Source: Candidatus Bathyarchaeota archaeon
GTDB lineage: Archaea > Thermoproteota > Bathyarchaeia > Bathyarchaeales > Bathycorpusculaceae
DNA: 64,000 nt
Reading direction: 5' to 3'
Assembly (NCBI GenBank): GCA_963702095.1
Contig: OY969706.1
Span: forward strand, 1,760,001-1,824,000
Shown here: positions 1 to 64,000 of the stretch, one piece after another
Numbering within the stretch: position 1 is the first letter of the stretch
How the letters are laid out: each line of letters opens with the position of its first letter
The notes under the pieces: generated by a model
What the model was told of the DNA's origin: nothing
Database searches by the model: none
Seen by the model: only the letters and a program-made list of their open reading frames with translations
Program-made: the position numbers and the translations under genes

Positions 1-562
1 GGTGCCAAGTGAATCCAGCATATGTTGAACGTTCGATGTGAGTAGATTATGAGCGTTTCTTAAGTTAAGGTATCTGGTTAGTACAAGGGCAGTTTTTTGG
101 GACAGAGATGTCGGCATGGGTTGAACATAGTAGGGACTACTTGTATTGCCGGGCGAGTTCTTATAGTATGATAAATGGCAGTAAATGGAATCTCCTAATG
201 AATTGTTCGCCTAAAATAACTGTGTTTCCGTCTTTTGAAGTTAGATTGTAATTGACGCACTCCGGAGATAATCCGTCATAGGCTTGTGCAAATTGTGGTG
301 AAACCAAAAAGTCACTGGCCAGTGTTATGTTGTATTCTGAGGTATCGAATCCTAGTAAGCTTGTCATGGAATCGACGGCTTGAGCCCTTATTTTTAGTTG
401 CGCTGCATCTGTTGAGTTCATCACTGAGGTAAAAGGCGGCGTTGAAGTTGCCGAACTGCTTTGTGTGATTGCTGAGCAGTTACCGACATACATAGAAACC
501 AACAGCAATCCTATGACAAACATACATCCCAACGCAATAGATCGTTTTTTCGATAGTTCCAT
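1..562 (-). CDS. Secreted/membrane-anchored hypothetical protein; frameshift near 195, continues off the window edge
   Basis: Signal peptide (MELSKKRSIALGCMFVIGLLLVSMYVGNCSA). After ~195 another frame (GDSIYCHLSYYKNSPGNTSSPYYVQPMP...) stays open to position 1. Confidence 0.65.
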
Positions 563-568
563 GTTTTA

Positions 569-1540
569 TCACCAACGGGGTAAAACCAAGCTTCCATCAC
601 CGTACACTCGCATCTGACCAGGTTGGGACCATGTCGATGTAGAGCTGTCCCAGCCGTCTGAGTAGCCATTGCAAAGCGAAAGCTGCGAGAAAGAAGAAGC
701 GGCGCCTCCAGTAGAATAATAAGTTGCATAATCAAGACATGAGTTCACAGGATATCCGCAGCACAGATAAATGTAGAAGTAGTCAACGAACGTTTTGTAG
801 GTAACATCTCCGCCCCAAGCTTCATATTCAAATCTTTGGCTGAGGTCCCGATCTCGCCCTTGAAAACTGATATAACAATAGCCCGAATAATCAGGGCTTG
901 CATAGCCATTGGTGCTATAAGATTGTCCGCGTAGCCAAGCATATGCCATTCCGACCCAACCCGTACCATTTTGCCAGTCTGTATACCCATACAAATTAGC
1001 GTTTGCGGGGTCTGTAATTACATTTCCATATTGATCGTAACGCCAGAATAGATTAGCATCTGCGCAAGTGTAAATGAATGTAAAAATGCATTTCGACCAC
1101 CCTGGATAAATATTTAGAGCTTCGTGAATACCGTTAGAAGGCCCATCATAACCACAGTAATTATAGTGAACCGTTCCGCTTGTTGTTGAGGGATAATAAT
1201 TCCCTACGTGAAATGTCGCTACATAATCATAGCTAGGGTTCCCTTGAATATTCCCATAGTCGTTGTAAACATTTGTTCCACTAGTGCCAGGATATCCATA
1301 ACCGTTCATAGGTTGCCAACTCCAAAAATCATAGGTTGCAAAATAACTGTTTATGTCAGCACACGTTTGCTGTTCATAGCCTGCTTCCATATCACTTTGC
1401 CAATACCCCGAGCCCCAAATCATTGATGCACGAGTTGCGCTCGCAGAAGGAAAACATAGAGAAGCAAATGTAAAGCATAAGACACAAATCAATGCTATCA
1501 ACGCTTTTGTCGAATGTTTTATCTTTAGCAAAAGAATCAC
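569..1540 (-). CDS. Secreted Tyr/Gly/Cys-rich protein, possibly caspase/gingipain-like fold
   Basis: 323-aa ORF with signal peptide ending PSASA; FHVG and IYTC segments resemble a His/Cys dyad arrangement (weak). Confidence 0.65.
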   Translation of the reverse strand: MILLLKIKHSTKALIALICVLCFTFASLCFPSASATRASMIWGSGYWQSDMEAGYEQQTCADINSYFATYDFWSWQPMNGYGYPGTSGTNVYNDYGNIQGNPSYDYVATFHVGNYYPSTTSGTVHYNYCGYDGPSNGIHEALNIYPGWSKCIFTFIYTCADANLFWRYDQYGNVITDPANANLYGYTDWQNGTGWVGMAYAWLRGQSYSTNGYASPDYSGYCYISFQGRDRDLSQRFEYEAWGGDVTYKTFVDYFYIYLCCGYPVNSCLDYATYYSTGGAASSFSQLSLCNGYSDGWDSSTSTWSQPGQMRVYGDGSLVLPRW

Positions 1541-1910
1541 TTCTTTTTTCCTTTTATTTACTTGAAACCAGACGTAGAACCCTTAGCTGGGTTCAAAGTC
1601 TAGCCTCAGCAAGCCTAGTTAGATATTAATTGCCTATTAGTTTTTGTATGACTTCAAAAAGTGAATATATCATTTGTCTGAACACTTAACTGTAAATATT
1701 CAATTAGAAAAGGGCAATATTGTTACGCTTTGTTACCTAACCTGAATTTTATAAGGCATAACTTAAAAAAAGAATCTTTTTTTAGACAAAAATGCTAGAG
1801 ATAACTAAATTCCTGTTAAATGGCTAAAGTGAAAAAGAGAGTATCGGGAGAGAAGTAATTAAGTGAGAACGTTTTTGAGGATAACAGTGGGAAAACGGTT
1901 TTTTTGACAG

Positions 1911-2046
1911 ATCTGCTTGTGGTTTACTCCACAACCCGTCTGCAATGTGCTTCAACCGCAGAACCGAGAAAGCACATCACAGCATAGCCCGCGGGTAGAT
2001 GATGAGTAAGGGCGGCGCTCTCTTCTTCTTAACACTAGAAAAACAA
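1911..2046 (+). repeat. Dispersed intergenic element family A, copy A1
   Basis: Aligns by eye with four other copies: TCTGCTTG..CCACAACC..CGCAGA..GATGATGAGTAAGGGCG..TCTTCTTCT..AACACTAGAAAAACAA. Confidence 0.9.
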
Positions 2047-2196
2047 TCCGCTGTTTATCGCCAAAACGTCTCTGTTGCCCTTCTTATCCATGCAAAACAG
2101 CATTATAATCTATAGAGTTAATTGGAATTTTGAGGTAATTTTGAACTTACTCTTAAATATATGTGCATAAATTTCTATTGTTAAAGGTTGTAGAGA

Positions 2197-2607
2197 ATGG
2201 TAGAGCAAAAACTACACGCAACTCTAATTACCGGTAGAACTATCGAACAGGGCGTTGCAAAGGAGCTGGGAAAAGGCTCCATAGAGTACTATGACAGCTG
2301 CGCCGTTTGCTTCTTCGACAAATCTGACATGGTGAAGCTGGGCATAAAAAAAGGTTCAACCATCCGAGTCACCTCGAAGTTCGGCTCAGTCATAGTTAAA
2401 GCCCAAAGATATCCCTGGGGAACAATGCAGGGGATGGTTTTTATTCCATGCGGTTCATGGGCAAACGCCATCACTGGCGACGACACCTACAGCATGGGTA
2501 TGCCTCTCTTCAAAGGGTTCCCTGTTGAAGTTGAGATTGCTCTAAACGAACCCGTCTTAACCTTAGATGAGCTCTTACTCAAAGAGTTTGGGAGGAACAG
2601 TCAATGA
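2197..2607 (+). CDS. fwdD: Formylmethanofuran dehydrogenase subunit D
   Basis: LITGRTIEQG, VFIPCGSWAN and GMPLFKG motifs; first gene of a fwd operon. Confidence 0.92.
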   Translation: MVEQKLHATLITGRTIEQGVAKELGKGSIEYYDSCAVCFFDKSDMVKLGIKKGSTIRVTSKFGSVIVKAQRYPWGTMQGMVFIPCGSWANAITGDDTYSMGMPLFKGFPVEVEIALNEPVLTLDELLLKEFGRNSQ

Positions 2608-4170
2608 GTAAAGTTGTGGAAAACGTAGTTTGTCCAATCTGCGGTTGCCTCTGCGACGACTTAGAAGTAACGGTGGAAAACAACGAAATCGTAAAGATGA
2701 AGAATGGCTGCTCAGTATGCGAAGCAAAGATGGTTCACGGCTACAAAAGCGAAGAACGCATCCTCAAACCACATATTCGCAAGGACGGCAAACTTGTACC
2801 TGTCTCCATGGATGAAGCAATCAAAAAAGCCGCCCAAATCTTAACAGACGCCAAATACCCGCTTCTCTTCGGTTGGAGCAGCACCGTCGGCGAAGCCCAA
2901 CGCATCGGCGTCGAGTTAGCTGAAGAACTCGGTTCAACACTGGACAACTGCTGCAGTGTCTGCCATGGTCCCTCAGTGATGGCGACACAGGAAATCGGCA
3001 TACCAGCCGCAACCTTAGGCCAAATCCGTCACCGCGCAGACCTAATCGTTTACTGGGCATGCAACCCATGGACTAGTCACCCACGCCACGTTGAACGCTA
3101 CACAGCATTCACTGACTGGCCGCTTCGAAGGAAGCGAATGGAAAGATTACATGCAGAAACTCAAAGCCGGCGCAAGCCGCAAAAAAATGGAAGTAGCTTC
3201 AAAACGCATCGCACGCGCCGAGCCACCCATCCATCCCGCCGTATGCTTCACAGGTCCCCCGCCTCAGACACTGCAAAAGCATGGGCGCAAAATGATTGTA
3301 GTTGATGTGCGCAAAACCATGACTGCGGAAGCCGCAGACTATTTCATGCAAATTGAACCCAACCGTGACTACGATGTAATCGAGGCGTTGCGGTGTTTAG
3401 TTCAGGACCAAGAAATCGACGTTGACAAAGTAGGCGGAGTTCCCGTTGACTACCTCCGTGACGTCGCTGACGCCATGATGAACTGTGAATTCGGCGTTAT
3501 CTTCTTCGGCTTAGGCATGACTCAGAGCCTGGGCAGATTCCGAAACATCGAAATCGCCATTGCACTCGCCCGTGACCTCAACAGAAAAACCAAGTTCATC
3601 ATTTCACCCATGAGAGGGCACTTTAATGTTACAGGCGCCAACATTGTTTTCGCTTGGCAAACCGGTTACCCCTATGCAATCGACTTCTCACAGGGTTACC
3701 CACAGTATAACCCCGGAGAAAACACCGTTATTGACCTGCTAAAACGCGGTGACAACGACGCAACCATGGTTATCTCCGCTGACCCCGGCGCTCACTTCCC
3801 CAAAGTCGCCATGCAAAACATGGTAAAGTACCCCTTAATCACCATCAACCCCGACTGGAACGCCATTTCAAGAATAGGCGACGTAGTGTTTCCGACGCAG
3901 TGGTGCGGCATTGAATATGCAGGCACCGCCTACCGCATGGATTCAGTTCCGATTACACTCAGAAAAGTTGTTAATGCACCCAAGGGCGTGTTTACTGACC
4001 AGGAACTTTTAACCCGCATTCTTGATGAAGTCCGCGCTATTAAAGTAAAAAGAGGCGACATGGTCGAACAAGCTGAGGTAAAACCCATTCACCAAGAAGT
4101 TAAAGTCAAGGCTGAGAAACCTTGTCCTGAACCAAAAAAAACAGTGAAAAAGAAGGTGGTTGCTAAATGA
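2604..4170 (+). CDS. fwdB: Formylmethanofuran dehydrogenase subunit B (one +1 frameshift near 3117)
   Basis: CPICGCLCDD, CHGPS and HPRH in ORF 2604-3305; MRGHFNV, TGYPYAIDFS and GTAYRMD in ORF 3091-4170. Removing one T at actgac(t)ggc restores FTDGRFE. Confidence 0.92.
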
Positions 4171-5867
4171 CTGAAATACTCATAAAAAACGGTTTCGTAG
4201 TAGACCCCTTACACAAGATTAACTGTGAAAAGATGGATATAGCCATCAAAGACGGCAAAATCGTTAGGGATGTTAACGAGAAAACAGCCCAAGTCATCGA
4301 CGCATCAGGCATGACAGTTATGGCTGGCGGAGTAGACATTCACAGTCACATAGCCGGCGCAGAAGTTAACATGGGCAGAATGATTCGCCCCGAAGATCAC
4401 TACAAAGACGTCGTGGCAAAAACCGCTATTACCCGCGCAGGCACAGGCTACTCGATTCCCTCCACCTTCGTTACAGGCTACCGCTACTCAGAGATGGGTT
4501 ACACATCCGTCTTCAATGGTTCCATAGCGCCGCTGAAAGCCAAACACTGCCATGAAGAACTAAACGACATACCCCTCATGGATAAAGCAACTTACGTTTT
4601 AACAGGCGACTGGTGGTTTGTACTTGAAAACCTCGCCAAAGGCGACATAGACGAATGCGCTCGCCTAGTCGCTTGGCTACTGCAAGCCTCACGTGGATAC
4701 GCCATCAAAGTCGTGAACCCCGGCGGCTTAGAATCCTGGGGTTTCGGACACAACGTACACAGCATCGACGACCAAGTGCCCAACTTCTGCATCACACCCA
4801 GAGAAATCATGCGCGGCTTAGTCAAAGTTAACAAGAAACTCAACTTGCCCCACACCATCCACCTCCACACTAACAATCTCGGAGTCCCCGGCAACTACCA
4901 AACCACACTGGACACCATGAAGGCGCTGGAGGACCTCTCAACAGACGGCAAACCAGTTTGCCACATTACCCATGTTCAATTCGCAGCTTTCAAAGGCGAA
5001 AACTGGGGCAAATTCAAATCAGGCGCAGAAGAAATCGCCAACTACATGAACGCCCACACCCACATAACCTTAGACATGGGGCAAGTGACATTCAAAGACA
5101 CTACAACCATGACTGCCGATGGCCCCTTCGAGTTCAGCCTCTATGAACTGGGCGGCCACAACAAATGGGTTAACAGCGATATCGAAACCGAGAGCAGCGG
5201 CGGCATCATACCTTTCCACTACAAGAAAAACAGCCCCGTCAACGCGTTGCAGTGGTCTATTGGCTTAGAAATAGCGTTGCTAATTAAGGACCCATGGAAA
5301 ATCTTCATGACCACCGACCACCCCAACGGCGGACCCTTCTACGATTACCCCAAAGTACTTTCTTGGCTATACAGCAAAAAAGCACGTGAAGCCACCCTTG
5401 CGAAGTGCCACAAGAGCGCCAGGAGAAAGAGCTTGCTGCCTTCGATTGACCGCGAGTTGAGCCTCTACGAAATTGCTATCATGACCCGCGCAGGCACTGC
5501 TAAAGCGCTGGGGTTACCCAATAAGGGTCACCTCGGCGTTGGTGCAGATGCAGACGTAGCCATCTTCAACATTAACCCTGAAACCTTAGACATCACACAG
5601 AAGTTCCGAACTGCCCGCAAAGCCTTCGCAAATTCAGCTTACACCATCAAAGATGGCGTAATAGTTGTTAAAGACGGTCAAGTGGTTAACAGCCAAGTTC
5701 CGGGCAGAACCATATGGGTTGACTCGCAAACCAAGGATCCCTGCAGAATCGATGATGATATGAAACGCAAATTCCGAGAGTACTGGACCATCGAATACGA
5801 AAACTACGCAGTTACCGACCACTACGTAAAGGTTCCAGATAAACTAACCATAAAGGCAAGTGTGTAA
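4167..5867 (+). CDS. fwdA: Formylmethanofuran dehydrogenase subunit A
   Basis: Amidohydrolase DIHSHIAG, KVVNPGG, HLHTNNLG and TTDHPNGGPF motifs. Confidence 0.95.
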   Translation: MTEILIKNGFVVDPLHKINCEKMDIAIKDGKIVRDVNEKTAQVIDASGMTVMAGGVDIHSHIAGAEVNMGRMIRPEDHYKDVVAKTAITRAGTGYSIPSTFVTGYRYSEMGYTSVFNGSIAPLKAKHCHEELNDIPLMDKATYVLTGDWWFVLENLAKGDIDECARLVAWLLQASRGYAIKVVNPGGLESWGFGHNVHSIDDQVPNFCITPREIMRGLVKVNKKLNLPHTIHLHTNNLGVPGNYQTTLDTMKALEDLSTDGKPVCHITHVQFAAFKGENWGKFKSGAEEIANYMNAHTHITLDMGQVTFKDTTTMTADGPFEFSLYELGGHNKWVNSDIETESSGGIIPFHYKKNSPVNALQWSIGLEIALLIKDPWKIFMTTDHPNGGPFYDYPKVLSWLYSKKAREATLAKCHKSARRKSLLPSIDRELSLYEIAIMTRAGTAKALGLPNKGHLGVGADADVAIFNINPETLDITQKFRTARKAFANSAYTIKDGVIVVKDGQVVNSQVPGRTIWVDSQTKDPCRIDDDMKRKFREYWTIEYENYAVTDHYVKVPDKLTIKASV

Positions 5868-5869
5868 CC

Positions 5870-6679
5870 ATGATAACCCTCACACCTCTTAGAACCTTCG
5901 AAGTCCCCCTCCAAGCACCCTGCATCACACCCGACAACTTTGCAGGCAAAACAAAAGCTGAAATCGCAAAGCTCCCCCTAACCGAAGGCAACCGCAACCT
6001 TACAATCGGTGACCTCTTCAAAATTGAAGAATCCCCCGAAGCCACACCCAACATCACCTTAAACGGAGACTTTGGCAAAGTCAAACGTGTCGGCCAACGC
6101 ATGCAAACCGGCGAAATCGTATGCAACGGCAACATCGGCATGCATACAGGCGAAATGATGGCAGGCGGCAAAATCACGATTAACGGCAATGCAGGCGGCT
6201 GGACAGGCAGCGAAATGAAGAAAGGCACCATTGAAATCCACGGCAACGGCGGCGACTACCTTGCATCGCCCTCCAGAGGCAACGACGCCGGAATGAAAGG
6301 CGGCTTAATCACCGTTGACGGCAACGTAGGCACCGACGTAGGCTGCTACCTCAAAGGCGGCGTAATCAAAGTCAAAGGCTCAGCCGGCAAATTCCTCGGT
6401 TACCACATGAGCGACGGAGCCATCTACGTTGAGAAAGAGTGCGATGTCCGAGCAGGCGCATGTATGCATGGCGGAAAAATCATTGTCGGGGGCGCCTTGG
6501 AAATCTTGCCGTCATTCACGATAGACAACACTAAACCCAAAGTCAAAGTCGACGACACCCAAAGCGTGGCGGGACCCTTCTATGTGTTCCTAGGCGACCT
6601 TTCTGAGCACGGCACAGGCAAAATCTTTGCAAACAAAGCCGCAAACACTGCATTGAAATTCTACGAAAAATACCTCTAA
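5870..6679 (+). CDS. fwdC: Formylmethanofuran dehydrogenase subunit C
   Basis: GxxMxGGxI beta-helix repeats; operon position. Confidence 0.95.
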   Translation: MITLTPLRTFEVPLQAPCITPDNFAGKTKAEIAKLPLTEGNRNLTIGDLFKIEESPEATPNITLNGDFGKVKRVGQRMQTGEIVCNGNIGMHTGEMMAGGKITINGNAGGWTGSEMKKGTIEIHGNGGDYLASPSRGNDAGMKGGLITVDGNVGTDVGCYLKGGVIKVKGSAGKFLGYHMSDGAIYVEKECDVRAGACMHGGKIIVGGALEILPSFTIDNTKPKVKVDDTQSVAGPFYVFLGDLSEHGTGKIFANKAANTALKFYEKYL

Positions 6680-6794
6680 TTGGGCACTTTTTACCCTCAT
6701 TACTTTCGTTTTTTTTGTTCGTAAAGCTATGCTTTTGTAGCCGAATGACTTATCAGCGCCATTTAATTTTTAGAAGCATGCGGATTGAATTGTT

Positions 6795-7580
6795 ATGCGC
6801 CAAGTTGACATGACAAGGCTTGACCTTTCAGCGGGTACAGCCACCAAAATGATGGATTGGGTCGCGGAGGAGGTTCCGCTTAAAATAACCGTTAACAGCG
6901 AATACACTTTTGTCATCTGGTGCTCGCCCATGCAGTTCAAAGAGTTAGCTGTGGGGCACCTCTACGCCGAAGGCATCCTGCACTCGGTGGATGAAATCGA
7001 CGGGGTAACTGCGGGCGAGGTAAAAAACTTCTGCTATGTGCAATTCAAACCTGAAATCGACATTGGCGAACGCATGGAGAACCGACGCCAAGGAGCCCGA
7101 ATCGTGCCTTTGCTCAAAGCCAGCACCGCAGCCTACCAAAAAGACGCTAAACTATCCGTTGTACAATCGGATTTTACTGTTAAAGCGCAGGTTATCTTAG
7201 ACGCCATCGCCCAGATGAACGAAAAAGCCTGTGGCTTCCGCGAAACAGGCGGGCTCCACGACAGCGGCATATTTAGAGCCGACGGCACCATGGTTGCCTT
7301 CTCCGAGGATGTGGGCAGACACAACACCGTAGACAAAGTCATCGGCGAAGCCCTGCTTAACCGCTTAAACTTTGGCGAATGCTTCATGGTCATAACGGGC
7401 AGGGTGCCAGGCGACATGATTTACAAGGCGGCGAAAGTTGGTTTGCCTGTTTTGGCTTCGGTGGCGGCGGTGCTAAACTCTGGTGTAGCTTCAGCCGAGA
7501 AAGCCCACGTCACTGTTGTGGGGTTTGTGCGGGGTAAACGTATGAACGTCTACACTTGTCCAGGGCGGATCCAGCTTTAA
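6795..7580 (+). CDS. fdhD: FdhD sulfurtransferase
   Basis: EEVPL, ELAVGHLYAEG, TGGLH and EDVGRHNTVDK motifs. Confidence 0.92.
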   Translation: MRQVDMTRLDLSAGTATKMMDWVAEEVPLKITVNSEYTFVIWCSPMQFKELAVGHLYAEGILHSVDEIDGVTAGEVKNFCYVQFKPEIDIGERMENRRQGARIVPLLKASTAAYQKDAKLSVVQSDFTVKAQVILDAIAQMNEKACGFRETGGLHDSGIFRADGTMVAFSEDVGRHNTVDKVIGEALLNRLNFGECFMVITGRVPGDMIYKAAKVGLPVLASVAAVLNSGVASAEKAHVTVVGFVRGKRMNVYTCPGRIQL

Positions 7581-8116
7581 TCTTTGATTTCTTTTTTTAG
7601 TATCCCAATCAGTTTGACGCCTTCCTCAGGCAACTTAACCAGCGGTATCCCATCAAAACTGGTTTCAGGTGTGCCCTTTGTGTACAAGCCTGTAATCGCC
7701 AGCACTGGTCCAGAAGTGCCCTGCAGGGTTCGCTCCAAATCTTCTTTCTCTTTGGCAGTAACGATTTTTATGATGTCTTGGCGTTTAGAAATCAAACCGT
7801 GGAAGCCCTCTATGAAAACTATGTCGAGCCGTTCGTTCCGAATAAGCCCCAGTATTCTGTCGAGGTCTTTTAGTTCCTGCTCAGTCTTTTTTATGATGTC
7901 GATTTCATGGGGAGAGACGCCGACGACGACTTTGGCGCCTGCCTGAGCATAACGCCAAGTGTTGGTCCCTTCCCTGTCGATGGAAAAGTTTTCGTGGTGA
8001 ATGTGCTTAACTGCGCCGACGCAGTAGCCTTCCCCTGAGAAATGGGAAATGAGGTATTCGAGGACGGTGGTTTTTCCCGAGCCACTGATTCCAACTGATG
8101 CGATGATTAAAACCGT
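7577..8116 (-). CDS. mobB: Molybdopterin-guanine dinucleotide biosynthesis protein B (apparent ACG start)
   Basis: Manual translation upstream of the 72-aa track ORF, in frame: VLIIASVGISGSGKTT..AVKHIHH..IDREGTNTWRY..IEGFH. No ATG/GTG/TTG before the upstream in-frame TAG. Confidence 0.88.
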   Translation of the reverse strand, partial: TVLIIASVGISGSGKTTVLEYLISHFSGEGYCVGAVKHIHHENFSIDREGTNTWRYAQAGAKVVVGVSPHEIDIIKKTEQELKDLDRILGLIRNERLDIVFIEGFHGLISKRQDIIKIVTAKEKEDLERTLQGTSGPVLAITGLYTKGTPETSFDGIPLVKLPEEGVKLIGILKKEIKD

Positions 8117-8308
8117 TGTTTTTTCTCTCCGTTGGATGTGATGGACTTGGCTTGTAATAAATAATGTCTCTGCCTACCTATAGCATGCCGACTATTCAAC
8201 GGTGCTAATTCCTGTGGCTAACAATACAGGATTTTGTTTGCGCTGATGGCGAACTTGCGGGTTTTCATTGGGCAGAATAAAGAGGTTAATGCAGAGTCCA
8301 AAACGCGT

Positions 8309-9988
8309 TTAGAGGTAGGCTTCTGTTACGTATCTGCGCATCATGCGGTGGCTGTTGAAGTAATACGCGATTTTTCCAATCGAGTTCTTCATAAGCCCGA
8401 TCCATTCGTCTCTGCGGTCATAATAGGTTGGGGTGATGACGTATTCGAGTTTGTTGTAGAGGTCCTCGAATTCTTTCTGGAAGCAAACGGGGTCGTCGAT
8501 GTTTTCGTTGGGGTGTGGTCCAATAGCCCAGCCGGTGAGGTTTTCTATCCAGCCCTCAATCCACCAGCCGTCGAGCACGCTGAAATTGAGGACGCCGTTG
8601 TGGGCTGCTTTCATGCCGCTGGTTCCAGACGCCTCCATCGGACGCAGTGGAGTATTTAACCACACATCCACGCCGCCCACCATTTTAGCAGCAATAGACA
8701 TGTCATAATTTTCTAAATACACGATTTCTAGGTCGCCCTTGAGTTGTTTGGCGTAGCTAAAGATTTGCTCGATTAAGCGTTTGCCGCCGCCGTCTCTTGG
8801 ATGTGCTTTGCCGGCGAATACTGCTTGGATTTTGGTTTTGTGGCTAATTGTGCGTAGCCGCTCAAGGTTAGAGAATAACAGCGTGGCACGTTTGTATTCG
8901 GTGGCTCGCCTAGCAAACCCCAATGTGAAGACATCGGGGTCAAGTTGGGCGTTGGCGGTTTGATTTGCGTAGTCAATAAGTGTCTGTTTTTGTTCTTGGT
9001 GTGCCTGCCAGATTTCGCCGTCGGGAATCAAATCCACTTTGGCGAGCAGTTCAGGCTCATTTGCCCAGCTGGGGAGGTATTCGTCGAATAGTTTGCGGTA
9101 GCTCTCTCCTGTCCAAGTGTAGGAGTGGACGCCGTTGGTTATGGCATGGATTTCGTAGCCTGTGAACATTTTGGAAGAGATTTCTTGGTGCCGTTTGGCG
9201 ACGCCGTTAACGTAGTTGCTGAGGTTGAGTGCGAGGCGCGTCATGTTGAGGCGTTCTTCGCCGCCGTAATCCTTGAGCAACGACAAATCGACTGTTTCGA
9301 GGACTTCGCGCACCAAGCCATAGTTGAAACGGTCATGTCCCGCTTCCACCGGCGTGTGAGTGGTAAAAACACAGAGTTCCTTGACTTTTTCCTCGGCCAT
9401 CGCGTATTTACGCATGAGTTCAACCGCTAAGAAGCTTGAGTGTCCCTCGTTCATGTGGTACTTGCGCACGTGGAAACCTAACGCGTCAAGCATGCGTACG
9501 CCGCCGAAACCCAAGATGGCTTCTTGTTTTAGGCGGTAGCGTTCGTCGCCGCCGTAGAGGTAATAGGTTATTTCACGATCCTGCGTTGCGTTGGCGTCGA
9601 AATCGGTGTCTAGGAACAACACTGGGACCACGCCACCTGGGATGCTTCTGTACTTGTAGAGCCAAGCCTTAACTTTGACTGTGCGTCCCTCGATCTGCAC
9701 GAAAACCTCGTTGGGCAGAAGCTTCATGAATTTTTCGGGGAACCATTCGTTAGGCTGTTCGGTTTGGCGGCCGTTTGCATCGAGTTTCTGCTTGAAATAG
9801 TTGCGGTGACTGATCAGGGTGACTCCGACGAGAGGCAGTTTCAAATCGGCGCTTGATCGTATGGCGTCGCCTGCTAGGGTGCCTAAGCCGCCTGCGTAAG
9901 TGGGAATCTCATTGGTTAAGCCTATTTCCATGGAGAAATAAGCGATTTTCTGCCCCTTTAGCACACCCTGTAAGTCATCGATTTGCAA
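8309..9988 (-). CDS. glgP: Alpha-glucan (glycogen) phosphorylase
   Basis: AYFSMEIG, YAGGLG, HMNEGH, ARRATEYKR and EASGTSGMKA (PLP lysine) motifs. Confidence 0.95.
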   Translation of the reverse strand: MQIDDLQGVLKGQKIAYFSMEIGLTNEIPTYAGGLGTLAGDAIRSSADLKLPLVGVTLISHRNYFKQKLDANGRQTEQPNEWFPEKFMKLLPNEVFVQIEGRTVKVKAWLYKYRSIPGGVVPVLFLDTDFDANATQDREITYYLYGGDERYRLKQEAILGFGGVRMLDALGFHVRKYHMNEGHSSFLAVELMRKYAMAEEKVKELCVFTTHTPVEAGHDRFNYGLVREVLETVDLSLLKDYGGEERLNMTRLALNLSNYVNGVAKRHQEISSKMFTGYEIHAITNGVHSYTWTGESYRKLFDEYLPSWANEPELLAKVDLIPDGEIWQAHQEQKQTLIDYANQTANAQLDPDVFTLGFARRATEYKRATLLFSNLERLRTISHKTKIQAVFAGKAHPRDGGGKRLIEQIFSYAKQLKGDLEIVYLENYDMSIAAKMVGGVDVWLNTPLRPMEASGTSGMKAAHNGVLNFSVLDGWWIEGWIENLTGWAIGPHPNENIDDPVCFQKEFEDLYNKLEYVITPTYYDRRDEWIGLMKNSIGKIAYYFNSHRMMRRYVTEAYL

Positions 9989-10187
9989 TTATGTTATGCC
10001 CCCTCTCTTGCGCTTAGAATCTGCCCTGTACTATTCTAAACGTAACTTATGCATTGGGTTGCGTTTAATATCTACCTTTCCGTAAAATACGTGTTTTCAT
10101 CGAGTGGTGTACAATAGAACATTTTTTTCATGAAATCGATTCAGGGCACTCTATTTTGCCGTCGAAGGCTCTGGGCTTTGATTGATT

Positions 10188-10322
10188 TTGTTTTTCTATT
10201 GTTAGATGAAGGCGGAGCGTCTCTTACTCTTCTTCTTCCTGTGGGCTTTGCTGGCGGCTGTTTTTTTGCTTCTGCGTTTGGCTTGGGTTGCTGGCTGGTT
10301 GTGGAGCAAGCCTCAATCAGAA
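10188..10322 (-). repeat. Dispersed element family A, copy A2
   Basis: Reverse complement aligns without gaps over the 99-nt core; tail reads GAAGAAGAAGAGTAA. Confidence 0.85.
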
Positions 10323-10358
10323 CACCAAACCTTTAGTCCACTGATTTAAAAAGGGAGA

Positions 10359-11513
10359 CTAAGTAGAGGGTGCTGGACGAGTGCCTAAAGGCACATGGAC
10401 AATTATTGTATCTGCGCCTCTCACGATGCGTAAGTCAACGTTTTGTCCAGGTAAAGTGTTCTCTTCAAGGTAGCTTGCTAAGTCATCGTTGTTGCGTATT
10501 GTCTGATTTACCTTGCCGTTATCCATGCCTACTAAAATGTCGTCAACTGTTAATTTGCCGTCACAGGGCCCGCCTCTTACAACCGAGGCGATTTTCCAGC
10601 CATAGGTAACCTTAGAGTTGCTTTCCTGCGCTAAGGGGTAACTCATGTCGGTTCCTGTGACGCCTAAATAGGAGTGCCCATTGTAGCCGCCCGTAGTAAT
10701 CAAAGACGGGATCTCCCGAAGAATAGTGTTGGAGGGAATAGCGAAGCCTAAACCCTGCGAATCGCTAACGATGGCAGTGGTTATGCCTACTACGTTGCCC
10801 ATGGAGTTAAGCAGTAATCCGCCCGAGTTGCCGGGGTTAATTGGTGTGCTGGTTTGGATAACGTTGGCTATGGCGTATTTATCGGCGGTGTCTTCGGTGA
10901 TGCTGCGTCCAGTTGCGCTGACGACGCCAGTGGTTAAGGAACCGACGAGACCATAGGGGTTTCCGATGGCTATTACGGGTTCGCCGACGCGCAGGGGAGA
11001 AGAACTAACGATTGTCACTGGTTTAAACTGGGATGAGTCTGCCCCGCTAACTGTGACTACGGCTAAGTCAGCGTAGGGGTCTTTACCTATGACGCTGGCG
11101 GGGTATCCTTTGCCACTGTTGAAGGTGACGCTTAACGAGGTTGTGTCTTCAACAACATGGTAGTTGGTTATGACAACGTATTGACCACCGTAATTGTAGA
11201 CAAAACCCGAACCCTGTACGCCGCCACCGTCACTTGTTTCCCCTTGAATCAGAACCACAGAGTCCTTCACGTTAGCGTACAGGTCAACCAGTGAAGTGCC
11301 ATTCTGCAGTATGGTGATGTTTTGGTACGTAACATTCTGGAAACCCTGAAGCCCCAAAAAGTCAGTCTGCAAGTTCGCCATCTGCCCAGTTAGGTTCTTG
11401 ACTTCTTGGTAGTTAACATAGAACATGAGTAATCCGCCGACGAGTAACCCTGCAACGAAGAGCAGTATGAATAGGCTGGCGGAGGCTTTAGTGGCACTCT
11501 TAGACGTTAACAC
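10359..11513 (-). CDS. HtrA/DegP-like serine protease with PDZ domain
   Basis: N-terminal TM segment; TNYHVV, DLAVV and INPGNSGG catalytic motifs. Confidence 0.93.
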   Translation of the reverse strand: MLTSKSATKASASLFILLFVAGLLVGGLLMFYVNYQEVKNLTGQMANLQTDFLGLQGFQNVTYQNITILQNGTSLVDLYANVKDSVVLIQGETSDGGGVQGSGFVYNYGGQYVVITNYHVVEDTTSLSVTFNSGKGYPASVIGKDPYADLAVVTVSGADSSQFKPVTIVSSSPLRVGEPVIAIGNPYGLVGSLTTGVVSATGRSITEDTADKYAIANVIQTSTPINPGNSGGLLLNSMGNVVGITTAIVSDSQGLGFAIPSNTILREIPSLITTGGYNGHSYLGVTGTDMSYPLAQESNSKVTYGWKIASVVRGGPCDGKLTVDDILVGMDNGKVNQTIRNNDDLASYLEENTLPGQNVDLRIVRGADTIIVHVPLGTRPAPST

Positions 11514-11557
11514 TTAGGTACACCTCGAAACAGAATTACAGAATAAGAACATAAAAG

Positions 11558-12565
11558 TTACTGTACTCTGCGATCGATTAAGTCAAGTGCTTCAGGACCA
11601 GTACCGATCAAAGTGATGGGTATGCCTGTTCTGTTTTCAACCTCTTTTATGAAACCCTTGGCTTCCACGGGTAAATCATCAAACTCTCGGGCACTCCTAC
11701 AGGACGGGTAGAGCACATCGAGTTTAGTCATAGCACCCATCGTGGCTCCGTTGATCTTGGCAGTTTTCTTAGCTAACTCGAAATCGAAGGGTGCTGCCCT
11801 ACGGTCGCGTCCTGTTCCAGCGGCAACCTCAAACCAGCCCCGCTTCTGCGCTTCCTCCTTGCTGATTTCGCCGGGCAACGGTCCAGCGCCAACTCGGGTT
11901 ATGAATGATTTGTAGACTATGATGACGTCGTCGACTCTTGTGGGTCCAACGCCGGCTTCGGAGGCAATGGCGGATGCACCGGTATCTCTGCTGGTCACGT
12001 AGGGGTAGCCGCCGCTTAAGAAAAGGGACAACATAAAACCTTGAGTACCTTCCAGAAGCACCTTTTTGCCTTGGTCTAAGCCGTCGTTGACTTCGGCGAT
12101 TCCATCGCAGAGGTACGGTTGCAACTCAGGCATGTCTTTGGCAAGTTTTGCTGTGCGCCTCATGCGTTCTTCGATGGCTGGTCCGACACCCCAGCCGGTG
12201 GTGCCGATGCCCTTGTTCACGGCAGATGCCTTGTCTTGGTCGCTGTGCTTTTGCTCGATGATGGAGGCGTTTTTGTCTATGCCTACCCGTTTGGGGTCAA
12301 CTTGGGTTAACTCCATTTCCTTGAAGAACTGGCCGATGTGAACGTTTGAGCCTGCAGCGATTAGGAGCCGTGTTTTTGGGTTAATGAAAGCGGCTGGAAT
12401 CATGTGGAGAGCAAATTTTTTGTTTTCGTACCATACAGTGTGGGCTGCATTCACTGATCCTGTTCGAACGCAAAAGTCAAGGTTATCTTTTAGGGCTAAA
12501 TATGAGATTATTTTTCCTTTGCCTTCGTCTCCCCAGAAGGCGCCGACAATCACTTGGCATGGCAT
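11558..12565 (-). CDS. purA: Adenylosuccinate synthetase
   Basis: WGDEGKGK, EGTQG, YPYVTSRD and TKLDV motifs; short archaeal form. Confidence 0.95.
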   Translation of the reverse strand: MPCQVIVGAFWGDEGKGKIISYLALKDNLDFCVRTGSVNAAHTVWYENKKFALHMIPAAFINPKTRLLIAAGSNVHIGQFFKEMELTQVDPKRVGIDKNASIIEQKHSDQDKASAVNKGIGTTGWGVGPAIEERMRRTAKLAKDMPELQPYLCDGIAEVNDGLDQGKKVLLEGTQGFMLSLFLSGGYPYVTSRDTGASAIASEAGVGPTRVDDVIIVYKSFITRVGAGPLPGEISKEEAQKRGWFEVAAGTGRDRRAAPFDFELAKKTAKINGATMGAMTKLDVLYPSCRSAREFDDLPVEAKGFIKEVENRTGIPITLIGTGPEALDLIDRRVQ

Positions 12566-12615
12566 AACGTTTACCCTCTGAGAATTCAGCATAGCGCTTA
12601 TTTAAAGTTGTATGG

Positions 12616-12807
12616 TTAGCCGGATAGCTTTTCGGAGGATTTTTTGTCCTCGGTTATTAGTTCTGCTAATCGGTAGGTGACGTAGGCTGAGAAGCTTCGG
12701 ATGCCTTTTTTTATGGTATACTCTTCTTTCACTTTGAGCCATTCATTGAAAAAATAATCGTAAACTTCAGTCTTCACAGTGATGGTTTTGTAGCCCTTTT
12801 TCGGCGT
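12616..12807 (-). CDS. Small ribbon-helix-helix-like protein, 63 aa (apparent ACG start)
   Basis: (M)PKKGYKTITVKTEVYDYFFNEWLKVKEEYTIKKGIRSFSAYVTYRLAELITEDKKSSEKLSG; GAGGGG 6 nt upstream of ACG; absent from the ORF track. Confidence 0.75.
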   Translation of the reverse strand, partial: TPKKGYKTITVKTEVYDYFFNEWLKVKEEYTIKKGIRSFSAYVTYRLAELITEDKKSSEKLSG

Positions 12808-12945
12808 TGTGTTCCCCTCTTAGCATAGTAACCGAACGTACATTTATATAAGGTTTAATGATACATGCGGTACTTCACCGTTAATTATATATTGTCAAAC
12901 GTACCGTAAAGTACGGAGACAAGTAGTTAGAGAGGAGTATCGGTT

Positions 12946-13092
12946 TTGCCCAGAAAAGGTTACAAATGCATAACAGTGACAACAAAAATCCACGAGGACA
13001 TCAAAAAAAGAGCCAAAGAAACAAACCAAACAATCAAAGAATACATCGAATACCTACTCCAACAAGAGAAAGCCGCTAAAAAAGGAAAGTAG
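12946..13092 (+). CDS. Small ribbon-helix-helix-like protein, 48 aa
   Basis: TTG start after AGGAG; MPRKGYKCITVTTKIHEDIKKRAKETNQTIKEYIEYLLQQEKAAKKGK. Confidence 0.75.
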   Translation: MPRKGYKCITVTTKIHEDIKKRAKETNQTIKEYIEYLLQQEKAAKKGK

Positions 13093-13095
13093 CCC

Positions 13096-13263
13096 TTGCC
13101 AGCCAAAATCATCCAGAGCAACGAACGCGTAGCCGAAGTACAATTCGTATGCGACGCATGCGGCAAATTGGTTAGAACAAGCATCATCCCAAAAAGCCAA
13201 GCAGACGCACTCTCAAACGATAAAATACTCTGCTGCCAATGCAAACACCATACCCGAAAATAA
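13096..13263 (+). CDS. Zn-finger microprotein, 55 aa
   Basis: TTG start 3 nt after the previous stop; CDAC...CCQC motifs. Confidence 0.7.
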   Translation: MPAKIIQSNERVAEVQFVCDACGKLVRTSIIPKSQADALSNDKILCCQCKHHTRK

Positions 13264-13272
13264 TTTTCTGCC

Positions 13273-13653
13273 TCAAGAGCGGCGTTTGAGCGCTTCAGAA
13301 TCGATAACTTCAAGCAGCTTAACTACGCGTTTACCCTTCAACTGCTTCTCAACCTCAGACACCGTGTTTCTAGCTTCACAAATTGTGTCAAGAACGATGC
13401 CTTTTTCTTCGTCAACAATGACAGGGTAAACCTGGCAGCCAGAGGGCCGATTTGAGTACACACTGCATCGCCGATTCGTCAGGTCGTAGAAGAAGCAGTA
13501 GCCTTCAAGGTTTTTTAGGGTAGCGTAGCCTTGCTTATCGAAGCGCACAAACTGGTTTCTGCGGTATCCCAATACTTCGAGGCGCTGAATATCTTTTTTT
13601 GAGAGCAGCATCTCTGTTTCGGTGCAGCATACTCCACAGTTTGAGCAACGCAT
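13273..13653 (-). CDS. YkgJ/CxxCxxCC family cysteine-cluster protein
   Basis: CSNCGVCC, CFFY, CSVYSNRPSGCQVYP. Confidence 0.88.
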   Translation of the reverse strand: MRCSNCGVCCTETEMLLSKKDIQRLEVLGYRRNQFVRFDKQGYATLKNLEGYCFFYDLTNRRCSVYSNRPSGCQVYPVIVDEEKGIVLDTICEARNTVSEVEKQLKGKRVVKLLEVIDSEALKRRS

Positions 13654-13704
13654 AACGGTGAATTAATGCGGCGGTATTTGTGCCTTTACCCGACGCGCGG
13701 TTGT

Positions 13705-13950
13705 TTATGCTGGGTTATTCATGAGGTTAACATTAATCATTTCTGCGTAGGCAATGGTTCGTAGTGGTATGCGTGTGTTTTTTCGGTTAGCTAGGTGGTA
13801 TTCGATTTGGTTGTTGTTTTTGCCTAAGCCCTTGTGGAGTCGTGTGAGTTGAACGTTGATGATTACTGCGCCGTCTTTTAGGTGTAGGTTCACGTTTCTT
13901 CCGATGTAGGATCTGGCGCTGTTTGCGCTGAAACTCTCCATGTTCACCAT
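13705..13950 (-). CDS. Small hypothetical protein, Sm/LSm-like
   Basis: IGRNVNLHLKDG resembles an Sm1 motif. Confidence 0.6.
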   Translation of the reverse strand: MVNMESFSANSARSYIGRNVNLHLKDGAVIINVQLTRLHKGLGKNNNQIEYHLANRKNTRIPLRTIAYAEMINVNLMNNPA

Positions 13951-14215
13951 TCCTCTTCAGCATCGGCGATTTTGCTCCAGCACTGCTGGCAAATGGGCAG
14001 GTTTTCGCCTTTTATTTGGATATATAGTTTGATGTTTTCGCTTTTGCAGGTATCTTTCCAGGGGTTTCTACAATGCTCCATGTTTTTGCCTCAAAGTAGC
14101 GTTTGGCGTTTTTTGCTTATAAGGCACAGGTTTATGCGACTATTGCGTGGTGGGGAGGGGCAACTGAAAGTGAAAACTTAATACCCAGCGTCCACATTGG
14201 GCTAGTGAGAACTTT

Positions 14216-14662
14216 ATGGCGTTAACTGACCCAGTTGTGCTTATTGCCACAGTCACGGCTGTTATCCAAGTCATAGTCCTCTTTTTACTCATCTACGGCT
14301 ATACCTTAAAAGCCAAACTAGAGTATGCCCAACATGGAAAAGTCATGGCTTCAGCAGTCATAATCCATGCAGTAACGATAGTTTTGGTTATGCTTCCCTC
14401 CCTTGTCATAATAACATCGCCAAACTATGTCCTGCCTGAACCTGGAACACTATTCTATACAACCAGCATTGTTCATGTCGCTGCAGGCGCAATCGCATTC
14501 GCCTTAGGCATCGGGTTAGTTTTGGCTTGGCGGTTCAAAGACGTCAAAGGATGCTTTAAACGCAAAAGAATCATGGACCTTACAATAAGCCTATGGATTA
14601 TTGCATTGGTTTTAGGTGTTTCCCTCTATGTCGTCACTTACGGAACCCAACTGTTAATTTAA
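14216..14662 (+). CDS. DUF420-like membrane protein
   Basis: Four TM segments with conserved-looking His residues (HGKVM, IH, VH). Confidence 0.7.
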   Translation: MALTDPVVLIATVTAVIQVIVLFLLIYGYTLKAKLEYAQHGKVMASAVIIHAVTIVLVMLPSLVIITSPNYVLPEPGTLFYTTSIVHVAAGAIAFALGIGLVLAWRFKDVKGCFKRKRIMDLTISLWIIALVLGVSLYVVTYGTQLLI

Positions 14663-15201
14663 AGATCAACGATCTCTGGGGTAATGGTTTCCTTTGTGAT
14701 TTTCAATAATCCCACCGAAAGTTGCCCCATAGACGTAGCTGGAACAGTGGGGCTGCCGGGGTTAATGAAGAGCGTTTTGTCCTCCCATTTAACGTTTGCA
14801 ACATGCGTGTGCCCATAAACAAAAACGTCGAAGCCATGCTCTTTTATGAGTTCCCTCATCTTGTTAAATCCGAAGGCGATGTCGGGGTCATGCATCACGC
14901 CGATTTTCCAGTCAAATACATGCAGCGTGTTTAGTCTAGGCAGGGCGCCGGCTACGTCCATACCATCCATGTTGCCGTGAACCGCTAAAACAGGCGCCAA
15001 CTGCTCCAACTCGTCCACAACCGCTAACTCCACTAAATCGCCTGCGTGTATGATGTAGTCTACTTTTTGGAAGATTTCGAGGACTCTTTGGGGTAGGATG
15101 TGGGCGTGTTTGGGGATGTGGGTGTCTGAGATTAAGCCGACGGTTTTGGCGGCTTTGAGTATGGGCGGTTCTTTACTTACGAGTGCTGTTCCACTTATCA
15201 T
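14659..15201 (-). CDS. Metallophosphoesterase (YfcE/MJ0936 family)
   Basis: SDTH, HAGD, GNMD, GHTH and NPGS motifs. Confidence 0.92.
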   Translation of the reverse strand: MISGTALVSKEPPILKAAKTVGLISDTHIPKHAHILPQRVLEIFQKVDYIIHAGDLVELAVVDELEQLAPVLAVHGNMDGMDVAGALPRLNTLHVFDWKIGVMHDPDIAFGFNKMRELIKEHGFDVFVYGHTHVANVKWEDKTLFINPGSPTVPATSMGQLSVGLLKITKETITPEIVDL

Positions 15202-15287
15202 TATGTGGGTGCCTCCCAAACAGGCGTACCAAGCTATCTATGGAATGCTATCAATAAAAAGGCATTCATGAAAAAAGAGGGAAGGCT

Positions 15288-16645
15288 CTAAGTCATGAAG
15301 CGCACCACGGTTTCATAGAAGACGCTTGTGCCCCAAACAAGGTTTTCTATGGTTAAGCGTTCGTCGATGCCGTGCATGCGTTTCTCGTATTCGTCGTTGG
15401 GTTCATCAGGCCGCACTGGGTGGAAGCCGTAGCAGACGCTGCCTGTTTCTCTGAAAAACCGTGAGTCGGTTCCGCCTGTGGTAAGAGTGGGGGTTAGGCG
15501 CAGTTCGGTTCAAGCTCTTTTAGTACGCTGGTTATGGCGCTGTAGAGGGAGGTTTGTGTGGTGGATTCTGAGCCGTCATGCATCTGGATTATTTCGTAGC
15601 TTAATTTGTCGTCCCCGACTTCTTTTAGCATGGTTTTGAATAGGTTAAGGGTTTGGTTTACGCTCTGTCCGGGTAAGACGCGGCAGTCGAAGGTGACCTC
15701 GCATTCGGAGGGGATTATGTTTTCTTTGCAGCCGCCCCGAATTATGGTTGGGGTGATGGTGGTTTTGGTTCGAGGTCTGATTTCCTCTGATAGGGCTTTG
15801 TCTTTTTTTGCGAGTTCATCGAGTATTTCCTCGCTTTGCCCCGGATTAGCCAGCAACCGATTGAATGTTTCTTGGTGCAGGGGGTTGCTTTTAGCAACTT
15901 CGGCTATGAACTCTTTTAGAGTTGAAACATACATTGTCGGCGGCTTATAGGCTGCCAGTTTCTCTATGACTTTGTTTATGCGTAGGATGGCGTTGTCAGC
16001 CATGTTCGGAGTTGACCCATGCCCCGGAGTGCCCTTCGCCTTAATCTTGAACCACAAAATGCCCTTCTCTGCCGTCTGAATGGGATACACGTTTCTGCCG
16101 TTCTGGGGAAACGCTGTTCCGCCTCCCTCGTTTAACACGTAGGGACACCAGACTTTTTCTTTGTGGCTACGCAACAGGTATCCTGCGCCTTCTTCACCGC
16201 CTGCTTCTTCGCCTGCAGTCGCAGCTAAAACGACGTCGCCTTTGAGGGCAACATTGTTTTTCTTAAGCAGCTTTAGCGTTAAAACTTCGACGGCGGTCAT
16301 ACCCTTCATGTCGATAGCGCCTCTGCCATAGACGTAGCCGTCTTTTACTGTGCCGGCAAACGGGTCCACGGTCCATTCGGCGGGATTCGCTGCAACCACG
16401 TCTAAGTGTGAGAGCAGTAGCAAGTTGGGTTTTTGGCCTGTTCCTTTGAGGCGGGTTACTACGCTGCCTCTGCCGGGGTCGGATTCGAAGATTTCGGATT
16501 CGAAGCCGTCTTTGGCAAGGTAGTCTGCGAGGAAGTGGGCTGCTTTGGTTTCGTTGCCAGGGGGGTTGGTGGTGTCTATTTGGATTAACTGTGAGAGGAA
16601 GCTTGTGATTTCCTCTTCGATTTCTTTTTGGATTTTTATGGGCAT
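15288..16645 (-). CDS. M20 family metallopeptidase/deacylase (frameshift near 15496)
   Basis: SHLDVV, GRGAIDMKG, EE and GHGS motifs; C-terminal GGTDSRFF..MHGIDER lies in a shifted frame ending at 15288. Confidence 0.9.
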
Positions 16646-16804
16646 AAACCGGGCTCCTGTCATGGTTTAGGCGGTTTTTTCTCTTAAGTATTCTGTTTCT
16701 GAGCTTTGAGGTTTTTTTGAAAAAATTTTAGTTATTCAACAACGATGTTTATATACTATGTCAAAAAATGCTTATTGAACCATAAAAATTACGAGTTGAG
16801 CGCA

Positions 16805-17317
16805 ATGAAAGAGCTAAAACCAATAGATTACAAAATTCTGTTTGAGCTAATGAAGGACTCACACAGAAGCGACCGACAATTAGCTAAAGCCCTGGGTGTT
16901 TCCCAGCCTACCGTGACCCGAAGACGAGCCATGTTAGAAGAAAACTTTATTGAAGGATACACTGTTATACCCAAATTCGGCCAAATCGGGTTTGAGATCG
17001 CAGCCATAACCTTCTTGAAGAGCAAACTAAAATACGAAACAGGCGACCAAAAAACCGCTGCTCTACAAAAAATGAAAGAATGGTACATGAAAAAGACCAA
17101 TGTCATTTTGGTTTTAGACGGCAGAGGCATGGGTTGGGATACAGTTTGCATTTCACTGCATGAAAATTTTGCAAATTTCGCCGAGTTCATCCGAGCTCAT
17201 GATTCGGAGTTGTCGGATTGGGTGGTTGAAAGCCAAACTTTCAATGCTGACCTCAAAGGCGGAATCGTCATCAAACCATTCCACCTCAAATACCTTGCTT
17301 CTCTGAAGCAACAATAA
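16805..17317 (+). CDS. Lrp/AsnC family transcriptional regulator
   Basis: DYKILFELMKDSHRSDRQLAKALGVSQPTVTRR helix-turn-helix. Confidence 0.88.
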   Translation: MKELKPIDYKILFELMKDSHRSDRQLAKALGVSQPTVTRRRAMLEENFIEGYTVIPKFGQIGFEIAAITFLKSKLKYETGDQKTAALQKMKEWYMKKTNVILVLDGRGMGWDTVCISLHENFANFAEFIRAHDSELSDWVVESQTFNADLKGGIVIKPFHLKYLASLKQQ

Positions 17318-17622
17318 ACTTCTTTTTAGCCCTCCATTCTTATCCTTATTTATTTTTAAAAAAAACATGACTAAACCAGAACACCTTGCCGTTGCTAAGA
17401 AATAACACTATAATATATGTGAACCCTTGGAAAGGATTTAGTGGGGTTTAACTTTTTTGAGGAACCGTTTCTTGGGCAATTTGGGTTTTTTGACCCGTTC
17501 TGCATCAGCAGTCAAACCGATCAACCAATAGAATATTGGTTTGAAGCAAATATAAAATGAATGCATTTCCCTCGGAATATGGGTCATTGTCAATGTACCT
17601 ATAATGGGAGGGTGTCGGCGGT

Positions 17623-18915
17623 TTATTCGACAACGGGTTTCTTGTTTTTGTTGCCGAACCGCAGTTTTGCTGTGAGGATTTTCTCGGTTGCAAACAGCCG
17701 TGAAGCAATGTACATTATAACGACTGTGAAGGCGGCAACATAGATTATGCCTAAGATGACGGTTAAGTAGTTGCCTGCGACGACTTCTTTGGCGGCGATT
17801 ATGGGTTGACTGTAGGGAATGGCGTATAAGACTGCTTGCAAGGGGAGTGGCAGCGAGTTGATGTCGAGGTAGATCAATGCCATGGCTGGTAGGAAGATCA
17901 AAGGGTAGATGTAGCCGACAAGTGCCTGTGCGCCGCGGACGTTTTCGCTAAACGCTGACATTACCACTGCCAGTGCCAACGCAGAGAGCAACGTAAAGAA
18001 CAAGCTTATACCCAAGAGAACATAGCCGCCGAAGCTGGGAACAAGCCCCAACGCGACGAGATTTATACCTGCACCTCCAGTAGTGCTCGTGATGCCCATT
18101 GAAATCGAACCGAGCATGTAGTTGTAGCCTATTAGCACAGTGACTGCGGCGACGCCTGCGACGATGATTGTGCTTGAGACTTTTCCCATCAAAATCGCGA
18201 AGCGATCAACTGGTGTTGTTAGGAGGGTTTCGAGGGTTTTTTCTTCTTTTTCCATGGCAACGCTGGTTGCAGCAATCTGCATCGCATACGTCAACATAAT
18301 CATAATGGTAATTGGCAACGCAATGGATTGGGAAAGCATCAATCCGCCTAAAACGCTGGCGTCTACGCCTTCTTGGATTTGACCTTTGATAATGCTTGAC
18401 TGGGAAACCACAACTAAGTCGGGTGCGACGGCGCGGTTGAAACCTTCTACCAGTAGCGATACGCTTGAGCCGCCGATGCCGCTAAAGATACTGCCGCCGC
18501 CGTTGAACACGCCGTAAACTGCAACGGTGCCTGTGACGTCATAGTTGCCTGCGGCATGTTGCGTCAAATTAGCACTGAAATCCCGCGGTATAACCACAAA
18601 CAGGGAGCTATTGTACTGCGTAAGCAGGGCTTGGTCTACGATTTGCTGCGGTTGTGTGTCGTTTATGACGGAGACGTTCATGCTGGCGTTCATGTATCTC
18701 ACAAACGTACTGCTCCAGTTGCCGTTGTCGTTATCCACAATCAGCAATGTTGAACGGAGCGCTTCGTTCTGCGCGGTCTCCACTGCATAACCCAACACTA
18801 GCCCCAAAACCGGGAACATAATCAGGGGCAAAACAATCATGCCTATGAGGATTTTGGGGTCGCGCCCTAGCTCTTTTAGTTCCTTAAGCAGAATTGTTGT
18901 GAAGCCCTTAAGCAT
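17623..18915 (-). CDS. ABC-2 permease (NatB-like)
   Basis: EKEEKTLETLLTTP..ILMGK motif; multiple TM segments. Confidence 0.9.
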   Translation of the reverse strand: MLKGFTTILLKELKELGRDPKILIGMIVLPLIMFPVLGLVLGYAVETAQNEALRSTLLIVDNDNGNWSSTFVRYMNASMNVSVINDTQPQQIVDQALLTQYNSSLFVVIPRDFSANLTQHAAGNYDVTGTVAVYGVFNGGGSIFSGIGGSSVSLLVEGFNRAVAPDLVVVSQSSIIKGQIQEGVDASVLGGLMLSQSIALPITIMIMLTYAMQIAATSVAMEKEEKTLETLLTTPVDRFAILMGKVSSTIIVAGVAAVTVLIGYNYMLGSISMGITSTTGGAGINLVALGLVPSFGGYVLLGISLFFTLLSALALAVVMSAFSENVRGAQALVGYIYPLIFLPAMALIYLDINSLPLPLQAVLYAIPYSQPIIAAKEVVAGNYLTVILGIIYVAAFTVVIMYIASRLFATEKILTAKLRFGNKNKKPVVE

Positions 18916-19663
18916 AGCCGACCACCTTCATGAAAACCTCTTCGAGATTCTCAGCCCTATACTGCCCTTTGAGCGCTTGAGGTTCGCCTTCAACAACCAG
19001 TTTGCCCTTGTTAACAAGTGCCACTCGGTTGCAGAGGTGTTCCACTTCAAGCATGTTGTGGCTGCTCAACAGAACGGTTACGCCGTGTTCTTTGACGTAG
19101 CGCTTAACGATTTCTCGGATATGATAAGCGTACATGACATCAAGGCCGCTTGCGGGTTCATCGAGTACAGCCAACTTGGGCTTAGTCATCAGCGCCCGCG
19201 CAACCAGCAACCGCCGTTTCATGCCTTTGCTGTAGGTTTTGGCTTTGTCTTTTAAGCGGTCACCTAACCCGCAAATTATCGCTGCCTCCGCCACAACCTC
19301 TTTAATGTTCGTGCCCGGCGCGGCTTGGAGTTTAGCCATGAAGTTGAGGTATTCCCACCCTGTGAGGTTGGGGTATGCACCGGATTCTTCGGGGAGATAA
19401 CTGAGGATTTGACGGGTTTTCTCTGGTTGTTTGGTGGCGTCTTGACCGAAAATGTTGATGACGCCGCCTGTGGGCTTGATTAAGGTGCAGACCATGCGGA
19501 TGGTTGTGGTTTTGCCTGCGCCGTTTGGACCGATTAAACCGAAAATTTCGCCTGGTTTGATGTTAAAGTTGATGCCGTCAACTGCTCTTATCTGGCCAAA
19601 CTGCTTTGTTAACGAAACCGCTTCTACTGCATACGGCAAAGTTGTGCCCTCTTTCCTCTCCAA
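18908..19663 (-). CDS. ABC transporter ATP-binding protein
   Basis: GPNGAGKTT, YSKGM, LDEP and SH motifs. Confidence 0.94.
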   Translation of the reverse strand: MERKEGTTLPYAVEAVSLTKQFGQIRAVDGINFNIKPGEIFGLIGPNGAGKTTTIRMVCTLIKPTGGVINIFGQDATKQPEKTRQILSYLPEESGAYPNLTGWEYLNFMAKLQAAPGTNIKEVVAEAAIICGLGDRLKDKAKTYSKGMKRRLLVARALMTKPKLAVLDEPASGLDVMYAYHIREIVKRYVKEHGVTVLLSSHNMLEVEHLCNRVALVNKGKLVVEGEPQALKGQYRAENLEEVFMKVVGYA

Positions 19664-19700
19664 TAAGCAGGTAGGATTTTAAGGCTTTTTGGTACAGCGC

Positions 19701-19862
19701 TTAGATAAGGATTGCAGTTTTGCGTTTGTATTTCTTAGCCAGTTTAACTCGGTGCCTGTAAGCTAAGTAGGAACTGAACCAGAGCAGGCTCCGAAACCAG
19801 CTATTTGAAGTAACATCCAAGGATCTAACATATTCCTCTCTCCTCGCCCATGTTGTATCCAT
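19701..19862 (-). CDS. Possible small single-pass membrane protein
   Basis: Either a 53-aa open frame from ATG 19862, or MLDPWMLLQIAGFGA from ATG 19831 joined by a 1-nt indel to LLWFSSYLAYRHRVKLAKKYKRK. Confidence 0.35.
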   Translation of the reverse strand: MDTTWARREEYVRSLDVTSNSWFRSLLWFSSYLAYRHRVKLAKKYKRKTAILI

Positions 19863-19992
19863 GGCTTATTTAATTTTCCATATTTTTCTATAAAAAAGCC
19901 CCGTCTACTATGGTAGGAGCTCAAAAATTGCCTTTATCTGCAAAATAGCTGCTTAGTAGCGAGCGTTATGGCAACCCGTTTGATACATATCG

Positions 19993-20154
19993 CCACATCC
20001 ACAGGGCGGCGACTCCAACATAGAGCCATGCAGGGCGTGTGGAGAAAAACCCATATCCCACACCGAAACAGACGCCAAAAAACGTTGCAACCGCAAAAAG
20101 CAACCGCCCTCTTTTGGCATCTTGTGGCACCCTGCAAACCCGCATAAAGAGAGA
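19993..20154 (+). repeat. Dispersed intergenic element family B, copy B1
   Basis: CCACATCCACA..GAGCCATG..GTGTGGAGAAAAA..CCACACCGAAACAG..GTTGCAACC..CATAAAGAGA shared with the copies at 42639 and 55638. Confidence 0.9.
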
Positions 20155-20291
20155 GACCTAATTTGCTTGCGAATCAAAGCTACAACATGCATCTAGAACC
20201 CCACTAACATTCCAATTCATCGCTTTGGCAGAATAGACACCTTGTTTATGCATCAATTTAATAAACAGAAAGTCCTAAACATAGATGAGCC

Positions 20292-21329
20292 ATGAACAGC
20301 CAAGACTACCAACCTAAACCATATACTTACACGCCCATTATTACAACCGTAGTTATGCCGCTTCTGATTTTTGGACGAGGCAAAAAGAAGGACGCAGCCC
20401 AAGCCCAAGCGCAGCAACCCGACGCTGAGCAGGCGCCCCCGCCGAAGCCTAAACCCAAAAAACACACAGGACTCACCGTACAAAAATACGAAATCACCGA
20501 AGACAAACTCGAATTTTCGGCGTTGAAAGGGCTTTTCAAAAAAAGCTGGGGTGTAATCAAAGAATTCCCCTTAAACGAAATCTCTGCGGTTGAGTTTGAG
20601 GGCAACTGGCTGAGCCTAACATGGAAAGATGAAAACCAACAGTTTATGCTAAAAAAGAAAACTGACTCCTTCGCCAAACTCAACGAGGAGCTACAGGCGA
20701 AAATCGAGGAGCAACACCAAAACCAACTCAAAGCTGAACGTGCTGCCCTGCAAAGGAGCGAGCTCTTAGCCGCTGTGAACACGTTTTTGCCGGCGGTGGA
20801 TGCTTCGTTTGATGTTTTGATGGGGTTGCATGAGAAAAGAGTAAACTGGACCCTGCTTGAAAGCTATGTCCAGCCTTTAGGTGGCACTTTGAGTTTCAAA
20901 GCGCAAACGCTCCTCCCGCTGGAGCTGGATTTCACAAAAGTAGCGGCTGCCATAAAAACCGAGGCACCCAACGTCGCCTCCAAAGAAGCATTCGCAGTGC
21001 TTAAGGCGATTCACAGCTATTTTATAGCGCAAAAACCCGAGGAGGATTCGGCGGATGCCGTAGCCAATTTTGAGCAGGTTAAAGAGTTGATTTTGGCTTA
21101 TTATACACTCAATGATTTGATGTTTGCGCAGGTCATTGAAGAAAAGGATAATGCAAAAGAATCAGCGGCGTTTGAGACTGTGTTAGCGGATTTGGCAGCT
21201 CAAACCAACTTTAAACTTGCCGCAGATGGGTTCAAGGAGAGTTTCGAGGCGTTGGGTGTTAATGAGGAGCGGGGCGAGGCTGTTTTGGATGCTCGGTTGC
21301 TGTTTAGGACCCAGTTGAAGCAGCTTTAG
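20292..21329 (+). CDS. Hypothetical protein (possible N-terminal PH-like domain, helical C-terminus)
   Basis: 345-aa ORF; true start may be ATG 20355. Confidence 0.7.
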   Translation: MNSQDYQPKPYTYTPIITTVVMPLLIFGRGKKKDAAQAQAQQPDAEQAPPPKPKPKKHTGLTVQKYEITEDKLEFSALKGLFKKSWGVIKEFPLNEISAVEFEGNWLSLTWKDENQQFMLKKKTDSFAKLNEELQAKIEEQHQNQLKAERAALQRSELLAAVNTFLPAVDASFDVLMGLHEKRVNWTLLESYVQPLGGTLSFKAQTLLPLELDFTKVAAAIKTEAPNVASKEAFAVLKAIHSYFIAQKPEEDSADAVANFEQVKELILAYYTLNDLMFAQVIEEKDNAKESAAFETVLADLAAQTNFKLAADGFKESFEALGVNEERGEAVLDARLLFRTQLKQL

Positions 21330-21441
21330 GCTTGTGGTTTTTGCTTTTGTGCGGTGAGGGCTTTTTTTGTTGTTTTCTGGGTAACCTTTAAGAGTATGCC
21401 GCGTGGCATATACTAGTTGTCCCCTAACAGGAGGACCAAAA

Positions 21442-22218
21442 ACGAAAAACAAAACAATCATAACAACCCTCATTCTAACAATCCTACCCCTCCTCCTAAT
21501 AACCACCCCCCAAACCGCATCTGCCACACCCTGGGATATTCAACTAACCGACGCCACTGGAGCAACAACCATAACCCTCACCTACGCCAACCTCACTGCC
21601 CTGCCCCAAACCACCGTCTTCGCAGACCTCCGATGCTACGGCTCTCCCGTAACCAGCGGAAACTGGGTCGGCGTCCAACTCTCACAAATCCTAAACCAAG
21701 TGGGATATGACTCCAATGTGGGTTCAGTTGATTTTAAAGCCCAAGATGGCTATAAAGTCAGTTTGTCACTCGACACTGCCCTGCTACCAGATGTGATTAT
21801 CGCTTACGAAAAAGACGGGGCGTTACTAGGCGAGACCTACCGATTGGTTGTTCCAATGGCAAACGGCAACGTCTGGATATCGATGATCACAAGCATTAGT
21901 TTAAGCAATACTGTAATAACGTCAAGTTTATCCTCAAACTCTATGCCTCCGACAGAGCCCTCATGGATAACGGGGCAAACCGATCAACCTACGCCGACAC
22001 CACAAGCCTCCACTCCCAGCCCCAGCGCCGCCCCCACAGAGACTCCCCAATCAACTCCTTTGCCCTCAAATGACGTTACTCAAACCCCACCGTCTCAGCC
22101 TAACGATCCAGCTACATTGAGTTTTCCCTATGCAACCGTCATTGCAGTAGTGTTGGTTTTTGTGTTTGCTGCAGCTGCGGGTTTTGTGGTTTATCATCGC
22201 AGAAGAAGCACCGCTTAA
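21442..22218 (+). CDS. Secreted, C-terminally anchored sulfite-oxidase-fold molybdopterin protein (apparent ACG start)
   Basis: LRCYG..WVGVQL..DGY..RLVVP..WI motifs, Pro/Thr linker, TM plus basic tail. AGGAGG lies 7 nt before ACG, giving signal peptide MKNKTIITTLIL. Confidence 0.8.
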   Translation, partial: TKNKTIITTLILTILPLLLITTPQTASATPWDIQLTDATGATTITLTYANLTALPQTTVFADLRCYGSPVTSGNWVGVQLSQILNQVGYDSNVGSVDFKAQDGYKVSLSLDTALLPDVIIAYEKDGALLGETYRLVVPMANGNVWISMITSISLSNTVITSSLSSNSMPPTEPSWITGQTDQPTPTPQASTPSPSAAPTETPQSTPLPSNDVTQTPPSQPNDPATLSFPYATVIAVVLVFVFAAAAGFVVYHRRRSTA

Positions 22219-22368
22219 TCACTTTCATTCCCCCTTTTCTGTTGTTTTTTTGTTGTACAGAATTTTCAATAAATATGTAAACGCTGTTGCTTTGATACTG
22301 CTTGGGGATTCGCTAACATTATATACATAACCGCCCAATTGGGTAGTCAGACAGTGGGGGATTAATAA

Positions 22369-22929
22369 ACGTCAAAGAATCCGCAACAAAAAGATGAAGC
22401 ACTGGAAGCCTTAGACTTCATCGTTAATGTTTTAAAAGAGCATGAACGGGACTTAGACAAGCTTATCAGCGAGTTAGCCACTGTTACTGAACAGATGGGT
22501 GACACCGGCGAGTTAACCGGCAAAGTGGAGAAGGTTGAAGAAAAAATCGGCAATCTCCAAAAAGAAGTTACGAATCTGGTCGGTTACATGTCAGGCATGC
22601 CTAAAGAAGCCGCAGCCATTGCAGTTAAAGAACAGTCAGCACAGGCTCAGGTAGCAACTGCACCTGCGGTTGCACATGGGGGACCATCGGTGGTTGTTAG
22701 GTGTCAGCAATGGCAGGACTTCCAATCTATGGCAATGGGGGCTCAGACAATTTCGTTTAGCTACAAAGAAGAAGAAAAGTTGTTCCAAGCAGACGCGCTT
22801 AGGGGCAACCAAATCATAACTTACAAGGGTCCCTTGCCCAACTTGACATTGGTTCTTAAAGCGTTTTTGTCTAAGGAACTCGGCGTTTCTGAACGCAGCA
22901 TTCTCGAAGGCGCCTTAGCCATCAGCTAA
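22369..22929 (+). CDS. Hypothetical coiled-coil protein, 186 aa (apparent ACG start)
   Basis: Frame is open 42 codons upstream of the track ATG (SKNPQQKDEALEALDFIVNVLKEHERDLDKLISEL) back to TAA TAA ACG; GTGGGGG upstream. Confidence 0.75.
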   Translation, partial: TSKNPQQKDEALEALDFIVNVLKEHERDLDKLISELATVTEQMGDTGELTGKVEKVEEKIGNLQKEVTNLVGYMSGMPKEAAAIAVKEQSAQAQVATAPAVAHGGPSVVVRCQQWQDFQSMAMGAQTISFSYKEEEKLFQADALRGNQIITYKGPLPNLTLVLKAFLSKELGVSERSILEGALAIS

Positions 22930-23019
22930 TCTTGTTGCTGAGGCTAAATCCACATTTTTAATATTGATTACGATTTCATAAGCCATATAACCCTTTTGCG
23001 ACATCTTTAGTATCAGTGA

Positions 23020-23152
23020 TTGGAGGGATTGGTTAAGGTTGAAGGCTAAGCCAATAGCCAACTCAAACCTTTTCCGTTTTCGAAGCCTTCTCCTTTCTCC
23101 TCGAACGACGGATGGCTAAGTGGCCCAACCAACACACTTAACCACCCTCCAA
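23020..23152 (+). ncRNA. Candidate structured small RNA
   Basis: TTGGAGGG(AT)TGGTTAAG pairs with CTTAACCACCCTCCAA; inner TCCGTTTTCGA/TCGAACGACGGA stem; TATAA at ~22986. Confidence 0.45.
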
Positions 23153-23192
23153 AACACCTACTTCCTTAATCAAGTTTTACTTAGATATCCCT

Positions 23193-23257
23193 TCTCTCTT
23201 TATGTGGGTGTGGCGGTTTATGGGGTGCCACAAGATGCCAAAAGAGGGCGGTTGCTT
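23193..23257 (-). repeat. Family B partial copy B4 (3' part)
   Basis: About 35 nt identical to B1 (AAGCAACCGCCCTCTTTTGGCATCTTGTGGCACCC), followed by AAACCGCCAC..CACATAAAGAGAGA. Confidence 0.85.
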
Positions 23258-23439
23258 CTTTAATTTCAATAACGGAGATTTTTGGACAAAATTGCCTATG
23301 CTTTTACTGTAGGTGCATGCCGATTTCCACCATGAGTTCTGGTGTCAGCATGCCCTGTGCGAGCATGATTCCGCCTGCCGAGTTGAGTACAATTGTTTTG
23401 TCTGGAAAAGGTTTATCTCATTGCATGTCGTTTTCTTGG

Positions 23440-23524
23440 GAACTGCAGGCGGATACACTCGTCCGCTGGGATGTGGTCCCCTCGGGGACTGAACCGCAAA
23501 CAAAACAGTCAAAAGTGAAAAGCA
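23440..23524 (+). promoter_or_regulatory. Structured 5' leader of rpl15e
   Basis: BRE/TATA-like GAAAAGGTTTATC at ~23405-23417, then hairpins GCGGA..TCCGC and GTCCCC-TC-GGGGAC. Confidence 0.5.
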
Positions 23525-24151
23525 ATGGCATACAAATACATGGCCGACGAATGGGCTCAGCCCGAAAAAAGCTTCGTCGAAGAACTTAATCGCCAACGCC
23601 TAGTGCAATGGCGTAAACAACCAAGCACCCTTAGAGTAGAAGGCCCAACCCGGCTTGACCGAGCGCGTAAACTGGGCTACAAAGCCAAACAGGGCTTCGT
23701 AGTTGCACGCACAAAGGTCCGCAGAGGCGGATTGCGTAAGCTCAGACCAAGATCCGGTAGACGCCCCAAACGTATGGGTGTTGCTAAATTCAAACCTGGA
23801 AAATCAATCCGCTTAATTGCGGAAGAACGAACCGCCAAACATTTCCCCAATCTAGAAGTCCTAAACAGTTACTGGGTCGGAGAAGACGGCAGACACAAGT
23901 GGTTCGAAGTTATCCTCGTTGACCCCAACGCGCCAACCATCAAAACAGACAAAGACATCGGTTGGATCACCGAGAAACAGCATACAAACCGCGTTTTCCG
24001 CAGCATGACCAGTGCGGGCAAAAACGTGCGTGGCTTACATCACCGCGGCGCAGGCGCAGAGAAAGCGCGTCCAAGTCACCGCAGAGGAGCCAAAAAACAC
24101 AGCGGCGTAAAACGTCAACGCAAAGGAGATGGACCATATGCACCAAGTTAA
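23525..24151 (+). CDS. rpl15e: 50S ribosomal protein L15e
   Basis: PTRLDRARKLGYKAKQG and LEVLNSYWVGEDGRHKWFEVILVD motifs. Confidence 0.97.
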   Translation: MAYKYMADEWAQPEKSFVEELNRQRLVQWRKQPSTLRVEGPTRLDRARKLGYKAKQGFVVARTKVRRGGLRKLRPRSGRRPKRMGVAKFKPGKSIRLIAEERTAKHFPNLEVLNSYWVGEDGRHKWFEVILVDPNAPTIKTDKDIGWITEKQHTNRVFRSMTSAGKNVRGLHHRGAGAEKARPSHRRGAKKHSGVKRQRKGDGPYAPS

Positions 24152-24338
24152 ACCCACCGTATATCGCCCGAGAGGTAAAGAGAAACGGGGCAAGGGTTTT
24201 AGCCCCAATGAACTCAAAGCAGCAGGCATAAGCAGACAACAAGCACGCCAAGCAGGATTGCCGGTTGATGTGCGCCGTAAAACCAGCCACGACGAAAACG
24301 TGGAAGCAATTAAAGCGCATACCAAACCAAAAGCCTAA
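24138..24338 (+). CDS. rpl13e: 50S ribosomal protein L13e (short archaeal form)
   Basis: RGKGFSPNELKAAG..GLPVDVRRKT..ENVE. Confidence 0.9.
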   Translation: MHQVKPTVYRPRGKEKRGKGFSPNELKAAGISRQQARQAGLPVDVRRKTSHDENVEAIKAHTKPKA

Positions 24339-24371
24339 AAACACTGGACGCATAAGACACAATCGACAACT

Positions 24372-24818
24372 ATGTCTTCCAACTTTCCAATAGGCTACAT
24401 CGATGTCCGCGTATTCGCTCATGCAACTGAGGATATGCAGAAGGTCGAGGCAGCCACCAAAAATCTTTTTCCTCTTTCTCTTTCAGAAACCCTGGTTTTC
24501 CAAAAAACCGCGTTATCGGGACACCATTCGAACCCTATCATTCTCCTCACAACCCAGTTAACTGACCGCAAACTTTTACTCTCTGCGTTACAGAAACTCG
24601 GCACAGACCTCTCCGTATTAGACAAGGAACAGCTTGACGCGGACATAAAATTGCATCTTGAAAAGGGTAACCTTTACCTGCGTTTCGATAAGCAAGCCGC
24701 CTATTTGGGCACAGTCAAACTCACACAGAACGACCCAATCCACGTCAAAATCCACTTCAAAAACAAAAACGCTCAGGAAATAGTTGATTTGGCTAAACAG
24801 TCTGGGTTACTGCCATGA
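24372..24818 (+). CDS. RNA-binding protein of the exosome/RNase P superoperon (COG1325-like)
   Basis: HATED, GHHSNPI and LYLRFDKQAAY motifs. Confidence 0.88.
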   Translation: MSSNFPIGYIDVRVFAHATEDMQKVEAATKNLFPLSLSETLVFQKTALSGHHSNPIILLTTQLTDRKLLLSALQKLGTDLSVLDKEQLDADIKLHLEKGNLYLRFDKQAAYLGTVKLTQNDPIHVKIHFKNKNAQEIVDLAKQSGLLP

Positions 24819-25549
24819 AACGCGTCTTTGCAGACCTTCACCTTAAATTTAACCCCAAGGATACAGCGGCAACACAGCAAGCCATCGAGAAGGCAGCACG
24901 GTTCGGATACGAACGGGTTGGTTTTGCGTTTTCTTTTGGGCTGCAAGACGCTGAAGTAGCGGCGCTCAAAGCTGCCTGCGCCAATTTGGGGCTTGACTTG
25001 GTTTTGCGTGCGGATTTTAAGCCTCGCAATCAAGAAGACCTCATGCGTTTCTTGCGCAAATACCGGCGCAAACTCGAAGTCATCTGTATCCTCTGCGACG
25101 ACAAAGAAATCAGCCGCCAAGCCGCCAAAGACCGCCGCGTTGACCTACTCGACTTCACCTCATTGGATTATCATAAACGCTTCTTTGACCGCGCGGAAGC
25201 CGAACTTGCCAGTTGCAGCCAAACCGCTTTGGAAATTGATGTTAAACCGCTTCTTGTCCTTGAAGGTCCAAGCCGCGTCCGTCTGCTCACAAGTCTGCGC
25301 CGTGAGGTTACATTGGCTAAAGAGTTTCATGTGCCCATTGTCCTATCCAGCGGCGTCGCTGAGAACCGCTTAATGCGTATGCCTCATGACTTGGCAAGTT
25401 TGGGGTTACTTTTGGGTTTGAACGAGGCTGAAACGTTGGATGCAGTTTCAACTAATCCCTCGTCGATGGTTATGCGTAACCGCCTAAAATTAGGCTCAGC
25501 TTTTGTTGCCCCGGGCATTACTGTAATCAAGGAGGGCAAGGCACAGTGA
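24815..25549 (+). CDS. rnp3: RNase P protein Rpp30
   Basis: ADLH, RVDLL and PIVLSSG motifs; operon context. Confidence 0.88.
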   Translation: MKRVFADLHLKFNPKDTAATQQAIEKAARFGYERVGFAFSFGLQDAEVAALKAACANLGLDLVLRADFKPRNQEDLMRFLRKYRRKLEVICILCDDKEISRQAAKDRRVDLLDFTSLDYHKRFFDRAEAELASCSQTALEIDVKPLLVLEGPSRVRLLTSLRREVTLAKEFHVPIVLSSGVAENRLMRMPHDLASLGLLLGLNEAETLDAVSTNPSSMVMRNRLKLGSAFVAPGITVIKEGKAQ

Positions 25550-25857
25550 AGCGTGTTAAGAGGCGTTATTTGGCGGTGCAGCTGGAACGTGACCGTTTGC
25601 CAAGCGAACGGGAGTTGATGGATGCCATCTGGGGTTCTCTTTCACGGTTGTTTGGTGAGGTGGGGGCAAGTCAGGCGAGTTTGGCGTTGATTAGTTTTGA
25701 TGTTGAACGTAAGGTTGCTGTGGTGCGGACTTCGCTTGTGTGTTTGCCGTCTTTTAGGGCGTCTTTGGCTGCGGTTACGTCTGTTGGTGGGGTGGAGGCT
25801 TCGCTGCATGTTTTGGCTGTTTCGGGAACGTTGAAGGCTCTGTTTTCAAATTTCTAA
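25546..25857 (+). CDS. rnp2: RNase P protein Pop5/Rpp14
   Basis: KRRYL, LFGEVG and VSGTLKAL motifs. Confidence 0.9.
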   Translation: MKRVKRRYLAVQLERDRLPSERELMDAIWGSLSRLFGEVGASQASLALISFDVERKVAVVRTSLVCLPSFRASLAAVTSVGGVEASLHVLAVSGTLKALFSNF

Positions 25858-26028
25858 TGTAAAGTTTTTCTTTACTTTGTGACAAAACAAACGGGAGTTA
25901 AGTCAGTGTATTATTGGACAAACTATTAGAAGTTATGCAGAAATATTTATCAACCCGTAGATAAGCGTTAATTAACGTTACAAATATGCGTTGGGAGAAA
26001 CGCAAAACCAGACCGAGAAGAGCGTAAA

Positions 26029-27261
26029 ATGGACATAAAAGATTACTTCTTCAAAATGCCCTCCCTAAAAACGGAGCCAATAATAGACGACACCACCCTC
26101 CGAGACGGCATCCAAATGCCCGGCCTAGCCGCAAGCTCAAAAGACGCCCAAAAAATCGCCCAGCTACTCTGCGACATAGGCGTAGAACGCATCGAAATGT
26201 TCCACTATCAAGAACCAGACAAACGAGCCGCCAAACTCATCTTAAACAACAAACTAGACATGCGCATCGCCGGATGGTGCCGAGCCGTCAAAGAAGACAT
26301 CGACAGCGCCGTAGCATGCGGGTTCAAAGAAGTCGGCATCTCACACCCAGTTTCATTCATCCATTTCAAGGCTAAATGGCCTGAAAAAACAAACGAGCAA
26401 ATCCTCGTCAACGTCGTCGAAGTCACAGAGTACGCAGCTAAAAACTGCGGCTTACGCACATTTGTGCACGGCGAAGACAGCACACGCGCCGACTGGGAGT
26501 TCGAACGCAAATTCATCAACGCCATCGCAGACGCAGGCGCAGAATGCTACCGAATATGCGACACCGTCGGCATCGGTTTACCAGACATAAATGCGCCACT
26601 GCCCAACGGCATCCCCGCCAAAGTCTTGGCAATCAAAAAAGAAACCAAAATCCCCTCCATCGAAATCCACGCGCATGACGACTTCGGCAACGCAGTCGGC
26701 AACACCATGGCGGCGATACAGGCAGCTGACGGCTTATACGACAAAGTCTACGCCAGCACAACACTTTTAGGCATCGGTGAACGCGCAGGCAACGCGGAGA
26801 CAGAAAAAATCATGCTCAACCTGTATTTGCAGCGGGGCGTCAAAAAGTTTGAGGGCAAAACCGAAAAACTCAAAGCCACCGCAGACTTCATTGGCAAAGC
26901 CACCGGTTTCGTGGTGCCGCCTAACAAAGCCATCGTCGGCGACTACGGGTTTGCGCATGAAAGCGGCATTCACACCCACGGCGTCCTAAACGACCCCTGG
27001 ACCTACGAACCCTACCCGCCTGAACTGGTCGGCAACACACGGCGCCTAACCGTTGGCAAACAATCGGGCAAAGGCATCATTAAACATAAAATCAAAGAAC
27101 TCAGCGGCAACGTACCAGACGACGCCACGGTCGCCACTGTTTTGGAAACTGTTAAAGACATCTATGCAGGCGGACGCAGAGCATCGCTTAAAGAGGACGA
27201 ATTCAGGAAAATCCTGCGTATACTAAAAATATTGCCTGAAAACGCCAACGGACACTGCTAA
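26029..27261 (+). CDS. DRE-TIM acyltransferase (homocitrate/isopropylmalate synthase family, Re-citrate-synthase-like)
   Basis: DTTLRDG, HAHDDFG, GIGERAGNA and HESGIH motifs; no LeuA regulatory domain. Confidence 0.85.
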   Translation: MDIKDYFFKMPSLKTEPIIDDTTLRDGIQMPGLAASSKDAQKIAQLLCDIGVERIEMFHYQEPDKRAAKLILNNKLDMRIAGWCRAVKEDIDSAVACGFKEVGISHPVSFIHFKAKWPEKTNEQILVNVVEVTEYAAKNCGLRTFVHGEDSTRADWEFERKFINAIADAGAECYRICDTVGIGLPDINAPLPNGIPAKVLAIKKETKIPSIEIHAHDDFGNAVGNTMAAIQAADGLYDKVYASTTLLGIGERAGNAETEKIMLNLYLQRGVKKFEGKTEKLKATADFIGKATGFVVPPNKAIVGDYGFAHESGIHTHGVLNDPWTYEPYPPELVGNTRRLTVGKQSGKGIIKHKIKELSGNVPDDATVATVLETVKDIYAGGRRASLKEDEFRKILRILKILPENANGHC

Positions 27262-27366
27262 AACCAATCTTGTGCCCCGTCGCTACTCTTTTTCCTTATT
27301 AGAAGGAAATTTTTTTTCTCTAAGTTCGAAGGCTTTTCTTTTTACTTCTTAGCAGCTTGGGGGGCT

Positions 27367-27660
27367 CTAAACGCTTCGTGGGTTCCAAATACATTTTATC
27401 GCTTTTGAGTCGCAGGCTAAGACGCAGGGGGTTTGGTTGGTTTCGGGTTTGCATGCTTGGCAGGTGTAGCATATTTTTTTGCGGTGTTCCTCTTTGATGG
27501 CTGCGACGGTTTTGTCTTCTAAATCGATGAATTCGGTTTGAAGGTCGAAGGCATTTTGGGGGCATTCCTCAACGCATTTACCGCAGCCGCTGCAGCGGTC
27601 AGAGTCGACTACGATGTAGTATTCGCCTGAACCGTCACAGTAGCCATAATGCGTGATCAT
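27367..27660 (-). CDS. Ferredoxin, BzdM-like
   Basis: HYGYCDGSGEYYI N-terminus, CSGCGKCVEECP, and a second CxxC..CxxxC. Confidence 0.85.
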   Translation of the reverse strand: MITHYGYCDGSGEYYIVVDSDRCSGCGKCVEECPQNAFDLQTEFIDLEDKTVAAIKEEHRKKICYTCQACKPETNQTPCVLACDSKAIKCIWNPRSV

Positions 27661-27668
27661 GCCTTTCG

Positions 27669-28562
27669 CTATCCTTTCTGGGCTTTCTCGTAGAGTGCTT
27701 TACCGAATGCTGCTGCGCCCAGTGCGCCGGCAACCATGGGGTCTAAGCCGCCTTCACGCCATCTCGGCGAGGGCAGGGTTTTGACGCCTAGGATTACTTC
27801 GATGCGGCTGACGATGCCGATGTTTTTGGATTGCCCGCCAGTGATAACCAATTCTTTTTCGAGTCCGACGCGGTTTATGAGGTTAGCCATGCGTACCGCC
27901 ATAGCCCGTGTGTAGGCGGCGAGGACTTTCTCTTTTGTCCAGCCCTTACGCAAGAGTCCCATGGCTTCGGTTTTGGCGAAAGCGACGCAGGTGCAGCTGA
28001 CTGGGTCAGGTTCTTTCTCGACTTTAAGCGAGATATCGCCGATGTCCTCAATTGGAATTTGGAGTAAGTCGGCGAAGACTTCCATGCCTCTGCCTGTGCC
28101 AGCGGCGCATTTGTCGTTCATAAGGAAACTGACGACTCTGCCTGTTTCATCGATTTTTATGGCTTTAATGTCTTGTCCCCCTACGTCGAGGACTGTGCGG
28201 ACGCTGGGTCCCCATATGTAGTTGGCACCTTTTGCGTGGCAGGCGATTTCGGTGATGGCTTTGTTCGCCATAGGCACATTTACGCGTCCGTAGCCTGTGC
28301 CAACGATGAATTTGAGGTCGCTTACTTTGAGTCCTGTGTCCTGCAATGCGAAGCTGAGTGCTTTGTTAGCGCTTTCAGGGCTGTTGCTGCCTGTGCGGGT
28401 GATGCCCCAAGCGTAGGCTTGCCCGTTGACCATGATGGCTGCTTTGGAACCCACGGAGCCCACGTCAACGCCTGCAGTGATGAGGTCTTTGCCAGTCGGT
28501 TTGATGTTGGGCATTACTCGGTGGTACTCATTCCAACGCCAAAACTCATTTCCGTTGCTCAT
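27669..28562 (-). CDS. ATP-dependent activase subunit, BzdQ-like
   Basis: EFWRW N-terminus; GVDVGS, TGYGR, DVGGQD and MNDKCAAGTG motifs. Confidence 0.85.
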   Translation of the reverse strand: MSNGNEFWRWNEYHRVMPNIKPTGKDLITAGVDVGSVGSKAAIMVNGQAYAWGITRTGSNSPESANKALSFALQDTGLKVSDLKFIVGTGYGRVNVPMANKAITEIACHAKGANYIWGPSVRTVLDVGGQDIKAIKIDETGRVVSFLMNDKCAAGTGRGMEVFADLLQIPIEDIGDISLKVEKEPDPVSCTCVAFAKTEAMGLLRKGWTKEKVLAAYTRAMAVRMANLINRVGLEKELVITGGQSKNIGIVSRIEVILGVKTLPSPRWREGGLDPMVAGALGAAAFGKALYEKAQKG

Positions 28563-29345
28563 TTAGCTGCCTCCTTTGACGCGAGAAACTGCAATCAACG
28601 CAGCACCTAAAGCCCCAACATAGTCGGGGTATTCGGGGATAACGACGTTTAAGCCTATTTTGCGGTTGAGCGATGCCACGAAGCCGGGGTCTTTGGCGAC
28701 TCCTCCGACCAGCACCACTTCTGGGTTAATGCCTAAGCGGTGGATCATCGAGGAGACGCGGTCTGCCATGGCGTCGAAGACTGCGCGTGCGATTTCAGGT
28801 TTGCTTTCTTGTCGGTGAATAAGTGAGACCACATCGGATTCGCCGAAGATTACGCAGGACGCGTTGATTGGGCTTGCCCGCTCGGCTTTGAGCGACAAGG
28901 GACCCATGTCTTCCAATTTAACCTCAAGCGCCCTCGCCATGGCTTCAATGAAAGCGCCTGCACCCGCGGCACAGCGTTCGTTGACGACGAAGTCCATCAT
29001 GACTCCTCGCTCGCCAGTTTTTACTGCGCGGGCTTCCTCAGCGCCTATGTCTACGATTGTGCGTGCTTTGGGAACTAGAAAAACGGCTGCTTTAGCGTCT
29101 GCGCCCATCATGCTTACTGTGCTGTGTTCGTAGGGTGCCATTTCCATGGCGGAGCCTGTGGCGGCGAATTGGTTGACGTCTGATTGTTTGAGGTTTGCTG
29201 CGGCGAGGGCTTCGTTGACGGATTGCTCTGCTGCTTTGGTAGGGTCGAACCCTGAGAAGGCTTGTGCACGGGCGGCGACTGCACCGTCTTTTAACACGAC
29301 AACTTTGACTCTCTGAGTGCCCAAATCCATTCCAACGGTTATCAC
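28563..29345 (-). CDS. ATP-dependent activase subunit, BzdP/BcrD-like
   Basis: DIGAEE, NERCAAGAGAF and CVIFGESDVVSLIH motifs. Confidence 0.85.
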   Translation of the reverse strand: MITVGMDLGTQRVKVVVLKDGAVAARAQAFSGFDPTKAAEQSVNEALAAANLKQSDVNQFAATGSAMEMAPYEHSTVSMMGADAKAAVFLVPKARTIVDIGAEEARAVKTGERGVMMDFVVNERCAAGAGAFIEAMARALEVKLEDMGPLSLKAERASPINASCVIFGESDVVSLIHRQESKPEIARAVFDAMADRVSSMIHRLGINPEVVLVGGVAKDPGFVASLNRKIGLNVVIPEYPDYVGALGAALIAVSRVKGGS

Positions 29346-29359
29346 TACTTCATTTCACC

Positions 29360-30706
29360 TTATAGGTCGATTCTTGCGTTGAGCATCTCAAGGAACGCTT
29401 CCACACGAGTCTTCATTTGCCCAACGTCTTCACGTGTGTATTCCGTATCCAAATAGTAAACAGGCACATTAATTTTGTCCAAAGCCTTCTTCACACGGGT
29501 GTATTCCATGGCGTAGAGCATGCAGCCTCGGACCACATAGTAGATGACGCCTTGTATTTTCCATTCTTTGACTTTGTTGAGGAGCCAGTTGATGCGGTCT
29601 TGGTTGCCGTCTTGGCTGGTAAAACATGGGCACGTCGAAGCCATCAAGTAGCGGTCGCTTATCGCTTTTAACATGTCATCCATAGACCATTCATCGATGC
29701 CTATGGGATCGTTTAAGATGCGTTCGCCACTGCACTGTTCGTCAGCGACGATGATGCCAGGCGGATTGCCCTCTTCAACCAGTGTAGGCAGCTTCCAATT
29801 GTCAGGCCAAAACATCGGCGTCCCCGTAACCATAACCCGAGGCGTATCGGGAGAAACCACCCAGTCCTTGTTTGCCACCCGCTTGTCAAGTTCGTCGCAG
29901 AGAGCTTCGGTTTTTTCTGTCCACCGTTTCTTATCATCCCAGCTGTAGGCTTGGTTAACAAGCATAGCGTCTCTGCCCATGATGACTGAGTTGCCTTTGC
30001 GCAAGTCCTGTAGCCGCCGGAAAGCTTTGGTTGCACGGTGACTGGTTTCGATGGCTTCTTTGAGGCTTTTACGGTCAATCTTGTTGCCGGTGAACTTTTC
30101 AATCTGGGTTTTCATTTGCCTGATTTCGTCGCTCCAGAAGCGCAGGGAATGCTCGGAGTCTTTTATGCGGGGAACATTCATGCCCCAAACCTGTTTTTGG
30201 TCGCTTAAAATTTCGCTGAGTTTAGTCATGCCATCGCAGGTTAAAACGCTGATTAAGGCGTCGCTTTGTTCGAGGAAGGGGGAGAGCTCAATCATTTTGG
30301 CGCCGATGGTTGAGCGGATGACTGGGCAAACCTCCACTGGCACCACGCGGTCACCCAACTTGCTGGTGTCGTACCAGCCTGAGTTAACGCGCACTGGGAT
30401 AGCATCTGCAGCCGAAATCAGCTCTGTGGGGGCAAAGAGGCACATGTAACCGATGACTTTTTTGCCCTTGGCTTTTTCAGCTTGGATTTCTTTTTGGCGT
30501 TGACCAAACAAGTCGGCGATGTTGTCGAAGTACTTCATGGCTTCGGGGCGGTGGGGGTCAGCTTTCTTCATGCGTTCGATGTTGTCAGCTATAATTTTTT
30601 GTGAAGCGGCTTTCACGGTGTTTCTTAGTTCTTCACTTTCTTTTTGAGATACTTCAGGCATGTATTTTCTTTCATTGGTTTGACTTTTCATTTTTTTCTT
30701 CCTCAT
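29360..30706 (-). CDS. 2-hydroxyacyl-CoA dehydratase family protein with double-cubane-type Cys pattern
   Basis: CLFAP, CPVIRS, TCDG, EQCSG, CPCF and GCMLY motifs; C-terminal QMKTRVEAFLE. Confidence 0.82.
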   Translation of the reverse strand: MRKKKMKSQTNERKYMPEVSQKESEELRNTVKAASQKIIADNIERMKKADPHRPEAMKYFDNIADLFGQRQKEIQAEKAKGKKVIGYMCLFAPTELISAADAIPVRVNSGWYDTSKLGDRVVPVEVCPVIRSTIGAKMIELSPFLEQSDALISVLTCDGMTKLSEILSDQKQVWGMNVPRIKDSEHSLRFWSDEIRQMKTQIEKFTGNKIDRKSLKEAIETSHRATKAFRRLQDLRKGNSVIMGRDAMLVNQAYSWDDKKRWTEKTEALCDELDKRVANKDWVVSPDTPRVMVTGTPMFWPDNWKLPTLVEEGNPPGIIVADEQCSGERILNDPIGIDEWSMDDMLKAISDRYLMASTCPCFTSQDGNQDRINWLLNKVKEWKIQGVIYYVVRGCMLYAMEYTRVKKALDKINVPVYYLDTEYTREDVGQMKTRVEAFLEMLNARIDL

Positions 30707-31686
30707 TCACTACTTGATGGTTCTAACCAGTTTCTCGACCTAAACAGGGTCTTACTACCCAACTTTAACTTGAGTGTATCCTCATAGGGACACATTTCTA
30801 CGCATCTTGTACACAGCATACATTGTGAGGTCCCGATTTTTCCGCCTTTCTGCTCGTATACCTCGTTGACTTGGACGGGGCAGACTCTTTTGCAGACGCC
30901 GCATTTGGTGCATTTCTCCTCGTCTTTCTCTATGTAGAGCGGGGGGAGGGCTTTGAAGCCTTTGAATTGGTTGAGGGCTCCAAAAGAGGCGCCTGCGGGG
31001 CAGAAGCGGCACCAGATTCGGCGGACAAAGAAGGCGCCTACCAACGTGACCGCGACGAATGCGATGGCTAAGATTTGTCCGAGGTTGGCTCCGACGAAGG
31101 CTATTATGTCTGCGGCGTAGGGGTAGCTTAAGTTGACGTTTGCTACAACCAACTGGCCGGTCCATGGAACAACAAACGGAATCAAAGGGTCTATGATGAC
31201 GCTGTAGGGGCGGAAGGGACCTGCCAAGAGTTGCCCCATCATGACTGCGAAGTTGATGTTCTGCGGCGGACTTAGAAGCCACAGCGGTATGGGCAGGAGC
31301 AGGAAAACAGCCAGGATGACGTATCTGCCTTTGTGGAGGGCTATGTTTAGTTTGTCGGGGACAAGGCGGTACCGAATTTTAAGTGCCCGTCTGAGGTAAC
31401 TTTCAACGTCCATGATGAAGGCGAAGGGGCATACCCAGCCACAGAAGAATCTGCCGATGAAGAGTGTTGCGACGAACCAGCCGATTAGGACGTATAGAAG
31501 CGGTACGGCTGGGTCTTCTAAGGAGAAAATGTAGAAAAGCGTTACAAGAGAAACAAGCTGCACAATTACGCGTAGAAAACTTACGCGGGTAGACTTGTTT
31601 TTTTTCCAAATCAAGATTGCCAGTACGCCTGCTGCGCCGAGCCCGGCTAACACTATCAACCTTAGTACGTCGCCGATTATTTCCAC
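30703..31686 (-). CDS. NapH/MauN-like membrane 4Fe-4S protein
   Basis: GRFFCGWVCP, WCRFCP and two C-terminal CxxCxxCxxxCP motifs. Confidence 0.88.
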   Translation of the reverse strand: MEIIGDVLRLIVLAGLGAAGVLAILIWKKNKSTRVSFLRVIVQLVSLVTLFYIFSLEDPAVPLLYVLIGWFVATLFIGRFFCGWVCPFAFIMDVESYLRRALKIRYRLVPDKLNIALHKGRYVILAVFLLLPIPLWLLSPPQNINFAVMMGQLLAGPFRPYSVIIDPLIPFVVPWTGQLVVANVNLSYPYAADIIAFVGANLGQILAIAFVAVTLVGAFFVRRIWCRFCPAGASFGALNQFKGFKALPPLYIEKDEEKCTKCGVCKRVCPVQVNEVYEQKGGKIGTSQCMLCTRCVEMCPYEDTLKLKLGSKTLFRSRNWLEPSSSE

Positions 31687-31706
31687 TGCTTCTCCATTTC
31701 TCCCTT

Positions 31707-32411
31707 TTAAGTTAACATGAATAAGGAACTAACGATTGTGTAAGCGCCTAACAGTATTAGGATTACTCCGCCGCCGATAGCTAGCCACTTGCGGAACAGC
31801 GGCGCCTTGTTTAGCAGCCACCCCGTAACCCCTGCTAAGAGCAGCATGGGCGAGAGGGCAGTTCCGAGCCCGAACAACACCGCGATTCCGACGCTACCCA
31901 GCGCGTTTGAAAACGGAAGCGAATAAGCCAGTAACGCAATGAGTGGGGGACAGATGATTAATCCACGGGTCAACCCCAGTGAGAACGCCCCAAAATCCAC
32001 GCCGTATCTGCCTGCTTTCCCCGCGGCTACTGCTTTTTGTGCTTGCTGGGTGTTGCAGTTGCATGTGGGGTTTTTGGCTTTGTACATTATCCACACGCCG
32101 ATTATGATGGTAACAATCCCAAAAGCAAATGAAGAGTACATTTGAAACGGGGAGAGCATTGCATCGGACACAAAAAACCGCAGCAACCCGCCGAATAACG
32201 CAATCAACCCACCAATCAAAGCGTAAGCCAAGATACGTCCACCGTTAAAGATCATGGTGAGTTTCACGCTTTTCTTAAAACCTGAACCAACACCCGCAAC
32301 GTAACCCGCCACAATGGGCAAGCATGAGGCAGTGCAAACCGCTAAACCGTAGAGCAAACCGCCGGCTAATGCCCCAAGATACGGATTAGATATTTCAGGT
32401 ATCAACGACAT
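31707..32411 (-). CDS. DsbD_2/TauE-like membrane protein
   Basis: CTASCLP, GRILAY, CPP and FGLGT motifs; about 6 TM segments. Confidence 0.8.
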   Translation of the reverse strand: MSLIPEISNPYLGALAGGLLYGLAVCTASCLPIVAGYVAGVGSGFKKSVKLTMIFNGGRILAYALIGGLIALFGGLLRFFVSDAMLSPFQMYSSFAFGIVTIIIGVWIMYKAKNPTCNCNTQQAQKAVAAGKAGRYGVDFGAFSLGLTRGLIICPPLIALLAYSLPFSNALGSVGIAVLFGLGTALSPMLLLAGVTGWLLNKAPLFRKWLAIGGGVILILLGAYTIVSSLFMLT

Positions 32412-32548
32412 GCAGCAGTTTCCTAAATGGAATTATTAAAGCAAATATAAGGTTAGAACATTTAAAGTTTACACATTTTTGGGTTGAAGCGTTTTCTTTG
32501 CGTTCGTAGAGGATTAAATTCTGTTTTTGGTTGTTGCCGACCTCATCC

Positions 32549-32684
32549 TTGTTTTTTCTAGTGTTAGAAGAAGAGAGTGTCGCCCTTACTCATCATCTTC
32601 CAGTGGGTTTGGCTGTGGCGCCTGTTTTGGCATCTGCGTCTGGTTTGGGTTGCAGGCTGGTTGAGGCGGAGTCCACAAGCAGAC
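32549..32684 (-). repeat. Dispersed element family A, copy A3
   Basis: About 90 nt identical to copy A4 at 51502. Confidence 0.92.
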
Positions 32685-32736
32685 CACACAAAACTGCCGT
32701 TGATCTATTTTAAAGCCCCCATAACACAACCCACAC

Positions 32737-33596
32737 TTAACACAATACCCATTCAGCCCAAAGCCTATCAAAATAGCCGCGGCAAACTGCAACCAAACCC
32801 GTGTGCTTACTCCACAAATCAGGCCCTGTGGTCAAACGAGCAGCCCATCAAAAGTCATAGCCACCTGTGCGCCGTCAAAAACGGCGATGACAGCTGCAGG
32901 CGCATTAGGCATCGTCCGCAGCTCAAAAACCGCGCTATCAAGCGCATTTACCCATTTGGAGACGGAATATCGAGACGGTTTCTCAACAACCACACGCACC
33001 CGCACACCCCGCTTAAGAGCAGCCTTCAGCTCACCCTCAAAATGAAAACACAACTGCCTAAACCGCACCCAACTACAAACCAACTCAACACAACCCTGCG
33101 CCGCCTCCAACGCGGCGGCATATTTTTTGCCCCCTTCCCCCTCGCAGACTGCGCCAAAGCAGGGCAGAAGCGACTCCATCACCGATGGGGCTGGCGGGTT
33201 TTGGCTGAATTTCTCCGTAACATGCTTTGCCTTATGAGAAATCACCATTAACTCGCTAGCTCTAACCGCAAACAACGTCTTTACAGCCTCAGGAAACGGC
33301 ACCGCAACATAACTAACAGGAACCGTCAAATTCTTTTGCACCAGCCCCAACTGCTGCAACTCCAAAAGCAAACGATATGCCTCCTGACGAGCTACGCCTG
33401 CTGCGTTTGCAACAGGTCGCGCCCTAGCATCGTCCGCTTTAAGCAGTGCCAGATAGACACGCGCTTGCCGCTCTGAAAGACCCAGACCAATCAAAACCCC
33501 AACCCCCTCCAAACCAGCACGATTAAACGTTTGAGACAGCTTTCGCGGTTTAACTACGTTTGATTGCAATCTATTTTCACCTATAACAATACTCAA
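32737..33596 (-). CDS. TrmB family regulator (frameshift in a G-run near 32845)
   Basis: LGLSERQARVYLALL HTH; shifted frame supplies the C-terminal LWSKHTGLVAVCRGYFDRLW. Confidence 0.85.
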
Positions 33597-33691
33597 TTAT
33601 TTGAGCATATATAATTTTTCTATCTTTAGCACAAAATAACGAGCATTTATGTTATCTGTGGGTTTAGCTCATAATCAACCAAGGGTTAGAT

Positions 33692-33955
33692 TTGAAGATT
33701 TCACAGATAGTCCAAATACCCAGCGTACGCATAATGCTATGCCTATACGAAAATGGCGACCTAAGACACGCACAACTATCCAAACTAACAACCAGCAGAG
33801 GAACCCTGAGCCTAAGCTTAAGAGAACTCGAACAAGAAGGCTTAATCCAAAGACAACTATTAGACACAAAACCTCTACAAAGCATATACAGCCTAACCGA
33901 AAAAGGAAAAACAATCGCCAAACAACTAAAAGAAATACAACAACTCATCACATAG
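33692..33955 (+). CDS. HxlR-like winged-helix regulator
   Basis: TLSLSLRELEQEGLI..YSLTEKG. Confidence 0.82.
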   Translation: MKISQIVQIPSVRIMLCLYENGDLRHAQLSKLTTSRGTLSLSLRELEQEGLIQRQLLDTKPLQSIYSLTEKGKTIAKQLKEIQQLIT

Positions 33956-34358
33956 GCTTCATGGGGCGGATGTAGTTGTGGCAGATTTGGTAGCCTTAAA
34001 GAATAGCTGTGTATTTTGGTTATGTTGCGAGTTGTTCTTTCTATACAAGTGCTTTTTTGTGTGGGATTTAGGTTTGGTTGTTCAGTGGGTTTTTTATTGT
34101 TAGGTTGGTGTATTTGTTGGGTTACCTTGACCAAAGACATAACTGATTGTGTGTAAGCGGTTATTGTTCTGTTTTATCCCAGATTGACTTCGTTTTTTCA
34201 GGAGACAGTTTTCGGGTTTGCCTGTTCGTTTGTGCTTAGACTTGATTTATCCTTCGCAGTTCTTCAGTTGGGTCACCTTTTTTGTGAGACGCCATACTTC
34301 TCATAGATTTAAGGAAATGTTTGTATTTAAAATTAGTAAAAAAGAAGAAAAAAGAGGT

Positions 34359-36569
34359 TTAGTTGATGATTCTTGTGTTGTATTGTTGCAGGTAGGCTTG
34401 GTATGCTGGGTCGTTGGGGTAGTGTTCGTCGGTGGTGTAGGGGAAGCCGCTCATCGCTTGGAAAGGCATCGGGTCAACGGTGAAGGTGAAGCCGTATCCC
34501 CATTCTCCCGGCGGGTCCTTGAACCAAGAGGCGACGACGAAGAAGTAGTCGCGTACCATGCCGGGTGCGGGTTCGGTGAGGTTTGCGGCTGGGAACAGCA
34601 GGTTAACTTGGTCGCCTTGTCTCCCTACAACGAACATGTCGTCAGCGTCTTGTAGTAGCGGCAGTACGTCTCCGTAGCGTGTGAATGCGCCTGTGGACTG
34701 TGAGGTTGTGTCCCAGAGTTGACTAAGGACTGCGGAGGATGGGCTGATTATTTGTGTGGTTATGTTTGCTTGGTTGGAAGTGTCGATGCCGATGTAGTCG
34801 TAGGTTACGTTCCAGTAGTTGTTGAATCTGATTTGGTAGTCAGTTACGTCTGGCGGGAAGATGCCTGTTATGTTGACCGTGTAGGTTCTAGCTCTGTAGT
34901 CTGATGGTAGGGGTATGTCTTGGTTAACACGTATCCAAGTGCCGTTGGCGGCTTTAACTTCTAAGTAGGGCGCTGGCGAAATCTCAGTGTTACTGGTGAT
35001 CAGGCCTTGGGCTGCAGCGTCTTTGAAGCTGTCAATCCAGTTATAATACGAATCAGCGGGACCCCAGTCAACGATGCCACGGATGACCAACTTTACTTCG
35101 GATGCCCCGGTCAAATTGCCAAGGTCCAGCGTTAACTGGTTTAAGGTAATATTATTCCATATGCTGTCATAACCGTTAACGCCGGGCGTGAACACACCAT
35201 CTATGCTGCTTAGCTGCGGCAAGACGTTTTCGCCTTTCTCGTTGGTAGCGCTGATTGGCGAGGTGGTAGTTTGGTTGGTAACTGTGTAAACTTTGCCGGT
35301 GGAGCCGTCGCTTAGGTAACTGGTCAGTGACATATAGGCGTCGGTGCCAACAGGATGGTCGACGCATAGCAGAGAGGCTTGGTCTAGGTAGAAGAGTTCG
35401 TTCCACTGCTGCGTAAGGGTGAAGCCGTAGTAACCGTCTTTAGTTTTAAGTAAGCTATTGTCTAACTTGACGTAGTCGAAGGGGTTGCCGTCTTTAAACA
35501 CGATGGTTCCAGCAGGGTCTATGTAGCCGATGTAGCCCAGCCAACCCGAATTGGAAACCTCAGTGACATATTGGTAACCGGTGCCGTTCCAAAAGTACAG
35601 CGACGGACAGCATGCATAGCCGCTGATGAGGGTGTAGGTGGCAACCAAAATCGTGCGTTTATCCACGGTAAAGGTATGGGTCGCGCTTGTTGAGCCATCA
35701 CTCCAATACGAGAACGCCAAGACCCCAGTGCCCACGTCAAAGGGGTTAGGGACCGTCACGGAGTATTCCCCCACGGGCACAAGAGCCATGTAGGTGGTTT
35801 CATGGTTTTCGCCATTGAGCGTAAACGGCAAAGCCTTCGAGCCGCCGCCTGATCTGCCGATTGTAAGGGTGTGGTAACCTTCTTTCACGACGGTATAGGT
35901 GCCGCTTAAGGTGTTTAGTTTAACGTTATGTTTGCCCTCGTTTGACGCGGTGAGGTTAAACACTACTTGTTGGCTGGCACCTGCTTCTAACTCTATCATC
36001 TGTGAATCCACAATGTCGCCGTCATCTGTGACAGTGATCATTAACCGGTCAGTTTCTCCGGAAGGATTGAGTGCATCAGCTGTCACCCTAACGGTTTGGT
36101 TAGGCCAAACCTCATATGGGTCGGATTTATAGTTTGAAAGCACGATTTTACTGGATTCCGGTGGAGCAGGCTTAAGGAGGAAGGACCCCTCTAAATCGCC
36201 GATTTTGACGCTGTAGTTGCCGTCTTTCAATTTAAGAACTGTAAAGTCAATGATCTGGGAATCCCTCAAACCCGCTAAAGTAATGTTCTGCGAATCCTCA
36301 ATAGCCCCGTTAATTTCCAAATTCACCGTAGTATTGCCTTCAACATCCCCTTGGTTGGTCACGTTGACAGTGATGTCGATGCTTTGCCCCACAAAAGCTT
36401 CAAGGGGGCTCACCGTCAAATCCGAATAGGTGAAGGTTGCGGGTTTCGCAGCGCCAGTGATTACGCCCTGACTTTGCAGGTAAAAGTAAACTCCTACCGC
36501 TGCACCAACAATCAATAAATCGATAATCAAAATTGCTTTTAGTTTTACTACAGCAGACCGAGACAGCAT
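34359..36569 (-). CDS. Membrane-anchored surface protein with CARDB-like Ig domains
   Basis: N-terminal anchor, VNVTNQGDVEG motif, and a CPSLYFWNGTGY..ELFYLDQ C-terminal domain. Confidence 0.8.
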   Translation of the reverse strand: MLSRSAVVKLKAILIIDLLIVGAAVGVYFYLQSQGVITGAAKPATFTYSDLTVSPLEAFVGQSIDITVNVTNQGDVEGNTTVNLEINGAIEDSQNITLAGLRDSQIIDFTVLKLKDGNYSVKIGDLEGSFLLKPAPPESSKIVLSNYKSDPYEVWPNQTVRVTADALNPSGETDRLMITVTDDGDIVDSQMIELEAGASQQVVFNLTASNEGKHNVKLNTLSGTYTVVKEGYHTLTIGRSGGGSKALPFTLNGENHETTYMALVPVGEYSVTVPNPFDVGTGVLAFSYWSDGSTSATHTFTVDKRTILVATYTLISGYACCPSLYFWNGTGYQYVTEVSNSGWLGYIGYIDPAGTIVFKDGNPFDYVKLDNSLLKTKDGYYGFTLTQQWNELFYLDQASLLCVDHPVGTDAYMSLTSYLSDGSTGKVYTVTNQTTTSPISATNEKGENVLPQLSSIDGVFTPGVNGYDSIWNNITLNQLTLDLGNLTGASEVKLVIRGIVDWGPADSYYNWIDSFKDAAAQGLITSNTEISPAPYLEVKAANGTWIRVNQDIPLPSDYRARTYTVNITGIFPPDVTDYQIRFNNYWNVTYDYIGIDTSNQANITTQIISPSSAVLSQLWDTTSQSTGAFTRYGDVLPLLQDADDMFVVGRQGDQVNLLFPAANLTEPAPGMVRDYFFVVASWFKDPPGEWGYGFTFTVDPMPFQAMSGFPYTTDEHYPNDPAYQAYLQQYNTRIIN

Positions 36570-36759
36570 CCTTTCAACTCACTCAATTACAGTTTATACA
36601 ATGCGAGGTGTACATTAAAACTTTATTGAATACAACATGCAGCGATGTGTGTATTTGGAATTGCAATCCGCATGACTTTTTAATCGATCTCTTAAGGGCT
36701 AAGTGAGCAAAGAAACGGGGAAAGCGGCAAAGTTGGGTGGATCCAGCCAGCCATTATAC

Positions 36760-38224
36760 CTACGTGTACTCAACTCGCCGTAGCTTATTCTTCGCCACCA
36801 CCGCAAACCCCTTGTACAAACCCTTCAGTAGCGAACTGTACCATTTATTTGAAAGAGATGAATCGATCAAGTCATTAACCCATCTGAAGTCGTGTTCAGC
36901 GCATTTAACAAAAAGCTGTTTATGCAGTGGACTTAGTTTTACTTCAGAAAACCAATCTTCTCTGCCCAACTTTCCCAGCGGCACAAAAAACAATGGCACA
37001 ATAAGGCTGCGATAATTTTTTAGATCATCAATTAACTCCATGGTTTTGAGGACGTCAGATTCTTGCTCATCAGGCAACCCAACAATCAACGTACATGCAG
37101 GAACAAGCCGATTGTCATGCATTAAACCCATACCGGCGAAAACCACTTCTCTCCACTGGTTTGGTTTAAACGGATGCGCCTTGGCAGGCATCAGTTTCTC
37201 CACTATCCTCGACGACCCGGTTTCCACTCCTATTTCCGCACCCCAGAAAAGTTGCTTTTGCAGAATAATCTCTGATAACTCTGAGAAAAGTTTTGGATTT
37301 GACGCAACAGCCGCGATTGAACAGTGGCTCCACGCCATGTCTGTGCACTTTTTTGTTACATAATTATGTAGTTCAAGCAGTCTTTCAGAGTTGGGGTATG
37401 TGTTGTTTGACCCGTATAGCATAACATCTTCTGCATGCAGACATGCACCTGTTTCACCTGCAGTCATGTTAACGTTGATTTCACGGTCTATTTTTTCGAT
37501 AGGGTACCATCTTAGTGGTCTTAGGGTTACATTGCAGAATTGGCAGCCTCTACAGCAACCTCTGCCGATTTCAGTTAAACCATTAATTGAACCCCCAACA
37601 ATGTCGGGGATCTCTTCTAAGTGAGGCGTTTCGGCAGCCGCAGCCTCATAATGCGTAGGCAAGTTTTGTCCCCTTAACGCTGCCTCAACAAGTTTACCGA
37701 TGGCTTTTTCCGCTTCACCTTCTACAATGCAATCAACGCCTAAATCTGCCCTGGCTCTCTCGGTAACGGAACTGCCATGCCCCCGGTCCACCAACAACAA
37801 CTTTCAAACCACTTCTTTTCGCCTTTTTAATAGCTGGGTTATTTAGTAAGGACCGGAAATGTTGTGCAAGAAACGGTTCTTTTCGGAAAAAGGAAGCAAA
37901 AGTTGTGGATGCTGGACCTAAACCAAAAGGGTCCATGGCATGTATTCCCAGCACTTTTGCGTCATGTAGAAAACTGCTCAGATAATCTGGGCTCACTACC
38001 TTAACGGTGAAGCCTTCTTTTAGTAACTGGGCTTCTATTTTTCGTAGCCCATAGGGTGCGACAGATAATTCGCCTTTACAGGATTTAAGGGGTGGAAAGA
38101 AAAGGTAGCTGTAGAGCCAGCCCGGGATAATGTTTGGGGGAGCACAAGCGCCAAACCCGGCGAATTCGTTGTTATGGTAATTGCTCATCACGGTTCTGTC
38201 GGCAGTTAAAATTACGTCAACCAT
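36760..38224 (-). CDS. B12-binding-domain radical SAM protein (frameshift near 37757)
   Basis: APYGLRKIEA and VGGPGAWQ in 37733-38224; GEAE, RGCCRGCQFC and GVETGS in 36760-37800. Confidence 0.88.
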
Positions 38225-38532
38225 GTGATTCTCGCCTTAAAATGCACCCAAAATACTGGAAAGAACGTAGTGATAGTCAGTAGTTGGGATGCTTTTAAAA
38301 AACGTGTAACTTTTCAATTAATTTCTTGATATAGCCACTAATAAGACTGTGTGGTTGCATTTGACAGCACCTCCTGCGTATGAAACAAAGAAAAGGACTG
38401 CAAGCGGGATAACGCAGCCGCTAAGGTTAGAGGCTTTCTGTGATTGTGCATGCGCAACTACATAGCCATATATATTTTCATCCGCTCTAAAATGAAACGA
38501 GTAAGCAATACCATTTTTAGGAGAAGGTTCGA

Positions 38533-39294
38533 ATGGTTAAACCCCAAAAACCTTTGGCTACCACTTTGCTATTGTCACTGGTAATATTTGCAGCAATAGG
38601 CTTTGCCAACATAAACACCGAGGCACAGGGCACTGCAACCGTTGCATTCCTAGATTCCATCGGCGGCATCACCGACCCAACAGGAACCCAAACCTACGCC
38701 GACGGCACACCCGTACAAATAACCGCAACCGCAACCGACGCCGGCTACATATTCTCGAACTTTATCATTTTAGGCCCGGGTTCGACAACAACCACTACCA
38801 CAGACAGCACAACTACGCTCACAGTTCAAGGCGGAGAAACCTACGTGGTCCAAGCAGTTTTCACTCCACTACAGGCCCCGCCCGGAAGCAATCTGCCGGT
38901 CGCATCAGAAATGGCTAACGCGGCAATCGTTGTTGTTTTGCCATCTGCTGGAGGAACCACAACTCCAATGCCGGGAACCTACGTTTTAGCAAACGCAACC
39001 TCGCTTAACCTCTCTGCAACAGCCGACAGCGGTTGGACATTCTCACATTGGGTAATCTCAGGCGTAAACGTTACAGAAAGTCACGGTGGATACCCGGTTA
39101 ACTTAGAACCAACTGATAATCCGTACAACGTAAATCATGGCTATGGATCAACTTTTGAGTACCAGGCAGTTTTCACTGAAACCAACGCGCCCTCCCCGTC
39201 TATTCCGGAGTATTCGGTAGCAGTAATAGTGGTTGTAGCATTAGCGTTAATCTTCAGTGCAGTAGCGACGATTGTCTATAAGCGGAAAAAATAA
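38533..39294 (+). CDS. Secreted protein with two InlB-B-like repeats and a PEF-CTERM-like tail
   Basis: Signal peptide; GYIFSNF/GWTFSHW repeats; IPEYS-TM-KRKK C-terminus. Confidence 0.8.
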   Translation: MVKPQKPLATTLLLSLVIFAAIGFANINTEAQGTATVAFLDSIGGITDPTGTQTYADGTPVQITATATDAGYIFSNFIILGPGSTTTTTTDSTTTLTVQGGETYVVQAVFTPLQAPPGSNLPVASEMANAAIVVVLPSAGGTTTPMPGTYVLANATSLNLSATADSGWTFSHWVISGVNVTESHGGYPVNLEPTDNPYNVNHGYGSTFEYQAVFTETNAPSPSIPEYSVAVIVVVALALIFSAVATIVYKRKK

Positions 39295-39775
39295 TTTCCT
39301 CTCTTTTTCTTTTTTCTCAGTTAAGCCTACTCAAATAGAAACTCGCCACTTGTTTTTAGAAGGGTAATAGTTGTTTCTGCGCCAAGGCCCTCTCTGCAGG
39401 GGTTTCTGCATAACAACGATTATACGTGCTCTACAAATTCAACGAGAATGGGTTTGATGAATTCTAATTTAACAAATCCAGAAGTAGCTCTTTTCTGAAT
39501 TTTTTTCTGTTTAGCATTTGGAAAATCAAATTTCGTTATAGTGATTGGTAGATTGCACATACTTGAATTGGGAACCAATTTTGCATTTACGTTTTATGAA
39601 GTTCTAATCCACAATTAACTCTTGGCGTGACCCAAAGAAATGAGGTTCATGACCTATTGCGGCAACTGTCTATGCCAATCGATCTCAACCGCCACTTGTT
39701 TGTTAGTCAAGAAACCTTGATGAAAAACTTTTTATCCGCAGTTTTCTCAACGCCTACTGTAGGAAACGGTAAAGT

Positions 39776-42610
39776 ATGAAACGCCAAACTGTACCGGTAA
39801 TTCTTGTTCTGCTTCTACTGGCTTCAATAGTAACAGGGCTAATCTCGCATGATTTAACTTTTGGGAACGCCGAGGCGGCTGACTCAACAGTTACCGACTG
39901 GCCAATGTTTGGCTACAACGCTGCCCACACAGGTTCACCAGACGATGTTGCACCGATAACCCACGACTTGCTCTGGAAATTCGACACGGGAGCGAGTTGC
40001 GATTGGATAATAAGTTCCTCTCCAGTGGTGGTGAACGGCGTTGTCTACATTGGCTCCGACGATGGGGTTTTCTATGCTGTGGATGCTTCGAGCGGAACCC
40101 CTATTTGGAGCCAGAAGGTCGGGGACTTTACGGCGATGACTCCTGCAGTCGTCAACGGGGTGGTTTATGCCTCTACTTGGGAAGGGCATGATTATGCTTT
40201 GAATGCTACTACGGGAGCGGTTATTTGGAACTCCTCTAGAATGTACAGTGCCTCTTCACCTGCAGTCGCCAATGGGCTGCACTACATTTTTTCAGGCAAC
40301 AGCTCTGTGATAGCGCGAAACGCTTCAACAGGAGATACAGTTTGGATCTGTGAAAACATCAGCCTTGGAGGCGAAAGTTCGCCAGTAGTGGTAGATAACA
40401 CCCTTTACGTCACCAGTTATGGCGGTGTCAGCGCAATAGATGCATCAACTGGTGAGCTGAAATGGGGCGGTAATATAGGCTTAGGCTCCACGTATAATTC
40501 TCCCGCCGTCGCCAACGGCATCGTTTATGCCAGCTGCCAAGGCGATGACCTTTGTGCGTTGAATGCCACCACAGGTGCACAGATATGGAATTACCCTATT
40601 GGCCCAAGTGACGCCTGCATGCCATCGGTAGCTGAAGGAATCGTTTATGCAGTTTCTTTAACCAATGGTGTCTATGCTTTAGACGCTGCAACAGGAGCTT
40701 TGGTTTTGAATAATCCCCTTAAAGTTTGGTGCTCTTCTTTGGCTGCTGCAGGCGGACTTGTTTATGCATGTAACAGCGACGGCATCCATGCATTGATTGC
40801 TGATACCGGCGCGGAACAGTGGAGTTATGCCCCAAGCAACATTAACATCAATTCGTGTCCCGCAGTTGCCAATGGCGTTCTCTTTGTTAAAAGTGGAGAC
40901 GGGTATCTGTATGCGTTTGGAAAGGCAAGTCACCCCTCAATTTCTCTCCAGCCAAAGTTTGGTTTTGCAGGCACCCAAGCGAGCGTTTTGGGAAGCGGCT
41001 TTGCGTCTGGCTCAACAGTAACCGTAACTTTCGGTGGAACAACCATTACTCTTAGCAGCTCAGCCGTTGATTCTTTAGGGCATATTGCAGGAGCCTTCAC
41101 AGTTCCAGCGTTAACTTCTGGGGACTACCAAATCTCTGTAACGGACGCCTCAGGCAACGTTGCTTCTGACAATTACTTAATCGTCACCCCTACAGCAATT
41201 ACGTGGCCAATGTACATGCATGACCCCCAACACTCAGGTTCACCCGATAACACAGCCGTAGTGGACAACTCTTTGCTCTGGAAGTTCAGTGTAGATAGAG
41301 CGAACATGATAATCAGGGTGGCTTCGTCAGCTGCAGTAGTCGGTGGCATAGTATACGATGCGTCACAGAACAGCTATGTTTACGCATTGGACGCTTATAC
41401 GGGCACTCGTTATTGGAGGTTTAATTTGGGCGGGTTGGGCACGCTTTCTTCGCCAGTGGTTGTCGACGGCGTAGTTTACATTGGAGGCGACTATGGAATA
41501 TACGCAATTAACGCTCACTCTGGGACCCAAGTTTGGAACAATCCATCACCAAGAGCTGTTGTCACTGCACCAGCCGTGTCGAATGGAGTGGTTTATGTAG
41601 GTTCATTCTTTGATGGAGTATTCGCTTTACGAGCGTCTGATGGTCAGCAGATATGGAGATACTCAGAAATCGGTGAAGTACTCACCTCCCCTACAGTATA
41701 TGGCAGCCTCGTCTATACTGGTTCAGAAGACGGGGACATTTACGCCTTGAACGCAGCAACCGGCACACTGGTTTGGAAATACAACTGCAGTGAAACCTAC
41801 CCCTATAACGGCGTTTCTGCTTCCCCTGTTGTAGCCAACGGAATAGTTTACACGGCATCTGAGAACGGTAACATCTTTGCCTTTAACGCTACAGCGGGCG
41901 ATAAACTCTGGAACCACACCACAGTTCCAGCGTCTTTACCATCTGACCCATCTGTTGCCAAGGGCATAGTCTACATTGAGTCGACTGGCGGTGTTTACGC
42001 TCTTAACGCCGACACAGGCGAAGAAATCTGGCACTCAACCAACGCTACAGGATTTAATGCGCCGGCAATTGCAGGCGGAGTAGTTTACGCAGCATGCAAC
42101 GACGACCACGGAAATCTCTATGCTTTGAATGCTGTTACAGGCGAGAAAATCTGGAATTACTCAATCGATGACTACTTCCGCTCGGCTCCCTCCGTCGCTA
42201 AAGGGGTAATTTACGTCGGAACAGAATTCGGCACCATCTACGCTATTGGTACGCCCCAAACCGTGCCCGACCCAACCCCCACACCAACGCCAACACCGAC
42301 TCAAGCGCCAACACAACCACCAACCACACCGGCTTCCACACAACCGCCTACAACAAGCAGCAAATCAACCGTAACCGATACACCTGCATCCCAACAGGCA
42401 TCTGAGCCCACGCCGACATCCACATCCAACCAGCCATCCACATTCCCCACGGTTAACACTGGCCCACAACAAAACCCCGCGCCATTCCCGGCAACGCTTC
42501 TAATCGCAGCTGGAGCAGGCGGAGCAGTGGCCGTTTTAGGCAGTGTAGGCTTGATCCGCCATAACAGAAGAAAGCTCTATGCGGCAAAGCATCAAAAAGA
42601 GCCTCGATAG
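39776..42610 (+). CDS. Surface protein with two PQQ-type beta-propeller domains and an IPT/TIG-like linker
   Basis: Repeated SPAVANGVVY..YALNATTG..W units; WPMF/WPMY duplicated; PT-rich stalk and TM. Confidence 0.9.
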   Translation: MKRQTVPVILVLLLLASIVTGLISHDLTFGNAEAADSTVTDWPMFGYNAAHTGSPDDVAPITHDLLWKFDTGASCDWIISSSPVVVNGVVYIGSDDGVFYAVDASSGTPIWSQKVGDFTAMTPAVVNGVVYASTWEGHDYALNATTGAVIWNSSRMYSASSPAVANGLHYIFSGNSSVIARNASTGDTVWICENISLGGESSPVVVDNTLYVTSYGGVSAIDASTGELKWGGNIGLGSTYNSPAVANGIVYASCQGDDLCALNATTGAQIWNYPIGPSDACMPSVAEGIVYAVSLTNGVYALDAATGALVLNNPLKVWCSSLAAAGGLVYACNSDGIHALIADTGAEQWSYAPSNININSCPAVANGVLFVKSGDGYLYAFGKASHPSISLQPKFGFAGTQASVLGSGFASGSTVTVTFGGTTITLSSSAVDSLGHIAGAFTVPALTSGDYQISVTDASGNVASDNYLIVTPTAITWPMYMHDPQHSGSPDNTAVVDNSLLWKFSVDRANMIIRVASSAAVVGGIVYDASQNSYVYALDAYTGTRYWRFNLGGLGTLSSPVVVDGVVYIGGDYGIYAINAHSGTQVWNNPSPRAVVTAPAVSNGVVYVGSFFDGVFALRASDGQQIWRYSEIGEVLTSPTVYGSLVYTGSEDGDIYALNAATGTLVWKYNCSETYPYNGVSASPVVANGIVYTASENGNIFAFNATAGDKLWNHTTVPASLPSDPSVAKGIVYIESTGGVYALNADTGEEIWHSTNATGFNAPAIAGGVVYAACNDDHGNLYALNAVTGEKIWNYSIDDYFRSAPSVAKGVIYVGTEFGTIYAIGTPQTVPDPTPTPTPTPTQAPTQPPTTPASTQPPTTSSKSTVTDTPASQQASEPTPTSTSNQPSTFPTVNTGPQQNPAPFPATLLIAAGAGGAVAVLGSVGLIRHNRRKLYAAKHQKEPR

Positions 42611-42638
42611 AGTGAAACATAAACAAACCAACATACTT

Positions 42639-42807
42639 CCACACCCACATAGCGGCTGGTTCTGCATGGAGCCATGTTGCGCGTGTGGAGAAAAATGCAC
42701 TTTCCACACCGAAACAGGCATAGAAAAACGTTGCAACCGCAAAAAGCAATTGAGTTCTCAACCATTCTTGTGGCATGCCGTAAACCGCCACCCCACATAA
42801 AGAGAGA
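42639..42807 (+). repeat. Dispersed element family B, copy B2
   Basis: Same conserved blocks as B1 and B3. Confidence 0.9.
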
Positions 42808-42878
42808 ACACCAACAAAACATTTGACCTACAGCTAAATAATGGATGGGCGATGCTAAGAGAGCAGCAAACGCTTCTT

Positions 42879-45311
42879 TTACTTGCGTTTTAACATGTTC
42901 TCAAGCAACGGCTTTAGCTTAGCATTCTCCGCCTGTATCTTTTCTTTGCCCAAGGCTTTGCGCTCTACGTCGATTTCTTTTATGACTTCAGCGTAGTGGA
43001 TACCTTCTGCGGCAGAGATATATTCAACTCGGAAACGCTCTGGACTCATACCCAGCTTAACCAGCATATTCTTCAGCGCATCGGTGCGGGCTTTCATCTT
43101 GTAGTTGCCGTTGATGTAGTGGCAGTCGTAGGGCAAGTGGCATGCACCAACCAAAACCGAACCCGCCCCTAAACGCAGCGCTTCAAGCACGAAGTCTCTG
43201 GCGACCCGTCCGCTGCACATGACGCGGATTGCTCGGACGCTGGCAGGGTAGTCACATCGGCTGATACCTGCCAAATCTGCGCCGGCGTAGCTACACCAGT
43301 TACAGAGTATGGCGAGGATTTTGTCTTCCGGGTTAGTTTCTAAGGCAGCGTGGATTTGAGCCATGACTTGTGCATCGGTGAAGTGCATCTGGGTAATGGC
43401 GTGTTGTGGACATTCGGCGACGCATGTGCCGCAACCGTGGCAGCTGGCGGTGATGATGCTGGCGGGTTGCCCTGGTTCTTGGCGGATAGCACCGTAGGGG
43501 CATTTGTCAACGCAGATGCCGCATTTCTTGCATTTCTCTGAGTCCACAACGCTAATGATGGGTTCGATTTTCCATTTCGGTTTACTGATAACTGTGGCTG
43601 CACGTGAAGCAGCTCCGCTGCCCTGAGAGACACTGTAAGGAATGTCTTTGAGTCCTGCACAAGCGCCCGCATAGAAGACGCCGTCGGTTGGGGCGTCCAT
43701 GGGTTTGAGTTTGGGGTGGGCTTCCATGAAGAAGCCGTTGGAGTCACGGCTGAGGTTGAGGATGCGGGCGACTTCTTCGCTGCCTTTTTTGGGGATGGAT
43801 GCTGTGGCGAGGACGACCATGTCGGCTTCGACTTCGATGGGTTGCCCAAGCAAGCTGTCTTCGCTGTGCACAGTTAAGTTATGGGTCTTGGGATCTTCGT
43901 CTATGCGGCTTACACGTCCACGGATAAAGTTGACGCCCCTCTCCCTTGCACGGTCATAGAATTCCTCATAGCCTTTGCCAGGGCTGCGTATGTCCATGTA
44001 GAAAACGTAGACTTCCACGTCTTCTTTGTACTTCTCTTTAAGCTGCACCACGTGTTTGAGGGTGTACATGCAGCAGAAGTTGCTGCAGTAGGGGTAATGC
44101 TGCTTGTCTCGGCTGCCGACGCATTGGATGAATACGATGCGGTGGGGTTTCTGCCCGTCACTTTGCCGTATGACTTTGCCTCCGGTGGGTCCCGCCGCCA
44201 GAATCAGCCGTTCAAACTCCATGCTGGTGATGACGTTGGGGTATTTGCCGTAACCCAAAAGTGGCATGTCATAGGGCTCATAAACGTCGAAGCCTGTGGA
44301 AACGATGATGGCGCCGACTTCAATGTCTACTTCCTCGGGTTTTTGGTCGAAGTCTATGGCGTCGCGGTCTCCGCAGGCATCAGTACATTTGAAACATTCG
44401 ATGCAGTAGTCCTTGTTGATGCTGTAAATCAATGGAACCGTCTGGTCGAAGGGTACAGAAATTGCTTTCCGAGTGCCCAAGTTCATATCCCATTCGTTTG
44501 GGTACTCGATGGGGCAAGCGTCTTTGCATTCGCCGCACCCCGTACATTTTTCTGGGTTGACAAAGCGGGGGTTTTTGCGGATTTTAACTTTAAAGTTGCC
44601 AATGTAGCCCTCGCATTTGACGAGGTCGCTGTTGGCGAATATGGTGATGTTTGAGTGGCGGGCGCAATCCACCATTTTGGGGCCCTCGATGCAGATGCTG
44701 CAGTCCAGTGTGGGGAAGGTTTTGTCCAGCGCCGCCATGTGGCCGCCGATGCTCTGCGAAGTCTCAAGCATGTAAACTTTGAAGCCTTGCTCAGCTAAGT
44801 CGAGGGCGGCGTTCATGCCTGCTATGCCCCCGCCGATTATGAGTGCCTTGTTGGTGACTGGCACCTCTATGGTTTGCAGCGGCTGCATGAGGCGTACTTT
44901 GGCGACTGCCATCTTTACGGTGTCTTTGGCACGTTCCGTCGCTGCAACTGGGTCGCTTTGGTGGCACCAAGAGGCGAATTCACGGATGTTTGCCATTTCG
45001 TAGAGGAAGGGGTTTAAGCCTGCTTCGGAGACTGTGCGGCGAAAAGTGGGTTCGTGCATGCGTGGAGAGCAAGCGGCGATGACTACGCGGTTGAGTTTTT
45101 TTTGGCGGATTGCTTTGCGGATTTCTTCTTGACCCGGGTCGGCGCAGGTGTAGCGGTTTTCTTTGACGTAGACGACGTCAGGTATGGTTTTGGCGTATTC
45201 CGCAACTGCATGTACATCTACAGTTCCGGCGATGTTGAGTCCACAGTGGCATACAAAGACGCCAACACGGAGTTCTTCAGGTTTAGTTTGATTTGGATTG
45301 GGAGTGCTCAT
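42879..45311 (-). CDS. hdrA: Heterodisulfide reductase subunit A fused to MvhD
   Basis: VFVCHCG, CSPRMHE, GGGIAG, KTFPTLDC and CVGSRD; C-terminal CNWCSYAGAD..CSGRV..CHY (MvhD). Confidence 0.94.
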   Translation of the reverse strand: MSTPNPNQTKPEELRVGVFVCHCGLNIAGTVDVHAVAEYAKTIPDVVYVKENRYTCADPGQEEIRKAIRQKKLNRVVIAACSPRMHEPTFRRTVSEAGLNPFLYEMANIREFASWCHQSDPVAATERAKDTVKMAVAKVRLMQPLQTIEVPVTNKALIIGGGIAGMNAALDLAEQGFKVYMLETSQSIGGHMAALDKTFPTLDCSICIEGPKMVDCARHSNITIFANSDLVKCEGYIGNFKVKIRKNPRFVNPEKCTGCGECKDACPIEYPNEWDMNLGTRKAISVPFDQTVPLIYSINKDYCIECFKCTDACGDRDAIDFDQKPEEVDIEVGAIIVSTGFDVYEPYDMPLLGYGKYPNVITSMEFERLILAAGPTGGKVIRQSDGQKPHRIVFIQCVGSRDKQHYPYCSNFCCMYTLKHVVQLKEKYKEDVEVYVFYMDIRSPGKGYEEFYDRARERGVNFIRGRVSRIDEDPKTHNLTVHSEDSLLGQPIEVEADMVVLATASIPKKGSEEVARILNLSRDSNGFFMEAHPKLKPMDAPTDGVFYAGACAGLKDIPYSVSQGSGAASRAATVISKPKWKIEPIISVVDSEKCKKCGICVDKCPYGAIRQEPGQPASIITASCHGCGTCVAECPQHAITQMHFTDAQVMAQIHAALETNPEDKILAILCNWCSYAGADLAGISRCDYPASVRAIRVMCSGRVARDFVLEALRLGAGSVLVGACHLPYDCHYINGNYKMKARTDALKNMLVKLGMSPERFRVEYISAAEGIHYAEVIKEIDVERKALGKEKIQAENAKLKPLLENMLKRK

Positions 45312-46243
45312 TTCTTCTTCATCTCTTCCACTTCAAAGCGGTGTGCAACCAGTTCACGTCTGGTCTTTGCTGCATGCTCCTTGAACTCTTTAACTGCATC
45401 TGTGGGGCTGGTGATGCGCTCCAAAGTTTTGTTCCATGCACCCGAGTGGATGGGGGTATGGTGAACTTTTGTGCGGTGAACTGTCAACGCTTCAGGTTGG
45501 GGGCAAACGTTTTTGCATGCGCCGCAGAAAGTGCAGGTTTGCTCGTTAACGTAAACTTTTTTGTCGTCGCCAAGCACCAGCGTGTCGGTTATGGGGCAGA
45601 CGTCAAGGCAGTCTTTGCAGCCAGGCGGACACTTGTCTTGGTCGATGTGTAGGTTGCCTTCGAAGGCTTTTTTTACTCTTATGGCGCCTGGAGGGCATTT
45701 GAATTCGCAGACGCGGCATGTGGGACAATGTTGTTTATCGATGTCTACGGTGACTTGGACGCGTTTTTGTCCCATCGGCGAAAGCGTAGATATGTCGGTG
45801 ACGGGTTTGCCGTCATAAGCCACCTTTGAGACTTTGATTAGCTGGAGTGGACAGGCGGTTTCGCATTCGACGCAGGCTTTGTCGCCTTTACGTGTGTCCA
45901 CCACTATATCCCTGATTAGTTCTGGGTAGCTGTCTTTGGATAAGATGTTTAGATCATGGCTGCCGTTGTGGGTGACGGTTATGGCGCCGTAGGGGCAGGT
46001 GACGTCGCAGATGCCGCAGAAATTGCATTTCTCCAAATCCACATCCACCTTCACCCGCTGCGCGGCATCGCCGACTTTGGGTTGTTTCTGGTGGGTGATG
46101 GCTTGTTTGGGGCAGGCATTCATGCAGATTTGGCAGCCTACGCAATGTTTGCGGTCGAGGCGCAGTTTGTAGTTTTTAACTTGCAAAACCCATTCTAACT
46201 CTAAAGCGTCTGCCGCATCTTTCTTTGTTTTCTTAAACGGCAT
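45308..46243 (-). CDS. Polyferredoxin, FwdF-like
   Basis: About six CxxCxxCxxxCP-type motifs, C-terminal SGAWNK; ATGA overlap with hdrA. Confidence 0.82.
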   Translation of the reverse strand: MPFKKTKKDAADALELEWVLQVKNYKLRLDRKHCVGCQICMNACPKQAITHQKQPKVGDAAQRVKVDVDLEKCNFCGICDVTCPYGAITVTHNGSHDLNILSKDSYPELIRDIVVDTRKGDKACVECETACPLQLIKVSKVAYDGKPVTDISTLSPMGQKRVQVTVDIDKQHCPTCRVCEFKCPPGAIRVKKAFEGNLHIDQDKCPPGCKDCLDVCPITDTLVLGDDKKVYVNEQTCTFCGACKNVCPQPEALTVHRTKVHHTPIHSGAWNKTLERITSPTDAVKEFKEHAAKTRRELVAHRFEVEEMKKK

Positions 46244-46532
46244 CTATTTTTTCACCCAATACATGGTGGAGCCAAATTCTCCAGCATATAAGCGAATTAT
46301 ATGAACTGTTTGAATGGGTCATTTATGTTATAAATATTGCTTGAAAAAAGAATGGTTCCATCATTGCAAAACTGGCAAAAACACGTCACTTTTTGTTCGT
46401 TAATACTTGGAGTTAGCAAGTAAATGCAGGGTTGAGATGGGCTTATCCGCCCAATAATCCCTAAACAGAACCGCCGTCACCCCAATGGCTTCAACAGTCG
46501 CCCCACGGAAAAGCGATAACCAAACATTACAC

Positions 46533-47342
46533 CTACACAAGCGAGGTATTCTTTTTTCTACGCATAATTACTATGATTGCAAAAAGCACTATTATAACTC
46601 CTAGTGCTGCGAACAAGCCAATTTCTGTCCAATCGACGCCGCCTTTGCTTGTAGGCACCCCAACTTCTGGCAAGTATGGGGTTGCTGTGGGGTTTTCTGG
46701 CGTTGTCGGAGTGGGTGATACTGATTCACTGCGGCCAGGTATGGTTAGAGTTTGCGTGTTGCTCCAGTCGCTTGTCTGGCCTGTGAAAACCCAGGGCCAC
46801 ATTAAAATTTGAACTGTTTGACTAGGATCATATTCTCGATGGCCATACCCGATTAATGCTTGCACTTGAAAATCAATTTGTCCACCAGGGATAATTTGGG
46901 GGCTTCTACAATCCGAAAAAGCCCCGAATGTTAATACGGTAAATGTTGAATTCGAATGTTTTGGATAAGGACTCTCCACATAATAAGTAACTACCCACTC
47001 ATTGGTAAAATGACCTTTAAAACGAACATTGTAATATAGGTCAGCCATCCAATCAGCGGTCCCCTCTTTGGTCTCTATCGCCGTGAACGGTTGATTTTTG
47101 ATTGCTAGTTCCACTGTGTAGTTCTGGACGTGGTACCCTTTGTTGGTTACACTTTGACCGGTATATGGGTCGGTTGAAGTAGTTGTGGCTACGTCGTAGG
47201 AGTGGTCGACAAACTTTGCAGTGAATTCTGGTACCGATGGCTTAGGAATCTGCTGTGCAGACGCCGTTTGGATGAGCATTAAACTGGCGACTGCCAAAAT
47301 CAGTACAAGAATTAGCGATGTGAACTTGTTTTGGTATGCCAT
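46533..47342 (-). CDS. Secreted, C-terminally anchored hypothetical protein
   Basis: Signal peptide; IPKPSVPEFT, IKNQPF and SDWSNTQT motifs; TM plus RRKK. Confidence 0.8.
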   Translation of the reverse strand: MAYQNKFTSLILVLILAVASLMLIQTASAQQIPKPSVPEFTAKFVDHSYDVATTTSTDPYTGQSVTNKGYHVQNYTVELAIKNQPFTAIETKEGTADWMADLYYNVRFKGHFTNEWVVTYYVESPYPKHSNSTFTVLTFGAFSDCRSPQIIPGGQIDFQVQALIGYGHREYDPSQTVQILMWPWVFTGQTSDWSNTQTLTIPGRSESVSPTPTTPENPTATPYLPEVGVPTSKGGVDWTEIGLFAALGVIIVLFAIIVIMRRKKNTSLV

Positions 47343-47405
47343 AGGTCAGGGTGTGTTTGGTTTTGCTTTAAAGCGTTCTTGTATAGGTTTCTTGACTAAG
47401 TTTAG

Positions 47406-47930
47406 TCAAGGTTTATCGACAAGGTTCTCGCAGTGGGTTCGAAAAAGCTCCTGTAGAGTATTCCAGTTTCCGGCGATGAATAGCTTGCTTTTTAAGGCGT
47501 CTATTTTTGGCAGCAGTTCAGTGAGTTGTTTAAACTGCTCTTCAGTGGGTGCAAACTTGGATTCGAAGTCCGGGCTTAAAATCGTAAACTTGGATTTACG
47601 ACCTGCCATCAGCCTGACCGCCTCAATCTCGCCGTAAGTGTAGTAGCAGCTTTTATTGCTGAGCCGCAAGAGGTCATCTAGGCGCCAGTCCTTGATTTCC
47701 TCATCAATCGACCCTTTCGGCTTCTCCTCCCCGCCTGATTGTAGGGGCGGAGGCACCCCAAACGCCGAAGTTACAACGGAAATATCCTCATGCGACTCGA
47801 AACGGCTTGATTTGCCCAAACAAACGATCGCAATCCGCTTATCAGTAAAATATAGGTCGTAACGGCTGTTGATGTCAACGGGTAAAATGACGTCTCGGAT
47901 TATTCCTATCTGTTTCTCTGCGCTTGCCAA
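47406..47930 (-). CDS. Hypothetical protein (PH-like)
   Basis: 174-aa ORF with YDLYFTDKRI; SD-like GAGG before TTG. Confidence 0.65.
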   Translation of the reverse strand: MASAEKQIGIIRDVILPVDINSRYDLYFTDKRIAIVCLGKSSRFESHEDISVVTSAFGVPPPLQSGGEEKPKGSIDEEIKDWRLDDLLRLSNKSCYYTYGEIEAVRLMAGRKSKFTILSPDFESKFAPTEEQFKQLTELLPKIDALKSKLFIAGNWNTLQELFRTHCENLVDKP

Positions 47931-48069
47931 CCTTATGCCTCTACCTGCTTATTTGTTTGCGCTCTTTAAGGGCTTTACGCTGCAGTAGGATTAAAAAGAA
48001 GAATCCTATCAAAAATTTAATAGGAATTTTTTTATGGTAGGACACTCGCCTATTTAGTGGGGAACAATC

Positions 48070-48309
48070 ATGCAGACAACTGACCACAACATTGTTAAAG
48101 TAACCAGACGCGGCCAAACAACAATACCCCAAAATCTGCGCAAACGATTCAACATCAAAGAAGGGGACCGCCTAATCGTAGAAGCCACAGAAAACGGCAT
48201 ACTATTCAAACCTGTCCCCAACATCTTGGATATGGTAGGCATCGATGCAGGATACGCAACAGTTGAGCAAGTTAACAAAATGATCGATAAACTCCGAGAA
48301 GAATACTAA
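48070..48309 (+). CDS. vapB: AbrB/MazE-type antitoxin
   Basis: KVTRRGQTTIPQNLRKRFNIKEGD; directly upstream of a PIN gene. Confidence 0.88.
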   Translation: MQTTDHNIVKVTRRGQTTIPQNLRKRFNIKEGDRLIVEATENGILFKPVPNILDMVGIDAGYATVEQVNKMIDKLREEY

Positions 48310-48310
48310 C

Positions 48311-48709
48311 TTGAAAGAAGTCCTCGACACCCGCTTTTTGAGGGAATACTTGTACTCTAACCAAGACACGCCAAAACAGAAACTGGCAAGGAAACTCGAT
48401 GCACTTATAGCCACAAACGAGGGCATACTGCCAACAATAGTCCTGGCCGAAATAACCCAAATCACCTGTGCACTGCGGGGTAAAGATATGGCACATAGCC
48501 GCTGCCAAGCCCTAATCCAAAGCGGACTCCAAATCCAAGAATTAACACCTCAAATCGCCGAGCAAGCCGGATTATTCAAATGCCAATACAGCAACCTGCC
48601 AATGGGCGACTGCATAATCGCAGCAACAGCGCTGATAACTCACGCGAGGGTGCTCTCTGACGACCCCCATTTTGACGCCATCAAAGAAATAAAACGCATC
48701 TGGATATAG
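48311..48709 (+). CDS. vapC: PIN-domain toxin
   Basis: Acidic residues in VLDT, LAE, GDC and SDDPHF. Confidence 0.88.
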   Translation: MKEVLDTRFLREYLYSNQDTPKQKLARKLDALIATNEGILPTIVLAEITQITCALRGKDMAHSRCQALIQSGLQIQELTPQIAEQAGLFKCQYSNLPMGDCIIAATALITHARVLSDDPHFDAIKEIKRIWI

Positions 48710-48715
48710 CACCCT

Positions 48716-48955
48716 TTATCTGCCCTGTTCGGCTTGAACTGCACTCTGCCTAAGTTCCTCAGTCGCGTAAAGCTCCACTTTGCAGCAGTTGGGACACACA
48801 AACACGTACATGGGAATCATGGATTCTCCGAGTTCGCCCCACTCGCCGATTAACAGGTTGATTCCGCCGCTGGTGCCGCCGACACGGAAGGGGGCAGTGT
48901 AGAGGTACTGTGCGTTTTGACCGCAGAAGGTACATTTCCTTGTATTTCCACTCAA
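48716..48955 (-). CDS. Small Zn-ribbon protein
   Basis: CTFCG..FRVGG..CPNCCKVELY. Confidence 0.75.
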   Translation of the reverse strand: MSGNTRKCTFCGQNAQYLYTAPFRVGGTSGGINLLIGEWGELGESMIPMYVFVCPNCCKVELYATEELRQSAVQAEQGR

Positions 48956-49039
48956 GTGATTCAGCCTCTAACCCATTAGGCGATCACAAACTAAAGCATT
49001 TACTCAAGAGGAGGGTAAGTGCCACCATAGAAAAGTGGC

Positions 49040-50587
49040 TTAACTTGTTTTTTTGTGCTTCCTAAATAAAAATAAACAAAGAGTTATGACAATTATCGCT
49101 GCTACAACAGTTGCAGTAACAAGTGACAAGGTTGAGACTGTTCCTGCAAAGATTGATTCTACTGTAAAGTTGATTGTAGAACTACCTGTATTATAATAAG
49201 TATCGCTTGAGTAGACTGTCAGATTATGTGCTCCTGTTGATAAGTTGCTAAGAGTGATATTCCCGTTTATAGTGATGTTGTTTTGTCCATCCAAACTATA
49301 GCCAGTCCACACTGTTTGCTTGTTAACTACAAAATCCAATGTAATTGCTCCCGTGGGATATGTGGATTGAGGATTAATCAGTTGTATGGCTGAAGCCTGC
49401 GCCCAATCGGGTATTAAATTAGGCGCATTCGAGATGTTGAACAGTGTCATCAATGGGTAGCGGTCCGAGCGGTTTGCGTCAATAACGTAGGGAGTATCGC
49501 CAATGCCGTCACCGTTTGAATCTGTACCATGGTAGTCACTCCAATAGTTTCCTCCTTTCTCGTTATCAAAGTAATCCGACTTAGCGGAAAACAGCGTGTT
49601 AACTTGATAAGTATTATCAACAAAATTGTTATCGTATAGCAGACTACCGCTTAAAGTGCCATCACCGTTAGGGCCTATAGTAATACCGTCTTTGCCAATT
49701 GCACCAGTGTCTAACCCCCATGCGTTATTAGTTATTTGGTTTGCGTAAAGAGTGTTATTTGCACCTGGGAGAAGTCCTTCGCCACAATCAGTGATCGTGT
49801 TTTTTAGGATGGTGTTGTTCGACCCGCTTGCGGACAATCCGTATGCAAAGTGGTCGATGGTGTTGTCATCCACTATGTTGCTATTGCCGCTTAGAATAAA
49901 GAATGATCCGCTTGCTCCAGTGATTGTGTTGTGTGCTAAATAACTTAAAGCGGTGCTGACGTAAACCCCTGATCCAGATATGGCGTTGTTTGTAATTATA
50001 TTGTATTGACCATCGAAGCTTATGCCGTTATAGTTAACACTGTTCTGGAAGGTGTTTCCTCTAATCGTTGAATAACTTGCGTTTACGCTTGAGTCTTTGC
50101 AGAAGAAGTTCCGTTCAATATCCAAGTAATCTCCGAATGCAGCAAAAACTGGTGTAATTGAGCTGTCCGTGATTTGCGTCTTGTCGCCTGTAACTACGAT
50201 GTTTCCGCCATTAGAGGTTACTGTTAATTTAGACAGCGAAAAGTCGTTGGCGGTTATGTTAATGGCAGGGTCATAAAAAGGGGTCTTATGCCCCAAAATA
50301 TCTAGTATTATCTCAAAACTGTGGGATTTTAGGTTGATTATGGTGTTTTGTGAGCCTTCACCTACAATTGTGAGGCTCTTGGCTGTGTAGATGGCGCTGT
50401 CTTCATAGGTTCCGCTTTTGATCAGTATTGTGTCGCCATCTGCTGCATTACCGACAGCAGAAGTTAGGGTTGGGTAGTCATCGGGGACAATGATTGTTTC
50501 TGGTTGTGCTTTTACGGTTGCTAATGGAAGGATAACTATTGAACCCACAAACAGGAGAATAAACAGTACGGCTAATTTCTTTCCCAT
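49040..50587 (-). CDS. Secreted NosD/CASH beta-helix protein
   Basis: IIVPDDYPT and GNYWSDYHGTDSNGDGIGDTPY motifs; C-terminal TM. Confidence 0.88.
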   Translation of the reverse strand: MGKKLAVLFILLFVGSIVILPLATVKAQPETIIVPDDYPTLTSAVGNAADGDTILIKSGTYEDSAIYTAKSLTIVGEGSQNTIINLKSHSFEIILDILGHKTPFYDPAINITANDFSLSKLTVTSNGGNIVVTGDKTQITDSSITPVFAAFGDYLDIERNFFCKDSSVNASYSTIRGNTFQNSVNYNGISFDGQYNIITNNAISGSGVYVSTALSYLAHNTITGASGSFFILSGNSNIVDDNTIDHFAYGLSASGSNNTILKNTITDCGEGLLPGANNTLYANQITNNAWGLDTGAIGKDGITIGPNGDGTLSGSLLYDNNFVDNTYQVNTLFSAKSDYFDNEKGGNYWSDYHGTDSNGDGIGDTPYVIDANRSDRYPLMTLFNISNAPNLIPDWAQASAIQLINPQSTYPTGAITLDFVVNKQTVWTGYSLDGQNNITINGNITLSNLSTGAHNLTVYSSDTYYNTGSSTINFTVESIFAGTVSTLSLVTATVVAAIIVITLCLFLFRKHKKTS

Positions 50588-50683
50588 ACTTGACCAAGTT
50601 CAAAGGTGATAGACTTTTCAATAAAAACTTATTCGTCAAGGTTCCTTGACTAAACTTGGCTAAGTTTAGACCAAAAAACTGTT

Positions 50684-50761
50684 TGGTGGACGAGGCGGGA
50701 TTTGAACCCGCGGCCTCTGCAATGCCAATGCAGCGTTCATACCAAGCTGGACTACTCGCCC
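50684..50761 (-). tRNA. tRNA-Ala(GGC), CCA encoded
   Basis: Acceptor stem GGGCGAG/CTCGTCC with G3:U70; anticodon arm CTGCA-TTGGCAT-TGCAG; T-arm GCGGG-TTCAAAT-CCCGC. Confidence 0.95.
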
Positions 50762-50963
50762 ACTTTTTTGCCTGGCTTCTGAGATTTACTCCATCTCGTT
50801 TAATAAGCATTTCTTTATGCAGCGGCTGAAGCATCCACAGAAGCCACGAATGTGCTTCAAAACTGTCGGTTGAGCATTGAAAACTTGGTTTTTTGACGGT
50901 GACACTAAAATAGGATGTTTCCCCATGAAATAGTATCTTCGTTTATTCCGTTTTATAGGTAAA

Positions 50964-51479
50964 TTGGGAGATGATTTGTTGAGAGTAGAAATCGTTCGTG
51001 CTGTAACCAAACCAATCTGCTCCTTTAGGGAGCATTTCAAGAATTTCGAGGACATTGATGCCGTGCAAAAAATATTCGGCGGCAAAACACAACATGTAAT
51101 CGAGAACTTGGAAGTTGAATTCACCGATAACACACTCTACATGAGCGTCGACTACGACGGACGCTTACAAGTCAACCCCAACTACTTAGCAACCGGCAAC
51201 TTCGCCGACTTATACCTTGACATCATCCATGAACTTGTCCATGTACGGCAGGTGCTAAACGGCAAGAACTGCAACCATGCATTGCCCTATGTGGAGCGTC
51301 CCCTCGAAATTGAGGCTTACCGAACTGCAGTTGACGAAGCCAGAGCGTTAGGGTGGGATGAGAGCCGAATACTATGCTACTTGGATTCTGATTTGATTAA
51401 CGCTGAAGAATTCCGCAAGCTGGCGGCGGCGTTGGAACTCACCGTGGAAGAGGAGCCGCTAAGAGAAGAGAACGATTAA
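50964..51479 (+). CDS. Hypothetical zincin-like protein
   Basis: IHELVHVRQ (HExxH) and downstream EIEAY. Confidence 0.7.
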   Translation: MGDDLLRVEIVRAVTKPICSFREHFKNFEDIDAVQKIFGGKTQHVIENLEVEFTDNTLYMSVDYDGRLQVNPNYLATGNFADLYLDIIHELVHVRQVLNGKNCNHALPYVERPLEIEAYRTAVDEARALGWDESRILCYLDSDLINAEEFRKLAAALELTVEEEPLREEND

Positions 51480-51501
51480 TGCTTAAGCTGGTCAGCGTCG
51501 G

Positions 51502-51632
51502 CGTTGCTTGCGGAATCCGCCTCAACCAGCCTGCAACCCAAACCAGACGCAGATGCCAAAACAGGCGCCACAGCCAAACCCACTGGAAGATGATGAGTAA
51601 GGGCGACTCCCTCTTCTTCTTAAACTATAAAA
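51502..51632 (+). repeat. Dispersed element family A, copy A4
   Basis: Near-identical to A3. Confidence 0.92.
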
Positions 51633-51909
51633 TTGTCTCCAAAGGCTCAAAAGGCCAGAGGCAACCCTAAAATCCTGCCTTGGGAGCGCAGAAAACCAGG
51701 ATGTTCTAAGCCAACCAACACCGTAAATGGCATCCCCAGAAAATGGAGACGCAGTCTGCATGTACGAAAGGTTCTTAAGGTATATGGTATTCTTCTACAC
51801 GGCAAGAAATCGGCATATCACTGCCAATTCAGGTAACAACCAGCTTCAATTTTGGAGCAGGTTAGACCAACATAAAAGAATAAATAGTCCGATGAAGAGG
51901 TGAAAAGGT

Positions 51910-52230
51910 ATGGAAAACATTTACGCAGCAATGCTCCTTCACAAGGCAAGTAAAGAAATCAACGAAGAATCCGTAACCAAAGTCCTAAACGCAGCAGGAA
52001 TCACAGTGGACGCAGTTCAAATCAAAGCACTCGTAGCTTCACTAAGCGAAGTAAACATCGATGAAGCAATCAAAGCAGCCCCAACCATGATGGCAGCAGC
52101 ACCAGTTGCAGCACCAGCAGGCGGCGAAGCAAAACCAGCAGCTCCAGTAGAAGACAAGAAGAAGAAAGCTGAAGAGGAAAAAGCCAAAGAAGAAGCAGCA
52201 TTAGAAGGATTAGGCGCCCTATTCGGGTAA
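51910..52230 (+). CDS. rpl12p: Ribosomal stalk protein L12 (aP1)
   Basis: YAAMLLH, Ala-rich hinge and GLGALFG terminus. Confidence 0.96.
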   Translation: MENIYAAMLLHKASKEINEESVTKVLNAAGITVDAVQIKALVASLSEVNIDEAIKAAPTMMAAAPVAAPAGGEAKPAAPVEDKKKKAEEEKAKEEAALEGLGALFG

Positions 52231-52357
52231 ACAAGCCTCACATTTCTTATTTTTAACCATTTTTCCCCAAATTATTTATTCTACTTCTGACTAGCCTTGA
52301 TTTTACCTGAAAATTCTTTGATATTTAGTAAGAGATTGCCGAGGGAAATTCTATTCG

Positions 52358-53503
52358 CTATAATGGAGTTGCCGTTGGCTGAGCAGCCTGCTCTGCAGTT
52401 GTTGCTGGAGCAGGCGGTTTAATCTTGTTTCTTGTGCTAAAGATTTTCCACGCAGCCACAGGCAACCAACCGGTGATGATGCAGACAGTCGCGGGGAAGC
52501 CTTTGATGCCAAAGTAACCGGTTATTTCAGGTAGAAAAGCTTCCCATATACCAAAGGACAATGCAATTGCGGCAGCCGCTATTAAACCGGCGCGTACATC
52601 AAATTTCTTGTAAGTTTGTGTAACCAAGATTCCCGCAAAGAAGAAATCACCTAATCCCAGACCGCGAAGCCCAATTTCACCCGCCTGAGTCAAAACCAAA
52701 GGCAGGTTAGGCAAATAAACCAGTACCGGAAGACCTAGACCGGTGAAGGTTTGGGCTGCAGCCACCATTGGTCCAGTGAAAACTAAGATTACGTCGATTA
52801 TTGGCAGGACGGCGGCGAAGATCCAGGTTGTCTTCCAACTGAACAGGGATGAGAGGTAGAGGATGATGAGGATGGCGAAGGTGAAGGCGAAGACATCCAT
52901 TAATATGGGGAACCAAACGTTGAAGGCGCCATTGTATATTGCTGCGAAAAAGAGAAACAGGAGCACGAACAGGGCTGGCGGCTGAGCAGCGAGGTACCAT
53001 CTCGGCTTTGTGATGCTGTATTTCTGTTCAAACGCCACTGCGGCAAAGCAGAGGCCTGAGAGGACAAAAAACGCTATTGCCCTATAGATTGTGTATTCGT
53101 CGGTGAATGGCGCGGCAAAGCTGGAGAACCCTGCGATTAATGCGCTGACGCCGAAGGCGGTGGAGATGATTTGTGCACGTACCCTAGTCAGGTTGGTGAA
53201 GACATAGGAGAATGTGAAGAGCAGCATGGTGTAGGATGCTAGGAATAAGAGCAGTAGAAGGTTTGGCACTAAGCCGCTTGGGTTAACGGTGGATGTATAG
53301 CCGATAACTACAACCATAATTACGATGAAAGCCGCAAGTGCAAGTATATCGCGTGTCTTGAACTCTTTCTGTTCAACCGTTGCCACCAACTTTTTTTCAA
53401 CACGCATGTTGAGGAACATAGCTACCGTTATCACTATGAAGAGCGCTATGGGCATGGCAAGGTCAAGAGTCGGCATAGGCTTCACAATAACCAAAAGAAA
53501 CAT
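52358..53503 (-). CDS. Presenilin/signal-peptide-peptidase-like GxGD intramembrane protease
   Basis: LGLGDFF motif, upstream Asp (IIDV), FPAT at the PAL position. Confidence 0.75.
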   Translation of the reverse strand: MFLLVIVKPMPTLDLAMPIALFIVITVAMFLNMRVEKKLVATVEQKEFKTRDILALAAFIVIMVVVIGYTSTVNPSGLVPNLLLLLFLASYTMLLFTFSYVFTNLTRVRAQIISTAFGVSALIAGFSSFAAPFTDEYTIYRAIAFFVLSGLCFAAVAFEQKYSITKPRWYLAAQPPALFVLLFLFFAAIYNGAFNVWFPILMDVFAFTFAILIILYLSSLFSWKTTWIFAAVLPIIDVILVFTGPMVAAAQTFTGLGLPVLVYLPNLPLVLTQAGEIGLRGLGLGDFFFAGILVTQTYKKFDVRAGLIAAAAIALSFGIWEAFLPEITGYFGIKGFPATVCIITGWLPVAAWKIFSTRNKIKPPAPATTAEQAAQPTATPL

Positions 53504-53544
53504 TTATTCCTTTAGCCAAAATCCCCAAAACTTAAGCAGAAGGC

Positions 53545-54414
53545 TCAATAGGGGAAATAAACGTTAAAAATGGCTAAAGTAGCCAAAAGCGCCTCTTCAG
53601 TGCGAACGGTAACTGTACCCTGATTGGGAACCGTGTTCACCATAAAATCTGATAGCTCAGACAAATTTAGAGATTCATCTTCGACAATCTCATGGAGTCC
53701 ACGTGAGGGTGCGCCAAAAGCTACCAAAACATGGTTGCTGCCAAGCCATCTCTGGCTGATTTTGTCTAAAACATCGGTAAAGTTGTCGCCGACTCTGGCA
53801 GTAGCAATTTTCAAATCAAAAGCAGAATCCTTCAAAAGCTGCCCAGCGGAGCGTTTTTCAACGTGCACGGTGTAGCCCCAGTACAGCGGCACCTCGTCGC
53901 GGCTAACAGTTTGCACCTCCACATGGTCGCCTATGTTAACCACCTGCACAGTTAACCGCTCGCCGACACGATACTGTGTTTGCCTTAGAAGCGCAGACTG
54001 CTGAACGCCAATGTCTACCAGTAAACCTTCTTTGCCCCCAGACTGCACTAAGCCTTCGCGGTACTCGCCGATTTTAAGATGCTTGGTTTTGCCGCTCAAC
54101 GGGTGATGGGGCGTGCGTAGCGGCGGCAGAATCCCCGCGTATTGCAGGTCAGGCTCCAGTTTGAAGAGTGTTTTTCGGAGGTACTGGGGTGTTTCTATGT
54201 AGTTTAGGAGTAGGGCGATGAGGTCGAGGTCTTGGCGTTGATTGATTTTGGCGTTGTCTGGGTAAACTATGATTTGGTTTACACGGAAAATCGCTGCGGA
54301 CCGGGCGATTAAGCCGATTTTGGCGGTTTTTTCCCGCAGGTGAGGCGTGTCAGAGATAACTGAGGCTGGAATGGCGATTGAGAGCTTAACTTTATTCATG
54401 CTAACTCTATCCAT
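53545..54414 (-). CDS. SPOUT RNA methyltransferase (DUF171/MTH1 family)
   Basis: ETPQYLRK, GILPPLRTPHH and PNQGTVTVRTEEA motifs. Confidence 0.9.
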   Translation of the reverse strand: MDRVSMNKVKLSIAIPASVISDTPHLREKTAKIGLIARSAAIFRVNQIIVYPDNAKINQRQDLDLIALLLNYIETPQYLRKTLFKLEPDLQYAGILPPLRTPHHPLSGKTKHLKIGEYREGLVQSGGKEGLLVDIGVQQSALLRQTQYRVGERLTVQVVNIGDHVEVQTVSRDEVPLYWGYTVHVEKRSAGQLLKDSAFDLKIATARVGDNFTDVLDKISQRWLGSNHVLVAFGAPSRGLHEIVEDESLNLSELSDFMVNTVPNQGTVTVRTEEALLATLAIFNVYFPY

Positions 54415-54489
54415 GCGCTTTTTTGTCTGCGTTGAGCTTAAAAGGCGGGATTGAGATATAAAACTGCGGGTTGTTTGGAGGACACAGAG

Positions 54490-55590
54490 TTGGTTAAACC
54501 CATTTTAGATGATATGGAAAAGATTCTTGCAGTAGATAAAAGCGGAACCATAAACTACTATGTTGATTCGCCCAAGCATTACAGAACGGCACTGGAAATT
54601 GCAAAGGACATCACGGTTAACTATCCCAAACCAGGCAACATCGTCGTGGCTGGTATGGGCGGCTCAGCCATCGGCGGCGACCTACTCAAAGACTGGACAA
54701 AAGACAAACTGCGTGTCCCCATAGAAGTCAACCGAGAATACCAACTACCCCAATACGCCGGCGAAAAAACCCTCGTGGTAGCTTCAAGTTACTCCGGCGA
54801 CACCGAAGAAACCCTCAGTGCCTTCCTAGACGCCCTCAAACGGGGGTGCATGGTGTTCTGCATAACCAGCGGCGGCGCACTACTGGAAGCCGCTAAAAAA
54901 CACAAGGTGCCGCATCTGCAGGTTCCCGGCGGTATGCCTCCACGGGCAGCGTTACCCTACATGTTTGTTCCTACACTTGTCCTCTTGGAGAAGCTTGGTT
55001 TGGTTGAAGGCGTCGAAGACGAGGTAAAAGAAGCTTATTTGCTGCTTGAGAAAATCGTCGAGGAGAATGGACCCCAAAAGCCGGCGGTCGAGAACTTTGC
55101 CAAGAACACCGCATACCACATCGGTGATTCTGCGCCGGCGGTGTATGGTTTTGGCGTTTACCGCAGTGTGGCACAGAGGTTTAAGCAGCAGTTTAATGAG
55201 AACAGTAAATCCGCCGCTAAATGGGAAGTTTTCCCCGAACTTGACCACAACGAAATCGTGGGCTGGTCAGGTAGAGGCGAGCAATGCCGCTTTTTCTCGG
55301 TAATCTTCATCCGCGATAGTGCTGAGCCGGTTGAAATCGAGGCGCGGATTGAAACCACTAAGAGCATTATGGAGCGGGTGGGCTTAATCACGTTTGAACT
55401 TGACACACAGGGCACAAGCCTGCTGGCGAAGATTATATCCACTATAGTTGTAGGTGACTTCCTCAGCGTGTATTTGGCTGTGATGCGTGGAGTCGACCCC
55501 ACACCTGTCCCAACCATAGACTACCTTAAAAACTCGTTAAAAGAGAATGGGTTTAGGGAGAAAGTTGTGGCTGAGCTAGAAAAAGCCTAA
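54490..55590 (+). CDS. Bifunctional phosphoglucose/phosphomannose isomerase
   Basis: GMGGSAIGG, SYSGDTEET, PRAA, NENSK and PELDHNE motifs. Confidence 0.93.
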   Translation: MVKPILDDMEKILAVDKSGTINYYVDSPKHYRTALEIAKDITVNYPKPGNIVVAGMGGSAIGGDLLKDWTKDKLRVPIEVNREYQLPQYAGEKTLVVASSYSGDTEETLSAFLDALKRGCMVFCITSGGALLEAAKKHKVPHLQVPGGMPPRAALPYMFVPTLVLLEKLGLVEGVEDEVKEAYLLLEKIVEENGPQKPAVENFAKNTAYHIGDSAPAVYGFGVYRSVAQRFKQQFNENSKSAAKWEVFPELDHNEIVGWSGRGEQCRFFSVIFIRDSAEPVEIEARIETTKSIMERVGLITFELDTQGTSLLAKIISTIVVGDFLSVYLAVMRGVDPTPVPTIDYLKNSLKENGFREKVVAELEKA

Positions 55591-55637
55591 CAGCCTCTTT
55601 TTCTGAAGTGAACAACTTTTTGTTATTTGCCTTTTTT

Positions 55638-55804
55638 TCTCTTTATGTGAGGTGGCGTTTTGTGGGGTGCTCCAGGACTGTAACTGGTGGCGGCTGCTTT
55701 TTTGGGTTGCAACTGTTTTTGGCGTCTGTTTCGGTGTGGGATATCCGATTTTTTCCACATGCCATACATGGCTCCATGTTGGATTGGCCATGGTGTGGAT
55801 GTGG
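55638..55804 (-). repeat. Dispersed element family B, copy B3
   Basis: Reverse complement aligns with B1 and B2. Confidence 0.9.
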
Positions 55805-56020
55805 AGCAACATACCTCCCAAAAAAACTAGTTCATGTACAAAAAAGTAACACGGAAAAAAGGTAAAACAAACAATAGTTGGTTACTTGTAAATCATGGTG
55901 TTTACAGGTTTAGAATGTTTTTCGGGCGGAGACGGGTATGAGGCTATCGGGCTTGGCTGTTGAGGGTAAGCTCTAGCAACAGGGGCTATATAGCAAAAAG
56001 CATTAAATGAAAAGGGAAAG

Positions 56021-57073
56021 TTAAGCCAAGAATTTTTTGAATTCCGCTTCCACAGTTTCCATTGGCAACATTTTAGGCGGATGCTTAAATCCATAAGCGC
56101 AAACCGCTTCGACTGCGCCCTTCTGCTTCCTTGACAGCGCCAACTTAACAGCTCGGACCACGTCGAGGAGGACGCTGCCCGCGTTGGGGGCATCGATGGT
56201 TTGGAATTTAAGGTCGATTTTAAGCGGTGTATTGCAGAAGTAGACGCCGCTTATGAAAAAGTAGCTATCCCGTTTGTTCTGCAGGAAATCCACATAGTCA
56301 GTGGAGCCTGCCACAACCTCGGTTTTGTATGGAAGCGCAGATGCGACGGATTGGGTTTTGATGTTGCGTTTGGTGTCGCGGGTGCGTTCCATGGTGTCGA
56401 CGGATTCTGTTCCTCCGCCCACGTCAAGCTGGTAGGTTTCGTTGATGTGGACGCCGCTGTCACTTAACAGTTTGAGAAGGGTTTTGTGGAGGGCGGTTGA
56501 GCCGACTTGGTCCACTAAGTCGTCGCCGACAACGGGTAAGTTTGCGTCTTCAAACTGCGCTGCCAATGAGGGTTCGCTTGCAACGAAGTTGGGTGTCGCG
56601 TTTATGAATGCGCAGTTAGCCGCTATGGCTTGTATAGCGTAGAATTGGGTGGCGTTGGTTGCGCCGCTTGGGAGCAGGTTAATGACGATTTCTGCGCCTG
56701 CTTTCATGAGGACTGCCGTGACGTTTGCGTCGGGTGCGGTGCTTAATTCAACGAGTGCTTTTGTTGATTCGCCGATACCGTCGAAGAGTGGACCTTTGGA
56801 GACTTTAACGCCCTGTTCTGGTACATCGGAGACTTTGGGGGCGTTGTTGGGTTTGGCGAAGATGGCTTCGGAGAGGTCGTAGCCGACTTTGCGTGCGTCA
56901 ACGTCGAATGCAGCCACTACCTCGATATTTAGAGGAGTCAAACCCGCCAGTAGGGGGTTGCGTAGTCCAAGGGTGTCTTGGGGGTTGGTTGTTTTGCTGT
57001 AGTATTGGATGCCTTGGATGAATGATGAGGCGCAGTTGCCTACGCCGATTAATGCTACTTTGACTTTGGGCAT
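56021..57073 (-). CDS. Inositol-3-phosphate synthase family protein (divergent)
   Basis: GVGNCASS, AAFDVDARKVG, GDD, DAPN and KHPP motifs. Confidence 0.85.
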   Translation of the reverse strand: MPKVKVALIGVGNCASSFIQGIQYYSKTTNPQDTLGLRNPLLAGLTPLNIEVVAAFDVDARKVGYDLSEAIFAKPNNAPKVSDVPEQGVKVSKGPLFDGIGESTKALVELSTAPDANVTAVLMKAGAEIVINLLPSGATNATQFYAIQAIAANCAFINATPNFVASEPSLAAQFEDANLPVVGDDLVDQVGSTALHKTLLKLLSDSGVHINETYQLDVGGGTESVDTMERTRDTKRNIKTQSVASALPYKTEVVAGSTDYVDFLQNKRDSYFFISGVYFCNTPLKIDLKFQTIDAPNAGSVLLDVVRAVKLALSRKQKGAVEAVCAYGFKHPPKMLPMETVEAEFKKFLA

Positions 57074-57141
57074 ACTTTATGGCACCTTGCTTGGCATGCT
57101 TATGTAGTGTTACCTTATAAAAGCTACGCACCTGCCTGAAC

Positions 57142-57274
57142 TTGTTTTTAGTATTAGAAGAAGGCAGAGACCGCCTTACTCATCATCTTCTCGGGGGCTT
57201 AGTGGACAGCTTCTTTTTTGGTTCCGCGTCAGGTTTGGATTGACAGCTGGTTGTGGCGAATTCCGCAAGCAGAT
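57142..57274 (-). repeat. Dispersed element family A, copy A5
   Basis: Ungapped 99-nt core ending GAAGATGATGAGTAA. Confidence 0.88.
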
Positions 57275-57389
57275 GCATGTCGGTTGAAGCGGGGACTTCA
57301 CGTCTCCGATTAAGAAAACCTCTGTGTATTCAATAACGCTTATCTTTATGGTGTTCTTCAACAATGCGGATAACTAGGGTAAGATTAAC

Positions 57390-58349
57390 ATGGGAAACAT
57401 TACCGTCGCCGTTTTAGGCGCATTGGACTACAGTAGCGGCATAGGCAAAAAAGGCACCTCTACAGACATCACACTTTTTGACCTCAAAAAAGGCGAAACC
57501 ACCATTACAATGATTGAGCCCACACGTTACCCTGAACGGTTGGCACCCCTGTTCTATGCATGCGCATTAGCCACCAAAGCACTGGTCGTAGTAGACGAGT
57601 TATCCGCGACCTTGGGCGAGCAATTGGTTATGCTGCAATGCAGCGGCATCCAAAGCGGCTACTTCGTACTCCGCAACTACATCCCCAAAGAAAAAATCGC
57701 ACCCCTAATCAAAGGCACACCACTCGAAAACTTTGAGTTCCTCCCAGACGACCCTAACTTGATACGGGAGAAGCTGCTGGCTGAGGCTGCACAGGTTAAA
57801 CCAGTCGGTGACGCACAAGTGGGAACGGTGCCGGTGGACCATGCTTTCAACGTTAAAGGCGTCGGCGTCGTCATATTGGGCATAGTCGTCTACGGTTCAG
57901 TCCAGAAACACGCTATCCTCAAAGTGCTTCCCGGCTCCAAAACTGCTCAGGTGCGCTCCATACAGAAGCATGACGACGAATTCGAAGACGCCTCTATTGG
58001 CGACCGCGTCGGATTCGCTCTTAAAAACGTTGAAGTTGAAGACCTGGACCGCGGCGCAGTCTTAACCAATGACCCAGCCGTCAAAACAGAAAACAAACTC
58101 CAAACCACCGCTGAGCTGGTCAAGTACTGGCAGACCCCCATCAAAGCAGGCATGGTGATGCATGTTGGCCACTGGGCTCAGTTCGTAACCGCCAAGGTGG
58201 AAGCGGCGTCTGAGGGCGGCGACTTAAGAAAACCCACTTTGACGCTGGCGTTGGATAAGCCGTTGGTTTACCGTGCAGGCGACAGAGCGATTTTGATGTA
58301 TCTTGAGGGTACCAAGCTGCGGGTGGCTGGAACACTTGAGCTACCCTAA
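57390..58349 (+). CDS. Archaeal SelB-like protein with degenerate G domain
   Basis: GKKGTSTDIT, VDHAFNVKGVG, VRSIQKHD and DRVG (EF-Tu domain II); no canonical P-loop. Confidence 0.82.
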   Translation: MGNITVAVLGALDYSSGIGKKGTSTDITLFDLKKGETTITMIEPTRYPERLAPLFYACALATKALVVVDELSATLGEQLVMLQCSGIQSGYFVLRNYIPKEKIAPLIKGTPLENFEFLPDDPNLIREKLLAEAAQVKPVGDAQVGTVPVDHAFNVKGVGVVILGIVVYGSVQKHAILKVLPGSKTAQVRSIQKHDDEFEDASIGDRVGFALKNVEVEDLDRGAVLTNDPAVKTENKLQTTAELVKYWQTPIKAGMVMHVGHWAQFVTAKVEAASEGGDLRKPTLTLALDKPLVYRAGDRAILMYLEGTKLRVAGTLELP

Positions 58350-58396
58350 AGTAGCTGCCTGAGTTCATTGTTGATTCTGGATAAACAAGGTTTATT

Positions 58397-58980
58397 ATGC
58401 TTCACGTTAGGCTCAAATCAGTGGGTCCTCTGAAGGCAAGAAACCGCGACGGCATACGTGCCAATGTACATTTGCCGAAACCTAACATAGGCTTCACAGG
58501 CGCATTGGAAAATAAACTGCCTTTTCTGGTTGCTTTCTCAGTGGTTTACGGCTTGGTCTTCATAAACTACATTGACATTGCGTCGTCAGGGTTAAACTAC
58601 GGCTACCACATGTGGCTGGTCGTTATGTATTTTTTGCCGTTTGCGGGGTTTTCGATGCTTAACATGAGAAACTGGAGCCTCACGCTGGGCTTAGGATTGG
58701 TTGCTTCGCTTATGAACGATGTCTTCTATGGCGCCGTCAAGTACCTTGCCGGTATCCCATGGGATTTGGCCGCTACTACAGCTTATGGTTGATACCGCAG
58801 GGTAATCACCTATTCAACTTGAACTTGGGCTCCACCATAATCCCAGTGTACTCTTGGATGATGGCGACTTCGATTTATCTGCGGATAGCGGCGGTTGTGG
58901 GTTTGCTTTGGGTTTGGCGGCGAAGCCAGAGGCAGCAAGTGGATAAGCAGACGGCGCGGTTTCCGCATTGGAGCTCTTAA
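58397..58980 (+). CDS. Membrane hypothetical protein (frameshift near 58765)
   Basis: Two overlapping hydrophobic ORFs join at ..PWD/GRYYSLW. Confidence 0.65.
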
Positions 58981-59093
58981 ACTTCGGCGCAAGAATAGTG
59001 GTTGTATCTTTGTTGTAGCATTGACTTTTATATCCCGCTACTCCTAGTTTGCTTGATATTTTTAAAAAAGAATAAAATGGAGAATGAATTGTT

Positions 59094-59639
59094 TTGACAG
59101 AAACAAGAACTTCTGGTGGTTACCGAGCACTTGAAATAATTTTGGGCATAATCGCGTTAGTTGCTGGTTTCTTGGCGCTGTTTTATCCTACTGCAGTCGT
59201 AGTCACTTTGGTTGTGTTCTTCGGCATCATAATTTTGGTTATCGGCATTTTGCGGTTGGCAACTGCTGGCTCGTCAAGTTGGCTTCCGGGAGGGTCGCGG
59301 GGAACAAACGCCGCCATAGGCATCATACTAATCATCATTGGCTTGCTGATTCTGTTCTTTCCCCTGCCGGCGACGGTTACAATCGCAATTCTGTTAGGCA
59401 TCGGCTTGCTGATTTACGGCATCGGGCGCATCGTAGTCGGCATCGGCGCAAAAAACATGAACGGCGGAGTGCGGGCATTGCTAATCCTCTTAGGCATTTT
59501 GATAGCGGTGTTTGGGTTGATAGCAATTTTCTTCCCAGTGATAGGCGTCTACACGTATGCGTTCTTTGTCTCCATCGCTTTCATCCTAATCGGAATCGAC
59601 GCTTTAGCCGCTGGCGCTACTGGAACAAAGATGCTTTAG
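59094..59639 (+). CDS. HdeD/DUF308 family membrane protein
   Basis: Three repeats of paired TM helices. Confidence 0.85.
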   Translation: MTETRTSGGYRALEIILGIIALVAGFLALFYPTAVVVTLVVFFGIIILVIGILRLATAGSSSWLPGGSRGTNAAIGIILIIIGLLILFFPLPATVTIAILLGIGLLIYGIGRIVVGIGAKNMNGGVRALLILLGILIAVFGLIAIFFPVIGVYTYAFFVSIAFILIGIDALAAGATGTKML

Positions 59640-60352
59640 GTGCTTTGCCCCGACCAAACAACGTAGGAACCCGCCAAAAACCCGACGGCTACCAATGCCA
59701 TGATGACGCCCAGTAGCCAACGGTTTTTGCCGGCGCTTTGCCCAAGCTGAATGCCATACCATGTGACCCAAGCGACACCGAAAAAGTTTGATATAAACCA
59801 CGCCAACAGCTTATCTGGAAAAACCAGAAAAGGCAAAGCCATCAAAAAACCCACCGTCAAATAAATGCCAACTATGGATAGCCAGCCCAAAATTTCCTCT
59901 TTTGTTAGAACCCTACTATTTTCTTCCAGTTTTGCGTCTGAAACATAATTCATTATGTCCTTTGCAACCGCGTTTTTGCCTTCTTCGCTAAAGGTTGCAA
60001 GAAAAGTGTCGTCTAAACTGGTTTTTACCTGCTCAAGGATATCGGGGGCTTTGAGGCACCCTTTGAGCGTTATGAGTTTGTTACGGGTGTTGTTTCTCTC
60101 CATGGAGCTTGATACTGCGTAGATTAACCCGTCGATGACGCCCCAGCCAAGGCACGCGCCTAAATTCACCGCCACAATGTAGACGAATCCCGTGTTGAGG
60201 TTTGAGAGGGCAACATAGCCGTTGATGATTATAACCATAAGGACAGCGAACGCTATTTCGCCTGTGCGGTCAGTGTAGGAGAGGTATTTAGAGAACAAAA
60301 AATCGCCAAGTACACACATGTTAAAGGGGCAAATAACGCTATCGGAAGCCAA
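59636..60352 (-). CDS. VIT1/CCC1-like membrane protein
   Basis: EIAFAVLM..NLG..WGVIDG plus C-terminal TM segments. Confidence 0.65.
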   Translation of the reverse strand: MASDSVICPFNMCVLGDFLFSKYLSYTDRTGEIAFAVLMVIIINGYVALSNLNTGFVYIVAVNLGACLGWGVIDGLIYAVSSSMERNNTRNKLITLKGCLKAPDILEQVKTSLDDTFLATFSEEGKNAVAKDIMNYVSDAKLEENSRVLTKEEILGWLSIVGIYLTVGFLMALPFLVFPDKLLAWFISNFFGVAWVTWYGIQLGQSAGKNRWLLGVIMALVAVGFLAGSYVVWSGQST

Positions 60353-60965
60353 AGCTGCCGTCCTTGGGGTAATATACTACGCCGTGGGAAACCTCCACTT
60401 CTGAGACCTGTTTGCCCTTGCCCCTGCACTCTGCAACACTGCTGTCGAGGTCCGCTTCAAACTTCGCCCACTCCTCCTCAGACCAATCTTCCTTCTGCTT
60501 GAGCTTTGCCAGCAACTCCTCCCGGGAATGGGGGCCCAACATTTTGCGGCGAAGTGCCCCACCCATCATCTTACGGTAACTGTAGCCCTCGAAGAGATAG
60601 GGGGCACCTGAAAAACCCATGCCGCGCAGAGCCTCCGCCACGGCGCTTGGAAGCACACTCCAGTCGGGGTAGGCTAAGAACTCGTAGGGTTCAGGCACAT
60701 CGCCTTTTCTTTTGGGTTTTGGGGTTCGCCAGACCCAAGGCGCATGGTTGGGGAACTCGCCGGCTGATTCTTCGGTTTCCGGTTCGACAGTTGATTTTAT
60801 TTTGCCCTGCTCGGGTTCAAACACGTCGCCCTTTCGGAGAAGGAAGCGGACTGCGTTCTGGTCGGGGATTTTGGCGATTTCAACCATGCCACCGCTTGTT
60901 CTCTGCTTATTCTGAATCCATTTCAGCGTTTCTTTGCCGCGTTCGGTAATCGATTTTTCAGACAT
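60339..60965 (-). CDS. Hypothetical protein
   Basis: 208-aa ORF with ATG after GGA; no motif recognised. Confidence 0.6.
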   Translation of the reverse strand: MSEKSITERGKETLKWIQNKQRTSGGMVEIAKIPDQNAVRFLLRKGDVFEPEQGKIKSTVEPETEESAGEFPNHAPWVWRTPKPKRKGDVPEPYEFLAYPDWSVLPSAVAEALRGMGFSGAPYLFEGYSYRKMMGGALRRKMLGPHSREELLAKLKQKEDWSEEEWAKFEADLDSSVAECRGKGKQVSEVEVSHGVVYYPKDGSFGFR

Positions 60966-61053
60966 TGCCTATTCCGTCTCCCAAGGACTGTTAAGTTCTC
61001 TGTTTGGGTTAGATTCTTTCAGATAAATAAAGAGGTATTATCAGCCGCCACCA

Positions 61054-63492
61054 CTACGACTCGCCGTTTCCATGCTTTAAGAGCTTATAGAACGCCACCT
61101 TTGCAAAGTCCGTTACAACAAACAAGACCAAAGCGTAAGCCCACACGATTAGCGCCAGTCCCCAGCCCATGGCTGGAAGCAATATACCGTATACCGTGAT
61201 GAGTGTAGCCACCAACTGTGTACCGATAACCGCCAACAAAAGCGGCGTTGCTGGCCTCACCGACCAGAAATGCCCCTTAGTTCTCGCAACAAATACGGTC
61301 AGGTGCCCCGCTACTGAGAGCTTAAGGTAGATAAACGACTGTAGCACCAGCGGGTCCAGTTTAAGCACTTCTGTTCCTATGTAGAGGATACCAAAAGAAG
61401 AGAACACCCCAATAACGCCCAAAAAAGTTGCAACAGACAGCAGGACTCGCATGTTCCATTTTTCGGGTTTGTTTGAATATATCACGTTGTCGTAGGCAAT
61501 GGTCATTATGGGCAAATCGTTGAGGAGCGCCAGCAACACAATCATTAGCGCCGTAACAGGGTAAAACTGGAAGACAATGATCGATGCAGTGATGAAGAGG
61601 AGGACTCTTATGGTTTCTGCAATGCGGTAGATTCCATAGTTATTCATGCGCTGGAAAATCTTTCGGCTCTCCTTAATCGCATCAATAATCACTGACAAAC
61701 CCGACTTTGTGAGCACGATGTCAGCCGCTGATTTAGCCGCATCAGTTGCACCCGCCACCGCTATTCCCGCGTCGGCTTTTTTGAGTGCAGGAGCATCGTT
61801 AACGCCGTCGCCGGTCATACCGACGATGTGCCCTTTGTTCTGCAGAAGCTCCACGATGTGGTATTTGTGCTCGGGGAAAACTTCGGCAAACCCGTCTGCT
61901 TCCTCAACCGCTTTAACTGCGTCTCTTTCATGTTTCTCTATGAATTCTGAGGGCAAAACAATGTTTGTCCCTAACCCGACTTGCTTGGAGATTTCTTTGG
62001 CGATGGCGATGTGGTCGCCAGTTACCATCTTCACTTCGACACCCATCGACTGAGCGGTCTTGATGGTTTGCGCTGAATCCATCCTCGGCGGGTCATAGAG
62101 GCCGATTAGTCCTACAAAACGCCATTTGCCGTCTTTGTCGGTGGCTGCTACTCCCAGCGCCCGGTTTCCAGTTTTGGCGAAGCTGGCAACTTCATCTCCT
62201 ACTTGCGTAGCTAGGGCTTTGTTTTTCTCCGCGAGTCCCAAAATCACCTGTGGCGCACCCTTGGTGACCTTAAAACTGCCTCCGTCGACTTCGGCTACTG
62301 ACGCTTCAGTTCTTTTGGCGACGGGGTCGAAGGGTTTGAAGTTGCTTACCGAGTATTTGGAGACGCTTTCGGTTATGGCTGCGATGCTTTTGGCCTGTTT
62401 TACTATGGCTTTGTCGATTGGATCGGGGTCTTCCTCTCTTGAAGATAACATCCCAAACAGCAGCGCATGATTCTCTGTGAAGCCACTGAAGGTTTTCACT
62501 GACCCCACGGTCAATTGGTTTTCGGTTATGGTTCCTGTTTTGTCTGAACACAGTATGTCCATGCCCGCCATCTCTTCGATTGCCACCAGTTTGCTGACTA
62601 TGGCTTCCTTCTTGGCTAGGGCAATGGCGCCTATAGCCATGGTAACTGAGAGGACTGCTGGAAGCGCCGCAGGAATCGCTGCAACCGTCAAAACCAAGGC
62701 AAACTGAACTAACTCAAGGATGTTTTGCCCCCTAAAGATGGAAACCAAAAAAATCACGATTACCAGCATAACGGCTAAAACGATGAGGTAATCGCCGATT
62801 TTGACAATTGCTTTTTGGAAGTGGCTCCGCGTTTGCGCTGACTCAACAAGCTTTGTGGTTTTTCCGAAGAAGGTTTTGGTGCCTGTGTTGACCACTAAAG
62901 CGTCCATTTCGCCCTGCCGCACGATGGAACTGGCGTAGCCCACATCAGAAGAGTGTTTCTCAACAGGCAAAGATTCGCCGGTTAAGGCCGATTCGTCAGT
63001 GAGCAGGTAGTCGCCTTCAACGAGTTTCACGTCGGCAGGTATGATTTCCCCTAGACGCAACCGCACAATGTCGCCGGGCACAAGGTTCTTTGCAGGCGCC
63101 TCCTTCCAGACACCGTCCCGCAGAACCCGCGCGGTCAGCGCCAGTTTTTGCTTGAGCAGTTCTATGGCGTTGTCAGCTTTGTGCTCCTGCCAGAACCCAA
63201 CGACCGCGTTAACCAGCAAAAGCATCAAGATAATCCCAAAATCCGACCAGTGCTGGATGACCGCAGACATGATGATTGCGGCTTCAATCATGAAGGGGAT
63301 TGGTCCGGTGAAGTAGGTTAGGAATTTTTTGATGGGGTTGACTTTTTTCTCTTCTATTTCGTTTAAGCCGTACTCTTTGAGGCGGTTCTCTGCCTCCAGG
63401 GTTGAGAGGCCCTTCTGAGTAGTCGACAGTTTAGACATTAAATCTTGGACGTCTGCTTTTTTTGCTTCTTCAGTGCTTAGATTTTTACTCAC
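61054..63492 (-). CDS. P3A-type (plasma-membrane proton-efflux) P-type ATPase
   Basis: TGES, IPAALP, CSDKTGT, KGAP, TGDGVNDAP and TM6 LLND motifs. Confidence 0.93.
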   Translation of the reverse strand: MSKNLSTEEAKKADVQDLMSKLSTTQKGLSTLEAENRLKEYGLNEIEEKKVNPIKKFLTYFTGPIPFMIEAAIIMSAVIQHWSDFGIILMLLLVNAVVGFWQEHKADNAIELLKQKLALTARVLRDGVWKEAPAKNLVPGDIVRLRLGEIIPADVKLVEGDYLLTDESALTGESLPVEKHSSDVGYASSIVRQGEMDALVVNTGTKTFFGKTTKLVESAQTRSHFQKAIVKIGDYLIVLAVMLVIVIFLVSIFRGQNILELVQFALVLTVAAIPAALPAVLSVTMAIGAIALAKKEAIVSKLVAIEEMAGMDILCSDKTGTITENQLTVGSVKTFSGFTENHALLFGMLSSREEDPDPIDKAIVKQAKSIAAITESVSKYSVSNFKPFDPVAKRTEASVAEVDGGSFKVTKGAPQVILGLAEKNKALATQVGDEVASFAKTGNRALGVAATDKDGKWRFVGLIGLYDPPRMDSAQTIKTAQSMGVEVKMVTGDHIAIAKEISKQVGLGTNIVLPSEFIEKHERDAVKAVEEADGFAEVFPEHKYHIVELLQNKGHIVGMTGDGVNDAPALKKADAGIAVAGATDAAKSAADIVLTKSGLSVIIDAIKESRKIFQRMNNYGIYRIAETIRVLLFITASIIVFQFYPVTALMIVLLALLNDLPIMTIAYDNVIYSNKPEKWNMRVLLSVATFLGVIGVFSSFGILYIGTEVLKLDPLVLQSFIYLKLSVAGHLTVFVARTKGHFWSVRPATPLLLAVIGTQLVATLITVYGILLPAMGWGLALIVWAYALVLFVVTDFAKVAFYKLLKHGNGES

Positions 63493-63561
63493 TCAAGCTT
63501 TGCCTCTATGGAGTTATCTGGGTATCTTCTGAGGTGACTTTTAGCCACTTTCCAATGGGTG

Positions 63562-64000
63562 CTACTCGTAGTTGATGCCCCAAATGTTTAGCTGCGATAC
63601 GTTGCCCTCTTTAAGATGCTGTATTAGTTCAAGAGTTAACTTTTTGTGGAGATGCGTCAACACATAGAAGCTTTCGATCAAGAAGAGGTGTACGCCCAAG
63701 GTCTCGAAACCTGCGATTTCAAAATCTCTAAGCGCCTTGAAGTAGCTCTTGGGCATGGCGATTCCATAGTCTGTCCAGGCTCCCCGTTCCCGCATTCGCT
63801 TCACGATTTTTCCGATTGCATAAGTGATGCTCTGCTCAGGGGGCTGGTCGGTTTCCCATATGCCCTCGATTAGGAATGTTTCGCGTCCCTTCTTAGCGGT
63901 TATTTCCACGCTCAACGCGTACTTGTCTTCTTGGTGGGTAACGGAGTAACCTTTGATTTCTAAGTGTTGTCTGATGCTTGAAATAACATCGCCTATAGTT
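63562..64000 (-). CDS. Hypothetical protein with a degenerate PD-(D/E)xK-like fold; start lies at or beyond the window edge
   Basis: Frame open to the edge (TIGDVISSIRQHLEIKGYSV..VEITAKKGRETFLIEG..AIGKI..YGIA). Confidence 0.55.
   Translation of the reverse strand, partial: TIGDVISSIRQHLEIKGYSVTHQEDKYALSVEITAKKGRETFLIEGIWETDQPPEQSITYAIGKIVKRMRERGAWTDYGIAMPKSYFKALRDFEIAGFETLGVHLFLIESFYVLTHLHKKLTLELIQHLKEGNVSQLNIWGINYE

Follow-up and report, generated by a model that had tools for sequence, protein, structure and literature searches.

The window analysed here, the whole stretch of 64,000 nt from a Candidatus Bathyarchaeota archaeon (contig OY969706.1), contains five dispersed copies of a short sequence, A1 to A5, and thereby raises the question of whether these are small genes occurring in many copies or copies of a mobile element. 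Taken together, the evidence makes it very probable that they are copies of an archaeal miniature inverted-repeat element (MITE) present about 180 times in the genome and presumably moved by an ISH3-like transposase, and not a small-protein gene. The MITE is ordinary in kind; its core is unusually well preserved. The features of the window assigned to it are the following (covariance-model scores in bits; G007 is the closest relative):

1881..1910, + strand: A1 left arm and spacer, with a candidate target duplication ATAA at 1881-1884 and a degenerate left terminal repeat CAGTGGGAAAACG at 1885-1897
1911..2043, + strand: A1 core (132-nt MITE core), 120.6 bits, E 1.2e-29
2044..2057, + strand: A1 right arm, with an A-rich tail, a degenerate right terminal repeat ..AATCCGCTG up to 2053, then TTTA at 2054-2057
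10120..10359, - strand: A2 whole inserted block, 240 nt (G007 counterpart, 10 nt)
10191..10322, - strand: A2 core, 129.3 bits, E 5.8e-32
32553..32684, - strand: A3 core, 145.7 bits; ortholog in G007 at locus L043, core identity 0.689
32697..32710, - strand: A3 left terminal repeat remnant AAATAGATCAACGG, about 9/13 consensus bases, an approximate assignment
51502..51633, + strand: A4 core, by covariance model; the G007 ortholog holds a nested intact MITE
57143..57274, - strand: A5 core, by covariance model; G007 ortholog with core identity 0.762 and no indel; arms unrecognisable

All five copies were found at the positions and on the strands given by the first-pass annotation (covariance-model E-values of 1e-29 to 2.5e-36), but five is far too low a count for the family: nhmmer yields 182 matches in the 2.94 Mb genome, 99 on the plus and 83 on the minus strand, after successive iterations that gave 176, 183 and 182. 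Their description as intergenic holds by a crude ORF caller, save that A3 is overlapped by a 224-aa ORF (32577..33251, +) which may be spurious; the A2 block begins directly after the stop codon of ORF 10359..11513 (-), and the A4 core 23 nt past the stop of ORF 50964..51479 (+). Copies differ considerably from each other (median pairwise identity 61%), and the core is indeed nearly free of indels, with none in columns 9-105 in 120 of the 162 near-full genome-wide copies over which indels and coding features were counted.

A 30-codon frame, TTG to TAA, is present in each of A1-A5, and had been taken as a possible sign of multicopy microprotein genes encoding 30-residue peptides of the form M-x-x-x-PQPA-N...EDDE, in which the PQPA and acidic-tail motifs are seen repeatedly. 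Across the genome, TTG followed by 29 codons and a stop is kept in 25 of the 162 copies only, while at least one in-frame stop occurs in 85, codon 2 is itself a stop in 31, and TAA stands at the “stop” position in 65. The microprotein reading thus fails, since the additional copies show the stops and the loss of frame that the first-pass annotation had itself associated with non-coding sequence. Moreover, mean entropy peaks at codon position 2 (1.11, compared with 0.84 at position 1 and 1.03 at position 3), so the third position shows no excess. What reads as a D/E “tail” corresponds to the 5′ arm of a hairpin, alternative versions of which translate as VVVV. The earlier caveat that this strand is T-poor, so that open frames arise cheaply, is also borne out: stop codons are rare because of this bias, and few would be expected from strand composition alone. 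The frame is a chance by-product of the T-poor strand plus a (GWW)n/(WWC)n hairpin, and the probability that these are microprotein genes appears close to negligible. For annotation, this means that about 180 loci call for repeat masking and should be kept out of small-ORF catalogues, as naive small-ORF calling would produce dozens of false “conserved” 30-residue peptides.

Terminal inverted repeats, reported as lacking in the initial description, sit just beyond the boundaries drawn there and are clear in other copies. They are 13 bp long, with the consensus CAGTAGATCAAAA...TTTTGATCTACTG, and end short arms around the core; in the extended consensus the inverted termini are perfect (TTAACAGTAGATCAAAA / TTTTGATCTACTGTTAA). 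A complete copy measures about 160-180 nt, has no coding capacity (most copies have lost the frame, and substitutions follow no coding pattern), and is laid out as a 4-bp duplication, CAGTAGATCAAAA, some 5-10 nt, the 132-nt core, an A-rich tail, TTTTGATCTACTG, and the second 4-bp duplication. The terminal motif is tied to the element, as 20 of its 35 12-mer matches genome-wide adjoin a core. In the 11 copies with both repeats at least three of the four flanking bases are equal in 8, two of them perfectly (TATA, ATAA), compared with 0/11 for a control on the 4 nt immediately beyond. Of 181 alignments, 58 extend as far as the outer end of the left repeat and 48 as far as that of the right; an 11-mer test that tolerated at most 2 mismatches recovered both repeats in 11 of 162 copies, a lone left repeat in 24, a lone right one in 17 and no repeat in the other 110. 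In the window, the repeats are degenerate in A1-A3 and unrecognisable in A4 and A5. The left repeat of A1 is an approximate assignment, as about 7/13 of its bases match the family consensus TTAA-CAGTAGATCAAAA, and on the right side of this copy the G007 alignment picks up again at CTGTTTA (window position 2051); the left repeat of A2 is CAGTGGACTAAAG (10343-10331, 9/13 bases). Arms are thus recognisable in only about one third of copies, the core being far better retained. A core that outlasts its arms is the opposite of what is expected for a decaying MITE, and counts against the MITE reading.

Comparison with other genomes bears on mobility. A2 is absent from G007, where 10 nt stand in place of the 240 nt found here. 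Conversely, the G007 ortholog of A4 contains a nested, intact 160-nt copy, reading ...CATC TTAA, then CAGTAGAT...core...ATCTACTG, then CTAA ACTAGAAAAG, with a flanking duplication TTAA/CTAA, and the genome studied here is uninterrupted at that point (CTTCTTCTTAAACTA). The element is missing here at 3 of 10 collinear G007 sites. Four empty sites were inspected (L212, L214 and L229, collinear, and L217, classed as having its flanks apart); divergence hides their exact junctions, one of them (L212) resembles an internally deleted remnant, and empty sites other than that of the nested insertion are generally blurred by divergence of the flanks. Besides this genome, 14 of 24 members of the genus have core matches; outside the genus, none of 16 genomes from the same order has one. 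The number of scored matches per genome within the genus ranges from 0 to at least 82; five further genus genomes have 0, 1, 15, 0 and 0. The suggestion of a mobile element made by the first-pass annotation is therefore well founded in terminal repeats, 4-bp duplications, differences in presence between genomes, and the cognate ISH3-like insertion sequence of the genus described below. Transposition of the MITE itself is proposed from these sequence patterns.

Mobility of another type was also considered, namely that of an IS200/IS605-type palindrome-associated element (PATE) or a REP-like element, mobilised by a Y1 transposase in single-stranded form. Hairpins close to both ends of the core would fit such an element, as would the near-identical pairs which share exactly the core with no visible duplication, and the genus does contain Y1 transposase genes. 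Against this, the family has terminal inverted repeats and 4-bp duplications, neither of which is known from IS200/IS605-type elements. A PATE derived from these is expected to occur in the same genomes as the Y1 transposase; PF01797 has no match here nor in the high-copy genomes G005, G007, G008, G014, G015 and G024; its matches lie in genomes that carry 0-3 copies, G002 and G016 among them. TnpB above cut-off was not found in the high-copy genomes, and no Y1 gene flanked by the two ends of the core was seen by eye among 20 partial matches in this genome. We consider an origin of this kind very improbable.

The DDE-transposase origin preferred here draws on an exact 15-mer scan of public genomes. 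Most of the matches arose by chance; among the 120 loci, L135 alone carries the MITE, and two (L074 and L090) led to an insertion sequence, annotated as follows:

L074, 2184-3349: 1166-bp insertion sequence, flanked by a GTAA/GTAA duplication and containing an ORF of 363 aa; termini agree with the MITE consensus at 13/13 bases
L074, 2237-3328: 363-aa ISH3-like transposase ORF

The 363-aa ORF matches the Pfam model DDE_Tnp_1 (E 8.7e-11, 42.4 bits, cut-off 23) and the NCBIfam ISH3 model NF033541 (E 2.6e-51, model positions 1-297 of 298), with IS4 as the runner-up family at 40.9 bits. Its ISH3 score of 174.5 bits lies below the cut-off of 225 curated by NCBI, making the candidate parent transposase a distant ISH3 relative. 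A 93%-identical transposase is found in G047 and G072, both of the same genus, and the copy in G047 is again a 1166-bp element with the same termini as the L074 insertion sequence. Relatives at 33-37% identity have the termini CAGTAGATGGAAA, and the one in G016 has a 5-bp duplication, GTTAC. An ISH3-like DDE transposase of this kind would have moved the MITE in trans by cut-and-paste; its own 1166-bp insertion sequence, with the identical 13-bp termini, likewise yields 4-bp duplications, the AT-rich target sites including TTAA, TATA and ATAA. No match to the cognate transposase turned up here or in three other high-copy genomes (G005, G007, G014), which suggests that the MITE copies in this genome are now stranded. 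In G047, which carries intact insertion-sequence copies, the core has no match, so that insertion sequence and MITE co-occur at the level of the genus only. Beyond the termini, no likeness between the two was seen by eye.

Other searches for a parent gave no candidate that held. No left and right part of the element was found by eye to enclose a transposase among the 20 partial matches in this genome; two apparent “split” copies were discarded, since the paired genes that they flank appear, on reading of the sequence, to encode proteins that are membrane-bound or secreted, and not transposases. An all-against-all comparison of crude ORFs of this genome revealed no multicopy transposase, a repeat-pair scan allowing 3 mismatches returned only noise, and a DDE_3 transposase was found in 0 of 5 high-copy genomes. 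DDE_Tnp_1 matches in G005 and G024 were rejected as parent because their ends are unrelated to those of the MITE.

The copies also recombine together, as seen in a 17-kb reciprocal inversion and many breaks of synteny. Both flanks could be mapped for 36 sampled G007 copies; for 26 of these they lie at separate places in this genome, and in 9 of the 26 both flanks abut elements here. Among the 9 is the reciprocal pair, which spans a 17-kb segment with inversely oriented copies as its bounds (genome coordinates 934137 and 951329). The copies are thus where the genomes of close relatives have been rearranged, a point to bear in mind when such genomes are assembled or compared. Dispersed copies still serve as homology in this way, recombining and, as A3 and A4 suggest, overwriting each other by gene conversion. 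The cores of A3 and A4 are 94-95% identical and their flanks unrelated. This near-identity stands as first noted, but the recent copying then proposed is less apt an explanation than gene conversion, because G007 already has copies at both sites, only 68-69% identical. More generally, near-identical pairs share the core only and differ in their arms, a pattern that fits gene conversion and not fresh transposition of whole MITEs.

The preservation of the core may have a further cause. When copies are set against their G007 orthologs, changes are found at 26 of 364 positions (7.1%) in family-conserved columns and at 158 of 347 (45.5%) in variable ones, compared with 493 of 1494 (33%) for four-fold degenerate sites of nine neighbouring genes. 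In the subset A3, A4 and A5, for which score in G007 played no part in the choice, conserved columns differ at 7 of 122 positions, against 61 of 116 for variable columns (Fisher's test for conserved columns versus four-fold sites, p = 3e-12). Isolated conserved columns within the variable middle (49, 52, 57-60, 64, 76, 79) differ at 11 of 81. The core scaffold in the stranded copies is thus kept about 5 times better than silent sites, and conserved blocks of the core are CCACAACCAGCCTGCAAC and the GWW/WWC hairpin. It is tempting to speculate that the 132-nt core is a module used by the host, such as a structured small RNA or protein-binding DNA, spread by transposition and kept by purifying selection; the strong deficit of changes in conserved columns relative to four-fold sites, the scarcity of indels despite the low identity between copies, and the retention of two hairpins (82% of cells paired) all agree with this. 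Nevertheless, gene conversion, for which there is evidence, could hold shared blocks alike without function, profile detection is biased towards copies that keep the consensus, and many genomes of the genus carry only 0-3 copies, so that the element is dispensable.

Structure and promoter searches bear on such a module, and on the sRNA-like character proposed in the first-pass annotation. Support for the two hairpins is modest: the covariation score is 0.129 compared with 0.064 in shuffled alignments and was reached by none of 500 shuffles, in an alignment that was itself fitted to the structure, and the 3′ helix shows compensatory changes in 5 of 8 pairs, its stem occurring in the versions GAAGAWGAWG/CTTCWTC, GTAGTAGTAG/CTACTACTAC and GTTGTTGTTG/CAACAACAAC. 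RNAalifold found no consensus structure on 150 copies, with either strand, or on 37 copies, and evidence from G-U pairs as to the functional strand is contradictory. Rfam searches returned only tRNA and the eL15 leader for the whole window at the gathering threshold, and only tRNA for four copy-holding loci at E <= 1. No TATA signal was found upstream at any fixed distance over the 162 copies. Placement relative to genes, by the crude ORF caller, was tandem on the same strand for 44 copies, tandem on the opposite strand for 31, divergent for 35 and convergent for 52, without a strict tie to gene orientation. A host-used module of this kind is accordingly conceivable but on balance unlikely. 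The same holds for its more specific form, a MITE carrying a host-needed payload in which purifying selection at 100 loci or more would hold about 50 positions of the scaffold, as well as the core length of exactly 132 nt, with the segments between them free, and which we also rate as rather improbable. If true, this would look like structured small RNAs or protein-binding modules dispersed by a transposon, with locus-specific variable parts; and if function and not gene conversion explains the constraint, it would be a clear case of archaeal transposon domestication.

As regards known systems, the family resembles the ERIC and REP repeats of bacteria in being high-copy and intergenic, with hairpin potential and a role as recombination substrate, and is unlike them in its clear transposon termini and target duplications and in the lack of an Rfam match. 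ISH3 elements make target duplications of 4-5 bp according to ISfinder. The candidate parent identified here agrees with the ISH3 family (NF033541) in a transposase matching the model end to end, and in elements of about 1.2-1.4 kb with inverted termini and duplications of this length; it departs from it in scoring below the curated cut-off, and the MITE has only the 13-bp termini in common with it. The closest likeness is to archaeal MITEs, which include SM1-SM4 of Sulfolobus, with 25-44 copies, and those of Halobacterium and Haloquadratum (PMC10969869). Relative to the elements described there, ours is similarly short, non-coding, multicopy and mostly intergenic, with terminal inverted repeats and target duplications, termini in common with an insertion sequence of the resident lineage, and a copy number that varies among related genomes. 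The literature searched names no miniature inverted-repeat elements for Bathyarchaea, and a high-copy, ISH3-linked MITE is hereby added to Bathyarchaeia. It differs from SM1-SM4 in its copy number of about 182 and its Bathyarchaeota host lineage, and from archaeal MITEs in having a core that is better conserved than its terminal repeats and constrained in orthologous copies.

The five Family A sequences lie where the first-pass annotation had placed them and are clearly related to one another, and the repeat family is real. Five is the right number for the window (positions 1760001-1824000 of one 2.94 Mb contig) but not for the family: iterated nhmmer searches of this genome returned 176, 183 and finally 182 copies, 99 on the plus and 83 on the minus strand, with a consensus length of 132 nt. 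Core coordinates were taken from a covariance model built later, under which the five window copies score 120-146 bits, and the sites were compared with those of the closest relative, G007 (nucleotide identity 82-90% over aligned stretches).

Cores of the five window copies and the corresponding sites in G007
1911-2043, + strand: A1; synteny breaks at its edge
10191-10322, - strand: A2; absent from G007, which has 10 nt against 240 nt here, directly after a stop codon
32553-32684, - strand: A3; copy at the orthologous site
51502-51633, + strand: A4; copy at the orthologous site, carrying a nested copy
57143-57274, - strand: A5; copy at the orthologous site

Outside the window, at G000:C1 2452372-2452463, this genome has ~48 nt where G007 has a full copy (L212). 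This stretch starts like the 5' end of the core (CTGCTT), ends like its 3' end (TAGAAG..GAAAAAC), and seems to be a remnant with its interior deleted, not an empty site. A 224-aa GTG-start ORF overlapping A3 (32577-33251, +), which competes with a 254-aa ORF (32832..33596, -), is probably spurious. The window also holds a tRNA-Ala (GGC) gene (50684-50761, -) and an Rfam eL15-Euryarchaeota leader (23449-23500, +; 46.1 bits, above the gathering score) ahead of a 208-aa ORF (23525..24151).

The proposal that the family encodes a 30-codon microprotein was rejected. The TTG...TAA frame is present in each of the five window copies, but among the 162 near-full copies used for statistics (profile start at or before 10, end at or after 125) it is intact in only 25; in 31 there is a stop at codon 2, in 35 the frame runs on for want of a stop, and in 7 the TTG is missing. 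Counted on profile columns, one or more in-frame stops occur in 85 of the 162; TAA occupies the "stop" columns in 65. Mean column entropies at codon positions 1, 2 and 3 are 0.84, 1.11 and 1.03, and the third is therefore not the position free to vary. What looks like a D/E tail forms one side of a hairpin; in other copies this arm reads GTAGTAGTAG or GTTGTTGTTG, with the 3' arm matching. Open frames are accounted for by the T-poor strand, a caveat already attached to the proposal.

Evidence of mobility came from an inverted motif that flanks about one third of copies, just beyond the boundaries first drawn. A profile built from nine copies having both arms gave the extended consensus ...TTAA CAGTAGATCAAAA (~8 nt) [core] (A-rich) TTTTGATCTACTG TTAA, in which the inverted repeat is perfect; 58 of 181 alignments extend all the way out through the left repeat and 48 through the right. 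In the 11 copies with both 13-mers at no more than 3 mismatches, the 4 nt outside the repeats agree at three or more of the four positions in 8, two of them perfectly (TATA and ATAA); for the 4 nt beyond these, no copy shows as much agreement. The cleanest single insertion event is a complete 160-nt copy within the 3' end of the A4 ortholog of G007, with junctions ...CATC TTAA|CAGTAGATAAAAAATTTG-core-TTTGATCTACTG|CTAA ACTAGAAAAG, where this genome reads uninterrupted CTTCTTCTTAAACTA. This comparison fixes both the termini and the 4-bp duplication.

A candidate parent insertion sequence was found by scanning public genomes for exact matches to one 15-mer of the terminal repeat. Most matches were due to chance, but of the records titled Candidatus Bathyarchaeota one (L135) contains a complete MITE and another (L074) a 1166-bp element whose termini, CAGTAGATCAAAA...TTTTGATCTACTG, match the MITE consensus at all 13 bases and which is flanked by a GTAA/GTAA duplication. 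Its one ORF (363 aa) matches Pfam DDE_Tnp_1 above cut-off (E 8.7e-11) and the NCBI ISH3 transposase model end to end (E 2.6e-51), at 174.5 bits against a curated cut-off of 225, which points to an ISH3-like transposase and a distant member of that family. With this protein as query across the genus of the window, 93%-identical copies were found in G047 (1166 bp, same termini, the contig beginning exactly at the element end) and G072. G076 has a 682-bp deleted derivative of the insertion sequence. Relatives 33-37% identical, whose termini read CAGTAGATGGAAA, occur in G016 and G045, the former with a 5-bp duplication. Protein search detected no cognate transposase in this genome, G005, G007 or G014, and the copies here are now stranded. 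The high-copy genomes also yielded no Y1 transposase or TnpB, both considered on account of the hairpins described below.

Both the insertion sequence and its deleted derivative lie between short, mutually inverted repeats (L074 1767-3380; L194 1340-2070; L192 1154-1190), with surroundings GCTCGCCCC-GTAA / GTAA-GGGGCGAG in L074 and CCCTCCCTTATA / TATAAGGGAGGG in L194, as if the ISH3-like element had inserted into a hairpin loop. The L074 hairpin lies 10 nt past the ORF of a putative IS200-type Y1 transposase, assigned by its sequence motif.

Conservation is stronger in the core than at the transposon ends: consensus frequency is at least 0.85 in 51 of 132 columns, and columns 9-105 are indel-free in 120 of 162 copies. 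In nine orthologous pairs between this genome and G007, a small sample in which profile detection favours near-consensus copies and column classes are drawn from the same family alignment, differences amount to 7.1% in family-conserved columns (26/364), 27% in intermediate (102/374) and 45.5% in variable columns (158/347), against 33% (493/1494) at four-fold degenerate sites of nine neighbouring genes. The rate of change in the scaffold is thus about one fifth of that at silent sites, and that in the variable parts is higher than at silent sites. A3, A4 and A5 alone, which involve no selection on G007 score, give 7/122 in conserved and 61/116 in variable columns. The excess in variable columns is compatible with conversion; the deficit in conserved columns calls for host-level selection or for conversion favouring the consensus, and we consider it unlikely that the constraint in orthologous copies reflects a function for the host. 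This constraint is the one feature that lifts the family above the routine.

Candidate hairpins at profile columns 7-12/19-24 and 87-94/112-119 receive modest support. In a structure-fitted alignment of 92 copies from several genomes, 82% of cells are paired, compensatory changes occur in 5 of 8 pairs of the 3' helix, and a covariation score of 0.129 compares with 0.064 in shuffles (0 of 500 reach it); RNAalifold returned no consensus structure. The first-pass annotation had alternatively proposed a mobile sRNA-like element; an Rfam search gave no family match, and the hairpins would suit DNA or RNA equally.

The copies are old: median pairwise core identity is 61%, with at least 85% in just 16 of 13,041 pairs. 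Near-identical pairs have the core in common but not the flanks. A3 and A4 are 94-95% identical, and since G007 has a copy at each of the two sites, only 68-69% identical to its counterpart here, the A3/A4 likeness is best explained by gene conversion, one copy having overwritten the other. Elements also coincide with rearrangements. When 600-nt flanks of the 40 best-scoring G007 copies were mapped to this genome, both flanks could be placed for 36, and in 26 of these they lie apart, with both flanks abutting elements in 9, one in 10 and neither in 7; at collinear sites the element is present here in 7 and missing in 3. A 17-kb inversion bounded by inverted copies (G000:C1 934137-934268, -, and 951329-951460, +) has its reciprocal junctions at two of the sampled G007 copies, L208 and L228, whose flanks are swapped. 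Against a crude background, counted by eye, of ~5 breaks in ~38 kb of element-free window DNA (contig ends excluded), this is suggestive of an enrichment of synteny breaks at elements.

Other sequences are repeated in this genome. A ~3-kb block (G000:C1 197822-200994 and 988056-991195) contains two genes, for membrane or secreted proteins by appearance of sequence, and no transposase; at the first locus its boundaries are a 5' piece (profile 1-82) and a 3' piece (profile 16-132) of the MITE core, at the second that 5' piece again and, at 991063, a near-full copy. A 482-aa protein present in three copies at least 60% identical (1090399-1091847, 1210465-1211913, 2735002-2736447) may belong to a repeated integrated element. 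Among the crude ORFs, the largest cluster of paralogs comprises 22 large proteins (e.g. 1294910-1297630, +, 906 aa) that carry a hydrophobic segment at the N terminus and a membrane anchor at the C terminus.

Of 24 other genomes in the genus, 14 match the core model, as against none of 16 from other genera in the order. Scored matches number at least 82 in this genome, G007 and G014, 75 in G005, 33 in G024, 25 in G015, 21 in G008, 1-3 in eight genomes and zero in ten, among them a one-contig genome 97% complete; five further genomes of the genus gave 0, 1, 15, 0 and 0. Such patchy copy numbers argue for a mobile element; an essential RNA gene family would look otherwise. In the main texts of the literature searched, we found no paper naming both Bathyarchaeota and miniature inverted-repeat elements. 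For archaeal MITEs, a 2024 review names only Sulfolobus, Halobacterium, Haloquadratum, Desulfurococcus and "several other" genomes (PMC10969869). The family described here is an ISH3-linked MITE, an addition to a well-known kind of element, with a copy number high for an archaeon: ~182, compared with 25-44 for the Sulfolobus families given in that review (PMC10969869).

Follow-up and report, generated by a model that had tools for sequence, protein, structure and literature searches.

Four genes in the 64,000-nt window that we analysed (the whole stretch of Bathyarchaeia DNA) carry an ACG codon at the N-terminal edge of a conserved protein: mobB, an RHH-like gene, a molybdoprotein gene and a gene for a coiled-coil protein (Table 1). 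The first-pass annotation had listed these four as ACG codons behind Shine–Dalgarno (SD)-like motifs, and we confirm this as a real observation: each ACG is present at its coordinates, and the spacing from SD motif to ACG is 6–8 nt at all four sites, where 5–10 nt was the criterion. An in-frame stop lies 0–19 codons 5′ of the ACG. There is no canonical start (ATG, GTG or TTG) 5′ of the ACG in mobB, the RHH-like gene or the coiled-coil gene, as had been claimed for mobB and the coiled-coil gene after the upstream stop; the molybdoprotein gene is the exception.

Table 1. Coordinates (numbered within the window) of the ACG-led genes, their leaders and associated features
Feature	Position	Strand	Basis
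mobB, MobB P-loop protein, 179 codons + stop, from ACG 8116–8114	7577..8116	-	Pfam and start column
SD-like GGAGAG, 8 nt 5′ of mobB ACG	8125..8130 (8130–8125)	-	16S 3′ end duplex, −6.6 kcal/mol
RHH-like gene, 63 codons, from ACG 12807–12805	12616..12807	-	Start column in orthologues
SD-like GAGGGG, 6 nt 5′ of RHH-like ACG	12814..12819 (12819–12814)	-	Duplex energy and family motif
Paralogue of RHH-like gene, 48 codons, TTG start, (M)PRKGYKCITV, divergently placed	12946..13092	+	Sequence
Palindrome TATGCC-N4-GGCATA just 3′ of TATA-like element, includes in-frame GTG 21403	21395..21410	.	Sequence
Shine–Dalgarno AGGAGG, 7 nt 5′ of ACG 21442	21429..21434	+	Sequence
Oxidored_molyb-domain protein, secreted or membrane-anchored, from ACG 21442	21442..22218	+	Pfam
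SD-like GTGGGGG, 8 nt 5′ of ACG 22369	22354..22360	+	Duplex, −8.7 kcal/mol
Coiled-coil protein, 186 codons, no Pfam family, from ACG 22369	22369..22929	+	Orthologue alignment

When read from its ACG, the mobB product matches Pfam MobB (PF03205) over residues 4–125, P-loop included (E = 1.4e-27; 96.6 bits against a cut-off of 26.6); its first canonical start is TTG 7795, at codon 108 and far behind the P-loop. The coiled-coil gene, in which an in-frame TAA directly adjoins the ACG on its 5′ side, has its first canonical start at codon 43 (ATG 22495), and its orthologues align from residue 2. For the RHH-like gene the first canonical start is GTG 12777, at codon 11. Standard gene finders and archaeal annotation assume ATG, GTG and TTG and disallow ACG. 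In the window, a caller limited to those three codons cuts 107 codons from mobB, 42 from the coiled-coil gene and 10 from the RHH-like gene, removing the MobB P-loop and 42 conserved residues of the coiled-coil protein, and over-extends the molybdoprotein gene by 13 codons.

The TTG-started paralogue that the first-pass annotation had set beside the RHH-like gene does exist (Table 1). A structure model of the RHH-like protein (pLDDT 91.7) has an extended segment at residues 1–12 and helices at residues 13–34 and 39–62. A Pfam search of this protein returned no match; Foldseek placed RHH proteins (3no7, 7r5a and 7ycw) in its top rows, but with non-significant E values of 1.4 or worse.

Aligning orthologue starts and counting ACG at the Met column, a check that the first-pass annotation had itself put forward, gave a favourable outcome, with ACG found in many independent assemblies. 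In counts drawn from related genomes, which are not independent samples, the mobB start column holds ACG in 5 of 16 same-genus loci (ATG in eight, TTG in two, another codon in one), the RHH-like column holds ACG in 19 of 24 same-genus loci (ATG in two, TTG and GTG in one each, one exception), and the coiled-coil column holds ACG in 3 of 27 loci, the rest being ATG or TTG. Across 69 public loci of the RHH family, likewise from related genomes, ACG occupies the column in 50 of the 58 of Bathyarchaeia type; the thaumarchaeal (Nitrososphaeria-type) homologues have ATG in 11 of 11, at the same column and followed by the same PK.G[FY]KSIT. Apart from the single exceptions among the 16 mobB and 24 same-genus RHH-like loci, and 2 of the 69 public RHH loci with non-start codons, start columns hold only ATG, TTG, GTG or ACG. 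Order-level homologues of mobB and of the coiled-coil gene yielded no ACG start outside the genus; at one locus in this homologue set (L200), ACG is the second codon, after TTG.

Unlike a sense codon, ACG at these columns is free of synonymous variation. ACG is the rarest Thr codon, with 12.1% of Thr codons, and neither ACA, ACC nor ACT stands at any start column of the aligned families, the third base being invariant. The Pro codon that follows the RHH start column does vary, through all four synonyms (CCG 33, CCA 21, CCC 9 and CCT 5). The first-pass annotation had named as one refutation orthologues that start elsewhere and have Thr at this column; we find starts at the same column, and never another Thr codon there. 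At 27 of 27 ACG columns in three families the SD duplex is −6.6 kcal/mol or stronger (the 19 same-genus RHH-like ACG loci all lie between −6.9 and −7.6 kcal/mol), compared with 46% of 336 ATG starts that reach −6. Most of the RHH family loci listed have a motif of the GAGGG(G/A) type, with variants such as CAGGGG.

One could suppose that the ACG is not the start and that ribosomes initiate elsewhere: at a canonical codon downstream, at a nearby ATC or ATT, or, in the molybdoprotein gene, at an upstream GTG. Such codons are to be found, namely GTG at codon 11 of the RHH-like gene, ATC at codons 4–5 of mobB, and GTG 21403, in frame and 13 codons 5′ of the molybdoprotein ACG. They are not conserved, however: RHH codon 11 is GTG, GTT, GTA or GTC and mobB codons 4–5 vary, while between the ACG and these alternatives the amino acid sequence is conserved and the codons change synonymously. 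A mobB protein begun at codon 108 would lose its P-loop. The molybdoprotein itself matches PF00174 (Oxidored_molyb) over residues 26–157 (E = 2.9e-17; 63.2 bits against a cut-off of 24), and its aligned column holds ACG in 3 of 14 loci (G000, G007 and G010). With an in-frame GTG upstream, the evidence for ACG is weaker here than in the other genes; yet this GTG sits in a conserved promoter-proximal palindrome, and the ACG of G010 has no canonical start 5′ of it. Related palindromes (ATGACA-N4-TGTCAT) occupy the same place in most of the 14 loci, and may act as an operator. We consider use of another start codon very unlikely.

Since the assembly consists of one contig and the four sites in the window all read AACG, a sequencing or assembly artefact might be imagined in which T is miscalled as C in an AATG context. 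The same ACG codons recur in dozens of other assemblies, in contigs whose names, we presume, point to different assemblers and studies; they are therefore not a base-calling error of this genome. AATG itself is common, with 22,089 copies, and the earlier remark that many AATG starts are intact holds good, as A occupies position −1 in 38% of the 757 ATG starts called with confidence. An artefact is thus extremely improbable. In contigs of relatives from four DNA runs (at most 0.21 of sampled words) that cover the RHH-like and coiled-coil starts, no difference at 12806 or 22370 appeared among the 40 rows listed, with 1123 further, too small a share to carry weight either way.

For a genome-wide estimate we compared G000 with G003, a second species, over 1316 reciprocal-best pairs. 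The test demanded an SD-like run in each of the two genomes, five or more codons before the next canonical start, and, in the partner, a codon that was identical or was the first canonical start there. ACG scored in 14 of 274 cases, as against 76 of 24,563 for the remaining codons combined (odds ratio 17, p = 1.2e-12). Among non-canonical codons, ACG alone is clearly enriched at start positions that are SD-preceded and orthologue-aligned, and the pattern exceeds chance. The estimated rate is ∼1.6% of resolvable starts (eight ACG genes against 501 with aligned canonical starts), or about 1–2%; the window, with four ACG genes among ∼70 ORFs (∼6%), lies above it. Hence, of the earlier proposal that ACG initiation is routine in this lineage, the initiation is supported by the orthologue columns, while “routine” overstates the rate.

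A first crude test with SD 5-mers gave 26 of 800 for ACG (3.3%), inside the background range and with no enrichment; its power was low, as just 13% of first ATGs pass it and the 5-mer list misses three of the four SDs in the window. With the partner's first ATG as sole anchor, ACG reached 3 of 606 in G000, not above background, and 8 of 576 in G003, only tied for top. The start of the local alignment proved too noisy as a proxy for the start column: alignments enter the conserved SD and spacer, and GTG and TTG sense codons pollute the tally. A GGT signal of 13 turned out to be the SD element GGTGA, three codons ahead of real ATG starts.

The scattered cases raise the question of whether some ACG columns are recent start mutations in genes whose loss is under way or whose expression is poor. 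The ACG of cofE is confined to this genome, 1 of 30 order-wide loci, and therefore a part of the ACG starts may have arisen recently by mutation and be mildly deleterious; an RHH locus, L262, has an in-frame TAA. For cofE and a few other genome-wide candidates, a canonical codon 7–11 codons downstream is a possible alternative start. Against recent mutation, ACG genes keep intact and conserved frames, species with 59–90% protein identity have the ACG in common, and most Bathyarchaeia-type RHH loci retain it, so that we hold recent mutation to be an unlikely account of these columns.

ARAGORN reports 50 tRNAs in the genome, with a single initiator-type tRNA (2619773–2619876; anticodon CAT, A1:U72, GGG/CCC). 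A dedicated initiator-like tRNA with anticodon CGU could in principle read ACG, and is highly improbable: none is among the 50, the tRNA-Thr(CGT) is an ordinary elongator (G1:C72, without the three G:C pairs), and BLAST of the initiator tRNA against the genome found no second copy. Inspection of the initiator tRNA, as the first-pass annotation had advised, thus returned only the ordinary CAU initiator, as near-cognate initiation requires. The genome also has aIF1.

We think it probable that, in this Bathyarchaeia genus, ACG is a genuine start codon of low frequency on SD-led mRNAs, read by the initiator Met-tRNA. The orthologue columns support the ACG-initiation reading of the first-pass annotation; initiation itself (an N-terminal Met, or an unedited mRNA) is what we infer from them. 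The SD would pair with the 16S 3′ end (...GGAUCACCUCCU) and place ACG in the P site, where the ordinary initiator Met-tRNA (anticodon CAU) would accept it with a single mismatch at the middle position, and the protein would therefore begin with Met. An ACG of this kind could arise from ATG by one transition and be tolerated in scattered genes, such as cofE, mobB and the coiled-coil gene. The RHH-like family has retained its ACG across the entire radiation, and selection may thus have favoured a weak start, with low or tunable expression. A point against ACG as a start is that it performs poorly as one in the systems examined to date. More tentatively, and as a possibility that we would not yet call probable, ACG in archaea may be selected rather than merely tolerated, with RHH-like expression tuned at the start codon, perhaps through aIF1-dependent stringency, and with aIF1 and aIF2 sharing a eukaryote-like tolerance of ACG and CUG.

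Plant organelles suggest a different route, in which C-to-U editing of the mRNA turns ACG into AUG before translation. This is the exact change made at organellar start codons, where likewise a genomic ACG stands at a conserved start column and alternates with ATG in relatives. Comparisons at the DNA level do not separate the two routes, editing and near-cognate reading, since either would conserve an ACG whose G is invariant. Organellar start editing needs site-specific PPR/DYW factors, whereas here such factors were not detected (a search for the DYW deaminase PF14432 gave no match in G000 or in any control genome, and so had no positive control), and beyond the SD the sites have no common sequence context. 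To our knowledge, mRNA C-to-U editing is not known in archaea, and we judge it quite unlikely as the explanation.

Near-cognate initiation by Met-tRNAi at ACG or CUG is familiar from eukaryotes and viruses (e.g. AAV VP2 and Sendai virus C′). The proposed archaeal starts resemble these in having one mismatch to AUG and an ordinary initiator tRNA, and aIF1/aIF2 are homologous to eIF1/eIF2. They differ in that an SD, not scanning and a Kozak context, would place the codon, in that ACG would be the sole start of the gene and not that of an alternative isoform, and in being known from sequence alone. With archaeal and bacterial GUG and UUG starts they share SD-led mRNAs and alternation with ATG among orthologues. 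Bacteria also use the rare starts AUU and CUG, as in the autoregulation of infC through AUU, and the RHH-like gene is comparable to infC as a regulator-like gene with a conserved weak start. ACG departs from AUG in its middle base, whereas GUG, UUG, AUU and CUG do so in the first or third. As far as we know, NCBI table 11 does not count ACG as a start codon. No account of ACG starts in archaea came up in literature searches, the supplementary codon list of PMC7261190 being outside the search; a 2026 preprint with ACG matches concerns viral tRNA-Thr, not starts. In the excerpts available from one review, archaeal start codons are given as AUG, GUG and UUG only, and aIF1 is reported to reject AUU (PMC4705826). 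According to excerpts of a harringtonine ribosome profiling study of Haloferax volcanii, ∼30% of putative alternative initiation sites are near-cognate; regarding these as potential false positives, the authors left them aside (PMC7261190). That proportion is a hint that near-cognate codons can serve archaeal ribosomes as starts; the Haloferax sites, as described there, are alternative ones, whereas here ACG would be the sole conserved start of ordinary genes.

If ACG initiation is borne out, ∼1–2% of the genes of these widespread sediment and soil archaea would be cut short, made too long, overlooked or annotated as pseudogenes. Initiation at near-cognate codons, hitherto associated with eukaryotes, would then extend to SD-led archaeal mRNAs with eukaryote-like aIF1/aIF2. 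The RHH family, with ACG conserved in one class and ATG in its sister group, would make a clean test case for start-codon regulation. Candidates for CTG starts are also present in the genome.

An ACG codon stands at the putative start position of four genes in the window, in every case 6-8 nt behind a purine-rich, G-rich motif. All four sites are as the first-pass annotation had them; the observation is confirmed. The genome that holds the window (G000) is a single contig of 2.94 Mb with 46.8% G+C.

Putative ACG start sites and the Shine-Dalgarno (SD)-like motifs preceding them (window positions)
Gene	SD-like motif	Spacer	ACG	Strand
mobB	GGAGAG 8130-8125	8 nt	8116-8114	minus
RHH-like gene	GAGGGG 12819-12814	6 nt	12807-12805	minus
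molybdoprotein gene	AGGAGG 21429-21434	7 nt	21442	
coiled-coil gene	GTGGGGG 22354-22360	8 nt	22369	

When starts are restricted to ATG, GTG or TTG, the first one in mobB is codon 108, which lies past the P-loop; in the coiled-coil gene it is codon 43 and in the ribbon-helix-helix (RHH)-like gene codon 11, while the molybdoprotein gene offers a GTG in frame 13 codons before its ACG. In the ACG-started proteins, the Pfam MobB domain spans residues 4-125 and Oxidored_molyb residues 26-157; the RHH-like and coiled-coil proteins matched no family. The high-confidence model of the 63-residue RHH-like protein (pLDDT 91.7) has an extended N-terminus followed by two helices, and RHH proteins head its list of fold matches, though not significantly; in this model, a GTG start would remove the N-terminal residues that form the presumed DNA-binding strand. 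Its TTG-started paralogue, also predicted at first pass, is present at 12946(+); the gene and this 48-codon paralogue lie head to head with 138 bp between them (12616-13092), directly upstream of purA (11558-12592).

For each ACG, the aligned codon was read at the homologous loci of related genomes, 30 at most. The 16 same-genus mobB loci have ACG in 5, ATG in 8, TTG in 2 and another codon in 1, and all go on with GTTTTAGT... (VLV). That one locus without ATG, TTG or ACG, L183 of genome G015, carries TCG, and a GTG three codons upstream almost touches the SD motif. The RHH-like gene has ACG in 19 of 24 loci (ATG 2, TTG 1, GTG 1), the remaining locus having an ATG four codons upstream; in this family a stop codon is often in frame 0-6 codons before the start column. 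ACG is found in 3 of 27 coiled-coil loci, the remainder having ATG or TTG; in one locus (L200) TTG comes first and ACG is the second codon. Among the order-level mobB and coiled-coil homologues read outside the genus, none starts with ACG. Three of 14 molybdoprotein loci have ACG and most have ATG at or adjoining the column, several of these alignments being too poor for scoring; the G010 gene has ACG with no canonical start upstream. In the G002 locus (L033), the frame lacks a canonical start before the signal peptide and an out-of-frame ACG lies beside a run of eight A, which could reflect a miscounted homopolymer or a start at a TTG five codons further in.

Most molybdoprotein loci (including L030-L042) have an ATGACA-N4-TGTCAT-type palindrome upstream of the gene, directly after a TATA-like element. 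In the window (21395-21410) it reads ATGCC-N4-GGCAT, both arms having changed together, and it contains the alternative in-frame GTG. The conserved palindrome is probably an operator, and the position of the GTG within it argues for reading that GTG as part of an operator or promoter, not as a start.

The RHH family alignment, used as a query, retrieved 69 loci from public genome contigs, a few of them from the related genomes already sampled. In 58 of these (L247-L304, most titled Bathyarchaeota or Bathyarchaeia) the column holds ACG 50 times, ATG 4 times and TTG twice; of the two odd loci, one is degraded and one has an upstream ATG. In the 11 loci titled Nitrosotenuis, Nitrososphaeria, Thaumarchaeota or Nitrosopumil*, this column holds ATG without exception, and PKAGFKSIT follows. 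In the orthologue count that the first-pass annotation had suggested, ACG occupies the Met column in related genomes, and in the RHH family no other Thr codon ever does: ACA, ACC and ACT are absent from the column in the public loci, and ACG is the rarest Thr codon of the genome (12.1%). The Pro codon that follows varies synonymously (CCG 33, CCA 21, CCC 9, CCT 5), and therefore the downstream region is translated and evolving synonymously. To judge from these alignments, the column behaves unlike a sense Thr codon and like a start codon that requires its G. ACG also occurs in contigs whose names we take to be outputs of different assemblers and studies; with the points above, this sets a base-calling artefact aside. 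L262 and L299 have, one each, an in-frame TAA at codon 4 or a degraded N-terminus; the family is multi-copy, and these two are probably paralogues in decay. An ACG-started locus of 84% identity (L261) lies on a contig titled Limnocylindrales bacterium, which is probably mis-binned.

The 16S rRNA 3' end is ...GGATCACCTCCT, and its predicted duplex with the SD motif is -6.6 kcal/mol or stronger at 27/27 ACG columns from three families, while only 46% of 336 ATG starts reach -6; the ACG starts are therefore SD-led. Inspection of the initiation machinery, suggested at first pass, found aIF1 and a single initiator-type tRNA with anticodon CAT, A1:U72, three G:C pairs above the loop and an intron, no second copy of which was found in the genome; the tRNA-Thr(CGT) of this genome is a normal elongator. 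In the simplest mechanism, Met-tRNAi would pair near-cognately with an ACG that the SD interaction keeps in position. C-to-U editing of ACG to AUG is a less probable alternative that would give the same DNA pattern; a DYW deaminase search, run without a positive control, had no match in G000. Among the sequencing runs listed for this DNA there was no RNA run, and the DNA runs yielded contigs of relatives only. In Haloferax ribosome profiling, ~30% of putative alternative initiation sites are reported to be near-cognate codons, which the authors set aside (PMC7261190); a review gives archaeal start codons as AUG, GUG and UUG and reports that aIF1 rejects AUU (PMC4705826). Our literature searches turned up no account of archaeal ACG starts. 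ARAGORN also reports an unassigned tRNA with a four-base anticodon (ttcg) outside the window (G000 1235811-1235888, minus strand); an unusual loop or intron could have produced this call as an artefact.

Genome-wide, a crude SD 5-mer test gave no enrichment for ACG (26/800); in a position-weight test ACG ranked top among non-canonical codons, with 27/352 above the score threshold and 19/352 having a strong purine run. Reciprocal-best matching against the full genome of another species, G003, gave 1378 pairs, 1316 of them at no less than 40% identity. Anchored on the partner's first ATG only, ACG was unremarkable in G000 (3/606) and tied for top in G003 (8/576); under a start-like definition it came first with 15, ahead of GGT (13) and CTG (11). 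On inspection GGT proved to belong to the SD element GGTGA, which sits three codons ahead of genuine ATG starts, and was rejected. A strict test, in which both genomes had to show an SD-like run and the next canonical start had to be 5 or more codons away, gave ACG 14/274 background occurrences versus 76/24,563 for all other codons together (odds ratio 17, p = 1.2e-12).

The G000 genes so found are ordinary ones: a Toprim protein, an M48 peptidase, a T2SSF-type membrane protein, a MarR/TrmB-type regulator, CofE, YdjM, an archaeal pilin and a DUF2795 protein. Among 30 order-wide cofE loci, only that of G000 has ACG; besides the conserved ACG starts there are therefore sporadic ones. Eight ACG genes, set against 501 with aligned canonical starts (ATG 336, TTG 106, GTG 59), amount to about 1.6%. 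The comparisons support the first-pass reading of ACG as a probable start codon in these archaea, but at a genome-wide frequency below the 4 of about 70 ORFs seen in the window, so that 'routine' overstates it. At G000 1637540(-), 90919(+), 2112547(+) and 902987(-), all outside the window, CTG occupies the aligned start column behind SD-like motifs, opposite TTG or ATG of G003; it is a possible further non-canonical start, also rare, in the genus.

Follow-up and report, generated by a model that had tools for sequence, protein, structure and literature searches.

A non-coding intergenic repeat of about 180 bases with conserved blocks and fixed-length spacers in a few species of one Bathyarchaeia genus

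Background

Bathyarchaeia are abundant, uncultured archaea whose genomes come mostly from metagenomes. MITEs are non-autonomous elements derived from an IS, archaeal examples of which are found in Sulfolobus, and BIMEs are mosaic repeat elements of bacteria. A REPIN is a hairpin made of two inverted short palindromic REPs, in a genome with a single-copy RAYT (Y1 transposase). The bridge RNA of IS110 lies beside a DEDD recombinase gene and is folded with internal loops, loop segments of which match target and donor, while the omega RNA of TnpB/IscB lies at the 3′ end of the tnpB or iscB gene in an element of the IS200/IS605 type. Prokaryotic MITEs, including archaeal ones, are described as short, non-coding, non-autonomous, high-copy, mainly intergenic and associated with rearrangement (PMC10969869, PMC11602168). 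REP and REPIN populations with a RAYT are treated as extragenic and as persisting in place over long times (PMC3116915, PMC3337134, 10.1101/2022.05.22.493013). In the literature on Bathyarchaeia and miniature inverted elements, no paper linking the two was found.

Here, we describe family B, a short repeat with four matches in a 64-kb window (the whole stretch of DNA that was analysed) from a 2.94-Mb Bathyarchaeia genome, G000. An earlier reading of the window, made from its letters alone, had offered two interpretations of the repeat, a structured multicopy RNA with a guide-like scaffold or a non-autonomous mobile element, and these were followed up by comparison of copies within the genome and with relatives.

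Results

Copy number and architecture

A nhmmer profile made from the genome's own copies gave 114 matches to family B in G000; 94 are full length, and among the 20 fragments 14 retain the 3′ end and 6 the 5′ end. Given this number of genome matches, the copies in the window are far beyond chance; the profile placed all four within 8 nt of where the sequence-only reading had put them and found no further copy in the window (Table 1). The repeat unit is about 180-195 bp and the density about one copy per 26 kb, with 53 copies on the + strand and 61 on the - strand after merging of BLAST matches. By crude ORF calls, the copies are intergenic, on both strands, and lie in 27 convergent and 15 divergent contexts, with tandem contexts divided between 23 co-oriented and 29 anti-oriented copies, that is, with no orientation bias relative to the neighbouring genes. 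Family B is a non-coding intergenic repeat of about 180 bases, present in about a hundred copies per genome.

Table 1 Family B copies in the window and conserved blocks of copy B2
Feature	Coordinates	Strand	Description	Neighbours or site
B1	19986-20155	+	nhmmer model positions 2-179, E 7.9e-42; full length minus an 8-nt internal deletion	Divergent spacer; ABC-transporter ATPase gene 18908-19663 (-) (Pfam); ORF 20292-21329 (+), without Pfam match
B2	42631-42809	+	nhmmer model positions 1-180, E 1.6e-47; full length	Convergent spacer; PQQ-type beta-propeller gene ends 42610; HdrA/MvhD-like gene ends 42879 (-) (Pfam)
B3	55634-55811	-	nhmmer model positions 2-180, E 1.1e-41; full length, 5′ end is the T-run variant	Convergent spacer; phosphoglucose-isomerase-like gene ends 55590; myo-inositol-1-phosphate synthase gene ends 56021 (-)
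B4	23192-23262	-	nhmmer model positions 109-179, E 5.5e-16; 3′ fragment, one of the 14 retaining the 3′ end	Upstream of the eL15 leader and gene
B2 conserved block	42639-42649	+	Doubled CCACA motif near the 5′ end; high information content over 94 copies	
B2 conserved blocks	42665-42688	+	Palindrome CATGGAGCCATG, then GTGTGG; stem positions near-invariant, without compensatory change	
B2 3′-terminal block	42787-42807	+	GCCAC..CCACATAAAGAGAGA; most conserved block of family B	

In all, the layout first described from the copies in the window, with variable segments of constant length between conserved blocks, holds across the 94 copies, and the palindromes CATG-GAGC-CATG and GTTGCAAC and the repeat GTGGC/GCCAC are likewise present as they had been described. 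The blocks consist of CCACA/TGTGG motifs, two small palindromes and A-tracts and recur about every 20-25 bp, the main periods of variability along the element also being about 20-25 nt, and a doubled CCACA motif stands at the 3′ end as well. Variability falls in unbroken runs of 6-17 nt. The spacers keep their length although their sequence is nearly randomised. Such a layout would be expected if a protein recognised the sites by their sequence and is not expected of base-paired RNA stems. An 18-nt core of the 3′ block has 47 matches in G000 and also recovers copies from other Bathyarchaeia assemblies. Judged by eye, about 13 of the copies have a T-run 5′ end that is a weak mirror image of the A-rich 3′ end, the 3′-end TTTATG is TTTGTG in a divergent subfamily, and there is no conserved promoter-like box at a constant position. 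Family B sits in mosaics with other short repeats, namely an upstream module U, which holds an ATG and is carried by only 38 of the 114 matches, a downstream module D, and the families X and Z.

Coding potential and RNA structure

No conserved reading frame was found in family B, the best of six frames being open in 39 of 94 copies, and the variability along the element has no period-3 signal (rank 72 of 90). Relics of a small-protein gene family could be imagined, as the consensus of the upstream module and the element, read by eye, can be translated as a single frame of about 83 codons that starts at an ATG and stops at a TAA in the 3′ block, and this terminal TAA is present in 77/94 copies. 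However, the frame is open in only 29/94 copies, stops recur in frame at three positions (in 28, 15 and 37 copies), the ATG-bearing module is restricted to the minority of matches given above, and the variability is without period-3 and falls in contiguous runs of 6-17 nt. We regard such an origin as highly improbable and already close to refuted.

The case for a structured RNA had started from a stem between a 5′ CCACAY and an RTGTGG, with what appeared to be compensatory change among three copies. Over the 94 copies, the commonest state of the Y-R pair (25-64) is UG (32 copies), 38 copies are changed on one side, none on both, and the pair is broken in 14, the apparent compensation among three copies being what two transition sites that toggle freely would give. 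For the whole structure of the sequence-only reading in a 60-sequence cross-species alignment, 87.2% of cells are paired compared to 86.4% when shuffled (13 of 500 shuffles were as high), both-side changes amount to 4 pairs where shuffling gives 4.4 (430 of the 500 shuffles were as high), and the covariation score of 0.116 is the same as that of a control slid by -3 columns (0.120). All candidate helices are composed of near-invariant CCACA/TGTGG motifs, each position having 0-3 compensatory changes and 0-23 broken pairs among the 94 copies, and the column pairs with the highest mutual information are neighbouring columns, not Watson-Crick partners. RNAalifold predicted 0 pairs on the + strand (60 sequences) and 13 pairs, 0 of them compensatory, at -3.66 kcal/mol on the - strand (45 sequences), hence no conserved structure, and no conserved hairpin was found on either strand, only invariant palindromes of 4-6 bp. 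For 47 of the 94 copies, the mean folding z-score was -1.17 on the + strand and -0.90 on the - strand, with 13/47 copies below -2 on the + strand; B2 alone gave -1.81 (+) and -3.13 (-). A search of the whole window against Rfam found nothing over the copies at gathering level, and B2 searched at E up to 10 gave chance-level matches only. When five variable segments were compared with the flanks of their own copies, the longest shared words, whether identical or complementary, equalled those with the flanks of other copies, and a guide function was rejected.

A small non-coding RNA family, either a scaffold with variable guide-like loops or an unstructured C/A-rich RNA bound by protein, would be consistent with the conserved scaffold, the fixed-length variable segments and the modestly negative z-scores, as well as with the possibility of forming the proposed pairing in most copies (87% of cells paired). 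That pairing, however, stems from invariant repeated motifs, and neither covariation, a consensus fold on either strand, a gathering-level Rfam match nor a preference of the variable segments for their own flanks was found. TnpB, IS110, Y1 and RT genes were not detected in the genome, orientation to neighbouring genes is random, and both the lack of a fixed promoter-like box and the TTTATG-to-TTTGTG change at the 3′ end (by eye) argue in the same direction. An RNA family is accordingly improbable, and the attractive idea of a new guide-RNA scaffold can be dropped on the evidence at hand. An H/ACA-like pocket (lower stem, internal loop, capped upper stem, AGA) was also considered and set aside, because its stems never covary, its upper stem is 4 bp, and the copies number about 100, many more than in known guide sets.

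Distribution and age

Matches to family B occur in 8 of 41 genomes, all of one genus: besides G000, 7 of 24 other members carry it, compared to none of the 16 genomes that represent other genera of the order. Candidates from a first look numbered 115 in G000, 82 in the nearest species, G007, and 43 in G005, and G043 and G046 also carry several copies. Among 80 loci fetched by the 3′ motif, 65 bear the element, in records labelled Bathyarchaeia/Bathyarchaeota or uncultured archaeon. A viral origin was considered and rejected, the single IMG/VR match to the 18-mer not being an element. A few species of one Bathyarchaeia genus carry family B in large numbers, and searches of genomes from the order's other genera found none.

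The three full copies in the window have counterparts or remnants in G007. At the B1 locus, a copy stands at the matching place, sharing the rare CCCGCA variant and carrying an internal deletion of its own; at the B2 locus, about 25 nt of the 3′ end are left, where the profile finds nothing; and B3 has a copy at the same place (L042). Twelve further positional pairs join G000 and G007, and G014 shares a positional partner at one locus. B1, B2, B3 and the 12 further pairs predate the split between G000 and G007, so that current activity is low and recent identical pairs could stem from gene conversion. Solo remnants of the element exist, one of which joins its first and last 18 nt. When metagenome contigs were searched with the ORF adjoining B1, no strain-level relatives were found.

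Insertion, rearrangement and the search for a partner enzyme

The spacer holding B3 is 430 nt long here compared to 8-17 nt in most relatives that keep both genes adjacent, and a 785-nt repeat cluster that includes one copy is missing from an otherwise collinear G007 locus, with AAGAAA at both sides. A clean empty site for a single copy was looked for without success; loci compared with G007 proved to be filled, rearranged or composite. Five pairs of copies are at least 96% identical, with identity that stops at the element edges; in two near-identical pairs, it spans -13/-15 to +180/181 between unrelated flanks, and exact shared runs of at least 50 nt occur in 16 pairs of copies compared to 0 after column permutation. 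Many G007 copies have one flank in common with a G000 copy and a second flank that maps to a different place, a 3.3-kb segment flanked by two inverted copies is inverted in G007, and copies mark synteny breakpoints, with many G007 contigs and synteny blocks ending at them. The consensus ends are not inverted copies of each other, and inspection by eye of the edges of the near-identical pairs showed neither terminal inverted repeats nor direct repeats that could be target-site duplications. The doubled CCACA at both ends was tried as such a duplication and rejected, since its 5′ and 3′ variants are not correlated (by eye).

Profiles PF07282, PF01548, PF01797, PF00239, PF00078 and PF01609 had no match in G000, which is estimated to be 90% complete, a figure that bears on the absence of PF01797 (Y1/RAYT). 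Control genomes did match in the PF01548 (IS110) search, and PF00239 was absent from G000, G005, G007, G014 and G046. In line with the earlier observation that no recombinase or nuclease gene is adjacent, and with none of these families detected in the genome, no copy adjoins an IS110, TnpB or RT gene, where it had been proposed to look, nor a TnpA, serine-recombinase or IS4/5 transposase gene. Two rve-like ORFs in G000 are both sub-threshold, neither is near a copy, and the rve-like family does not track family B across the genus or its element-rich genomes. No autonomous element with the same ends was found, 5′-only and 3′-only matches never pairing around a gene, and G000 has no high-copy long repeat.

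A non-autonomous mobile element fits the copy number, the intergenic dispersal on both strands, the patchy distribution within the genus, the insertion relative to relatives, and the near-identical pairs that end at the edges. Family B behaves as an old DNA element that moves or recombines would, and not as a folded guide RNA would. On balance, we think it somewhat more likely than not that it is an interspersed DNA element similar to MITEs or REPINs, non-coding, non-autonomous and specific to one genus of Bathyarchaeia, but with neither inverted ends nor target duplications and with no known transposase. Its spread through intergenic DNA would date from the ancestors of a few species; the copies may now be mostly inherited in place and decay slowly, with occasional copying or conversion of the discrete unit, and may serve as substrates for rearrangement. 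While the family itself, its architecture, distribution and age, and the absence of coding and of a conserved RNA structure are shown by the data, we infer mobility as the origin of the copies, together with a protein partner, for which the searches above gave no candidate.

Sequence constraint and possible host use

Between positional partners in G000 and G007, conserved columns differ at 65/833 positions (7.8%), intermediate columns at 285/830 (34%) and variable columns at 426/735 (58%), the G007 copies having been picked as good matches, which is an ascertainment bias. For the flanking genes, divergence between the two species is 8.7%, 5.3% and 26.4% for the first, second and third codon positions, and 32.1% for fourfold sites. 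The difference between 7.8% in the conserved columns and 32% at fourfold sites is not obviously expected of a purely selfish, decaying element.

It was considered whether family B is a REP/BIME-like DNA element retained by the host, with blocks that bind a host protein, or - strand T-tracts that stop transcription, and selection that keeps copies in place. This would be consistent with the low divergence of the conserved columns and with the kept lengths of nearly randomised spacers. T5+ tracts average 2.13 per copy on the - strand (at least one in 92/94 copies) compared to 0.02 on the + strand, and the 3′ end of the element lies within 70 nt of a convergent ORF stop in 33/94 copies compared to 11/94 for the 5′ end. 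Set against this are the ascertainment bias, variable columns that differ more than fourfold sites, and decay at other loci, as in the B1 partner with its internal deletion, the B2 partner reduced to a ~25-nt remnant, the solo remnants and the 20 fragments. In similarity, the positional partner ranks anywhere from 1 to 84 of 94, indicating turnover or conversion, not quiet conservation, and the tandem contexts (23 vs 29) are without orientation bias. The spacers before the element keep a T5+ tract of their own in 11/33 cases, equal to the genome-wide rate of 785/2435, so nothing suggests that the element replaces terminators, and terminator replacement was rejected. Retention by the host is thus a rather unlikely account, ranking below the mobile element favoured above.

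A more specific proposal, which we put forward tentatively and hold to be somewhat less likely still, is that the copies are about a hundred maintained platforms, each with about eight short blocks set some two helical turns apart and free spacers between them, read by a sequence-specific, multimeric Bathyarchaeia protein. Were that protein a new transposase or recombinase, the copying of whole units that lack inverted ends and target duplications would be accounted for, as would the inversion and the synteny breaks; alternatively, the protein could serve to organise the chromosome or to terminate transcription.

Blocks and spacing that are kept across species, without inverted ends, target duplications or a detectable transposase of a common class, may reflect either a mobilising enzyme or a use by the host, both of which are testable. 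In practical terms, family B breaks short-read assemblies, drives inversions and inflates intergenic spacers, and knowledge of the family aids assembly and comparison.

Comparison with known systems

To IS110 bridge RNA and omega RNA, family B bears only a superficial likeness, in its pattern of a scaffold with fixed-length variable segments. Unlike bridge RNA, it comes without a DEDD recombinase gene (PF01548), a covariation-supported fold or segments matching its flanks; unlike omega RNA, it has no PF07282 or PF01797 match in G000; and unlike both, it is present as about 100 free-standing copies, not as one per element. From MITEs, it is set apart by having no terminal inverted repeats, target-site duplication, or parent IS or transposase of the tested families, while it shares with them a short, non-coding, non-autonomous, high-copy and mainly intergenic nature, lineage-specific abundance and an association with rearrangement. 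Unlike a REPIN, it is about 180 nt long and not a palindromic hairpin pair, no Y1/RAYT gene (PF01797) was detected, and its host is an archaeon. Like REP, REPIN and BIME sequences, however, family B is extragenic, is inherited in place over long times, often lies near gene 3′ ends and forms mosaics with other modules.

Copies of family B in the genome and the window

The four sequences that had been grouped as family B from the sequence alone are indeed related to one another. Whole-genome BLAST of the source genome (G000, a single contig of 2,937,366 bp, of which the window takes up G000:C1:1760001-1824000), with the three full-length window copies as queries, returned 114 merged places, 53 on the forward and 61 on the reverse strand. 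When 76 long copies were turned into a profile, it also gave 114 matches, comprising 94 full-length copies, defined as starting no later than model position 10 and ending no earlier than 174, and 20 fragments, of which 14 retain the 3′ end and 6 the 5′ end. The profile search found no further copies within the window.

Coordinates of family B copies and associated features (G000:C1, contig of the source genome; U, upstream module; G007, nearest species)
Feature	Location	Strand	Basis or remark
B1	window 19986-20155	+	profile match
B2	window 42631-42809	+	profile match
B3	window 55634-55811	-	profile match
B4, fragment	window 23192-23262	-	profile match
eL15 ribosomal-protein leader (RF03144)	window 23449-23500	+	46.1 bits, above gathering score; just upstream of L15e gene
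tRNA	window 50687-50761	-	Rfam match above gathering score
Examples of family B copies with U directly 5′	G000:C1 2724222 and 363666
Gene array, paralogous surface proteins with PQQ-type beta-propellers	G000:C1:2279000-2307000, also near 1864849 and 2906000
Two near-identical inverted copies, each with U	G000:C1:1628926-1632524 (locus L143:926-4524)		pair at 1,628,926 and 1,632,373
Mosaic insertion, 785 nt	G000:C1:2723727-2724510		relative to G007
Solo remnant	G000:C1:1511585-1511662	-
1.65-kb stretch	G000:C1:1326601-1328249 (locus L144:17101-18749)		missing from collinear G007 locus
rve-like ORF, ~380 aa	G000:C1:1963138-1963353	-	30.5 bits (integrase core cut-off 32.6)
rve-like ORF, ~380 aa	G000:C1:1162128-1162340	-	30.3 bits (integrase core cut-off 32.6)

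Block architecture and coding potential

Across the 94 full-length copies, strongly conserved blocks alternate with near-random runs of 6-17 nt whose length is preserved. A doubled CCACA near the 5′ end is one of these blocks; the others are CATGGAGCCATG, GTGTGGAGAAAA, CCACACCGAAACAG, AAAAGCAA, TCTTGTGGC and, at the 3′ end, GCCACACCCACATAAAGAGA. The forward strand is composed of 35% A, 31% C, 18% G and 16% T, and tracts of five or more T average 2.13 per copy on the reverse strand versus 0.02 on the forward strand.

Column variability showed its strongest periods at ~20-25 nt, and period 3 was absent (rank 72 of 90). No conserved reading frame was found, the best of the six frames being open in 39 of the 94 copies. 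Family B as a gene, read from an ATG in an upstream module to a TAA in the 3′ block, was rejected, as that frame is open in only 29/94 copies and has recurrent in-frame stops at three positions, in 28, 15 and 37 copies. The consensus of the upstream module and family B does form a single frame of ~83 codons between this ATG and TAA, with a hydrophobic stretch at its start by eye; it is broken in most copies and applies to no window copy, since the upstream module is in none of them, nor anywhere else in the window.

Folding and the guide analogy

The sequence-only reading had offered, beside a non-autonomous mobile element, a structured multicopy RNA likened by analogy to guide RNAs, with a CCACAY/RTGTGG helix showing compensatory change. 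An all-against-all mutual-information scan placed neighbouring columns first, and no Watson-Crick partners were seen among the top column pairs. Candidate helices were taken as every run of at least four column pairs pairable in 75% or more of copies; each one derived from the near-invariant CCACA (five times) or TGTGG (twice) motifs or from the CATG palindrome, with compensatory counts of 0-3 and broken counts of 0-23 per pair. The closing pair said to be compensatory was UG in 32 copies, changed on one side in 38 and on both in 0, and broken in 14; the proposed structure did not rise above shuffles or slid controls in an alignment (A1) of 60 copies from G000 and other Bathyarchaeia assemblies, a divergent subfamily included.

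RNAalifold predicted no pair on the forward strand and, on the reverse strand, 13 pairs at -3.66 kcal/mol with 0 compensatory changes (45 sequences). Folding z-scores were modest, with means of -1.17 (+) and -0.90 (-) over 47 of the 94 copies; B2 singly gave -1.81 (+) and -3.13 (-). A conserved RNA fold was rejected, given no covariation, no consensus forward-strand pairs and no Rfam match over family B copies. Variable segments do not match their flanks either: compared both directly and as reverse complement, the words that five such segments share with their own flanks are no longer than those shared with the flanks of other copies. The analogy with guide RNAs is not supported.

Genomic context and neighbouring modules

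By crude ORF calls (at least 120 aa, greedy overlap removal; 2435 ORFs, 79% coverage), 27 copies have convergent neighbours, 15 have divergent ones and 52 have neighbours in tandem, the element being co-oriented with these in 23 cases and anti-oriented in 29. In 33/94 copies a convergent ORF has its stop within 70 nt of the element's 3′ end, as against 11/94 for the 5′ end. The three full-length window copies conform to this pattern: with neighbours assigned by Pfam, B1 is flanked by divergent genes, and B2 stands between a PQQ-propeller gene ending 21 nt away and an HdrA/MvhD-like gene ending 70 nt away, both directed toward it. The neighbours of B3 are a PGI-like gene and an inositol-1-phosphate synthase gene, separated by 430 nt in G000 versus 8-17 nt in most relatives keeping the genes adjacent. 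Elsewhere in the genome, each arrayed PQQ-type beta-propeller gene is followed by a ~115-nt repeat, and one pair of 2.9-kb segments is 98.8% identical.

The upstream module, U (~70-120 nt), has 45 profile matches in G000, 38 of them abutting a family B copy at its 5′ end and a few solitary. Copies without U have other 5′ variants, with a run of at least five T within 30 nt upstream in 19/66. On the downstream side, a small module, D, gives 13 matches, 7 immediately after a family B copy.

Divergence from the nearest species

In G007, whose flanks are 84-90% identical to those of G000, a family B copy is present at the B3 place, the copy at the B1 place shares a rare variant and has an internal deletion of its own, and only ~25 nt of the 3′ end is left at the B2 place. 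Twenty-three G007 copies were taken with flanks, and 12 could be paired by flank to a full-length G000 copy. Between these positional partners, differences fall at 7.8% of conserved columns (biased downward, the G007 copies having been chosen as good matches), 34% of intermediate and 58% of variable columns, and the divergence of flanking genes is 8.7%, 5.3% and 26.4% at codon positions 1-3 and 32.1% at fourfold sites; the blocks have therefore been kept and the spacers turned over faster than silent sites. The similarity ranks of the positional partners among the 94 copies were 1, 2, 6, 10, 12, 21, 24, 35, 53, 58, 75 and 84. Block retention with spacer turnover points to selection on the blocks, to replacement by or conversion from other copies, or to both. 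Any function of family B would lie in its sequence as such, recognised as blocks set a fixed distance apart, and the host may have retained the element for a role.

Signs of copying, recombination and rearrangement

Identity reaches 96% or more in five family B pairs. For two of these, it begins 13-15 nt ahead of model position 1 and stops at position 180-181, with unrelated flanks; two others include the upstream module and one is mosaic. By eye, the young pairs show neither inverted ends nor target duplications at their edges. Exact shared runs of at least 50 nt occur in 16/4371 pairs versus 0 after column permutation, and distances measured in one variable segment do not correlate with those in another (r 0 to 0.21).

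Synteny between G000 and G007 frequently breaks at a family B copy, and the 3.3 kb between the inverted pair is inverted in G007; by eye, the two ORFs in this segment (340 and 570 aa) resemble an AAA ATPase and a VWA-domain protein. Four repeat families make up the 785-nt mosaic insertion, namely the ~115-nt repeat that also follows the PQQ-type genes (~25 genome matches), a U module, a family B copy and a ~60-nt repeat (~45 matches), and AAGAAA bounds it on each side. The solo remnant consists of a U module and then the element's first ~18 nt fused without a gap to the final ~18 nt, and resembles the product of a deletion between the doubled CCACA of one end and that of the other. The 1.65-kb stretch carries a 359-aa ORF resembling, by eye, a phage tail-sheath protein, then a family B copy.

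Distribution and candidate partner enzymes

Family B was found in 8/41 genomes drawn, all in the same genus (G000 and 7/24 other members), and in 0/16 genomes of other genera of the order. Copies are many in three genomes of the draw and several in G043 and G046; the remaining positive genomes have 1-5, mostly fragments. An 18-nt 3′ motif occurs in at least 88 stretches of the species-representative collection. Among the matches listed, family B is present at 65/80 loci, and the other assemblies bearing it are labelled Bathyarchaeia, Bathyarchaeota or uncultured archaeon; the 15 listed loci without it, which include nine bacterial or other records, are consistent with chance 18-mers.

Searches of G000 gave no match to TnpB (PF07282), IS110 (PF01548), Y1/TnpA/RAYT (PF01797), RT (PF00078) or IS4/5 DDE (PF01609), and serine recombinases were found in none of G000, G005, G007, G014 and G046; absence from G000 is not proof, because the genome is estimated to be 90% complete. 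The two rve-like ORFs of G000 are sub-threshold and far from any family B copy; such ORFs are scattered in the genus (up to 7 in G053), and their distribution across it does not match that of family B. A putative mobilising protein of a kind not yet described may act on the element.

Comparison with known elements

Family B is most economically explained as an old, genus-restricted, non-autonomous interspersed DNA element. We found no description of such elements in Bathyarchaeia in the literature searched. As far as the available accounts of MITEs and REPINs define these classes, family B differs from both in its ends, duplications and partner enzyme, and is therefore not filed as a member of either, although it resembles both in behaviour.
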